A model generated the notes under the pieces. That model saw only the letters and a program-made list of their open reading frames with translations. It was not told the DNA's origin and made no database searches. Below, in pieces: positions 1-34,159 of a stretch of DNA of 34,159 bases (positions within the stretch are counted from its first letter, which is position 1; every line of letters begins with the position of its first letter). The DNA is taken from the NCBI GenBank assembly GCA_900555125.1, contig USKH01000001.1:1-34159 (forward strand). The letters are read 5' to 3'. The translations under genes were made by a program, and so were the position numbers. This DNA is from an uncultured Clostridium sp. (GTDB lineage: Bacteria > Bacillota > Clostridia > Christensenellales > Pumilibacteraceae).

Positions 1-1254
1 CTCAACATGGACGTCGACGGGTACGGTTCGTTTGAACGCGACGTCAAGATTAAAGACCGCGACTACGCAATCGGAGGAGAAGAAACCTTCAGACAATGGG
101 TTGTGGGCAAGTATAAACAGGGAGATCTTCGTCTCGAACTGAAAGAAGACCGATCCTTCTCTCTGGATAAAATCACGTACGTCGAAGAAGAGCAGGAAAT
201 CGACGTAACCAAGGAAGACGGAACGGTTGTCAAAGAAAAACACGTCGTTAAAAAACAGAAAAAGGAAAACGTCGAAAAAGGAACGTACACCGCGTCCTAT
301 TGCGCAGCCGGGAAAGACGTCGTTATTAACGAAAACATGAACGAGTTGCAGGTTTCCCGCGGCGAAAGCTACAATATAAGACTGTTTACCAACGACGGAG
401 AACTTGCTACTTCTACAAGCTACCGCGTTGCCGGAGCGGGCGAAAAACTGGGCGCAATTCTTGGCGGATACTTCACATGGATAGGTAATCTTTGCCGCGG
501 CGACCTCGGTAACAGCTTCCTGTACGAAAAACCGGTTTCTCAGGTTATAAGCGAAAACATGTGGATTTCGTTTGCAATAGCAATCGTCGCAACCATATTG
601 CAGTTTTTGATAGCAATTCCGCTCGGCGTGTCTTCCGCAACCCATCAGTATTCGGTGCGCGACTACGCCGTCACGGTATTCACCATGATAGGTCTTGCGC
701 TTCCGACGTACTTCTTTGCGGCAATCGCTATAAAAGTATTTGCAGTGGACCTCGGATGGCTGCCTGCAAACGGTCTGGTTGACGCAAACAAGACTTATCT
801 GCCAACATTCGGAGATACGATGGCAAAAATCGGAGATATGGCACTTCACCTCGTTTTGCCGATATTTGTCAGCGTCATTCTCTCTCTGGGCGGACTTATG
901 CGCTATACGCGTACAAATACTCTCGAAGTGCTTAACGCCGACTACATTCGTACGGCACGCGCAAAAGGCCTTTCGGAAAAAACGGTTATTTACAAGCACG
1001 CTTTCCGTAACACTCTTATTCCGCTTGCAACGCTGCTTGCCGGCATTCTGCCGTCGCTTTTCGGCGGTATGATGATTACCGAGCAGGTGTTCGGTATCAA
1101 CGGTATCGGTAACCTGGCGTACAAAGCACTAAAACAAGCAGACATTCCCTTCGTCATGGGATACAACATGTTCCTGGCGATATTGACGGTCACCGGAACG
1201 CTGTTCTCGGATATCATGTATTCGATAGTCGATCCGCGCGTCAAACTCTCCTGA
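1..1254 (+). CDS. oppB: Peptide/nickel-type ABC transporter permease (OppB/DppB family); 5' end cut by the window edge
   Basis: The frame is open from nt 1. The M at nt 7 in the ORF track is probably internal, because the N-terminal TM1 that this family always carries is missing from the window. The C-terminal ~250 aa show the family pattern: loop motif WIGNLCRGDLGNSF, five hydrophobic helices, and EAA-type loop ADYIRTARAKGLSEKTVIYKHAFRN. Stop is TGA at 1252-1254. Opp versus Dpp/App cannot be decided from sequence alone. Confidence 0.85.
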   Translation, partial: LNMDVDGYGSFERDVKIKDRDYAIGGEETFRQWVVGKYKQGDLRLELKEDRSFSLDKITYVEEEQEIDVTKEDGTVVKEKHVVKKQKKENVEKGTYTASYCAAGKDVVINENMNELQVSRGESYNIRLFTNDGELATSTSYRVAGAGEKLGAILGGYFTWIGNLCRGDLGNSFLYEKPVSQVISENMWISFAIAIVATILQFLIAIPLGVSSATHQYSVRDYAVTVFTMIGLALPTYFFAAIAIKVFAVDLGWLPANGLVDANKTYLPTFGDTMAKIGDMALHLVLPIFVSVILSLGGLMRYTRTNTLEVLNADYIRTARAKGLSEKTVIYKHAFRNTLIPLATLLAGILPSLFGGMMITEQVFGINGIGNLAYKALKQADIPFVMGYNMFLAILTVTGTLFSDIMYSIVDPRVKLS

Positions 1255-1269
1255 TAAAGGCGGTGCGAA

Positions 1270-2379
1270 ATGGAAGATAAAAACGAATTGAAAGAAGTCA
1301 TCGTTTCCGAAGACACCGCTATGACGGACGTTATTCACGAAAACGAAAAAACTCAATCGCAGGTCGAGCTTCAGGCTGAAGCCAAAGCGGCGGAAGAAAT
1401 AACTTATAAGGAAATAAGCCCCGCAAGGCTTATTCTGCGCAGATTTTTCCGCTCGAAGCTGTCCATCGTCGGCATAATAATGCTGGTGTTTTTGTTCGCG
1501 TTCTCATTTTTAGGACCGGTTGTCTACAACAAGTGGGAGCCGGATATCCCCGACAGCACGCCCACCATCAACACCTATTATTATACAGTCAAAACGGAGA
1601 TGCCGGACGGTACCACTGTCACCGTTATCGAGCAGCTGCAACAGGAAAGCCCCACCAACGCGTACGCGCCGCTGGACGGCAATCACATTCTCGGTACCGA
1701 CGATAAAGGTATGGACGTGTTCGTGCGTCTTATGTACGGCGGAAGAATTTCGCTTGCGATAGGATTTATAGTCGTAATTCTGCAAACGCTTATCGGCGTG
1801 GTATTGGGCGGTATTGCCGGCTACTACGGAGGCTGGGTAGACCAGATTATAATGCGTATAGTTGATATTTTCAACTGTATTCCCACGCTTCCGATACTGC
1901 TTATTGCCTCCGCGGTCATCGATTCGTGGCAGGTAACCGCCGACCAGCGTATTTATATACTCATGGTAATGATAACTCTGTTCAGCTGGAGCGGCACGGC
2001 TCGACTGGTTCGCGGTCAGATATTGTCGCTGAGAGAACAGGAATACATCACCGCAACCGAGGTTATGGGTTATTCGACGGCAAGAAGAATATTCAAACAC
2101 CTCATTCCCAACGTAATGCCGCAGCTTATTGTTTCCATGACGCTGGGATTGGGCAGCGTAATTCTGTACGAATCCACTTTAAGCTACCTTGGCTTGGGCG
2201 TTCAGCTCCCGAAGGCTGCATGGGGAACCATGATTGCAACGGCAAACGATCCGCAGGTGCTTAATTATCATCTTAATATGTGGTTGCCGGCAGGTCTTAT
2301 GATAGTCGTAGCCGTACTCGGATTCAATTTCGTCGGCGACGGTCTGCGTGACGCAATGGATCCAAAAGCGAGGAAGTAA
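1270..2379 (+). CDS. oppC: Peptide ABC transporter permease (OppC/DppC family)
   Basis: An acidic N-terminal tail is followed by TM1 (IVGIIMLVFLFAFSFLGPVV). Family motif HILGTDDKGMDVFVRLMYGGRISL is present, as is the EAA loop EYITATEVMGYSTARRIFKHLIPN. Purine-rich AAGGCGG lies just upstream of the ATG, 15 nt after the oppB stop. Confidence 0.88.
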   Translation: MEDKNELKEVIVSEDTAMTDVIHENEKTQSQVELQAEAKAAEEITYKEISPARLILRRFFRSKLSIVGIIMLVFLFAFSFLGPVVYNKWEPDIPDSTPTINTYYYTVKTEMPDGTTVTVIEQLQQESPTNAYAPLDGNHILGTDDKGMDVFVRLMYGGRISLAIGFIVVILQTLIGVVLGGIAGYYGGWVDQIIMRIVDIFNCIPTLPILLIASAVIDSWQVTADQRIYILMVMITLFSWSGTARLVRGQILSLREQEYITATEVMGYSTARRIFKHLIPNVMPQLIVSMTLGLGSVILYESTLSYLGLGVQLPKAAWGTMIATANDPQVLNYHLNMWLPAGLMIVVAVLGFNFVGDGLRDAMDPKARK

Positions 2380-2382
2380 GTC

Positions 2383-3543
2383 ATGAAAAAAGAAAGCAAT
2401 TACATTTCCATGAGCGAAAGCCGCAAAATACGGAAGTACAACATCAAGCAGATGCGCTACTACGAAAAGCAGAAACGTCGTAAATGCAGCGAGGATGAAT
2501 ATATCACTACCATGCGCGACGAAAACAACGTAGTGGAAATCGATAATCTCGAAACCTGCTTCTTTACCGACAACGGGACGGTTACTTCGGTTCACGGAGT
2601 GTCGTTCGACATACCCAAAAATAAAATAGTCGGCGTCGTCGGCGAGTCCGGTTGCGGGAAAAGCGTGACTTCGCTGTCCATCATGCAGCTTGTTCAGGCA
2701 CCGCAGGGACAGATAGTGGGCGGATCCATCCGCTTCAACACCGATCAGCTCGGATACGACGAAAACGGCAATAAGCTTGCCTACGATATAGTAAAAATGC
2801 CCACCGCCGCTACCTATAAGGTGCGCGGAAAGGACGTTACCATGATATTCCAGGAACCCATGACCAGCCTTAATCCCGTGTTTACGATAGGGTATCAGCT
2901 GGACGAAGTTTCCTTTTTGCTCGATCCGATGATAGGAAAGGAAGCCGCAAGGGAATATTCGATAAACCTTTTGAGAAAGGTTGGAATTTCCATGCCGGAA
3001 CACACCTACAAGTGTTACCCGCACGAACTTTCCGGCGGCATGCGCCAGCGTGTTATGATAGCAATGGCACTTGCCGGTAAGCCTAAGCTGATAATCGCCG
3101 ACGAGCCCACTACCGCGCTCGACGTTACCATTCAGGCTCAGATTCTCGAGCTTCTCCGCGATTTACAAAAGCGCGAGGGTTGCTCCATTATGCTTATTAC
3201 GCACGACCTCGGCGTTATTGCCGAAATGGCAGACGAGGTTGTCGTTATGTATGCCGGCAGAATTATCGAAAAAGGTACCGTTCAGGAAATATTCCACAAC
3301 CCGATGCATCCGTACACAATCGGATTGCAAAAGAGCAAGCCGCTTGTCACTTCCGACAGCAACGAGCCGCTGTATTCCATTCCCGGACAGGTGCCCAACC
3401 CCATCAATTTGCCCGACCATTGCTATTTCCGCAATCGCTGCGAAAGATGTATAGATAAGTGCAAGGGTAAATACCCCGAGTTTATTAAAGTAAGCGATAC
3501 GCACTACGTATCCTGCTACCTGTACGAAAAGGAGGGCGATTGA
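2383..3543 (+). CDS. oppD: Peptide ABC transporter ATP-binding protein (OppD type) with a basic ~45-aa N-terminal extension
   Basis: Walker [10 protein letters not shown]-loop IFQEP, signature LSGGMRQR, Walker [14 protein letters not shown]-loop ITHDL. The C-terminal oligopeptide-ATPase extension carries a Cys cluster ([15 protein letters not shown]...SCYL). GAGGAAG lies ~10 nt upstream of ATG 2383. The internal Met at 2512 has no RBS. Confidence 0.9.
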
Positions 3544-3544
3544 C

Positions 3545-4726
3545 ATGGACGAAATCAAAAACGAAAGCGTAGAAACCAACGCTTCGGACAAAGAATTTCT
3601 TAAAGTCGAAAACCTGAAAAAGTATTTCGTAATCGAAAAAAGCCTGTTCGGCAAGCCGCTTCGCTATCTCAAAGCAGTGGACGACGTGTCCTTTACGCTT
3701 GAAAGAGGTAAAACCATCGGCGTTGTCGGCGAGTCCGGCTGCGGAAAAACCACGCTGGGAAGAACAATATTAAAACTGTACGAGCCCGACGGCGGCAAAA
3801 TCTTTTTCGAGGGGCAGGAGCTTACGCATCTCAAAAAGAAAAAAATGCGTCGTTTCCGTACCGATATGCAGCTGGTTTTTCAGGATCCGTACTCTTCGTT
3901 GCCGCCCCGTATGACGGTGGGAAGCCTTATCGAAGAAGGCGTGAAAGTGCATAAAGTCGTGCCCAAAGAACAGGTGCACGACTACGTAATGGACATCATG
4001 AAAAAATGCGGCTTGCAGCCTCAGTATTACGACCGTTACCCGCACGAGTTTTCCGGCGGTCAGCGTCAGCGTATCTGCATTGCCCGCGCGCTTGCGGTTA
4101 AACCCAAGCTGGTCATCTGCGACGAACCTGTTTCCGCGCTCGACGTGTCCATTCAGGCGCAGATAATCAATCTTCTCAAAGAACTTCAAAACGATATGGG
4201 ACTGACGTACGTGTTTATTTCGCACGATCTGTCGGTCGTAAAATATGTAACCGATTCGGTACTTGTAATGTATCTCGGCAATATGATGGAAAAGGGAAAC
4301 ACGGACGAAATATTCCGCAATCCGCTTCATCCGTACACCAAGGCGTTGTTCTCGGCGGTGCCCGTCCCCAATCCGGACGTAAAAATGCACCGTATCATTC
4401 TGGAAGGAGATATTCCGTCTCCCGCCAACCCGCCCAGAGGTTGCAAATTTCACACGCGTTGTGCGCAGTGCATGAACGTGTGCAAGTTTGTTCCGCCTCG
4501 TTATGCCGAAGTAAAACCCGAGCATTTTGTCGCATGCCACCTGTATGACGAGGAAATTATGAACAATCTCGCTTCGTACGACGAACAATGGGAACAGATG
4601 GAACGCGATCGCATAGCTGCCGAAGCCGCCGCTGCCGAAAAGAAGTTCAAAAAGAACAGAGACAAACAGGCGGCTCAGGCGGAAGCCGAAAAGAAAGCCG
4701 AACAAAACGACGTCCATGAAGAATAA
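3545..4726 (+). CDS. oppF: Peptide ABC transporter ATP-binding protein (OppF type) with an Ala/Glu/Lys-rich C-terminal tail
   Basis: Walker A GESGCGKTT, signature FSGGQRQR, Walker B LVICDEPVSALD, H-loop ISHDL. C-terminal Cys motif CKFHTRCAQCMNVC...ACHL. AAGGAGGG at 3529-3536 precedes the ATG, which lies 1 nt after the oppD stop. Confidence 0.9.
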   Translation: MDEIKNESVETNASDKEFLKVENLKKYFVIEKSLFGKPLRYLKAVDDVSFTLERGKTIGVVGESGCGKTTLGRTILKLYEPDGGKIFFEGQELTHLKKKKMRRFRTDMQLVFQDPYSSLPPRMTVGSLIEEGVKVHKVVPKEQVHDYVMDIMKKCGLQPQYYDRYPHEFSGGQRQRICIARALAVKPKLVICDEPVSALDVSIQAQIINLLKELQNDMGLTYVFISHDLSVVKYVTDSVLVMYLGNMMEKGNTDEIFRNPLHPYTKALFSAVPVPNPDVKMHRIILEGDIPSPANPPRGCKFHTRCAQCMNVCKFVPPRYAEVKPEHFVACHLYDEEIMNNLASYDEQWEQMERDRIAAEAAAAEKKFKKNRDKQAAQAEAEKKAEQNDVHEE

Positions 4727-4955
4727 GGACGTCAAAAAAAAGAATAAAAGGGCGTTCGTTGACGACGGCCGCACCGTTTACGATATGAGTTGTCTCAATC
4801 CTGACGGAAAAAAAGATAAGGAGCCGATCGGGTTATCCCGCAAGGAAAAACACGCGGCTATAAGGGCGGCACTGTTGGTTTACGGGCGCATTTTTCTTAT
4901 CATTCTGGGGTCGTTTGCCGTTGTCGGAGCTCTTTTATGGCTTTGGCTTAAATAA
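4716..4955 (+). CDS. Small (79 aa) tail-anchored membrane protein, function unknown
   Basis: The ATG overlaps the last 11 nt of oppF, which suggests translational coupling; there is no independent SD. The N-terminal half is Lys-rich and a single C-terminal hydrophobic helix follows (IFLIILGSFAVVGALLWLWL). Codon usage looks like that of the neighbouring genes. No family recognised. Confidence 0.55.
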   Translation: MKNKDVKKKNKRAFVDDGRTVYDMSCLNPDGKKDKEPIGLSRKEKHAAIRAALLVYGRIFLIILGSFAVVGALLWLWLK

Positions 4956-4981
4956 GTTTGCAAAAACAAAAGTTAAATATG

Positions 4982-5011
4982 CGCAAAATGCGGTTTTATT
5001 CCGATTTTGCG
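4982..5011 (+). terminator. Stem-loop after the opp operon (possible terminator or RNA-stability element; no U-tract)
   Basis: CGCAAAAT(g)CGG-ttttatt-CCGATTTTGCG gives 11 bp with one bulge. It lies 27 nt after the small-ORF stop and ahead of the next promoter, but is followed by GAAAAC rather than a T-run. Confidence 0.3.
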
Positions 5012-5043
5012 GAAAACTATACAAAAAGACGGCGTGAAATGAA

Positions 5044-5058
5044 AAGTTTATGAAAATT
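5044..5058 (+). promoter_or_regulatory. CodY-box-like 15-mer
   Basis: AAGTTTATGAAAATT matches the AATTTTCWGAAAATT consensus at 13 of 15 positions. It lies 23 nt upstream of the -35 hexamer. Confidence 0.3.
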
Positions 5059-5080
5059 CCGGCTTTATCTTTTGCGTTGG

Positions 5081-5109
5081 TTGACCGTATGCCTTTTTAT
5101 ATTTATAAT
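5081..5109 (+). promoter_or_regulatory. Sigma-A type promoter of the protease-LRR gene
   Basis: TTGACC (5081-5086), exact 17-nt spacer, TATAAT (5104-5109). The RBS and ATG 5138 lie ~15-30 nt downstream. Confidence 0.7.
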
Positions 5110-5137
5110 AGCGCCATACGGAAAAGGAGTTACATTT

Positions 5138-8100
5138 ATGCGTAAGAAAATTATAGCTATTTTATTATGTGCGGCAATGCTTTCGGGCGTTGCGGCTTGC
5201 GCAGCCGGCAAGAAAGACGGCGGAACGGTTAGTACCGCGTCTACTCAGCTTATGGTTTTGCGCACCGACTACAAATTCTCTCAGGAAGAAGTAGCTTCGC
5301 GTATCAAAGCCGAATACCTTAAGGCGAACAACGGATATAAGGACGGCGACGTAATAGTAGCAATCATTACTCTGCCCGGCAAAAGCCTTGCCGATACCTG
5401 GCTCGAAGGCAGCAAATATTCCACGTTAGCCGAATATGCTCAGTCACCCGAAGGCGTTTATCAGGCGTCCGTAATCAAGAAAAACCAGGACGGACTTATC
5501 GCCGAGCTGACCGAAAAAGGTCTTATTACCGGCGTTAAGTATCGCTACGACACTCTTACAAACGCCGTCGCTGTTACAACCACTTACGGCGGATTTAAAA
5601 AGATAGGAGACAGCGGCAGAGTAGCTTCGACGTACCTCAGCGACACTTACAATCGTCCCAAGTCCGAGAAAGCGGGCGGTGCATCCGGCATCGTCAACCT
5701 CGTCGACGTGTACGAAACCGGTATTTTCAACTCCGGCAGCGTAAGCTATACGGGTAAAGGAACCTCGGTTGCCGTTCTCGACTCCGGTTTCGACCTTTCG
5801 CACCCGGTATTTTCCACCATGCCCGACGTGGAGGACGACAAGCTTACCGTCACCCGCGACAGCGTTTCCGCCGTTCTTTCGGCATCCAATGCCGCAAAAA
5901 CCACCAAAGGGTTGGAAATAAACGACGTTTACGTAAACAACAAAATTCCTTATGTATACGATTACGCAGATAAAGATTACGACGTATTCCCGTACGATTC
6001 CGAGCACGGCACTCACGTTGCCGGTATCATCGGCGGCAAAACGCCCGACAGCGCAAAAACCGAAACCGAACAGGGTATTGTAGGCGTTGCCGTAGACACT
6101 CAGATAGTTTGCATGAAGGTTTTCCCCGACCTTACCGAAGGCGGTAAAACCGAAGACATAATAGCAGCGGTAGAAGACGCAGTTCTTCTCAACGTAGACG
6201 CAATCAACATGTCGCTGGGTTCTTCCTGCGGATTTGCCCGCGAAGAAGACGGCAGCCTTATAAACGCGGTATATGATAAAGTAAACGCTTCCGGCGTAAG
6301 CCTTATAGTTGCCGCAAGCAACAGCTACAGCTCCGCACAGGGCGGCGAACAGGGTAATACCGCGTTTACCACCAACCCCGACTACGGCACCGTAGGCTCG
6401 CCTACAACGTACGCGGCGGCAACTTCGGTTGCGTCCATCAGCGGCGTTAAGAGCAGATATTTCGTTGCAAACGACAAAGACGTCGTATTCTGGACCGAAT
6501 CCAGCTCCACCGCAGCCAAGAAAAACGATTTCTACAAAGAATTGTACGAGGCTATGGGCTGGGACGTCAACGATAAAGAAGAACATACTCTCGAATACGT
6601 CACCGTTCCCGGCGTGGGACTTAAAGTCAACTATTCCAGCATAAATGTAAAGGGCAAAATAGCGCTTGTCCGCCGTGGAGACAGCTCATTCGAAGACAAA
6701 GCTTTGCAGGCAAAAGCAGCCGGAGCGATCGGTTGTGTCATTTACAACAACGTCGAAGGTAACATCAGCATGTCTATGGGTAAAACCGAACACGTGCCCA
6801 CCATTTCCATTTCAAAGGAAGACGGAACCGCGCTCGCAGCATACGCAAGCGGTAAACTTACCTTCTCCGCCGACGACCAGGCAGGTCCGTTCATGTCCGA
6901 CTTCTCCAGCTGGGGACCTTCGCCCAACCTTGAACTCAAACCCGAAATAACCGCTCACGGCGGCGACATCAAGTCGGCTATTCCCGGCGGCGGATACGAT
7001 CAGCTGTCCGGAACCAGCATGGCTTGCCCCAACCTTTGCGGCATCGCCCTGCTTATCCGTCACTACGTAAAAGATAATTTCAAAGACATCGCAGGCAACG
7101 CAAAAGAAGTAAAACTGATGACCAACCGTCTGCTTATGTCCACCGCAACCATCGCTCTCGACCGCTACGGCATAGCTTATTCGCCCAGAAAACAGGGAGC
7201 GGGACTTGCCAGCCTTAAAAAGGTTGTAAGCACCGGCGCATATATCGAAGTTCCCGGTTGCGAGAAAACCAAGCTCGAACTTAAAGACGATCCCACTCGT
7301 ACGGGCGTTTACGAAATGAACTTCAACGTCGTAAACGTATCCGACAAAGATATTCATTACGATCTCAGCGTACTCGGTCTTACCGACGAAATATCTTCTT
7401 CCGACGAACGCTTTGTTTCCGAAAGAGGAAAGTTGCTGTCCGGTTCGATGAAGCTCGAAAGCACAACCGCCGGCGCAGTAAACGGCACTACGCTTACCGC
7501 AAAAGCAGGCGAAACCACTGCCGTTAAACTTACTTACAGTATTTCCGACGCCGACAGAACCTATATTGAAAGATATTTTACCTACGGAACTTACGTCGAA
7601 GGCTTTGTCAAGCTGGAAACAACCGATAAAAATTCGGCAGGCGAAAACGAAGTAAGCCTTAACGTGCCTTTCCTCGCTTTCTACGGCGACTGGACCGAAG
7701 CTCCTATGTTCGATAAGGACTACTACCAGGTGGACAAGGACAAAAACGACGCTTCGCTCGACGAGGACGATAAAGTAAAAGCCGACTATTACGCAACCAC
7801 CCCGTACGGAACTTATTTCTACAACTATATAATTCCGCTCGGCACCTACCTGTATGATATCGATACCGATAAATACGATAAAATAGTGGCTTCGCGCGAT
7901 CATATCGCAATATCCGATTCGTTAGGAACGATAAGCGGATTGTCAACCATTTATGCCGGACTGCTGCGCGGGGCAAAAACCATGGACTTCACCATCGTGG
8001 ATAAAACCACCGGCGAAGTAGTGTGGAGCAAAACCGAAGTCAACGCAAGAAAAGCTTATTCCAACGGCGGCTCGCCCGTTCCGTATTTCAATCAGCTTAA

Positions 8101-11100
8101 ACTCAGCTCCAAGGAATTGGGACTGGTGAACAACCGTACTTATCAGTTCAAGATGGTAGGAAAACTCGATTACGGTGACGGCGGAGTAGCTACCAATGCC
8201 AACAATTCGTTTGAGTACGACTTTGTTCTCGATAACGAAGCACCCATGATTAAGAGCTGCACGTACGAAAAAGTGTACGATAAAGCACTTAAAAAGGATC
8301 GTTATTATATAAACATGGTGGTCTACGACAATCAGTACGTTATGTCCGTATCGCCCGTTTTGTTCACTTCAAACAATTCGTATACCACGCTTACTAAAAA
8401 CGCGATCCCCGTTTATTCGCAGAAGGGAACCGACAATAAAGTAAGAATTGAAATAACCGACTATCTCGAAAACGTCGGATACGACAAACTTCTTTCCGGA
8501 TCGCTTGCGTTCTCCGTAGACGACTATGCGCTTAATTCCAACATTTTCGTCTGCCAGTTGCCCGGAACCGCCGGCGAAATCAAATTCACCAAAGACGGCG
8601 AATGGGACAGCCCCGCGCTCAATATTCTGTCCGTATACGAGGACGAAGTAGTAGATCTCACCGATAAACTTGCTACCGCCGACGAAAACGTGGACGAAAA
8701 CAAGGATTATCTCAGATATCTCAAATGGGAAAGCTCCAATCCCGCAATAGCGGAGGTGAAAGACGGTCTGGTTAAGGGAATAAAACCCGGCAGAGCAACT
8801 ATTACGGCTACCAGAAACGGCGTTGTTTCACAGGAATCTCTCTCTTCGCATCAGGCAATGATAATAATCAACGTCAAGAAGAGAACAACCGCAACGCAAA
8901 GTCTTGCCGCTCAAACCGAAGAAACTGTTGTAAGAAGTAAAGCCCCCGCTTCGGAGGGAGAAGTCACCGTTATGTCCAATAACGGAGTGAACAACGCAAA
9001 CGACGCTTCGGTTAAATCGTTGCGCTTTGCTTATTTCGATACTCTGTTTGCATACAGCAGAGCTGCCGGCACCAGCGAAATAGGAAAAACGGGTGAAAGA
9101 AAATTCATCACCGCTGTTTCCGGGTCGGTTAAAATGTATCCGGGCGAAAGAATTCAGCTTGCCTGCGACATGGATCCGTGGTACGTTGCCGGCAAATATG
9201 AAATGTCGTATCAGACCAGCAACGAAGCTATCGCAAAAGTAAATCAGGACGGTACCGTAACCGCGATGAAGGAAGGCTCGGTAACCATTACCGCTTCGCT
9301 TTCCGGCTCCAACATAAAAGCTCGTTTCAGAATAAACGTTCAGAATCCGTTTATAGTCGAAAACTACGTGCTTGTGTCCTATAAAGGATATGTCGAGAAC
9401 GGAGTAGTCGAAATCCCCGAAGAGGAAGGCGTGCTGTACATCGGAGCGTATGCGTTCTGTCTGTACACCACCGACAACACCATCGAAGTGGACGAGGACG
9501 ACTACGACGCAAACAAAATTCCCGCATCCAACAGCTCCGTTAAAAAGGTAATAGTGCCCGATACGGTGGAAGAAATCAGAAAATATGCATTCTACAATTG
9601 CACCGGACTGGAAGAGGTAGAACTCAAAGGCGAAGTAAAATACCTGCGCGAATATGCCTTCTCCGGCGACGCCAAGCTGAAAAAAATCAACCTCGGAAAT
9701 GTGGAAGTAATAGGTAAAAACGCATTTTACGGATGCACTTCGCTTACTTCTCTCGACCTTAACAAGTGTTATTCCATCGGCGAAGCCGCTTTCCAGGGCT
9801 GCACCGGGCTTACCACCGTCGACCTTTCCAAACTGCGCAATGCGGGCAAGGAAATGTTCAAAAACTGTACAAATCTCAAAAGCGTTGTACTCGGACCGCA
9901 CACCAAGCTGTCATACGGCGCGTTTGTAAAGAGCGGACTTACTTCCGTCGATCTGTATGCAAACGTCGTTCCGCAGTTTGCTTTCGCTCAGTGCAACGAC
10001 CTTAAAAAAGTGGTTATCCACAACGATATGCTGTATATCGATAAGGGAGCGTTCTGCCAGAACCCCAATCTCGAAACGGTTGAACTGCTCGGCAAAATCG
10101 AACTTATCGGCGAACAGGCGTTCTACGATTGTCCCTCGCTTAAGAAAATCAAACTGCCCGGCGGAAAGGTTACCATAGGGCTTAACGCGTTCTACAACTG
10201 CAATAATCTCGAAGAAATAATTATCCCCGCCGATCTCGAAAAGTTATCCTTTGTCGGCAGCGGTTTCCGCGCCACCGGCGTGAAGAAATTCACCGTCGAG
10301 GCGGGAAATAAGAACTTTACCACCAACAACGAAGGCACCATGCTGTATTCGGACGGAGGAAAGAAACTTATAGCAGTTGCTTTCGGGGCAGTAACCGGCG
10401 ACGTCACAATTCCCGCAGAAGTTCAATCTATAGGAGCGGGTGCGTTCGGCGGCACCGCAATCACCTCGGTAACCTTCCTCAATCCCGATATCAAAATCGG
10501 CGACTATGCATTCGCAAACTGCGATTCGCTTGAAAAAGCGACCTTCGCGGCAGGCGGAAAAGCAGTAACCGGTATTCGTTCGTTCTATGCAGACGACAAA
10601 CTCACCGTCGTCGAAAACATGCAGTATATTGCCGAAATAGGCGACTATTCGTTTGCCGCTACCTCGGTTGCCGAAGCCAATATCGGCGACAACGTAATAT
10701 GCGGCGAAGGCGCGTTCTTCAACGGCAAGGTCACCGTCGCAACCGTAGGCGAAAACGTAAAGCTCGGTTTGGGTGCTTTCCAGAACTGCAAAAAGCTTGT
10801 AAAAGTAAATATGCCCGATAAAGGCGGCGTTCACATAGGCAAGTATTGTTTTGCTTATGCCACCGAACTTAAAGAAATCGACCTTAGCAAAACAGACGAC
10901 AGACTGGAAGAAGCGGCATTCTTCAACTGTACCTCTCTTAAAAAGGCAAACCTCGTAAACGTCAAGTATATCGAAGGATATGTGTTTGCCGATTGCGCAA
11001 AGCTGGAAGAAGTACTCGTTCCCGCCGTTGTCGAAATCGGTCAGGGTGCGTTTGCCAAGTACGAACAGGAAAGCGGCGCGGCTCCGAGATTTACCGAAAT

Positions 11101-12805
11101 CGTCCTGCCCGAAACGCTTACTAAAATCGGCGACGGCGCGTTTGCTTCGCAGACTTCGCTTGAAAACGTAACCCTCCCCGCTTCGCTTACCGCAGAAAAT
11201 ACGGGCTCGCATGTGTTTTATATGTGCTCGGCTCTCAAAACCGTTGTTCTGCCCGAAACGCTTACCAAAATAAACGAAAACACTTTCGCGGGATGCACTT
11301 CGCTCGAGAGCGTAAACCTCGGTAACGTAAAAGTTATCGCGGACAACGCGTTCAACACCTGCACCTCGCTGAAAAACATCGACCTGACTTCCGCCGAGGA
11401 AGTGGGCTACGCCGCATTTGCGTTTGTTCCCGCTCAGGGCGAAATCACCGCAAACAACCTCAAAAAGATAGGCGCGTACGCGTTCGAGCGCGACGATGCA
11501 AAGGGCGGACCCACGTTTACTTCTTTCACCGCAAACAAGCTGGAAGAAATAGGCGAAGGCGCGTTCTGGAACGTCAAAACGCTTAAAAAATTCGTATTCA
11601 CCGAAAATCTTAAAAAGGTAGCAATGGCTGCGTTCCTCGAATGCGACGGCATCGAAAGCTTCTATTTCCTGTCGGAAGGCAAGGAAGTTGCCGACGGCGA
11701 ATTTGCAAATGCCGCAGTATATGAAGGAAGCTTGTATATGCGCGCCGAAAACGGCAAATGGATACTTTCTTCCGTTCCCGGAGGAAAAACCGGAACACTC
11801 AACGTCAAGGAAGGAACGGTAAAAGTCGAAGTTTATGCAGGCAGCATGAACAAAAACATCACCGAAATAGTCTTCCCGATGAGTCTTAAATCTATCGGTA
11901 AAATGGCGTTCTATAAATGCGACGCATTGCAGAAAGCGGAATTCCGCTCGCTCAACGCACCCACGCTTGAAAACGAGAACGTCAGCGGCGTTACTCTTGC
12001 CGAAACCGATCCCGGCTACAAAAAACTTTATTCGCAGTATCAGCTGTTCGGACTGGATATGTGCTATATGAACTTTGTAGACCTTCTGGGAAAGAAAGAG
12101 CCGCTTAAAATGGTGGTTCCGTCCAACGCAAACATATCCGGCTACGATTCTATAGTGTACGAAGTGTATTTCGGAGAACTTAAGGACGCCGAAAGAAGCT
12201 CGTTCGTCGCAATGGAAAACAGCATGGCTAAGTTCATCGAATACGCCGAAGAGATTATGAAAAAGGAAGTTCTCACCATGGCGGACGAAACGTTGGTCAG
12301 CGACGCCGTAACCGCTTACAACGGAATCAAGGGCGATTACACGCAGTTCGGATACGACAAAGAAACGTGGGACGCAATGGTAAAAGCTTCCACCGACGCA
12401 TACGCATATATCAGGAAGCTTAAATTCTCTCACGCAAGCTATAAAGTTAAACAGTTGCAAGCAGAAATCGATTCGCTTGCCGGCGAATACGACAAGAATA
12501 AGGTTCCCACCATGGAAGATATTCAGGCAAAACTGAAAAACTTTACGCCCGCGGAAAGAGAAGTGCTTGACCTCACTGCTTACAATCAGTTCTTCTCCGA
12601 GTACGAAAAGCACAAAAACGATCCCGATAATCCCGATAAGCCCGATCCCAAGCCCGACGATCCCAAGCCCGACACGCCCGACGAAAACAAGTCGTGCGGC
12701 AACTGCAAGAGTAAAACCGGGTACGACGCGGCAGGCGCAATGATGTCCGTAATCGTTCTGGCAGGAGTTGCGTTCATTCTGAAAAGAAAGAACAATATCG
12801 GCTGA
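5138..12805 (+). CDS. Giant (2555 aa) lipoprotein: S8 subtilisin-like cell-envelope protease (PA insert, Fn3_5-like) fused to 2 Big_2 domains, ~30 BspA-type LRRs, a Pro-rich stalk and a C-terminal TM anchor
   Basis: Start moved from the ORF-track TTG at 5072 to ATG 5138. AAGGAG at 5124-5129 lies 8 nt upstream, and the promoter at 5081-5109 lies inside the TTG extension. The N-terminus MRKKIIAILLCAAMLSGVAAC is a signal peptide plus lipobox. Catalytic motifs: VAVLDSGFD (Asp codon 5780), HGTHVAGII (His 6005), GTSMACP (Ser 7016). PA-type insert GKIALVRRGDSSFEDKALQAKAAGAIGCVIYNN at ~6650-6750. Fn3_5-like YVEGFVKL...PFLAFYGDW at ~7230-7700. Big_2-like segments at ~8640-8880 and ~9100-9350. Recurrent IGxxAFxxCxxL units at ~9360-11960. 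Confidence 0.9.
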   Translation: MRKKIIAILLCAAMLSGVAACAAGKKDGGTVSTASTQLMVLRTDYKFSQEEVASRIKAEYLKANNGYKDGDVIVAIITLPGKSLADTWLEGSKYSTLAEYAQSPEGVYQASVIKKNQDGLIAELTEKGLITGVKYRYDTLTNAVAVTTTYGGFKKIGDSGRVASTYLSDTYNRPKSEKAGGASGIVNLVDVYETGIFNSGSVSYTGKGTSVAVLDSGFDLSHPVFSTMPDVEDDKLTVTRDSVSAVLSASNAAKTTKGLEINDVYVNNKIPYVYDYADKDYDVFPYDSEHGTHVAGIIGGKTPDSAKTETEQGIVGVAVDTQIVCMKVFPDLTEGGKTEDIIAAVEDAVLLNVDAINMSLGSSCGFAREEDGSLINAVYDKVNASGVSLIVAASNSYSSAQGGEQGNTAFTTNPDYGTVGSPTTYAAATSVASISGVKSRYFVANDKDVVFWTESSSTAAKKNDFYKELYEAMGWDVNDKEEHTLEYVTVPGVGLKVNYSSINVKGKIALVRRGDSSFEDKALQAKAAGAIGCVIYNNVEGNISMSMGKTEHVPTISISKEDGTALAAYASGKLTFSADDQAGPFMSDFSSWGPSPNLELKPEITAHGGDIKSAIPGGGYDQLSGTSMACPNLCGIALLIRHYVKDNFKDIAGNAKEVKLMTNRLLMSTATIALDRYGIAYSPRKQGAGLASLKKVVSTGAYIEVPGCEKTKLELKDDPTRTGVYEMNFNVVNVSDKDIHYDLSVLGLTDEISSSDERFVSERGKLLSGSMKLESTTAGAVNGTTLTAKAGETTAVKLTYSISDADRTYIERYFTYGTYVEGFVKLETTDKNSAGENEVSLNVPFLAFYGDWTEAPMFDKDYYQVDKDKNDASLDEDDKVKADYYATTPYGTYFYNYIIPLGTYLYDIDTDKYDKIVASRDHIAISDSLGTISGLSTIYAGLLRGAKTMDFTIVDKTTGEVVWSKTEVNARKAYSNGGSPVPYFNQLKLSSKELGLVNNRTYQFKMVGKLDYGDGGVATNANNSFEYDFVLDNEAPMIKSCTYEKVYDKALKKDRYYINMVVYDNQYVMSVSPVLFTSNNSYTTLTKNAIPVYSQKGTDNKVRIEITDYLENVGYDKLLSGSLAFSVDDYALNSNIFVCQLPGTAGEIKFTKDGEWDSPALNILSVYEDEVVDLTDKLATADENVDENKDYLRYLKWESSNPAIAEVKDGLVKGIKPGRATITATRNGVVSQESLSSHQAMIIINVKKRTTATQSLAAQTEETVVRSKAPASEGEVTVMSNNGVNNANDASVKSLRFAYFDTLFAYSRAAGTSEIGKTGERKFITAVSGSVKMYPGERIQLACDMDPWYVAGKYEMSYQTSNEAIAKVNQDGTVTAMKEGSVTITASLSGSNIKARFRINVQNPFIVENYVLVSYKGYVENGVVEIPEEEGVLYIGAYAFCLYTTDNTIEVDEDDYDANKIPASNSSVKKVIVPDTVEEIRKYAFYNCTGLEEVELKGEVKYLREYAFSGDAKLKKINLGNVEVIGKNAFYGCTSLTSLDLNKCYSIGEAAFQGCTGLTTVDLSKLRNAGKEMFKNCTNLKSVVLGPHTKLSYGAFVKSGLTSVDLYANVVPQFAFAQCNDLKKVVIHNDMLYIDKGAFCQNPNLETVELLGKIELIGEQAFYDCPSLKKIKLPGGKVTIGLNAFYNCNNLEEIIIPADLEKLSFVGSGFRATGVKKFTVEAGNKNFTTNNEGTMLYSDGGKKLIAVAFGAVTGDVTIPAEVQSIGAGAFGGTAITSVTFLNPDIKIGDYAFANCDSLEKATFAAGGKAVTGIRSFYADDKLTVVENMQYIAEIGDYSFAATSVAEANIGDNVICGEGAFFNGKVTVATVGENVKLGLGAFQNCKKLVKVNMPDKGGVHIGKYCFAYATELKEIDLSKTDDRLEEAAFFNCTSLKKANLVNVKYIEGYVFADCAKLEEVLVPAVVEIGQGAFAKYEQESGAAPRFTEIVLPETLTKIGDGAFASQTSLENVTLPASLTAENTGSHVFYMCSALKTVVLPETLTKINENTFAGCTSLESVNLGNVKVIADNAFNTCTSLKNIDLTSAEEVGYAAFAFVPAQGEITANNLKKIGAYAFERDDAKGGPTFTSFTANKLEEIGEGAFWNVKTLKKFVFTENLKKVAMAAFLECDGIESFYFLSEGKEVADGEFANAAVYEGSLYMRAENGKWILSSVPGGKTGTLNVKEGTVKVEVYAGSMNKNITEIVFPMSLKSIGKMAFYKCDALQKAEFRSLNAPTLENENVSGVTLAETDPGYKKLYSQYQLFGLDMCYMNFVDLLGKKEPLKMVVPSNANISGYDSIVYEVYFGELKDAERSSFVAMENSMAKFIEYAEEIMKKEVLTMADETLVSDAVTAYNGIKGDYTQFGYDKETWDAMVKASTDAYAYIRKLKFSHASYKVKQLQAEIDSLAGEYDKNKVPTMEDIQAKLKNFTPAEREVLDLTAYNQFFSEYEKHKNDPDNPDKPDPKPDDPKPDTPDENKSCGNCKSKTGYDAAGAMMSVIVLAGVAFILKRKNNIG
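9360..11960 (+). repeat. About 30 tandem BspA-type leucine-rich repeats (coding)
   Basis: Units of 23-25 aa carry (I/V)G..AF..C..L..(V/I).L, for example IGKNAFYGCTSLTSLDL and IGEAAFQGCTGLTTVDL. Near-identical DNA strings recur (VLPETLTKIG / VLPETLTKIN at ~11101 and ~11245). Confidence 0.85.
12644..12673 (+). repeat. Perfect 2 x 15-nt tandem repeat in the Pro-rich stalk
   Basis: GATCCCAAGCCCGAC occurs twice in direct succession (encoding DPKPD DPKPD), within a wider CCCGAT/CCCGAC-rich tract at 12614-12685. Confidence 0.9.
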
Positions 12806-12896
12806 CAAAAAAACAACGTCGCGGCTGTCGCGACAAAAGAAAGCGGAATAAAGAATGTTTCGCATGACATAAAAACCACCGGGTAAGCTTGCTGTG

Positions 12897-12924
12897 TTTG
12901 CAATCGTGCCCGCAGGTTTTATAA
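12897..12924 (+). promoter_or_regulatory. Possible promoter of the 865-aa lipoprotein gene
   Basis: TTGCAA (12897-12902), 16-nt spacer, TATAAG (12919-12924). Weaker than the other promoters in the window. Confidence 0.3.
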
Positions 12925-12989
12925 GAGAGATTTTTTCTCTTGCGGCATACCGCTTGGTCATTATTCAGACAAAACAGGAGGCAGAAAAC

Positions 12990-15587
12990 ATGAAAAGATT
13001 AAAAGCAATAACGTCTTTACTTGTCGCGCTTGCGCTCGGAATATTATTTTTCGCATGCGCGCCGACAAACAACGGTAAAAAGCTTGATACCCCGCAAAAC
13101 GTCGTTTGTACGGATGACGGTATAATTTCGTGGGACGCCGTCGAAAACGCCGCAGAATATGTCGTTGTCGTCGACGGAGTAAACTATACGGCAAAAGGCA
13201 CGACTTTTAAAGTAATCAATACGAGCCGCGACTACGAATATTCGGTTTACGCTACGGCTGAAGGATATACTCCTTCCGACCCCAGCCCCGTAAAAAAAGG
13301 TAAAGCGTACGAGATAAAAGGAACGCTTGCCGCTCCGCAAAACGTTGCAATAGACAAAACCGGGCTTATTACCTGGGATGTCGTCGAAAACGCCGAAAAA
13401 TATACGGTAGTTATCAACGGCACCGAATATACCGCCGAAACCAATAGTTTTACGGCTCCGTCCACTGACGACGATTTCAGCGTTGTTGTGTATGCGCAGG
13501 CGGCTCATTATAAAAAATCGGCTCCGTCCACCGAAGTAAGTTTTGCCGGACTGGGTAAAATTACCGTGTCCGTTAAAGCGGAAGGAAATCTGTACAGCGG
13601 AAAAACGCTTACGCTCACCGCAACCGTAACAGGCGCGTTTGGCGACGATTCGGTTTGCTGGAGTATCGTAAACGGACTTGAAAATGCCGAAATAGATAAA
13701 GACACCGGCGTTATTACCGCCAATATCGTTTCCTCCGACACGAGCGTTACCGTCCGCGCAACCAGCAACCTTAATCCCGCCAAGTACGATGAAAAAGTAA
13801 TAAACGTGATTGCCCGTCCCGCGCTGACCGAAGACATGCTTTCCGAACTTGCCGCGGCAGACAAAGTGGCTTTCGAAGGGTATATGAGCATCGATTTGTA
13901 CCAGCTCGGACTGGTCGAAAAGTATTACAATTCGTTCAAATATGTGATTAAAACGGCAATGGACGGAGAATACTGGTATTCGCAGTACGTCAGCCCTTCC
14001 ACGGGTCTTACCACCGGACTTTATTATAAAAATCAGAACGGAATCGCATCTATGGTAAGCGTTGACTTAATGAACGAGGAACACTATACTCCGCTTACCG
14101 ACGAAAAAGAGAAGGCGATCAGCTGGGAAGAAAGCGGATTTTACAATCCTTTCAAAGGACTTTCGGTTTCCGATTTTACTTTCGACGAGGATGAGTGGAA
14201 ATACCGATACACAGGCAAAGACGAAACGTTGCCGGCACGCATGATAGCGGCGTCCGATCCGTACGATTTTGTCCCGTCCGAAGTTTATCTTATGATAGAA
14301 GACGGCGCGGTTGCGGGAATCTACTCGGTTGCCGAGCCCAGCTATACGGTAGCGGCAGGTTATGTCGCATACAATACCCTCAACGCAGCCGTAAACTACG
14401 GCGACGACGTGGAAGTGGAAAAAATCGCCAAATATTCGCATGAAAGCCGATATGACGAGTATTATTCGAAGTTTGCCGAGGCAATCGAAAACATGAAAAA
14501 CCTCGATAGCTACGAAACCACTTTTGTTAATTATCAGTCGGTTGCCGGCAGCTCGCCGAAAATCAGCGGCTATCGCGAATACCTGACCGAAAACGATTGT
14601 TATTTCAAACCGTTTACGATTACCGCGCGTGACGATGAAGGAAATTACGTTTACAATTATACCGGAGCGGATTACGGTTACAGACAACTCGGAAAAGAGT
14701 TTTATAACGCTTATTCCAAGTCTGTCGATAAAGAAGGAAACGTGAAATGGAAGGCAAATCGCGCGTACAGAAAAGATTTTGCCTCTGCCAGACCGAGCTT
14801 TGCGTTTTCCGGGGAGATTTTCCGCACCATTATTTACGATCCCGAAAAACCGGACACCGTAACTTTTGTTGCCGATATCGGCATGACCAACGTCGCCAGT
14901 ACGCTTTTCTACGGAATGGGCAACGAAATCAACTTATACGGACTGTTTGCAACCGGCTACAACATATTCGGCAATCCGCTTGAAACCGAACTCATAACCA
15001 ATGTAACTATAGAAAACGGATATATTACAAAAGCTCAGTTTTATTATTATTTCGATTATTTTTACGGTATTGTCGAACTGACTTACGGCGGTTTTAATCA
15101 GACCGTTCTGCCCGAAGAAGCAAAAACAGTAAACTTTGAGACAAGAGAAGTCCCGTCAAGCTGGGCAGATCCGTCGTTGTTTATAAGCGTTGCGCCCGAG
15201 GATTCGTCGATTATCACCGACTACGTTGAAAAACCCCTTCCCGAATACCTCGAAAAATTCTTCGGCAGCAAACAGACCGCGGACGAAATGCCTTTCTTCG
15301 GAATTCCGCTCGGCGATTCGTTCGGATTTTCCATTCAGTCTTCAAAAGTCCCGGGCGGAACGCATTACGGCATTCCCGCAATCACGTTCTATTACGATGT
15401 GCCGCTGGACCTCGATCTTACCATCGATTCGTCGTTAAACGCCGTTAAAGAATATCTTTTGTCGCTCGGTTACGAGAGAAACGCGTACGGCGAATATGTA
15501 AAAGGCGATATTACGATAAAAGCGGAGAGCGTTGATCTCGATCTCAACATTTATGTGTGGAAAACGCCGTCCGAAGAGGAAAAATAG
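12990..15587 (+). CDS. Lipoprotein (865 aa): 2 Fn3-like repeats + Big_2 domain + ~590-aa uncharacterised domain
   Basis: Start moved from GTG 12894 to ATG 12990, with AGGAGG at 12976-12981 (8-nt spacing). MKRLKAITSLLVALALGILFFAC is a signal peptide with a lipobox-like Cys. An 81-aa tandem repeat carries PQNV..WD.VENA.(E/K)Y.VV..G..YTA. Big_2-like segment LTLTATVTGAFGDDSVCWSIV...VTVRATS. The remainder has no motif I can name. Confidence 0.85.
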   Translation: MKRLKAITSLLVALALGILFFACAPTNNGKKLDTPQNVVCTDDGIISWDAVENAAEYVVVVDGVNYTAKGTTFKVINTSRDYEYSVYATAEGYTPSDPSPVKKGKAYEIKGTLAAPQNVAIDKTGLITWDVVENAEKYTVVINGTEYTAETNSFTAPSTDDDFSVVVYAQAAHYKKSAPSTEVSFAGLGKITVSVKAEGNLYSGKTLTLTATVTGAFGDDSVCWSIVNGLENAEIDKDTGVITANIVSSDTSVTVRATSNLNPAKYDEKVINVIARPALTEDMLSELAAADKVAFEGYMSIDLYQLGLVEKYYNSFKYVIKTAMDGEYWYSQYVSPSTGLTTGLYYKNQNGIASMVSVDLMNEEHYTPLTDEKEKAISWEESGFYNPFKGLSVSDFTFDEDEWKYRYTGKDETLPARMIAASDPYDFVPSEVYLMIEDGAVAGIYSVAEPSYTVAAGYVAYNTLNAAVNYGDDVEVEKIAKYSHESRYDEYYSKFAEAIENMKNLDSYETTFVNYQSVAGSSPKISGYREYLTENDCYFKPFTITARDDEGNYVYNYTGADYGYRQLGKEFYNAYSKSVDKEGNVKWKANRAYRKDFASARPSFAFSGEIFRTIIYDPEKPDTVTFVADIGMTNVASTLFYGMGNEINLYGLFATGYNIFGNPLETELITNVTIENGYITKAQFYYYFDYFYGIVELTYGGFNQTVLPEEAKTVNFETREVPSSWADPSLFISVAPEDSSIITDYVEKPLPEYLEKFFGSKQTADEMPFFGIPLGDSFGFSIQSSKVPGGTHYGIPAITFYYDVPLDLDLTIDSSLNAVKEYLLSLGYERNAYGEYVKGDITIKAESVDLDLNIYVWKTPSEEEK
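13083..13551 (+). repeat. 2 x 243-nt tandem Fn3-like coding repeat
   Basis: LDTPQNVVCTDDGIISWDAVENAAEYVVVVDGVNYTA... aligns with LAAPQNVAIDKTGLITWDVVENAEKYTVVINGTEYTA... The period is 81 aa (13083 and 13326). Confidence 0.85.
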
Positions 15588-15670
15588 GCAAAAATGGCAT
15601 GAAAGGAGCAAAAAAGCGCGATTTATCTGATAATATTGTGAAAAAAAGCGCGTTTTTTATTCCGACAGAC

Positions 15671-15699
15671 TTGACAAAAGAGTATCTTAAATATATAAT
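15671..15699 (+). promoter_or_regulatory. Consensus sigma-A promoter of the 888-aa/1511-aa lipoprotein operon
   Basis: TTGACA (15671-15676), exact 17-nt spacer, TATAAT (15694-15699). This is a perfect consensus. Confidence 0.8.
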
Positions 15700-15812
15700 G
15701 ATATTATATTTCGCATAGGCGAAACGAACGGCTCGGTGAAAAAATGATGAATATGCATTTGAGCCGTTCTTTGTAAACAAGGCAAAAATTTTTTTAATAT
15801 AAGGAGTTATCA

Positions 15813-18479
15813 ATGAAAAGGTTAATGAAAAAAGCGTTCGTGGTGATAATGGCGCTCACGGCTTTATTGGGAGTCGTGGCGTGCAACACGAACACTGCTA
15901 CGGAAGTAAACGTAGTTATAGGCTCCGCCGTCACCGAAATCAGGGCGGGAGATTCTGTAACGCTTACCGCAACAGTAACCGGTGCGGACGATAAAACCGT
16001 AACATGGACGTCTTCGCAAAAGGACATACTTTCGGTAACCGAAGACGGTGTGGTAACGGTAGTCGCCGCGCCGCAGGAAGACACCGAGGTGGCTGTTATC
16101 GCAACCGCAAACGCAGATACGTCCAAAAAAGCCGCTCATCTGTTTACCGTTCTTAAAGGCGAAGCGTTAAGCATTTCGCTTAACACCAAAACCGCAACCA
16201 TCAAGGCGGGCGAGACGGTAAAGCTCACCGCAACGGTAACCGGCGCGGACGATACCGGAGTTATATGGGCATCCGAAAACGAAAAGTTTCTTGCCGTTTC
16301 CGCGGACGGAGTTGTTTCCGTTGTCGAAGCTCCGTCGGTGGATATGACCATAAACGTTACCGCAACCGCAAAAGCCGATAACAGCAAGAAGGTTGCCTGC
16401 ACGTTCTACGTCAAGAAAAAGATTTCCCAGGGCGAAGTGGGCGACCTTACAGCCGCAATGATCGAAGAGATAGGCAATTCGGCAATCACCGTAAGCGGTA
16501 AAATCACCGATATCTACAAAGATCTCAAAACTCCGTCCAACAGCAGTTCCACGGTATACGACATGACCGTAAAAATGGAAGACGGCAAGTGGACGGGAAA
16601 ACATAATGCGGAAGGTAACGAATTCAACGTCATTTCCAACACGTATCTTCGCGGCGAAAATATTGTAACCGATTCTTTGGGAGTAAGCGGCTACGCTTTG
16701 CAGGAATCGTACATTGACAGACACAACACCGCAACTGTCGTTCCCGTAACCAATTATCAGGGATATCCTTCCGTGTGGGAAGAACAGCATCTGTACAACC
16801 ACATGGGTCAGTTTGACGTCACCAGATTCAAATTCGACCAATCGGTGGGCGCATACGAATATCAGATCGAACACATCAACGAGCGCGGCGACAACTACTA
16901 CGGTTCGGACGGAAAAGTCGATATGACAAAGCCCGCCGCAATCGACGAGTATCTTATGACTTATCTTGCTCATTCGCTGACTTCTATTTTTGAAACAAGC
17001 GAAAAATTCGACGTGTTCTATTTCTATGTCGAAAACGGTAAAATCACAAAAATTTACGCCGAAACGAAAAGAGCTTACGGGTATGACGACGACGGCAAAA
17101 GCATATTGGAAATGGCTTACAGCATCGCCGAACTCGATCTCACCGAAGTGGGAAGCACAAAAGTGGATCTTCCTTCTCCGCTCGAAGGCCCGGCGGGGAC
17201 CAATCAGAAAGGAGAAAAATTACGCGATCTTCTCGATAAAGCCATTACGGAAATGAAGAGCGCGAAAAGTTATACCTATACGCTCAAAGACGTTTCGACT
17301 TACGTTCCTTCTACCGGCGGAAACGACTATGAACTTTCCGCAAACGGAGCGGTTTACACTATGGGAACAGGTACCACCGTTCACAACGGAACAGCCTCTG
17401 TCGGAACGGTAGGAAGCGTGGCATACGTAACCGAAAACGCCGTACTGTTCAAAGAAACGTTCAAGTATGAGGCAACTATGGACGGAAACGCCTACCGGAC
17501 CACTTACAGCGGGTACAAACAGATAGACGACGGCAGCGTAAGCGGAAAGCCTTATTACGACGAGTTTTCTTACTCGAAAAATTCGGACGGAAACGGTACT
17601 CCCGCAATGGTGGGCGACAAGAGAGTGTACGGCACAATCAGAGAAAACGCAATGCCGGCATTCGATTTCTCCGCGGATATTTTCCAGTTTGCGGGCAGCG
17701 AACTGAGAAACGGCAAATTCCTGCATAAGTTCTATCTGGTTACTACCAACATAAGCAAGGAAATCGCCATGCAGATGTCCGCATATAAATACGCAAGCAA
17801 TGCCGCTGCGGACGGCGCGGTGCTTTTGCAGCTGATTGTGGATGATAACGGTCGTCTTATCGAAACCGTATTCCCGTACAAACTGTCGCGCGGCGACGTG
17901 GGATATTGCACGTCCACGTACAGCAATATCGGTACCACCGAACTTCCGGAAGGAGTTTTCAACGGCTATGTTGCAAGAGAGTGGAAAACCGAATGGAAGC
18001 AGTACGACACCAAATACTATTATCCCAACCATACTCTGCTCGGCTGGACTACGGAGACGTCCACTGTAAACAGCGAAACCGTTCTTCGTGCGATTTTCGG
18101 TGACGCGTACGGCGATTTGCCCTCTCCCGGAGTTTTCATGGAAGTGTTCGGCGACGAACTTTCCGGACCGTTCTTCAATTGGGATACCGTTGAAAACGGC
18201 GACGAAAAAACTTACTACGATTATATTTCCGTCAACACACGGAGTCGCAATTACGACGACAATATGAGGATTACCGACTACGACAAAATCATGGCTGCTC
18301 TCGACGAAAAGCTGGGTGCGTGCGGCTATTCCCGTTCGCAGGCTAACTGTGACACGAGCGGACAGGACAGAGTGGTAACCTACATAAAAGGAGACGTGCT
18401 TATCGTCATCACCAACAACCAAACCCGTCATTTCTCCATATATTTCCGTAAGGCGGGCGAATGGTCGCTTAAAAAGTAA
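15813..18479 (+). CDS. Lipoprotein (888 aa): 2 tandem Big_2 domains + ~680-aa uncharacterised domain; paralogue of the preceding gene
   Basis: AAGGAG at 15801-15806 precedes the ATG. MKRLMKKAFVVIMALTALLGVVAC is a signal peptide plus lipobox. Two 85-aa Big_2-like repeats (VTLTATVTGADDKTVTW / VKLTATVTGADDTGVIW). The C-terminal region aligns by eye with the C-terminal region of the 12990-15587 product (see findings). Confidence 0.88.
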   Translation: MKRLMKKAFVVIMALTALLGVVACNTNTATEVNVVIGSAVTEIRAGDSVTLTATVTGADDKTVTWTSSQKDILSVTEDGVVTVVAAPQEDTEVAVIATANADTSKKAAHLFTVLKGEALSISLNTKTATIKAGETVKLTATVTGADDTGVIWASENEKFLAVSADGVVSVVEAPSVDMTINVTATAKADNSKKVACTFYVKKKISQGEVGDLTAAMIEEIGNSAITVSGKITDIYKDLKTPSNSSSTVYDMTVKMEDGKWTGKHNAEGNEFNVISNTYLRGENIVTDSLGVSGYALQESYIDRHNTATVVPVTNYQGYPSVWEEQHLYNHMGQFDVTRFKFDQSVGAYEYQIEHINERGDNYYGSDGKVDMTKPAAIDEYLMTYLAHSLTSIFETSEKFDVFYFYVENGKITKIYAETKRAYGYDDDGKSILEMAYSIAELDLTEVGSTKVDLPSPLEGPAGTNQKGEKLRDLLDKAITEMKSAKSYTYTLKDVSTYVPSTGGNDYELSANGAVYTMGTGTTVHNGTASVGTVGSVAYVTENAVLFKETFKYEATMDGNAYRTTYSGYKQIDDGSVSGKPYYDEFSYSKNSDGNGTPAMVGDKRVYGTIRENAMPAFDFSADIFQFAGSELRNGKFLHKFYLVTTNISKEIAMQMSAYKYASNAAADGAVLLQLIVDDNGRLIETVFPYKLSRGDVGYCTSTYSNIGTTELPEGVFNGYVAREWKTEWKQYDTKYYYPNHTLLGWTTETSTVNSETVLRAIFGDAYGDLPSPGVFMEVFGDELSGPFFNWDTVENGDEKTYYDYISVNTRSRNYDDNMRITDYDKIMAALDEKLGACGYSRSQANCDTSGQDRVVTYIKGDVLIVITNNQTRHFSIYFRKAGEWSLKK
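15906..16415 (+). repeat. 2 x 255-nt tandem Big_2 coding repeat
   Basis: Units start at 15906 and 16161. Shared DNA string: ACCGCAAC(A/G)GTAACCGG(T/C)GCGGACGATA. Confidence 0.85.
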
Positions 18480-18540
18480 TAAAAGGTAAATCAATCTATC
18501 GGTAAAAAACAAAGTAAAAACTAAATAAAGCGAGGACGAT

Positions 18541-21500
18541 ATGAAAAGAATAGCAACATTACTAATCGCACTATTCGCGGCAACCGTTCTCGTACTTGCG
18601 GGGTGCGGCGGCAAAACGGAGGACGACAATCCTCCCGCGCCGTCGGCAACCGTCGAGGTTACCACAACGACAGATAGCCTCGAAATAGGAAAATATGACG
18701 TGGCAGGCAAAAATTACACGTCGTATTTTGCTATTAAGGACAACGGCGTTTCCATGCCGGTCCGCCGCGAATACGTAAATTCCGACGGAGTTAAAGCCGA
18801 ACCGGGAGTGTATTCGGTTATATGCAAGTACAAGGACAAACAGGCGACGCTGACGGTTACCGTGCGGCAGCCCGAAATAGAGCTAAGCGCGAAACAGGCG
18901 CAGATATCCATTAAAAAAAGACATGCAGAAGGTTTTGATTTTACGACGCTGTTTACGCTGACCGAGGACGGACGCGAAATACGAATGCCCGACGGATCCG
19001 TACAAAGCAATGTCAGGACTTTGCCGGGCGAATACGAAGTAACCGCAACCGTTTCGGGCAAAACGGCAACCGTAAAAGTAATAGTCGAACAGCCCGAATG
19101 CGAAATAAAAGTTCAGCCTTCCGAAATAGAAATAGTCGACGAAGAAGTTTCCTACTACGACTTTACCACGCACTTTACGCTCACCGAAGACGGCGATAAA
19201 GTTGCCGTCACGCGTGAAATGCTGCAAGGCGAAGTGCTTGCTGCTCCCGGCGAATACACGCTTACGCTTACCGCAGGCAACGCGACAGGCAGCCTTACGG
19301 TAAAGGTATTGCATCGCGAAAAAGCCGAGGCGTATGTGTGCTATAAGGTGTACGAACTTACCGAAGCCGAGGCAAAAACTTTCGATTGCACTCGTCTTTT
19401 CATGCTGTTCGTGCGCGGAAAAGCCGAAAAGGTAACCTCCGGAATGGTGGACGGCTCGCCTCTTGCAAACGCCGTCGCCGGCAACGAGTACAAAATTAAA
19501 TTTTCGTATACTTACGAGGGCGAAAAAATCGAAAAAACGGCAATTGTCAGGGTAGTGGCGCCGCCGGAAGTGCGAATAATTTCCAAGAACGTCGAAACCT
19601 ATCCCAACAGCGGAATGCTGGATCTTAAATCGTTGTTCACTATTTACGAAGGCGACAAAGAAATTCCCGTCACCGCCGATATGATAGAAGGATCGGTAAA
19701 TTATTCCGAGGTGGGCGAAAACGAAATTACTCTTTCCTACGGCGGGAAAACGGCGAAAGCAGTGGTTTACGTGCGCATGGGCGTGGTTATAGATGCACCC
19801 GGCACGATAAAAATCCGGAAAGGCACCAACAAGGAAAGTTACGATTTTGCGGGCGATTTTGCCGTTAAAATCAACGGGATGAACTTCTCGCTTATTCCCC
19901 GCGCATATATCGGCGGTCTTGACAAGGTGGATTTCGGAAAAACAGGCAAGTACGAGGTAACTTTGTCCGTTCCGTACTGCACAACCGCTCCGGACGTGTG
20001 GTCGGGTACGGTTGACTTCGATACGACTACGTTTACGCTGACGTACGAGGTTGTGGACAGCTTCTACACCGTGGAAGTCATAAAGCCCGAAATTACGCTT
20101 GCAAAGGGAACTGCTTTCTTCGACGTGTTTTCCAACCTTAAAGTTACGATAAACGACAAAAAACAAACTCTTACTACCAATAAAGACTGGGTGGACGGCA
20201 TCACATGCTATGCCGAACCGGTTTCGGGCGAAATAGATTTTACTTCCGCAGGCGAGCAGCGCGTTCGCATTGCCGTGTATGCCGAAGGGCCGGCAAACGA
20301 GCCGGTGTACGCCGAATATACGATTTCCGTAGATTCCGGCATTACTATAAACGCTTTCGATACCGTTGTGTTCACCGGGGCTACGATTAAAGCAAACGAT
20401 TTATTTGAAATAATAAAGGACGGAGCTAAGGTAGAAGCGACATTCGATATGATAGAGGGCAAAGCCGACGTATTCGTCCCCGGCAGATACGTTTTGAGGC
20501 TTACGTACGAGAAGATTACGTCCGACGTAACAATTACCGTCATCGACGCCCGCATAACCGGCACATATTTTACCGGAATAATGTACGCGGTGGAAGAAGA
20601 CCACGAAGATTACGGCGACGGCAGCGAGGACTGGGGAATAGAAGCAGGCACGTCGTCCGTTGCGCCCACCAAATCATTTGGGGACATGACAATTTCCGAA
20701 AACGGAGAAATGGTGATAAACGGCAAATCCGCGCGTATGGCGGACGCCGAATCCGAAAGAGAAATTAAAGTTTACACCGGCAATGACGACTATACCATGT
20801 ACTACGAAAACGGAATCGCCGTGCTTGTCCCGGTAAATTCGCTGCGCATGTCCTATTCCAACGACAGAAGAGCGCTTGTATATTTTTCTTCGGACAGATA
20901 TGAGCTTGTCGATCGTCTTATTGTCAATTCGTCGTCCAATCACGTAATAATGACCTCGTACGTCTCGTATACCGCCGAACTTTTCAATCTTAAAGACAAG
21001 CAGAGCGGCGAAAACTTTACGTTTGCGCTGTACACGCGTCTTGTCGAAAAGAAAAGCTCCGACAGCTATTACGAAGTCAAGTGGGGAAGAGCCGAAGTTT
21101 CTCTCTCCGGCAGCGCGATAGGATCGACCGGCATGTTTACTTTCGACGGACAAAGTTACAATTTCACGATTACGGACAGGAAATTTGCCAAAATAGACAA
21201 AACCGCCGTTGTAAAAGAATATGCCGGAATGACTTTCCTCGGCACTGCAGACGGAAAAGAAGCCGTTCTCGCGGCAGATAACTACGAGGGATTCGAATAT
21301 CTCGTGGACGGAAAAACGGTGAAAAGATGTTCTGCTTACGAAATGACGTCCGAAAAAGGAGCCGGAGCGGACTATGAAAACAAAACGGTGTTCATGTTCG
21401 GACTCGGTTCCGACTCCGAAAGCCCGTTTGCGTATAAGTTTAAAGTGGATCCCGAAAACAAAAAGTTCGAACTTTTGCAAAGGGACGAGTATTTCGGAAG

Positions 21501-23076
21501 GTACGTTTCCGACAATATGTATATTTTCCTCGACGGCTACGGTACCGGCTTTATCTGCTTCGACGCGAAAAGCTATGCAAAAACCCGTATTCGTTACGAA
21601 GTTAAAGCGGGCGAGCTTATAATCACTTATTTCGACGTTCTGCCGTCGTTTACGTACGGAAAGCGCGCGTCGTTTGTATTCGATACGTTCGGCAATGTGC
21701 TTACGGCGCGCAGTATCGAGGGAATGAACGCAGACGGTATTGTTTTTAGAAATGCGTTTGTAACCGACGGCGCGATAGTTAGCGTCAATAACGACGTAAT
21801 GGGAGCGGAAGCCTCGCTTTCCGCGGAAGCGAAATTTTTTGCCGGCATTGAAATCATCACTGCCGACGGAACGCTTTCCGAGACCGAAAAACGCAAATGC
21901 ACCGATATTTCGACAATCAGTTTCACTACTCCGGGATTTTATCGCTACACCGTTACGGTAAACTTACGCGGCAAGCCCACGACGGCGACGTATGCGCTTC
22001 AGATACTCGAAAAACGTTATGAAGGCAACGATATGGCGGTTTCTCTCGGAAAAGGCGCGGTAACCGGTTATTTCGTTACTCTCGACGCGTACGGCAGAAT
22101 AAGCGTCGATTGCGGCGGTATGCTGTTTACCGGGCTTGCCGACATAGAAGGCGAAAAAATCTCCGCCGTGGCGAAATCCTCGGACGGAGGCAAAATTCTT
22201 GTAAAAGCCCAGCGCGTCAAAGCGGGATTGTTTATGGTGGGATGCACCGGAACGGTTGTGTTTGACGACTATTTCACCGCAGGAGAAAGCGTTGCGATAG
22301 GAGGAAAAAACTTCGTTTTGCGCGCCGTAACGGCAGCCGGAGAAAAAACTTACTTTCTGTCCGAAACGAGTACGCTCATAGGAAGAGAGGTTACCGTTCG
22401 TCTTCTGGAGGGCGGAGCCGTAACCGACGACGGAGCGATAGCGGAAGTAACGGGAGCGGGAATAAGTCGCGTAGTTCGCCTGGATAAATGGGGCGACGTT
22501 AACGGCGGTATAACTTTTGCCGGCACCGAGCGCGGAAACTATACAAGCGCGGACGGAGATCTTGCTTTGGACGGCTTCGGGAAAGCAACGTTTGGCACAA
22601 ATACGGGTTCGTACGTTTTAATGGGCGATAAGCTTGCGTTTACCGACGCGAAGAACGGTAACATTACCGTTTTCGTGCTTAATACAGCCCAAAAAACCGC
22701 CGAAAAAATCCCGTTTGCGGCAGACCAAACGCTGGTGAAAAACAAAACGTACACCGCGACATATAATTTCTACTACGAAAACGAAGCGTATTCGGCAACC
22801 ACGTCGTTTGCGTTCTCGGACGACGGTAAAGTGTACGTTTCCTCGTCTTCGGGAGAATTCGAAGAAGGCGAGTACGCCTCGAAGTACGCCCCCGTCTTTG
22901 TCGGGGAGGGAACGTATTCGGTTAAAGACGGAGTAGTTACCGTTTCTGTCGGTAAAAACACGTTTACGTTTAAAATAACAAACGTTCTCGCGCCCGGAAG
23001 CATGACGCTTACTTCAACCACTCTTAATAGCGAAAGCGCGGGATATTTCGCCGCAGGCACCGTTTTCAACGCATAA
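18541..23076 (+). CDS. Lipoprotein (1511 aa): 8 tandem Ig-like repeats + ~850-aa uncharacterised beta-rich region
   Basis: GAGGA at 18532-18536. MKRIATLLIALFAATVLVLAGC has a canonical LAGC lipobox. The gene starts only 61 nt after the previous stop, with no promoter or terminator between, so it is probably co-transcribed. Repeats of ~74-81 aa carry DF(T/A)..F(T)L.EDG..(V/I)......G.Y.(V/L)T(L/A).....(A/K)T..V.V. Confidence 0.88.
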   Translation: MKRIATLLIALFAATVLVLAGCGGKTEDDNPPAPSATVEVTTTTDSLEIGKYDVAGKNYTSYFAIKDNGVSMPVRREYVNSDGVKAEPGVYSVICKYKDKQATLTVTVRQPEIELSAKQAQISIKKRHAEGFDFTTLFTLTEDGREIRMPDGSVQSNVRTLPGEYEVTATVSGKTATVKVIVEQPECEIKVQPSEIEIVDEEVSYYDFTTHFTLTEDGDKVAVTREMLQGEVLAAPGEYTLTLTAGNATGSLTVKVLHREKAEAYVCYKVYELTEAEAKTFDCTRLFMLFVRGKAEKVTSGMVDGSPLANAVAGNEYKIKFSYTYEGEKIEKTAIVRVVAPPEVRIISKNVETYPNSGMLDLKSLFTIYEGDKEIPVTADMIEGSVNYSEVGENEITLSYGGKTAKAVVYVRMGVVIDAPGTIKIRKGTNKESYDFAGDFAVKINGMNFSLIPRAYIGGLDKVDFGKTGKYEVTLSVPYCTTAPDVWSGTVDFDTTTFTLTYEVVDSFYTVEVIKPEITLAKGTAFFDVFSNLKVTINDKKQTLTTNKDWVDGITCYAEPVSGEIDFTSAGEQRVRIAVYAEGPANEPVYAEYTISVDSGITINAFDTVVFTGATIKANDLFEIIKDGAKVEATFDMIEGKADVFVPGRYVLRLTYEKITSDVTITVIDARITGTYFTGIMYAVEEDHEDYGDGSEDWGIEAGTSSVAPTKSFGDMTISENGEMVINGKSARMADAESEREIKVYTGNDDYTMYYENGIAVLVPVNSLRMSYSNDRRALVYFSSDRYELVDRLIVNSSSNHVIMTSYVSYTAELFNLKDKQSGENFTFALYTRLVEKKSSDSYYEVKWGRAEVSLSGSAIGSTGMFTFDGQSYNFTITDRKFAKIDKTAVVKEYAGMTFLGTADGKEAVLAADNYEGFEYLVDGKTVKRCSAYEMTSEKGAGADYENKTVFMFGLGSDSESPFAYKFKVDPENKKFELLQRDEYFGRYVSDNMYIFLDGYGTGFICFDAKSYAKTRIRYEVKAGELIITYFDVLPSFTYGKRASFVFDTFGNVLTARSIEGMNADGIVFRNAFVTDGAIVSVNNDVMGAEASLSAEAKFFAGIEIITADGTLSETEKRKCTDISTISFTTPGFYRYTVTVNLRGKPTTATYALQILEKRYEGNDMAVSLGKGAVTGYFVTLDAYGRISVDCGGMLFTGLADIEGEKISAVAKSSDGGKILVKAQRVKAGLFMVGCTGTVVFDDYFTAGESVAIGGKNFVLRAVTAAGEKTYFLSETSTLIGREVTVRLLEGGAVTDDGAIAEVTGAGISRVVRLDKWGDVNGGITFAGTERGNYTSADGDLALDGFGKATFGTNTGSYVLMGDKLAFTDAKNGNITVFVLNTAQKTAEKIPFAADQTLVKNKTYTATYNFYYENEAYSATTSFAFSDDGKVYVSSSSGEFEEGEYASKYAPVFVGEGTYSVKDGVVTVSVGKNTFTFKITNVLAPGSMTLTSTTLNSESAGYFAAGTVFNA
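18664..20550 (+). repeat. Eight tandem Ig-like coding repeats (~220-245 nt each)
   Basis: Unit boundaries are marked by (R/E)QPE, HREK, APPE and VRMG at ~18868, 19090, 19309, 19552 and 19770, then ~20090, ~20340 and ~20550. Confidence 0.75.
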
Positions 23077-23110
23077 TCGGTTTGTTTGCCTCGGAACTTT
23101 AAAAAAATAA

Positions 23111-23180
23111 TTGACTAAAATAGATTACGATGCTATAATATATTAATTATATGACTCGCCTTTCCGGCTTTTTATATAAT
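23111..23180 (+). promoter_or_regulatory. Tandem promoters of the 1960-aa lipoprotein gene
   Basis: P1: TTGACT (23111-23116), 17-nt spacer, extended -10 TGcTATAAT (23131-23139). Possible P2: ATGACT (23151-23156), 18-nt spacer, TATAAT (23175-23180). Confidence 0.7.
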
Positions 23181-23217
23181 ACGATAAGCAAAAAATTTTA
23201 TGAAGGAGATATAAGAC

Positions 23218-26200
23218 ATGAAAAAAAGCAGATTTTTGATACTTGCTACGTCTGCACTTATGGCATTTGCTGCTTTTGCGTCGGGCTGTAAGGAAGAAAA
23301 CGTCACTTACGGCGATTGGGTAATAACCAATTTCCCGACTGCAACGGCGTCAGGCACGGCAAAGCGAGTTTCTACGGACGGGAAGAAGACCGAAGAAATT
23401 TCTATTCCCTCTGTTTCCGACGCTTCGTTCTGGACGAAAGTTTCGGAAAAAGCTCCCACTCACACGCTTCCCGGCGAAGCTGTTTACGAGTGTGAATACG
23501 GCAAAGCCACGCTTGCCGTAAAACCTCTCGGTCACGACTATGCCGGTGTTGTCGCAACCATTACCGTTATGCCCACCGAACAGAGCGAAGGCAAAGCTGT
23601 TTTCGTCTGCAAGGACGGCGACGGACAGGACGAAGTTGTTCTTCCCGCGCTCGGTGCAAAAGAATATAAGGTAGAAGAAGCCGGTCATACTACGCCCGGC
23701 ACGGCTACGTTTGACTGCGCATTCGGCTCGGTACAAATCGAACTGCCTCCCACCGGTCACACTTTCAAGGGGAACAAATACAATATTACTCTTGCTCCAA
23801 CGCTTACCGAAAAGGGCAAAGGAATGCACCTTTGCGATAAATACAATCACGAAGAAGAGGGAGAAAAGGGATTTGTCGAAGTGGAAATTCCCGCCCTGTC
23901 CGACGGCGAAGTATGGACCGAAAACGTAAAGAAAGCGGTTGCGCCCACTCACACCGAGCAAGGAATGCGGGTGTTCACGTCCGAGACGTACGGAACGGTA
24001 GAACTTGTCGTTCCCGCACTCGGTCACGACTACGAAAATAATCACAAAGTAGAAACGGTAACCATGCCCACTCTCACTAAGCCCGGAAAGGCAATCGAAT
24101 ATTGCGCCGATTACGAAACCGAGGAAGAGGGCAAAAAAGGAACTCGCGAGATAGTAATTCCCGTTCTTACGGATGAAAACGTATGGACTGTGGAAAAAAC
24201 AACTTACCACACCAAAAAGGGTAAGGCGGTGTATACTTCGGTGTACGGTACGGTAGAGTTCGAACTCGAACCCGAAGGTCACGATTATAAAAGAGAACAT
24301 AAAATCGAAATGATTGTTACTCCCACTCTCAACGAGACAGGTACCGCAATCGAATATTGCGCCGATTACGACAGCGAAAATGGCGCGGAAAAGGGTAAGC
24401 GGGAAATAGTCGTTCCCGCGCTTTCCGACAAAAACGTGTGGACGCTTACGGCAATCGCGCCCACTCACACCAGGGACGGCGCATACGTGTACACGTCTGT
24501 TTACGGCGAAGTAAGACAAACGCTGAAAGCCACCGGTCATAACTACATATACGAGCATAAAATAGAAGTGCTTGTTTCGCCCACTCTCACCGAAAGCGGC
24601 ACTGCAATAGAATATTGCGCTTCTTATGACAGTGAGGAAGAAAAAGGCACGCGCGAAATAGTAATTCCCGAACTTTCCAATGCGAGAGTATGGACCAAAA
24701 CCACGCTTGCGCCCGACTATTATCACGGCACCCGCGACGTATATACGTCGATTTACGGCGAAGCGGTTATCGAGCACGACGATCGCATTCTGCTTCCCTA
24801 CGAAAACAAGTACTATAAGAGCGTGATGTTAAACGCTTACGGCGACAGCGCGTTCGGAAGCGAATACGCAAGAGGAGAGGTTGCGTTTGACTCCACATGG
24901 GCAAACAACGCTCCGTTCTATCTGGGCGCGGACGGCACGGGCGTGGGTTCGGCTCATCCTTTCACCGTCGGCACCAAGTACGAGTTCTACGACTACGATA
25001 TGCAGACCGGCAGAGTAACTTTAAAAGTTCTGCCCCAGTCGGCGCGCACGGTTACCGATGAGGACGGCAACGTCACCACCGAACATTATTACGACGAAAG
25101 CAAGGCTACCATCGAATACGCTTACATCGATTTTGAAACCGGCATAATGATAAAGCCCGCATATAAAGACTACAACTATTCGGTAATCGCAACGCCGTAT
25201 GCGGACGCGATAGACGCGGAAAAGAGCGTGGCGTCGGTGTGGAATAAGGCAATAGCGATGTCGCTTTGTTACAACGACGGCACGGAAAAAACGCTTAATG
25301 TGTTTATTCTGAACGGAAAGGTCTATTTCGGAGCGACGTTTACGGACATTAACGGAGAATCAATTGCCGCAAACGCTTGCTATGGAGCGGAAAATCTGTA
25401 TGTTAAGGACAAAAACGGCAATCTTGTCGCTTCGTTTGGATGGAACGGAACCGATATGGTTGAGCTTGACCACCTGGAGGGAGAATACAACGGCGTCGGA
25501 AAAATATTTATAAGCGGAACCGGACTTGTAAAAAAAGACGGAACGATTGTCGCAAAATATACCGTAATCGACCATAATACAATCGGCGTTACCGCAATCG
25601 ACGGCAGCAAGTACGAAGTTTACACTCTCGATGTTGCGGCAAAGACTTACGAGGCAAAATTGCCCACAGTCACCGTCGAATACGACCTCGGCGGAGTTAC
25701 TCTTGCAAACGAGGACGCTTTTGCCGGTCTTACCGTGACGGAGAAGGGCTACAAAAACGCAACCTTCAATCAGAATACCGTGCTGAATACCGTTACTCCT
25801 TCGGCAGAAGGAAAAGTGTTCTTCGGCTGGAAAACGGCGGACGGCAAAACGTTTACAAGCGGTACCGTGGTGTCCGAAAACCTCGTTCTCGTTGCCGACT
25901 GGCGCGATGAGCTGGTGCTTTACTATCTTGACGCGGAAGGAACCAAGCACGAGATAAAAGCGGCGGAAGGAGTAAGAATAGGCGATTATCTGCCCGTTCT
26001 CGACGACAGATTCGATAAAGAAACGCTTAAATATTATCAGTTTGCAGGCTGGAACATCGGAGGAAACGATATTCCGCTTGACACGCCCGTTGCCAAAGGC
26101 GCGGCGGGAAAAACGCTCGAAGCAACCTGGAAAGAGCTAAGCGCATATGACGGAACTTACAACGGCGGCGAGATATGGAACGGCGGCTACGGCAACGGCG

Positions 26201-29100
26201 GCGGCAAAACGATTACCGTTTCCGAAGACGGAACTATAAGCGGAATGAAAACGGGTACTGTCGTGTCCTATGATCCCGTAAGCGGAAAAATCACCTGGAA
26301 AGACAGTAAAAACAAAGAATGTTGTTTCTGGTTTGACATCAAAACGGGCATAATCGCAGGATTATACAACGACAACAAGATAGGCAACGATTATTACCTT
26401 TTCACCTCTTCCGAATATTCTTCCAACGGAAAAGCGGAAGCCGTGTACGGAATTTGGGATCCCGACGCAAAAACATGGGAAGCTCAGTTTGCCCGCGTCA
26501 ACACGAGAAACGGACTTACCGACGTGTTTATTTATAAAAACCATATTTATTCCGACGTTTCTATTACCGACGCGACCGGCAATAAACTGGAAATCGCAGA
26601 CATTAAAAAGTCCAAGACCGTAGTAGTAACCGATCTCGGCAGCGGAGAAGTTCTTATAAGAATAGCCACTACCGCGGAAAACTTCGGTAAAAACAACAAC
26701 TCTTCAAGCAATAAAAAGCTCGATCAATGGGCGGGAACCTATGCGTTCGGCGAAGAAAAAGTCGCTTTGGACGGCACCGGCAATATTGAATGGGGAGAAA
26801 AGAAGGGAACTTACGAAAAAGTCGAAGGACAGGATTACGACTTCGAAGTATACTTCGGCGAAACCGAATATTGGACGCTTACACTGGATGGTAAAAACTG
26901 CGCCATGACCAAACCCATGGCAACGCTGACGTTCGATCTCGGAGGTAAAACCGTTTCCGAAGAGGACGCTGCCAAAGTCACCGGCGGAGAAGTAAACGTG
27001 AAAATAGGCGTTGTTCTTCCCCAACTCGGAAATATAGACGGCTTCGTGTTCCGCGGCTGGTATGCGGATCCGCTGTTTGTGGAAAAAGCAACCGATACGC
27101 TCGTGCCGGAGAAAGACACCGTGTTGTATGCCAAGTGGGTGGAAAAACGCACGCTTACGGTTGTTGTCGACCAAAACAATTCTTATGTTCAGGAATATGC
27201 CGTGGGCGAAAAAACGGTTGTGGAAAACCCCGTTATAAAGGGATTGAAGTTCCTTGGCTGGTACACTACCGCAACGCTTGAAAACGGCACCGAGTGGAAT
27301 GCCGGCAACATGCTTGACGAAAACGTCACCGTATATGCAAAATGGACCGATGCGCCCGCATACAACAATGTATACGTTCCCACCGAACTCAGAAACAGAG
27401 GGAACAATCAAAGCGATCAGTCCAACATTTATACAAGAAACGTCGCCGTTCTCGACGTAAACACCGAAGGCGAAGCGAAATGCACCGCATATCCGTTCAG
27501 AGGAGACGTTACGATCAAAGAAGCGGAAACTTATGCGGATGACGGAGCGGTGGTTATCGCGGTAAACGACGAAGAGCATTACGGTTATGTGGATAAAAAG
27601 ACCGGAATGATCGTTATGACGTTCTATTCGGACGACAAAGCGACGTTGAAGGAAATATTCTTGCTTAATCCGTTTGAAAACAGCAGCCTTAACATATCTT
27701 CGCTGCCGTCGTCTTATTGGTTGGGCGGAGAGGCGAGAGCTATCGAGTATACGTTCGGAGGAAAAACATACACCGTATTTGTCAAGGGCGAAAAAGTTTA
27801 TTTCGACGTTTCCTTCAGAAACGATCAGGGCAAAGCGGTTAAAGCGGACGTAGCGTATAAGTCCGATAGCGTGGTTGTCTGCGCTGCCGACGGCTCGCTT
27901 ATCGCAAAATACGCAAGCGACGGAGAAGAACTGTGCCTTACCGACGGCTTCGAGGGCGAATATAAACTCAACGGAGAAGAAAATCTTTCCTTGACGCTCA
28001 ACGGCGTAAAGAAAATTACTCTTTCCGGAGAGGTCGGAACGTACGAAGTAGTGAACGAAAAAGGTTATAACGTCGAGGCATACATTGCCGGGTCTTACTA
28101 TCGCTTAAACGTAAACAAGACCGCCGCATCCTACACCATGACCAAGCCCATGGCTACCGTTTCCTACAACTTGAACAATGTTGCAATCGAAACTCCGATT
28201 GCCGTTCGCGAAAGCAAGAACTATAACGTTTCGTACAAACTGCCTCAACCCACTTCCCGTTTGTATATTTTCCGGGGCTGGTACGCTCGTAACGACGAAA
28301 GCACTCTCTATCCCGACGAGTACGTTCCGTCCGGCGATATAATGCTTTATGCAAAGTGGGACAAAAAAGTAATTCTCACCGTTGTTTACGGTAACGGACT
28401 GGAAAGCAAACAGTTCGAATACGGCGAAGGAGATACTGCGGCGCCCGAAGAACCCGGATATATCAACGGCAAAGTGTTTAACGGGTGGTTTACCGACGAA
28501 GCTTGCACAAATGCTTACACGCCCGGAAAGATTACCGCAAACACGATAATCTATTGCAAGTGGATAGAAGCCGTTCCTTATTTCGGCGACTACGTGGGCT
28601 ACAACGTCTACGGATCGAGCGGAAACGGCAACGCAAATCTTTCTTCTACGGTTAAGATAAGCGTAGACGCAAAAGGTAAAGCATCGGGCAAATTCAATGC
28701 TCTTATCGTCAAGGACGAAAACGGAAACTACAAACTCGGAACGGGCACGCCTGTTCTGGTTGATGAGAAAAACGGTATAATCGTCACGCCGTACAACATT
28801 AACTATTCTACGATGGGTTCGGACTGGTACGTTTACGTCAAGAACGCCAAGTCGTATACTTTAAATAAGGCTGAAGACTTGTATGTGTGGAACGGCGGCA
28901 GCACCAAATTTATGCGCCTCACCGTAACCAACAACGACAACAGCGTGAAAAACATCAATATCCTTATTCACGACGGAAAGGTTTACGGAAACGTCACCTG
29001 GCAGTGCGAGGGAGTGAACTCAATCGGCAAACTGACCACGTCCGCCATTGCCAAACTGGTTGTGAAAGACAGTAACGGAAAAGTAGTTTTCGGCGCGTAA
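23218..29100 (+). CDS. Lipoprotein (1960 aa): six ~85-aa repeats ending in GH(D/N)Y, then 4 copies of a novel ~250-aa module interleaved with 3 pairs of Listeria-Bacteroides (Flg_new-like) repeats
   Basis: GAAGGAGA at 23202-23209. MKKSRFLILATSALMAFAAFASGC is a signal peptide plus ASGC lipobox. Flg_new-like hallmarks: F(R/L/N)GW(Y/F)....(L/I)YAKW at ~25665-26140, ~26920-27350 and ~28152-28570. Followed by a strong terminator at 29143-29180. Confidence 0.9.
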   Translation: MKKSRFLILATSALMAFAAFASGCKEENVTYGDWVITNFPTATASGTAKRVSTDGKKTEEISIPSVSDASFWTKVSEKAPTHTLPGEAVYECEYGKATLAVKPLGHDYAGVVATITVMPTEQSEGKAVFVCKDGDGQDEVVLPALGAKEYKVEEAGHTTPGTATFDCAFGSVQIELPPTGHTFKGNKYNITLAPTLTEKGKGMHLCDKYNHEEEGEKGFVEVEIPALSDGEVWTENVKKAVAPTHTEQGMRVFTSETYGTVELVVPALGHDYENNHKVETVTMPTLTKPGKAIEYCADYETEEEGKKGTREIVIPVLTDENVWTVEKTTYHTKKGKAVYTSVYGTVEFELEPEGHDYKREHKIEMIVTPTLNETGTAIEYCADYDSENGAEKGKREIVVPALSDKNVWTLTAIAPTHTRDGAYVYTSVYGEVRQTLKATGHNYIYEHKIEVLVSPTLTESGTAIEYCASYDSEEEKGTREIVIPELSNARVWTKTTLAPDYYHGTRDVYTSIYGEAVIEHDDRILLPYENKYYKSVMLNAYGDSAFGSEYARGEVAFDSTWANNAPFYLGADGTGVGSAHPFTVGTKYEFYDYDMQTGRVTLKVLPQSARTVTDEDGNVTTEHYYDESKATIEYAYIDFETGIMIKPAYKDYNYSVIATPYADAIDAEKSVASVWNKAIAMSLCYNDGTEKTLNVFILNGKVYFGATFTDINGESIAANACYGAENLYVKDKNGNLVASFGWNGTDMVELDHLEGEYNGVGKIFISGTGLVKKDGTIVAKYTVIDHNTIGVTAIDGSKYEVYTLDVAAKTYEAKLPTVTVEYDLGGVTLANEDAFAGLTVTEKGYKNATFNQNTVLNTVTPSAEGKVFFGWKTADGKTFTSGTVVSENLVLVADWRDELVLYYLDAEGTKHEIKAAEGVRIGDYLPVLDDRFDKETLKYYQFAGWNIGGNDIPLDTPVAKGAAGKTLEATWKELSAYDGTYNGGEIWNGGYGNGGGKTITVSEDGTISGMKTGTVVSYDPVSGKITWKDSKNKECCFWFDIKTGIIAGLYNDNKIGNDYYLFTSSEYSSNGKAEAVYGIWDPDAKTWEAQFARVNTRNGLTDVFIYKNHIYSDVSITDATGNKLEIADIKKSKTVVVTDLGSGEVLIRIATTAENFGKNNNSSSNKKLDQWAGTYAFGEEKVALDGTGNIEWGEKKGTYEKVEGQDYDFEVYFGETEYWTLTLDGKNCAMTKPMATLTFDLGGKTVSEEDAAKVTGGEVNVKIGVVLPQLGNIDGFVFRGWYADPLFVEKATDTLVPEKDTVLYAKWVEKRTLTVVVDQNNSYVQEYAVGEKTVVENPVIKGLKFLGWYTTATLENGTEWNAGNMLDENVTVYAKWTDAPAYNNVYVPTELRNRGNNQSDQSNIYTRNVAVLDVNTEGEAKCTAYPFRGDVTIKEAETYADDGAVVIAVNDEEHYGYVDKKTGMIVMTFYSDDKATLKEIFLLNPFENSSLNISSLPSSYWLGGEARAIEYTFGGKTYTVFVKGEKVYFDVSFRNDQGKAVKADVAYKSDSVVVCAADGSLIAKYASDGEELCLTDGFEGEYKLNGEENLSLTLNGVKKITLSGEVGTYEVVNEKGYNVEAYIAGSYYRLNVNKTAASYTMTKPMATVSYNLNNVAIETPIAVRESKNYNVSYKLPQPTSRLYIFRGWYARNDESTLYPDEYVPSGDIMLYAKWDKKVILTVVYGNGLESKQFEYGEGDTAAPEEPGYINGKVFNGWFTDEACTNAYTPGKITANTIIYCKWIEAVPYFGDYVGYNVYGSSGNGNANLSSTVKISVDAKGKASGKFNALIVKDENGNYKLGTGTPVLVDEKNGIIVTPYNINYSTMGSDWYVYVKNAKSYTLNKAEDLYVWNGGSTKFMRLTVTNNDNSVKNINILIHDGKVYGNVTWQCEGVNSIGKLTTSAIAKLVVKDSNGKVVFGA
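23317..24783 (+). repeat. Six tandem 75-89-aa coding repeats punctuated by GH(D/T/N)(Y/F)
   Basis: In-frame GGTCA(C/T) (Gly-His) at 23530, 23755, 24022, 24277 and 24535. A near-identical DNA string GCAATCGAATATTGCGCCGATTACGA occurs at ~24091 and ~24346. Confidence 0.85.
24790..29097 (+). repeat. Roughly 1.2-kb coding super-repeat, four copies (last one truncated)
   Basis: The anchor motif (T/N)G(I/M)I(V/I/A) occurs at 25138, 26341, 27598 and 28768. A second anchor, (G)K(V/I)Y..V(S/T)(F/I/W), occurs at 25315, 26537, 27787 and 28971. Spacings are 1170-1257 nt. Confidence 0.7.
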
Positions 29101-29142
29101 ACCGTTAAAACCAAAGTTTGTCATAAAAAAAGACAGCTTAAT

Positions 29143-29180
29143 AAAAAATCCCCTTTCGTTCGCGAAAAGGGGATTTTTGT
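29143..29180. terminator. Bidirectional intrinsic terminator between the 1960-aa gene and tetR
   Basis: AAAAAATCCCCTTTCG-ttcg-CGAAAAGGGGATTTTT. A GC-rich stem (ATCCCC/GGGGAT plus extensions, one bulged A) is flanked by an A-run on the left and a T-run on the right, so it can work for both convergent genes. Confidence 0.8.
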
Positions 29181-29196
29181 TTATTTTTCAAAGTTT

Positions 29197-29793
29197 TTAT
29201 ACCGTGTGCGGCTTAAAAACGAAATCGGTTACAAACGAATAATAATCGCGGCACAACGCCGCCGTTTTTTCTGCGGTCGCGCCCTCGCCGAAAGCTGTTT
29301 CCTTCAAAAAATCAATAGGGCCGTACATTAAAACCGAGGCAAGCTGCTCGTTTGTCAAATCGGTTTTATACGCGTCGGTAATCTTTTTTATGAGATCTTC
29401 GGCTCCTTTTGCGATAAAATGGTTAAAAGCGCGCAAAGCGTAGCCGTTCTCGTCGAAAATCGCGCGGAAAAAAGCCAGTCTGCCGGGAGCAAAACTCTCT
29501 TCCGCATACGAAACGTACAGATTTACGCTGTACGCCCGAACGTCGTCTTTCGCGCCGGAAAGGCGGGTCTTGTCTATACAACGCTGCAAAACCTTGCTTA
29601 AAAAATCCGAGTACAGATTGTTGAGAAGCGCGTATTTATCGGGAAAATGAGAGTAAAAAGTAACGCGACTTATGTCTGCTTTTTCGCATAGTTGCTTTAC
29701 GGTTATCGTTTCAAACGAGCGTTCGGCAACCAAATCCTGCAGCGTCGAGCGAAGCAGCGCGCGCGTTTTTACTATACGTTTATCTTCCGGCAT
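29197..29793 (-). CDS. TetR/AcrR family transcriptional regulator
   Basis: The N-terminal HTH segment FETITVKQLCEKADISRVTFYSHFPDKYALL is typical of TetR_N. Length 198 aa. AAGGAG (minus strand, 29800-29805) lies 6 nt before the ATG. Confidence 0.88.
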   Translation of the reverse strand: MPEDKRIVKTRALLRSTLQDLVAERSFETITVKQLCEKADISRVTFYSHFPDKYALLNNLYSDFLSKVLQRCIDKTRLSGAKDDVRAYSVNLYVSYAEESFAPGRLAFFRAIFDENGYALRAFNHFIAKGAEDLIKKITDAYKTDLTNEQLASVLMYGPIDFLKETAFGEGATAEKTAALCRDYYSFVTDFVFKPHTV

Positions 29794-29805
29794 TTCGGAC
29801 TCCTT

Positions 29806-29838
29806 TTTTTTGTGTTATATATATTCTAACACAAAAAA
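29806..29838 (-). promoter_or_regulatory. Perfect 12-bp inverted repeat (candidate TetR operator) overlapping the putative tetR promoter
   Basis: TTTTTTGTGTTA (29806-29817), 9-nt spacer, TAACACAAAAAA (29827-29838). On the minus strand, GTGACT (29846-29851), a 17-nt spacer and TGtTAGAAT (-10 at 29823-29828) place the -10 element inside the palindrome. Confidence 0.45.
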
Positions 29839-29906
29839 CGAAAAAAGTCACTTATTTTGCGCCGGAATGGTTTGCAAAAAAGAGCAATTGCAAGGAAAAG
29901 GCAAGG

Positions 29907-30416
29907 TTACGACATAAGAGACAGAATAAAACACCCCGCCGTGTATCCCGTAAAATTAGCGATAAGCGCAACCGGAATGGCATAGCGCAGGTTTTTTACT
30001 TTGCATTTGCTGAAATATATGCCCGAAAGATAGAAAACCGTTTCGCTCGAACCGTAAATAATCGAGGCACAGTTGCCGATAAACGAATCCGTGCCGTACA
30101 GGTCGTAAATATCGGAAAGAATTCCCAATGCTCCCGCCCCCGAAAGAGGACGGATAAGAATAAGTTCGCACAGTTCGCACGGCAGTCCGAAAAATCCGAA
30201 CACGGGCGATAAGAACCGTGCCACGGCTGCCGAAACGCCGCTTTCGCGGAACAATTCCACCGCAATCATTACAACGACGAGGTAGGGGAGAACGGTTTTG
30301 ATAAGGTCGGTTGCCTGCGCCGCGCCCTGCACGAACGACGAGTACGGGGAGGCTTTTTTAAATACCGCCACGATGAGAACTGTTAAAAATATAAGCGGAA
30401 CTACGTAGACGGTCAA
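29907..30416 (-). CDS. spmB: Spore maturation protein B-like nucleoside-recognition membrane protein
   Basis: 169 aa and polytopic. Aligns by eye with B. subtilis SpmB (LIRPLSGAGALGILSDIYDLYGTDSFIG versus LIRPISGTAALGMTTDLIAVYGPDSFIG). Its start overlaps the spmA stop by 4 nt. Confidence 0.85.
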   Translation of the reverse strand: MTVYVVPLIFLTVLIVAVFKKASPYSSFVQGAAQATDLIKTVLPYLVVVMIAVELFRESGVSAAVARFLSPVFGFFGLPCELCELILIRPLSGAGALGILSDIYDLYGTDSFIGNCASIIYGSSETVFYLSGIYFSKCKVKNLRYAIPVALIANFTGYTAGCFILSLMS

Positions 30417-31105
30417 AGTTTTTCGCTCCTTAAAATTTTTTCGTTTTTTGCTCGCTCGCTTTTTCGTTTATCCGTTACCGGGACTTTCTCGCTGCGATTG
30501 AAAAGCTTATTATTTGTGCATTTTTCCGCATTTTTCCGTGAAACAAAGCTTTTTTCGATAAAAGAAATAAGTTTTACGAGAGTTATGCCCACGATAGTGG
30601 ATAAAACGGTGGCGCATATACAGGCGGGCAGAAACGAAGCGGGTGAGAGGGATCCCTTTGCCGCGCGCAGACCGATTACGGTGGAAGGAAGCAGTTGAAG
30701 CGACGTACTCGACAGTACCAGCAGCATAATCATGCCGTCGGTTGCCCTGCCGTTTTTGTCGTCCATTTCGCACACCGCGTTTATTCCCATGGGAGTAGCC
30801 GCGTTGCCCAGTCCCAGAAAGTTTGCGGCAATATTGGAAGAGAGGTAGCCTTTTGCCTTGTCGTTTACGCCGGGAAAAAGAAAGTTTACGGGACGGCGCA
30901 GCAGTTTTGTAAGGAAGCCGCTTATTCCCGTCTTCTCCACCAGCTTGAACAAACCCAGCCACAGAGCGTACGAAGCAAGCAAGGTAAGGGCAAGCGTTAC
31001 CGCATTGTTCGCGCCCGAAATCATGGAATTTATCGCACCGTCCGGATTTACTAAAAGCATGGCTATTATGCCGGCTATCATGATAATTGTCCACAAAACG
31101 TTCAT
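30413..31105 (-). CDS. spmA: Spore maturation protein A-like nucleoside-recognition membrane protein, with a ~50-aa basic C-terminal tail
   Basis: The N-terminus MNVLWTIIMIAGIIA..., the NAATPMGINA motif and the position immediately upstream of spmB match the spmAB pair of Bacillota. Confidence 0.82.
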   Translation of the reverse strand: MNVLWTIIMIAGIIAMLLVNPDGAINSMISGANNAVTLALTLLASYALWLGLFKLVEKTGISGFLTKLLRRPVNFLFPGVNDKAKGYLSSNIAANFLGLGNAATPMGINAVCEMDDKNGRATDGMIMLLVLSSTSLQLLPSTVIGLRAAKGSLSPASFLPACICATVLSTIVGITLVKLISFIEKSFVSRKNAEKCTNNKLFNRSEKVPVTDKRKSERAKNEKILRSEKL

Positions 31106-31171
31106 GCTTCTATGTATATGACGGGAAAAAGCCGTATATAAGCGAAAAAAAGTATATTTGTTGCAAAACGA

Positions 31172-31200
31172 TTGATTTTTACGCCGCGTTTTAGTATAAT
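31172..31200 (+). promoter_or_regulatory. Probable metG promoter
   Basis: TTGATT (31172-31177), 17-nt spacer, TATAAT (31195-31200). It lies 60 nt upstream of the metG ATG. Confidence 0.55.
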
Positions 31201-31259
31201 ATTAGTTAAGTGCAGGCGAAAAGCTTATGGTTTGATAAAATCGCTTGCGGGAGGCAATT

Positions 31260-33257
31260 ATGGAAAACGCAAAGACTTTTTACATCACGACGCCTATTTA
31301 TTACCCCAGCGGGAAATGGCATTTAGGGCATAGCTACACCACCGTTTGTTGCGACGCAATCGCTCGTTACAAGCGAATGTGCGGTTTTGACGTTTTCTAT
31401 CTCACGGGTACCGACGAACACGGTCAGAAAATCGAGAAAAAAGCCGAGGAAAAGGGAGTAAGCCCTAAGGCTTACGTTGACGAACGCGTTGCCGATATCA
31501 AAAAGTTGTGGAGTCTTCTGGATATAAGTTACGATAAATTTATTCGTACCACCGACGGCTATCACGAAAAGGCGGTTGCCGGGATTTTTACAAAACTGTA
31601 CGAACAGGGAGATATATACAAGTCTGTTTATAAGGGCAAATACTGCACTCCGTGCGAGTCGTTCTGGACCGAAAGTCAGCTGATAGACGGTAAATGCCCC
31701 GACTGCGGCAGAGAAGTCACCGACGCCGAAGAAGAATGTTATTTCTTCCGTCTGTCCAAGTACCGCGACAGAATAATAGATCTTCTCAAAAACACCGACT
31801 ATCTGCAACCAAAAACGCGCGTAAACGAAATGGTTAATAACTTCTTGAAAGACGGCTTAAACGACCTTGCGGTGTCGCGAACCTCTTTCAAGTGGGGTAT
31901 TCCCGTCGAATTCGACGACAAACACGTCATTTACGTGTGGATAGACGCGCTTTCAAACTATATCACCGCGCTCGGCTACGGCAGCGACGACGACAGCCTT
32001 TACAAAAAGTACTGGCCGGCAGACCTTCACATGGTGGGAAAGGAAATAGTTCGTTTCCACTCCATAATATGGCCGGCAATACTCATGGCGCTCGGTCTGC
32101 CTCTTCCCAAAAAAGTATACGGACACGGTTGGCTGCTTCTGGACGGCGACAAAATGAGTAAGTCCAAAGGCAACGTCGTCGATCCGTATATTCTTGCCGA
32201 CAGATACGGAATAGACGCGATAAGATACTATCTGCTGCGCGAAATACCCTTCGGCAGCGACGGAACGTATTCCAACGAGGCGTTTATTACCCGTATAAAT
32301 CAGGATCTCGTAAACGACCTGGGAAACCTTGCAAAGCGTACGCTTACGATGAACGCCAAGTATTTCGGCGGCAAACTTTCTAAGCCCGCAACCGTAAAAA
32401 CGGAAGACGAGCAGTTTATAGAATCCGTAAACGCGCTTTCCGAAAAGGTGGATAAGTATATTTCCGAAGTGAACGTCACAAAAGCACTCGAAGAGATTTT
32501 CTCGGTGGTGGGAAAAGCCAACAAGTATATCGACGTCAACGCGCCCTGGACGCTGGATAAAAACGGCGAAAAGCAGCGCCTTATGGAAGTAATGTACAAC
32601 CTCACCGAGGCGATAAGAGTTACGGCAACGCTTTTAATGCCCTTCCTTACCGTAGGTCCGAAAAAGATTATCGAAGGACTTAATCTTCCCGTTCCCTCTC
32701 TGTTCGGCGAAAATCTTAAATGGGGAGCGGTAGAAAATTATTCCACCGGCGAAGTGGGCATTCTCTATCCGAGATTGGATTTGGGCAAAGAGCTTGTCGC
32801 GCTTTCGGAAATAGCCGAAAAAGAGAACGGAAAAAACGAAAAGAAAGCGGAAAACGCCGAAAAAAAGCAGACCGCAGATAAAAAACAGGACAAAAAAGAG
32901 GAAAATAAAATGGAAAACGAAAACACCGAAAATCAATATATAACCATCGACGACTTCTGCAAAGTTCAGCTTAAAGTGGGAGAAGTGCTTGCAAGCGAAA
33001 AGGTGGAAAAAAGCAACAAATTGCTTAAAAACACGGTTAAAATAGGCGATCAAACGCGTACCATTTTAAGCGGAATTGCCAAGTTCTACACGCCCGAAGA
33101 AATGGTGGGCAAAAAAGTGGTAGTCGTAACCAACTTAAAGCCGCGCATGATGTGCGGATTCGAGTCCTGCGGCATGATCCTGTGCGCAAGCGAGGGTGAT
33201 AAACTGTCGCTGGTCAGCCCCGAAAAGCTTATCGAAAGCGGCGCCGAAGTATGTTAG
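31260..33257 (+). CDS. metG: Methionine--tRNA ligase with C-terminal tRNA-binding (Trbp111/EMAP-like) domain
   Basis: Start set at ATG 31260 (GGGAGG at 31249-31254) rather than the ORF-track 31245. HIGH-type motif GKWHLGHSYT. Zn knuckle CTPCESF...CPDCG. KMSKS motif DKMSKSKGN. A Lys/Glu linker precedes the C-terminal OB-fold segment KVGEVLASEKVEKSNKLLK...VVVTNLKPRMM. Confidence 0.95.
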   Translation: MENAKTFYITTPIYYPSGKWHLGHSYTTVCCDAIARYKRMCGFDVFYLTGTDEHGQKIEKKAEEKGVSPKAYVDERVADIKKLWSLLDISYDKFIRTTDGYHEKAVAGIFTKLYEQGDIYKSVYKGKYCTPCESFWTESQLIDGKCPDCGREVTDAEEECYFFRLSKYRDRIIDLLKNTDYLQPKTRVNEMVNNFLKDGLNDLAVSRTSFKWGIPVEFDDKHVIYVWIDALSNYITALGYGSDDDSLYKKYWPADLHMVGKEIVRFHSIIWPAILMALGLPLPKKVYGHGWLLLDGDKMSKSKGNVVDPYILADRYGIDAIRYYLLREIPFGSDGTYSNEAFITRINQDLVNDLGNLAKRTLTMNAKYFGGKLSKPATVKTEDEQFIESVNALSEKVDKYISEVNVTKALEEIFSVVGKANKYIDVNAPWTLDKNGEKQRLMEVMYNLTEAIRVTATLLMPFLTVGPKKIIEGLNLPVPSLFGENLKWGAVENYSTGEVGILYPRLDLGKELVALSEIAEKENGKNEKKAENAEKKQTADKKQDKKEENKMENENTENQYITIDDFCKVQLKVGEVLASEKVEKSNKLLKNTVKIGDQTRTILSGIAKFYTPEEMVGKKVVVVTNLKPRMMCGFESCGMILCASEGDKLSLVSPEKLIESGAEVC

Positions 33258-34024
33258 TAGACACGCACGCCCACATAGGCGGCGGCGATACGGACGAGGC
33301 GGCAGTAATTTCCGACCTTGAAAAAGGCTGTCCCGATCGTATCGTGTGTGCAAGTTACGACGTTGCTTCGTCCGAGCGCAGCGTTTTGCTTGCCCGTAAG
33401 CACGAGAAGTTGTACTGCGCCGTCGGCGTTCACCCCAGCGACAGTCAGAGGCTTACTTCCGACCCTTGCGAAAAACTGTTCTCGCTCGCAAGCGACAGGA
33501 AAAACAAGGTTGTCGCAATAGGCGAAATAGGCTTGGACTATCATTACGACGATACGGACAGAGAAAGGCAGAAAAAGTGGCTTACCGCTCAGATCGCGCT
33601 TGCCGACGAGCTTAAACTGCCGCCCATGTTCCATATCCGCGACGCATACGAGGACATGACCGCGATTTTTGCCGAAAATGCCGGAAAACTAACGCGCAGC
33701 GGAGTTATGCACTGCTATTCCGGCTCGAAGGAAACCGCGCTGGAATTAAGCCGCAAATACGACTTTTATTTTTCGTTCAGCGGCGTAATTACATTCAAAA
33801 ACGCCAAAAAATATCCCGAAATTATCCGCGCGTTGCCCCTTAGTCGCCTGCTTGTCGAAACCGATTGTCCTTATATGGCTCCCGAACCGCACAGAGGAGA
33901 AGCAAACAAGCCTGCTTTTGTTCGCTTCGTCGCGCAGAAATTAGCCGAAATTCTGGATATGCCGTACGATGAAGTCGTCCGCATAACCGGCGAAAACGCC
34001 GCGAGAATTTACGGAATTAAGTAG
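33251..34024 (+). CDS. tatD: TatD family metal-dependent hydrolase/DNase (YabD-like)
   Basis: Motifs VDTHAHI, EIGLDYHY, FHIRDA, HCYSGS and ETDCPYMAP. The gene overlaps the metG stop by 7 nt. The metG-yabD order is classic for Bacillota. Confidence 0.92.
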   Translation: MLVDTHAHIGGGDTDEAAVISDLEKGCPDRIVCASYDVASSERSVLLARKHEKLYCAVGVHPSDSQRLTSDPCEKLFSLASDRKNKVVAIGEIGLDYHYDDTDRERQKKWLTAQIALADELKLPPMFHIRDAYEDMTAIFAENAGKLTRSGVMHCYSGSKETALELSRKYDFYFSFSGVITFKNAKKYPEIIRALPLSRLLVETDCPYMAPEPHRGEANKPAFVRFVAQKLAEILDMPYDEVVRITGENAARIYGIK

Positions 34025-34046
34025 AAATTCAAGAAAATATGACCAA

Positions 34047-34076
34047 AACGCCCCGAAAAACCGGAGCGTTTTTTTG
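34047..34076 (+). terminator. Intrinsic terminator after tatD
   Basis: AACGCCCCG-aaaaac-CGGAGCGTT forms a 9-bp stem with one mismatch, followed by TTTTT. Confidence 0.7.
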
Positions 34077-34159
34077 CGTGAAAGTTAAAAAGAGTATAAC
34101 AAGGCGGACAGTCGGCGTTTATTTCGGCTTGGTTTTGTCTCACGGAAATTTGTTTCTCT

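Follow-up and report, generated by a model that had tools for sequence, protein, structure and literature searches.

A conserved locus joining a giant cell-envelope subtilase to an oligopeptide importer: a candidate surface proteolysis and peptide import unit of uncultured gut Clostridia

Does a giant subtilase gene that follows an oligopeptide importer operon on the chromosome belong with that importer, as part of a single system for feeding on protein? Protein fermented in the colon has consequences for host health. In lactic acid bacteria (LAB) it is well established that a cell-envelope proteinase (CEP) degrades protein and that Opp takes up the resulting peptides. To our knowledge, little has been learnt about which genes give the abundant uncultured Clostridia access to intact protein, and the unlinked PrtP/Opp of dairy bacteria is the sole well-worked Gram-positive model that we know of. 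The locus described here lies in a 34,159-nt stretch of DNA, analysed whole and referred to below as the window, from a Christensenellales-like host whose closest named relative is Candidatus Neoclostridium. We consider it probable, at roughly 0.6, that the locus is a conserved surface proteolysis and peptide import unit of uncultured gut Clostridia. A giant tethered protease that is nearly always found beside one oligopeptide importer looks like an undescribed protein-feeding cluster, and the literature searched contained no relevant description of a CEP-Opp gene cluster or of a Firmicutes protein or peptide utilisation locus.

The features of the locus are collected in Table 1. The transporter is of the Opp/Dpp type, with two BPD_transp_1 permeases (one with OppC_N) and two oligo_HPY ATPases in Pfam. 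ORF calls place the oppF stop at 4726, exactly where the first-pass annotation had ended the oppBCDF-like genes, and reproduce the five same-strand genes that it had described beyond this point (here A to E; 2555, 865, 888, 1511 and 1960 aa, in sum 7779 aa), which span 23,963 nt. The 411-nt distance that it gave between oppF and A is also correct, but this interval is not empty, as a 79-aa membrane-protein ORF sits inside it. The small ORF has no Pfam or NCBIfam match and no signal peptide; equivalents at the same position were found by tblastn with 45% identity in one related locus (L005) and 32% in another (L004), and in two more the space between oppF and S8 has a called ORF, of 79 aa in L173 and of 101 aa in L171. 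A contig of the same species (L119) carries the uncut oppB, a gene for 485 aa (8815-10272, 99% identical) whose extracytoplasmic loop is larger than in 335-aa orthologs. The full gene order in this species is partner lipoprotein (~416 aa), family-5 binding protein (884 aa), OppBCDF, 79-aa membrane protein, A, B, C, D and E, with the partner and binding protein (SBP) genes falling just upstream of the window start. The same-species SBP (98-100% identical) is an SBP_bac_5 protein encoded directly upstream of oppB, and is atypical in carrying a ~300-aa insertion; peptide binding by this giant SBP is predicted. The Opp operon is thus unusual in having a ~400-aa lipoprotein and a ~860-870-aa family-5 binding protein ahead of oppBCDF. 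No cytoplasmic peptidase and no dedicated regulator were found within the locus, scanning the window with Rfam and for tRNAs gave no match, and base composition gave no island signature, GC being 0.45-0.50 throughout the window.

Table 1. Coordinates of genes, domains and sites in the window
Feature	Position (nt)	Strand	Basis
oppB-like permease, 5' end cut by the window	1..1254	+	Pfam BPD_transp_1, E 1.3e-33
oppC-like permease	1270..2379	+	Pfam BPD_transp_1 and OppC_N
oppD-like ATPase	2383..3543	+	Pfam ABC_tran and oligo_HPY
oppF-like ATPase	3545..4726	+	Pfam ABC_tran and oligo_HPY
79-aa ORF, basic N-terminus, C-terminal TM helix, overlaps oppF stop codon	4716..4955	+	translation
CodY-box-like sequence, 2 mismatches, ahead of the promoter-like site of A	5044-5058	+	
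Promoter-like site before A, TTGACC-17-TATAAT	5081-5109	+	
Gene A, 2555-aa giant cell-envelope subtilase with lipobox Cys	5138..12805	+	
A, signal peptide and lipobox (Cys21)	5138..5200	+	sequence, hydropathy
A, S8 catalytic domain, with PA insert at 6617-6835	5753..7204	+	Pfam, structure-sequence alignment
A, catalytic residues D215, H290, N395, S627	5780-5782, 6005-6007, 6320-6322, 7016-7018	+	
A, Fn3-like region (to aa 885), then middle region with Big_2 and HL_N-beta-like domains	7205..9499	+	
A, BspA-type leucine-rich repeats (LRR_5, 8 stretches)	9515..11473	+	Pfam E 7.5e-130
A, C-terminal hydrophobic anchor, aa 2529-2550	12722..12787	+	sequence, hydropathy
Gene B, 865-aa lipoprotein, lipobox Cys23	12990..15587	+	
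B, two Fn3-like and one Ig-like domain, aa ~30-275 (predicted)	13077-13814	+	AF2, Foldseek
B, tandem LolA/LprG-like half-barrels, aa 276-865 (predicted)	13815-15584	+	AF2, Foldseek
Perfect sigma-70-like promoter consensus upstream of C	15671..15699	+	
Gene C, 888-aa lipoprotein, paralog of B	15813..18479	+	
Gene D, 1511-aa lipoprotein	18541..23076	+	
D, repeated ~80-aa Big_3-like modules in the N-terminal ~670 aa; no family match for the C-terminal ~840 aa	within 18541..23076	+	
Promoter-like site upstream of E, TTGACT-17-TGnTATAAT	23111..23139	+	
Gene E, 1960-aa lipoprotein	23218..29100	+	
E, about five ~85-aa Cys/His-containing repeats, aa 105-525	23530-24792	+	
E, at least 4 Flg_new (Listeria-Bacteroides) repeats	e.g. 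28156-28356	+	
Strong bidirectional intrinsic-terminator hairpin closing the block, between E and a convergent TetR gene	29143..29188	.	

The reading of A as a protease with a complete S8 triad and a PA insert was borne out. Pfam places Peptidase_S8 at residues 206-689 with PA inside it (494-566), the catalytic motifs are canonical (VLDSGFD for D215, HGTHVAG for H290, AASNS for N395 and SGTSMACP for S627), and all four residues are unchanged across 28 homologs. Residues 202-885 align with the C5a peptidase structure 7edd (E 4e-66), and SpyCEP and cell-envelope proteinase A match A at ~1e-61. Judged by these alignments, the catalytic domain is an intact S8 domain of the C5a-peptidase/lactocepin type, and A a full CEP homolog. 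The Fn3_5-like domain that had been proposed fares less evenly: Pfam fn3_5 does not reach E<=0.01 in A itself, but the C5a peptidase alignment and fn3_5 in close homologs both favour it. The NCBIfam model NF040553 gives A 226 bits against a cut-off of 1400 bits. Besides the protease, A carries about 1600 aa of binding modules, in which Pfam recovers Big_2 and the eight LRR_5 stretches, the latter tandem repeats like those of BspA-type LRR surface proteins. The middle region is conserved in the subfamily (25-58% identity across relatives), and the LRR region matches the PDB LRR proteins 4fs7, 4gt6, 4h09 and 6mlx, as well as the NCBIfam LRR adhesin HupY/LrrG.

A was also described as a lipoprotein, which agrees with its lipobox Cys21; the lipid would not be its sole anchor, however, as a C-terminal TM anchor is present too. 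The C-terminus of A runs from a Pro/Asp/Lys-rich linker through ...CKSKTGYDAAG into a hydrophobic helix and ends in KRKNNIG, and most S8 orthologs likewise have a C-terminal TM helix followed by a charged, often long, tail. Since most of these orthologs combine that anchor with an ordinary signal peptide, the idea of a unit built from lipoproteins is true for this clade but not for the subfamily at large. The KSKTG, TM helix and basic tail of A resemble a sortase signal, and A may be a sortase substrate, but the motif is unconserved in orthologs and many of their tails are long. Each of the five products has the basic n-region, hydrophobic stretch and Cys of a lipoprotein signal peptide (VAAC21 in A, FFAC23 in B, VVAC24 in C, LAGC22 in D and ASGC24 in E; acylation is predicted), and the Cys is invariant or nearly so in the B and D families. 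None of the five contains SLH, LysM, CWB2 or LPXTG. On both counts the first-pass annotation was right.

Recurrence of the opp-S8-lipoprotein order in relatives had been set as a test beforehand, and the outcome was clearly positive. Starting from the S8 gene, 15 of the 17 informative same-subfamily loci have the orthologous SBP and opp genes within 10 kb, and the opp-linked loci span Christensenellaceae, Faecousia, Borkfalkia, Pumilibacteraceae and others. Starting from the SBP in 40 dereplicated metagenome lineages, 25 of them informative, an S8 gene was found in 22 of the 25. As controls, only 1 of 59 distant S8 loci is opp-linked, and there is no such linkage for the shorter S8 genes in P0008 and in cultured Anaeromicropila (34% identical, 1294 aa in the latter). 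A cultured carrier was sought and not found. Every carrier stems from a gut sample of human, goat, sheep, giraffe or chicken. The side on which the SBP lies varies, being either upstream (SBP-oppBCDF-S8) or downstream (S8-partner-SBP-opp), and SBP identity among loci is 38%-68%, so these are not near-identical strains. The outer flanks differ in nearly every lineage, which argues that the linkage is not residual synteny. Even one of the three exceptions in the SBP-based survey (L155-158) joins another contig (L089) to give S8-x-B-C-D-E-partner-SBP-oppBCDF, a permuted order. In three lineages (L009, L011 and L015) the S8 protein is fused via a TM hairpin to a partner lipoprotein domain, a Rosetta-stone pattern that points to joint action at the membrane. 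The order A-B-C-D-E is preserved in all eight D- or B-centred loci, over D identities from 88% down to 28%, with E present in the six where it was in range, and with oppF and a small ORF upstream of the A-E block in L171 and L173. The homologues are not scattered and unlinked, and the physically linked unit proposed at first is therefore well supported by reciprocal linkage in relatives. The S8-opp linkage is, on these counts, not due to chance, and the conserved core as delimited by the two surveys is S8, the ~400-aa partner lipoprotein, the giant family-5 SBP and OppBCDF. That a housekeeping opp operon merely lies beside a surface-protein gene cluster would fit with A having its own promoter-like site and with the 182-nt untranslated spacer between the small ORF and A, but reciprocal linkage, variable flanks, a permuted order in which the blocks are still adjacent and gene fusions make such a coincidence hardly credible.

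The remaining lipoproteins are less conserved and more difficult to name. That most of B-E would match no named family was confirmed by Pfam, NCBIfam and PDB-sequence profile searches. Pfam detects Ig-like domains in C, Big_3 in D and four Flg_new repeats in E, and has no significant match for B; an NCBIfam search of B, C and D returned nothing, Ig and Flg_new were the sole matches when profiles for B, C, D and E were compared with PDB sequences, and D and E matched no known family beyond Ig and Flg_new repeats. AF2 predictions for B reached pLDDT 85.9 and 83.3. Because generic tandem Ig/Fn3 matches (TM ~0.1) dominated the Foldseek search with full-length B, its C-terminal 590 aa were predicted anew, alone, and then matched LolA/LprG/LppX (Foldseek probability 1.0, TM 0.41-0.49 on target, E 6e-5 to 1e-3). 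B and C are paralogs (hhalign probability 100, E 3.8e-42, 740 columns), C having N-terminal Ig-like domains. Both may thus consist of an Ig/Fn3 stalk with LolA/LprG-like half-barrels, a moderate structural match for B that is extended to C by paralogy. Like LolA, LolB, LprG, LppX and RseB, this part of B is predicted to fold into unclosed beta-barrels, but identity is only 8-13% with no sequence similarity to B, and in B and C the modules are in tandem and sit on the Ig/Fn3 stalk of a monoderm surface lipoprotein. The fold of LolA and LprG, an unclosed antiparallel beta-barrel with a helical plug for a hydrophobic ligand, is familiar mainly as a binder of lipids and acyl chains and not of proteins. 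Homologs clustered at 90% number 25 for B and 36 for D, and by their distribution B-E are limited to one clade. The clusters 98-99% identical to B and D comprise 291 and 234 member sequences, respectively. The Faecousia and Borkfalkia versions of the locus are without B-E, which therefore appear dispensable for its core function.

We infer from this arrangement that A would be an active subtilase of the CEP/C5a-peptidase type, anchored in the membrane through its C-terminal TM helix; in this clade a lipid at the N-terminus, on an I9-like pro-region, would hold it as well. Its LRR and Ig regions would bind protein substrates, which A would cut into oligopeptides near the cell surface; the enlarged OppA-like lipoprotein, probably with the partner lipoprotein, would capture these oligopeptides, and OppBCDF would import them. 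B-E would then be clade-specific accessory surface lipoproteins, most likely substrate- or host-binding arms, built from Ig/Fn3 stalks with LolA-like half-barrels (B, C), Big_3-like repeats (D) and Flg_new repeats (E). It is tempting to go further and suppose that giant subtilase, partner and enlarged OppA form a physical complex that hands fresh peptides to Opp, in a widespread protein utilisation locus of gut Clostridia (Christensenellales, Oscillospirales), with B-E of the Neoclostridium-like clade as capture arms that would do for protein what surface glycan-binding proteins do in polysaccharide utilisation loci (PULs). This extension is speculative, and we would not expect it to hold in full. 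The S8-partner fusions nonetheless suggest a physical coupling of protease and importer, undescribed for Opp systems in the literature searched.

The same proteins could instead make up a host-interaction or adhesion island, in which A cleaves host factors (complement, chemokines, IgA, mucus proteins), its LRR arm and B-E act as adhesins, and Opp salvages the released peptides or is secondary. C5a peptidase and SpyCEP, virulence proteases that cleave host factors and are not nutritional, are the relatives closest to A in structure and sequence. BspA-type LRRs are known classically from adhesins, of which Big_2, Big_3 and Flg_new modules are typical as well; to these may be added the HupY/LrrG match and the gut origin of every carrier. 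ScpA/ScpB and SpyCEP, the closest solved structures (catalytic domain, PA and Fn3 align over ~680 residues, E 4e-66 to 1e-55), differ from A in that they carry LPXTG anchors, measure 1000-1650 aa and act as virulence factors on a narrow range of host substrates; they are not encoded beside Opp. In ~90% of informative lineages the protease is inherited together with a dedicated, unusual Opp operon, in either order and with a partner that may even be fused. This would be hard to explain if import were incidental, and we regard such a host-directed island as unlikely but not remote. A host-interaction role and protein feeding are not mutually exclusive.

In Bacillus, Opp takes up Phr peptides after their processing by subtilisin, Epr and Vpr, and joint action of extracellular S8 proteases with Opp is well established in the peptide signalling of Gram-positive bacteria. 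By this precedent the S8 protease might mature secreted peptides or the neighbouring giant surface proteins, with Opp importing the resulting signal; in this clade B-E are always encoded right after the protease. We consider such a processing or signalling unit improbable. The locus has no pro-peptide gene and no RNPP-type or other cytoplasmic receptor gene, its sole small ORF is without a signal peptide and ends in a TM helix, the binding modules of A exceed the apparent need of peptide maturation, and many lineages have the core locus without B-E. A lantibiotic-type protease and ABC unit was likewise discarded: lanthipeptide genes are absent, and the transporter, with its oligo_HPY ATPases, is an importer that depends on an SBP.

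Protein feeding, our preferred reading, is best placed against the LAB system, with which the locus shares an S8 cell-envelope subtilase with PA insert and Fn3-like domains, a family-5 SBP lipoprotein and OppBCDF. The genes are unlinked in LAB and form one locus here; in SK11, prtP/prtM and opp are on different plasmids (PMC2827410). PrtP is sortase/LPXTG-anchored and needs the maturase PrtM, whereas A has about 2500 aa with BspA LRRs and a TM and/or lipid anchor, lacks an LPXTG sortase signal of the PrtP/ScpA/SGO_0316 type, and is accompanied by no PrtM/PrsA-type maturase or rotamase domain in the window or related loci. A further difference is the giant SBP and partner lipoprotein genetically coupled to the protease. 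Most likely, then, the locus represents the PrtP/Opp logic of LAB hard-wired into one locus, with clade-specific binding lipoproteins added.

With the PULs of Bacteroidota and their Gram-positive equivalents (gpPULs) the locus shares a surface-tethered multimodular hydrolase, binding lipoproteins and a dedicated transporter, and full-length B matches the SGBP-B lipoprotein of a B. ovatus PUL in Foldseek, via its Ig-stalk architecture. A gpPUL combines a carbohydrate-active enzyme with a transporter and a regulator (PMC5320581); the block described here contains neither CAZyme nor regulator, its enzyme being a peptidase, and no product is a SusC-like TonB-dependent transporter or part of a SusC/SusD-like pair. 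The substrate is presumably protein, not glycan, and import would be by an Opp-type ABC transporter. By analogy the locus may work like a PUL, but it is not a member of that group.

A locus as conserved and recognisable as this would give a genomic marker for proteolytic capacity in metagenomes. It also offers a co-inherited set for joint testing (giant subtilase, partner lipoprotein and enlarged OppA), and it provides three uncharacterised lipoprotein families (B/C, D and E) with a defined genomic context.

The CodY-like box before A is weak (0.19 matches expected; present in 18 of 100 shuffles), and none was found upstream of the SBP in the same-species contig; being neither significant nor shared with the SBP, it is kept merely as a lead. 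Own promoter-like sites precede A, C and E, so that transcription as a single operon with opp is not required, and a weak hairpin with a T-run follows B, ahead of the promoter-like site of C.

On sequence and predicted structure, the locus is best supported as a surface proteolysis-plus-import unit, and the linkage between importer and protease was tested from two sides, the S8 domain and the giant family-5 substrate-binding protein (SBP) of the Opp importer. A scan from the S8 side, with one genome per species, recovered 21 same-subfamily loci (identity 33-57% over ~850 aa), to which two loci from the assembly index were added. Fifteen of the 17 with enough flank carry, within 10 kb, an orthologous family-5 SBP of ~860-950 aa with oppB, oppC and so on after it; a match to SBP, oppB or oppC occurred at 1 of 59 distant S8 loci used as a control in the same scan. 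Two gene orders are found: SBP-oppBCDF-S8 (the window and related loci L004, L005 and L019) and S8-(~440-aa protein)-SBP-oppBCDF (Faecousia, Borkfalkia, Christensenella and Pumilibacteraceae MAGs). The shorter S8 genes of the comparison genome P0008 and of cultured Anaeromicropila herbilytica show no opp linkage. From the SBP side, 80 metagenomic loci collapsed to 40 lineages after dereplication at 90% nucleotide identity. The S8 gene lies just after oppF in 18 of these and in 4 just before the SBP and its partner, an adjoining ~400-aa lipoprotein; it is missing within 7-10 kb in 3 informative lineages, and the other 15 lie on contigs too short to be informative. Across 21 lineage representatives the core of partner, SBP, oppB, oppC, oppD and oppF is invariant while the outer genes are almost all different, so the adjacency is not leftover synteny, and chance adjacency of opp and S8 is excluded.

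Two of the loci (L119, L120) belong to the window's own species, being 98-100% identical in OppB-F, a small ORF after oppF and the S8 protease, and they encode, directly upstream of oppB, an SBP_bac_5 protein (884 aa) and a lipoprotein of 416 aa that contains a Flg_new repeat. In the SBP family (855-952 aa; e.g. L004:2757-5402, L119:6036-8690) only the two ends match OppA structures; the implied insertion, ~300 aa long, falls between the regions matching OppA residues ~100 and ~200. OppB is likewise long in this species, at 485 aa (L119:8815-10272; window 1-1254) versus 335 aa in most orthologs, the extra ~150 aa being inserted in the first extracytoplasmic loop; OppB of 445-553 aa is also present in some other lineages. 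The partner family adjoins the SBP in both gene orders, and in L009, L011 and L015 it is fused onto the S8 C-terminus, as the C-terminal ~450 aa of 2940-3001-aa ORFs. Gene fusion is a classic sign that two proteins act together, and these fusions suggest as much for S8 and partner; the link consists of two TM helices joined by a basic loop, a predicted topology that puts both ectodomains outside the cell. The product of L119:5-3805, upstream of the partner, is at least 1266 aa long, has CarboxypepD_reg-like domains and may be another large surface protein at the locus edge.

An ORF check agreed with the coordinates, lengths and totals that the first-pass annotation had given for the opp genes and for A-E, the five large lipoprotein genes after oppF (the first, A, being the S8 protease). 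The 411 nt it had left as a gap after oppF are not empty, as it had overlooked a 79-aa ORF. This ORF matches no family; conserved counterparts in L005 (45%) and L004 (32%) occupy the same position, ORFs of 79 aa (L173) and 101 aa (L171) are called between oppF and S8, and it may encode an accessory subunit of the transporter. The only strong terminator of the block follows E. The genes beyond it are unrelated; those for TetR, a Gate-domain protein and one unknown product lie on the minus strand, with metG and tatD after them. Spacing between the genes of the block is tighter in relatives, with A overlapping B in L088 and L090. The CodY-box-like sequence before A, ~25 nt upstream of the -35 of the promoter-like site, is the only match of its kind in the window; 18 of 100 shuffled sequences have one too, and we treat it as a lead only. 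GC is flat across the window (0.45-0.50), and tRNA and Rfam scans of it gave zero matches. Further long antisense ORFs face B-E, and those opposite A-E most likely reflect nothing more than the scarcity of stop codons in repeat coding sequence.

Features of the window, in window positions
Feature	Position	Strand	Remarks
oppB	1-1254	+	cut by window start; expected Pfam domains
oppC	1270-2379	+	expected Pfam domains, including OppC_N
oppD	2383-3543	+	expected Pfam domains of Opp genes, including oligo_HPY
oppF	3545-4726	+	expected Pfam domains of Opp genes, including oligo_HPY
small ORF	4716-4955	+	79 aa; overlaps oppF stop codon; basic N-terminus, C-terminal TM helix
CodY-box-like sequence	5044-5058		AAGTTTATGAAAATT; 2 mismatches
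promoter-like site before A	5081-5109		11/12
gene A	5138-12805	+	2555 aa
antisense ORF	10244-12961	-	905 aa; faces LRR and C-terminal part of A
C-terminus of A	12650-12805		aa ~2505-2555
gene B	12990-15587	+	865 aa
promoter-like site before C	15671-15699		12/12; preceded by weak hairpin and T-run
gene C	15813-18479	+	888 aa
gene D	18541-23076	+	1511 aa
promoter-like site before E	23111-23139		11/12 with TG
gene E	23218-29100	+	1960 aa
Cys/His-containing repeats of E	23530-24792		aa 105-525
bidirectional terminator hairpin	~29143-29188		strong; after E

Residues 202-885 of A align with solved cell-envelope subtilases, namely C5a peptidase (7edd, E 4e-66), SpyCEP (~1e-61) and cell-envelope proteinase A (6e-61). 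By Pfam, a PA domain (494-566) is inserted in Peptidase_S8 (206-689), and Big_2 and eight stretches of BspA-type LRR_5 are also assigned; D215, H290, N395 and S627 lie in canonical motifs, and these four residues are invariant across 28 aligned homologs. By its sequence A is a homolog of the cell-envelope proteinases (CEP) outside every curated subfamily, since its score with the nearest NCBIfam model (SGO_0316/0317 LPXTG peptidases) is 226 bits, where 1400 are required. Its closest database proteins, 55-59% identical, come from MAGs labelled Clostridia, Christensenellales and Oscillospiraceae. The main rival reading is a host-interaction role, in which C5a-peptidase-like cleavage of host factors would be combined with adhesins; it is compatible with the nutritional role that a proteolysis-plus-import unit would have.

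Each of the five products starts, as had been noted, with a signal peptide and a lipobox Cys; the peptide has a basic n-region and a hydrophobic stretch, and the Cys is invariant or nearly so across the B and D families. The view that A is held by lipid alone does not stand, as a C-terminal TM helix had been missed: a Pro/Asp/Lys-rich linker and KSKTG precede a hydrophobic helix of 22 residues (aa 2529-2550), after which the protein ends in KRKNNIG. Most orthologs of A end in a TM helix and a charged, often long tail, and only in the window's clade does the protease have an N-terminal lipobox, other orthologs having ordinary signal peptides; the helix thus seems to be the general anchor. The lipid anchor of A looks as if it sits on an I9-type pro-region (aa ~23-205), and Inhibitor_I9 is recorded for some homologs. 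The C-terminus of A also resembles a degenerate sortase sorting signal, KSKTG being comparable to clostridial SPKTG-type motifs; the equivalent place holds IPNTG in L004 and PPETG in L019, and other orthologs have no such motif and long tails. A C-terminal anchor is found in none of B, C, D and E.

Domain and structure searches bear out the earlier estimate that most residues of B-E fall in no named domain. B and C are paralogs (hhalign probability 100, E 3.8e-42, 740 columns). An AlphaFold2 model of B from a 25-sequence alignment is confident (pLDDT 85.9) and has two Fn3-like domains and one Ig-like domain ahead of a 590-aa beta-rich region. With the whole model Foldseek returned only generic Ig/Fn3 arrays, one of them a Bacteroides surface glycan-binding lipoprotein. 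When the C-terminal region was modelled by itself (pLDDT 83.3), it matched the half-barrels of LolA, LprG, LppX and RseB (probability 1.0, TM 0.41-0.49 on target, E 6e-5 to 1e-3), and we read it as putative tandem LolA-like modules. In D, about eight Big_3-like repeats of ~80 aa precede a C-terminal ~840 aa without family assignment. E has four or more Flg_new repeats, large regions without family assignment, and about five tandem repeats of ~85 aa (motifs GH[DN]Y, PTLTExG..IEYC and PTHT..G..VYTS.YG) with no Pfam, NCBIfam or PDB family match.

Homologs are few for D (36 in a database of 5.8 billion proteins) and for B (25); a profile search of 1.84 billion representatives found roughly 60 full-length B-type clusters, the remainder being Ig-domain-only matches. 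In every neighbourhood examined (D at 88, 58, 36, 35 and 28% identity; B at 40, 39 and 35%) an S8 gene of 2550-2720 aa is followed by B-like, C-like and D genes, and an E-like gene follows D in 6 of 6 loci where it is in range. The right flank varies. The opp-S8-lipoprotein order on which the first-pass annotation had built its linked unit thus recurs in relatives, including oppF and a small ORF before S8 in L171 and L173. In the most divergent lineage (L172) the S8 gene has no opp before it. In its relative L089, the 3' end of the D gene is 84% nucleotide-identical to the start of L157 and L158, which run on through D, an E-like gene (1977 aa), partner, SBP and oppBCDF, implying a permuted order S8-x-B-C-D-E-partner-SBP-opp in that lineage. 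Adjacency of the two blocks in either order speaks for B-E travelling together with the protease-importer unit within the window's clade. The Faecousia and Borkfalkia versions of the locus lack B-E, which are therefore accessory, not core.

Judging from sequence, predicted structure and gene context, we infer that external protein would be cut by the membrane-tethered CEP-type subtilase with its LRR and Ig binding regions, that the products would be captured by the dedicated, enlarged OppA-like lipoprotein and its partner, and that OppBCDF would import them. B-E would most plausibly be clade-specific binding arms, the weakest step; the predicted LolA-like fold of B and C could equally accommodate a lipid ligand. 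The locus follows the same protease-plus-importer logic as PrtP/Opp of lactic acid bacteria, and surface proteolysis with Opp import is an established class of mechanism. In those bacteria, however, there is no linkage between the PrtP and Opp genes, and the protease, anchored through LPXTG, depends on PrtM (PMC2827410; PMC7783315), whereas the components here are co-inherited, sometimes fused and differently built. The literature searched, with partial journal coverage, contained no description of a conserved CEP-Opp gene cluster or of a Firmicutes "protein/peptide utilisation locus". Apparently undescribed are the locus as a conserved unit, its giant LRR-subtilase with TM or lipid anchor, the pairing of giant SBP and partner, the S8-partner fusions, and the B/C, D and E families.

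Upstream of S8, loci of the Faecousia type carry genes for large secreted AhpC/TSA-thioredoxin-like proteins (745-1000 aa), a Fer4+redoxin membrane protein and a ~255-aa protein (L007:4014-9120, L009:7296-9540; equivalents in L008, L010, L011, L012 and L015). These may form an extracytoplasmic disulfide-reducing module that aids the unfolding of substrate proteins.

Follow-up and report, generated by a model that had tools for sequence, protein, structure and literature searches.

The open reading frame at positions 5138-12805 of the plus strand is a genuine gene. Its product of 2555 amino acids joins a PrtP/C5a-peptidase-type S8 protease to a BspA-type LRR solenoid, and we give a probability of roughly 0.6 to the reading that this S8-LRR protein is a membrane-anchored cell-envelope proteinase which feeds the adjacent Opp importer. 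Read from the N-terminus, a lipobox signal and a prodomain come first, followed by the S8 domain interrupted by a PA insert, Fn3-type domains, a pair of Big_2 domains and about 30 LRR_5 units; the C-terminal part consists of a helical domain, a proline-rich stalk and a TM helix. The features of the window, meaning the whole analysed stretch of 34,159 nucleotides, are as follows (residue numbers refer to the S8-LRR protein).

7-4726, plus strand: oppB (cut by the window edge), oppC, oppD and oppF, assigned by the NCBIfam models Opp4B, Opp4C, OppD and OppF
4716-4955, plus strand: membrane ORF of 79 amino acids between oppF and the protease gene
5081-5109, plus strand: promoter-like TTGACC-17-TATAAT upstream of the protease gene, 11 of 12 consensus matches, assigned by consensus match only
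5120-5140, plus strand: ribosome binding site GGAAAAGGAG (5120-5129) and ATG start (5138), read from the sequence
5138-5200, plus strand: lipoprotein signal peptide with lipobox MRKKIIAILLCAAMLSGVAAC, residues 1-21 with Cys21, from the homolog alignment
5201-5722, plus strand: prodomain, residues 22-195, with an I9-like core at residues 71-167 (5348-5638)
5753-7204, plus strand: Peptidase_S8 catalytic domain, residues 206-689 (Pfam, E 8e-39)
6617-6835, plus strand: PA domain between the catalytic His and Ser, residues 494-566 (E 1.6e-17)
7301-7672, plus strand: Fn3_5 domain, residues 722-845 (Pfam, E 1.7e-7)
7673-8692, plus strand: further beta-sandwich domains, residues 846-1185, aligning to the distal Fn3 domains of ScpA/ScpB/SpyCEP
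8693-9352, plus strand: two Big_2 domains joined by a linker of low conservation, residues 1186-1405 (Big_2 E 6e-16 in two stretches)
9395-11962, plus strand: BspA-type LRR_5 solenoid of about 30-32 units, residues 1420-2275 (Pfam LRR_5, E 7.5e-130)
11963-12619, plus strand: helical/mixed C-terminal domain, residues 2276-2494, with helices at 2361-2493 (AF2 pLDDT 84-90)
12620-12688, plus strand: Pro/Asp/Lys-rich stalk, residues 2495-2517, PDKPDP from 2499, disordered with low pLDDT
12728-12805, plus strand: C-terminal TM anchor (hydrophobic helix, residues 2531-2548), KRK stop-transfer and stop codon
12990-15587, plus strand: giant lipoprotein gene lp2, with lipobox
15813-18479, plus strand: giant lipoprotein gene lp3, with lipobox
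18541-23076, plus strand: giant lipoprotein gene lp4, with lipobox
23218-29100, plus strand: giant lipoprotein gene lp5, with lipobox

The start at ATG 5138 agrees with the N-termini of the homologs. No terminator on the plus strand was found between oppF and the S8-LRR gene, which is therefore possibly read through from oppF. Regulation of the CodY type as in lactococci was considered and rejected: the box-like site at 5044-5058 has two mismatches, chance alone predicts about 2.35 such sites in the window, and in 57 related loci the 250 nt upstream of the gene contained none, so that we treat the site as a chance occurrence. An Rfam scan of the whole window gave zero matches. Large antisense ORFs inside the gene, for example the one of 905 amino acids at 10244-12961 on the minus strand, were regarded as artefacts of the long sense ORF.

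The architecture of the S8-LRR fusion is old, has remained stable and is very common. The GTDB species-genome collection contains at least 574 candidate stretches that encode a relative, more than 150 clusters exist at 50% identity, and the representatives of the best 150 of these clusters are mostly 2250-2900 amino acids long. The "chimeric" and unusual character that a preliminary description had attributed to the protein does not hold against these numbers. Since the whole architecture is present at full length in all 120 of the best database clusters, it cannot be due to chance; even three members with 34-36% identity have retained the combination of S8, PA and LRR_5. A misassembly across 8600-9400 was also dismissed as an explanation. 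The ORF is full-length in 120/120 best clusters and in the majority of 80 loci that were assembled independently, it is unbroken in dozens of independent assemblies, and DNA-level (tandem) repeats are absent from the LRR region. The carriers are uncultured gut Christensenellales, RF39 and Anaeroplasmataceae, and all source genomes are gut-associated, the animals being chicken, goat, rabbit, deer and human. In current annotation, members go only by the names "hypothetical protein" or "leucine-rich repeat protein". Searches of the literature on the S8+LRR_5 architecture returned no paper characterising the family, in agreement with the earlier statement that the fusion was not known to be characterised, and those on proteolysis in RF39, Christensenellales and Anaeroplasma found none describing it.

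The proposed joining of the two parts in one polypeptide was borne out by an intact reading frame with domain matches throughout, and each of the segments listed before, from the lipobox through the Asp/His/Ser motifs, PA, YGDW/Fn3_5, beta domains, Big_2, LRR_5, helices and PDKPDP to the TM anchor, was found again. The catalytic domain contains D215 (VLDSG), H290 (HGTHVAG), N395 (AASNS) and S627 (GTSMA), that is, the D-H-S order together with the oxyanion-hole Asn. An alignment of 121 full-length relatives revealed no substitution at any of these four positions (121/121), and because of this invariance we rejected a pseudo-protease. Upstream of the catalytic domain, residues 71-167 are predicted to fold as a beta-alpha-beta-beta-alpha-beta unit (AF2, pLDDT 83-90). 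Because Pfam I9 gave no match on the prodomain, the claim of an I9-like propeptide stands for the predicted topology and not for the Pfam assignment. This unit is followed by a conserved SDTYNRP(Q/K) motif and a disordered linker (residues 170-194); T170, N172 and P174 are invariant among the homologs.

In sequence searches, residues 202-885 hit C5a peptidase and SpyCEP with E values of 1e-66 to 1e-55. For structural comparison we used AF2 models in which segments of the window had been aligned with full-length database proteins. Foldseek matched residues 22-1200 to ScpB, ScpA and SpyCEP over more than 1000 aligned columns (ScpB 8bty, E 7e-48), at an identity to ScpA/ScpB of only about 21%, and the PA insert aligned with the PA region of 7edd. 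On the basis of the models, residues 1-1200 are structurally equivalent to ScpA/SpyCEP. A YGDW segment is located at residue 849, and PF06280 is precomputed for most homologs. The AF2 confidence is low over part of the distal Fn3-type stretch (about residues 860-985), and conservation falls to 0.22 at residues 1251-1300.

Both ends of the protein carry a conserved anchor. The Cys column of the lipobox (Cys21) is occupied in 118 of 121 homologs, and the C-terminal TM helix with its basic tail was present in nearly all of 30 inspected sequences, so both anchors are conserved family-wide. An LPXTG motif is absent from the C-terminus, where the stalk, the TM helix and KRK are located instead, and the N-terminus is a lipobox and no type I signal. 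The stalk is partly encoded by a 15-nt tandem repeat (12643-12673) and differs in length and composition between homologs. The helical domain in front of it is conserved across the S8-LRR family; Pfam gave no match for this domain, in a fragment whose scanned part starts with the last LRR_5 unit (2244-2266).

The LRR solenoid, built of tandem units of about 23 residues that bear the IGxxAFxxCxxL signature, was modelled with a pLDDT above 90. Using a self-built HMM, 29 clear LRR units were detected, and about three more degenerate units were counted; 'N..F..dG.LY' interruptions occur near 1724-1750 and 2190-2215. The closest PDB matches to residues 1400-2300 are 4fs7, 4h09, 4gt6 and PcpA. LRR_5 domains are in general protein-binding modules, and this established property speaks against a solenoid that has no ligand. 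Such a solenoid would be the arm of a nutritional proteinase in which the LRR units, together with the helical domain and the stalk, form a rigid spacer of fixed length that, in cells with a thin wall or none, replaces the B, H and W domains of PrtP and projects the head past the surface layer. We regard this as a possible, if tentative, alternative. In its favor, the solenoid separates the catalytic head from the membrane anchor, its length is almost invariant (median 855 amino acids, sd 13, in 121 orthologs), its identity of 0.46 is below the 0.67 of the catalytic region, and scaffold residues account for most of the conservation per repeat position. Against it, an 860-residue solenoid is a costly spacer for reduced genomes, and some non-scaffold positions beside the AF motif are unusually conserved (0.69-0.72); both observations on conservation come from a comparison of concave-face with scaffold positions across the LRR units. 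The ligand-targeting arm put forward in the preliminary description is a conjecture, and the constant repeat number fits a defined partner and a scaffold equally well. The LRR arm may act in substrate capture or as a fixed-length scaffold.

The genes around the S8-LRR gene bear on its substrate. In the 80 related loci, oppB, oppC, oppD and oppF directly adjoin the gene on its upstream side in 58-64 cases. An oppA gene was identified by Pfam in the loci L081/L082 and L064, and L001, the closest species representative, has an ORF of 880 amino acids at the equivalent position. The order in L081/L082 is an M28 peptidase on the opposite strand, Flg_new, oppA (SBP_bac_5), oppBCDF, a small ORF, the S8-LRR gene and giant lipoproteins; the small ORF encodes 87 amino acids and is located at the position of the 79-residue membrane ORF. 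In L064, which is labelled Anaeroplasmataceae, S8-LRR, Flg_new, OppA and OppBCDF are still neighbours in a permuted order. The conserved adjacency to Opp and the giant lipoproteins point to nutritional proteolysis rather than to host targeting. The preliminary description had missed this conserved neighbourhood of an oligopeptide ABC importer and giant lipoproteins, which is the most informative evidence.

A host-directed function has to be weighed at this point, in which the head cleaves C5a, CXC chemokines, IgA or mucin and the LRR arm is an adhesin for host cells or matrix, so that the protein serves colonisation or immune evasion. The C5a peptidases and SpyCEP are indeed the top matches by both sequence and fold, the LRR region resembles the surface adhesins PcpA and TpLRR and partly matches the HupY/LrrG model, and every source genome comes from a gut-associated bacterium. 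The operon-like linkage to OppABCDF and the nearby M28 peptidase nevertheless fit nutrition better, and the identity to ScpA is as low as stated above. In addition, the architecture is fixed over carriers from chicken, goat, rabbit, deer and human, and the repeat number shows no diversification of the kind expected of host-interaction surfaces under selection. We consider this function unlikely.

The giant lipoproteins suggest two further explanations. The genes lp2-lp4 are syntenic in 51-53 of the 80 loci and lp5 in seven; lp2 and lp3 are distant paralogs, and sequence searches of lp2, lp3 and lp4 against the PDB returned nothing informative. The frequent position of lp2, lp3 and lp4 after the gene (51-53/80 loci), the lipoboxes of all these lipoproteins and their common surface location would be in line with a dedicated maturase or sheddase which acts on lp2-lp5 or on OppA and does not digest bulk protein. 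This role is highly improbable: L001 and loci of the Anaeroplasma type keep the protease without detectable lp2-lp4, and the PA and Fn3 architecture of the cell-envelope proteinase type is typical of enzymes that act on exogenous proteins. Since lp2-lp5 are absent in L001, they are not obligatory partners.

The second explanation is feeding by contact, in which the LRR arm and the giant surface proteins attach a bacterium with a reduced genome to a microbial or host cell whose surface proteins are digested by the protease and imported by Opp. The lineages that carry the locus have small genomes with minimal metabolism (PMC10868615), an obligate symbiotic or parasitic lifestyle has been proposed for UBA1242, a reduced-genome family of the Christensenellales (PMC12306168), and in the locus the genes for a protease and an importer lie together with those for several adhesin-like lipoproteins of very large size. 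Digestion of free luminal protein explains the same gene set equally well, however, and the UBA1242 genomes were reported to be without peptide transporters (PMC12306168), so that they are probably not carriers of the S8-LRR locus. We judge contact feeding very unlikely.

We favor a nutritional cell-envelope proteinase and infer for it a proteolytic activity, an autoprocessing site, a nutritional role and any ligand of the LRR arm. The protein would be exported via its lipoprotein signal and lipidated at Cys21. Its I9-like prodomain of about 175 residues would aid folding and then be removed autocatalytically near SDTYNRP(Q/K), and the mature enzyme would be kept on the cell by the C-terminal TM helix. 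The proline-rich stalk, the helical domain and the rigid LRR solenoid of fixed length with its approximately 30 units may hold the head off the membrane, where the S8/PA/Fn3 head would cut extracellular dietary, host or microbial proteins to oligopeptides. These could be captured by OppA and imported by OppBCDF. For the LRR arm, the most probable role would be to capture or position substrates, whether proteins or glycoproteins, or else to dock the giant lipoproteins encoded beside it, although it could be purely structural. There are precedents for such a division of labor. It is established knowledge that cell-envelope proteinases of lactic acid bacteria work with Opp (see also PMC13374181), and S. 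aureus growing on host proteins by means of proteases is reported to depend on opp3 (PMC6495380). Several points stand against the nutritional reading. Adjacency is no proof of co-function, and the S8-LRR gene is preceded by a promoter-like site of its own; ScpA/ScpB and SpyCEP, the nearest relatives of solved structure, are virulence proteases directed at the host and not nutritional enzymes; and the window is without a gene for a maturase (rotamase) of the PrtM/PrsA type, as judged by Pfam and NCBIfam for the window genes, with none in L081/L082 either.

A more far-reaching proposal is that the locus of 25-30 kb, consisting of OppA-BCDF, the small membrane ORF, the S8-LRR gene and three to four giant lipoproteins, is one integrated surface machine for protein harvesting and the main nitrogen route of amino-acid-dependent gut Firmicutes (Christensenellales, RF39, Anaeroplasmataceae), that the LRR arm docks the lipoproteins or a specific macromolecular or cellular target, and that the cassette moved horizontally between Clostridia and Bacilli. 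We regard this as speculative and rather doubtful. The identities are 65-82% for the Opp proteins and 54-61% for the protease with no class separation, and a horizontal transfer between the two classes, if true, would explain these values.

The carriers are abundant gut lineages, hardly any of them represented in culture, whose metabolism is described as reduced. A surface protease tied to a peptide importer provides a testable hypothesis for their amino-acid supply and suggests a lead for cultivation, namely to supply intact protein or defined oligopeptides. The present annotation of the family members hides what is, judged from sequence, probably an active protease. The cell-envelope proteinase paradigm would be extended beyond lactic acid bacteria and streptococci to proteins with a lipobox and a C-terminal TM helix and no sortase motif, and the 30-unit LRR solenoid, with a constant length across hundreds of species, is a new accessory module.

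In comparison with known systems, ScpA/ScpB and SpyCEP (3eif, 7bj3, 8bty, 7edd, 6vjb, 5xyr) share with the S8-LRR protein an N-terminal prodomain, predicted in the latter, the S8 domain with its PA insert between His and Ser and the Fn3-type domains that follow. The streptococcal proteases comprise 1100-1650 amino acids, are exported by a type I signal, carry an LPXTG sortase anchor and lack an LRR region, whereas the S8-LRR protein has a lipobox, about 1350 extra residues (Big_2, LRR_5, helical domain and stalk) and a C-terminal TM anchor. The streptococcal enzymes act on specific host immune peptides, in contrast to the oligopeptide importer context of the S8-LRR gene. With PrtP, PrtB, PrtH and PrtS of lactococci and lactobacilli we propose a shared logic, in which a surface S8 protease with PA and an A (Fn3-like) domain makes oligopeptides for Opp, and the pre-pro region of this group is of similar size. 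PrtP differs by its B, H and W spacers, an LPXTG or S-layer-type anchor and the requirement for PrtM, none of which was seen for the S8-LRR protein. The NCBIfam model of the SGO_0316/0317 LPXTG peptidase scored 226 bits against a cutoff of 1400. Lactococcal prtP and opp do not form one locus, whereas the S8-LRR gene adjoins opp in most related loci. The BspA-type LRR_5 proteins (Tannerella BspA, Treponema LrrA/TpLRR, pneumococcal PcpA, GBS HupY/LrrG, 4fs7, 4h09, 4gt6) belong to the same repeat family and are all located at the cell surface; the HupY model scored 128 bits (cutoff 1250). Each of them stands alone as an adhesin or ligand binder, has about 6-16 repeats and lacks an enzyme domain, whereas the S8-LRR protein carries about 30 units behind a protease, in an almost invariant number.

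The S8-LRR protein, a surface serine protease with a leucine-rich-repeat arm, is encoded by a single long open reading frame on the plus strand, for which the ATG at 5138, just downstream of the ribosome-binding site GGAAAAGGAG, is the best start. Apart from the I9-like label of the prodomain, treated below, all elements listed in the preliminary description (signal, catalytic motifs, PA, Fn3_5, Big_2, LRR_5, stalk and TM helix) were found where it had placed them:

5081-5109, 5' of the gene, near-consensus promoter-like site TTGACC-17-TATAAT
5138-12805, plus strand, S8-LRR gene, product of 2555 aa
N-terminus, lipoprotein signal ...LSGVAAC21
residues 206-689, Peptidase_S8 (Pfam, E 8e-39) with the motif residues D215, H290, N395 and S627
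residues 494-566, PA domain within Peptidase_S8 (Pfam, E 1.6e-17)
residues 722-845, fn3_5 (Pfam, E 1.7e-7)
two stretches of Big_2 (Pfam, E 6e-16 on a sub-fragment)
LRR_5 (Pfam, E 7.5e-130)
C-terminus, PDKPDP-type stalk, then hydrophobic helix 2531-2548, then KRK

An HMM made from the protein's own units identified 29 clear LRR units, and about three degenerate ones were counted in addition, so the earlier estimate of about 30 was correct. The sole DNA-level repeat within the gene is a perfect 15-nt tandem repeat in the stalk DNA (12643-12673, plus strand; 2.1 copies, CGATCCCAAGCCCGA), which encodes part of the PDKPDP stalk and is a likely source of stalk-length variation. Between stalk and TM helix lies a CGNC motif (residues 2520-2523; window 12695-12706, plus strand) that is common to the close relatives P0002, P0004 and P0006; P0048 and P0058 contain Cys-containing variants and most other homologs lack it. 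An Rfam scan of the window gave no matches. A CodY-box-like site with two mismatches (AAGTTTATGAAAATT, 5044-5058, plus strand), the only one in the window, is located just 5' of the promoter-like site; it probably occurs by chance, since none was found 5' of the gene in 57 related loci.

A search of a 5.8-billion-protein collection (threshold E<=1e-10) returned 2736 proteins. The best 120 clusters were all full-length (query coverage 95-100%, 2425-2626 aa, identity 49-99%) and shared with the query the Pfam domains S8, PA, fn3_5, Big_2 and LRR_5; the protein is not the chimera initially proposed. Only a few homologs bear a name, which is "leucine-rich repeat protein" or "hypothetical protein", and these belong to Clostridia MAGs. 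Scanning one genome per GTDB species for the pattern revealed at least 574 stretches that may encode a relative; the best 80 were nearly all full-length with 38-63% identity and originated from gut MAGs, the hosts being chicken, goat, sheep, rabbit, deer and human. A misassembly of two genes, which had been considered as well, is contradicted by full-length relatives in most of these 80 loci, and the LRR region is free of nucleotide-level tandem repeats, so that the usual reason for assembly errors does not apply. When only the protease module served as query in an exhaustive HMMER search of 1.84 billion representatives (50% identity), the best 150 clusters were mostly proteins of 2250-2900 aa, with identities down to 34%; S8, PA and LRR_5 were still present in three distant clusters with 34-36% identity. 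As essentially all of the closest relatives of the S8 module possess the LRR arm, the fusion is old and stable.

When the query was aligned with 120 homologs, the catalytic residues proved intact: all four (D215, H290, N395, S627) are invariant. The lipobox Cys is conserved in 118 of the 121 sequences, and nearly all of 30 sequences inspected end with the hydrophobic helix and a basic tail, preceded by a variable Pro-rich stalk. Mean identity to the query was 0.47 for the prodomain, 0.67 for S8+PA, 0.60 for the Fn3 region, 0.49 for the Big_2 region, 0.46 for the LRR and 0.42 for the C-terminal helical domain. The length of the LRR segment is near-constant (median 855 aa, sd 13, about half a repeat), unlike in adhesins with varying repeat number, which argues for a constrained geometry. 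The arm may bind substrates, partner lipoproteins or nothing, and conservation by repeat position did not discriminate between these. A purely spacer role, which the constant length and the lower identity of the LRR would fit, is the less likely reading.

An AF2 model of residues 22-1200 (41-sequence alignment; pLDDT 67.5, pTM 0.58) contained a confidently modelled prodomain core at 71-167 with the order beta-alpha-beta-beta-alpha-beta and a disordered linker at 170-194, just past a conserved SDTYNRP(Q/K) motif. The I9-like prodomain noticed earlier is therefore supported by predicted fold topology, but not by Pfam, which gave no I9 match. Foldseek comparison of this model with the PDB identified ScpB (8bty, E 7e-48), ScpA (7bj3, 3eif) and SpyCEP (7edd, 6vjb, 5xyr), with alignments of over 1000 columns in every case, so that the first 1200 residues correspond to a complete C5a-peptidase/CEP-type module. 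A host-directed factor similar to ScpA or SpyCEP would share this fold; next to the gene neighbourhood described below, we assign it a low probability. In the AF2 model of residues 1400-2555 (pLDDT 88.4), one long LRR solenoid leads into a mixed/helical domain, whose helices lie at 2361-2493; the stalk after it is disordered, and a helix ends the chain. The solenoid was matched best, by fold and by sequence, by the uncharacterised gut-bacterial LRR_5 surface proteins 4fs7, 4h09 and 4gt6, in addition to PcpA and TpLRR.

The genomic context is the most informative new evidence on the protein. Upstream of its gene the window contains oppB, oppC, oppD and oppF of an oligopeptide ABC importer (Opp); the lack of a stop codon before nt 7 indicates that oppB is truncated at the left edge. 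Using tblastn of the window proteins against the 80 related loci, oppD/F were detected in 64 and oppB/C in 58, nearly all directly upstream of the protease gene, and loci without detected opp genes were mostly contigs ending too early. At the locus of the homolog P0009, an M28 peptidase gene (opposite strand), a Flg_new protein, an 877-aa OppA (SBP_bac_5) and OppB, C, D and F are followed by an 87-aa ORF, the protease and three large proteins. The Anaeroplasmataceae-labelled locus L064 has the same genes adjacent in permuted order (two Flg_new giants, protease, Flg_new protein, OppA, OppBCDF). L001 (Ca. Neoclostridium roslinense), the closest of the species representatives, has oppBCDF and the protease as well as an ORF of 880 aa at the position of oppA, but none of the giant lipoprotein genes lp2-lp5 of the window. 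As opp is kept across loci including L001, the invariant association is that of protease and Opp.

In lactic acid bacteria, the PrtP proteinase and the Opp importer form a functional pair. By analogy, the best-supported explanation, with a probability of about 0.6, is that S8-LRR would be a membrane-anchored cell-envelope proteinase making oligopeptides for the adjacent Opp importer. This follows the lactic-acid-bacteria paradigm of PrtP with Opp (PMC13374181) and is matched by S. aureus, whose growth on host proteins by means of proteases depends on opp3 (PMC6495380). In such a proteinase the lipidated prodomain would be cut off near residues 172-195 and the mature enzyme tethered by the C-terminal helix, with LRR solenoid, helical domain and stalk as a putative arm between membrane and catalytic head. 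To read the same arrangement as a contact-dependent feeding device appears very improbable.

The window oppB fragment occupies 1-1254 (plus strand); OppB of L001 (3869-5329) has 486 aa versus 307-320 aa in L081 and L082, two relatives' loci examined in full. Together with the NCBIfam OppB models, which align to no more of the window fragment than residues 151-413, this length suggests a large first-loop insertion, probably extracellular, resembling that of the mycoplasma OppB model MMSYN1_0165. The last 11 nt of oppF are shared with a 79-aa membrane ORF (4716-4955, plus strand), which has a hydrophobic helix at its C-terminus and no family match; an 87-aa ORF takes the equivalent position in L081 and L082. 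Between Clostridia/Christensenellales-labelled loci (Ca. Neoclostridium, Gallimonas, Limihabitans and Fimimonas among the Christensenellales-type labels of the best 80) and Bacilli/RF39-labelled loci, Opp proteins are 65-82% and S8-LRR proteins 54-61% identical. The other labels among the best 80 are RF39/"Mollicutes"/Bacilli (CAG:324, CAG:698, CAG:288), Acholeplasmatales and Anaeroplasmataceae. The identity matrix of the 80 loci versus the window is star-like and does not separate the classes, only the Anaeroplasma-type clade standing apart (39-43%); either horizontal cassette transfer or unreliable taxon labels would account for this. Contig JAFQFT010000058.1 of a Bacilli MAG (L053 and L076) contains two paralogous S8-LRR genes, one of the type followed by lp2-lp4 and one of the Anaeroplasmataceae-locus type with opp downstream; since each comes with opp genes of its own, one genome can harbour both subfamilies. 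A further case with two copies is CALCWU01 (L011, L058).

Downstream of the protease gene, the window encodes four giant lipoproteins, each with a lipobox signal:

12990-15587, plus strand, lp2, 865 aa
15813-18479, plus strand, lp3, 888 aa
18541-23076, plus strand, lp4, 1511 aa
23218-29100, plus strand, lp5, 1960 aa

Their Pfam matches are limited to fragments of Ig-like, Big_2, Big_3 or Flg_new type, lp2-lp4 have no informative sequence relatives in the PDB, and lp2 is distantly paralogous to lp3 (24% identity, E 3e-12). By tblastn, lp2 follows the protease gene in 53 of the 80 loci, lp3 in 52, lp4 in 51 and lp5 in only 7. At 29197-34024 the window continues with ordinary housekeeping genes: a TetR-family regulator and spmB/spmA-like membrane proteins (minus strand), metG and a tatD-like hydrolase (plus strand), all named from their translations. 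In L001 the protease is directly followed by the same tetR-spmB-spmA-metG-tatD set, so that the lp2-lp5 block is an insertion/deletion difference between close relatives. The giant lipoproteins are thus frequent but dispensable companions of S8-LRR and Opp; that the protease is a maturase for these neighbours has, in our judgement, a probability lower still than that of the feeding device.

The S8 + LRR_5 architecture was not described in the literature searched, in line with the earlier impression of an uncharacterised fusion; papers beyond that scope are possible. The nearest NCBIfam models are SGO_0316/0317 and HupY/LrrG, and S8-LRR scores far below their curated cutoffs (226 versus 1400 bits and 128 versus 1250 bits). 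Taken together, the family is widespread in sequence databases and experimentally uncharacterised, and a role as Opp-feeding proteinase is plausible. In contrast to the PrtP/ScpA families, S8-LRR uses a lipobox and a TM helix rather than an LPXTG or W-type wall anchor, and its gene has no neighbour corresponding to the prtM of PrtP. Like characterised BspA-type proteins it contains a true LRR_5 solenoid, but this is about twice as long and fused to an enzyme. Its fold is similar to that of streptococcal ScpA and SpyCEP, and its proposed mode of working to that of the PrtP-type CEPs.
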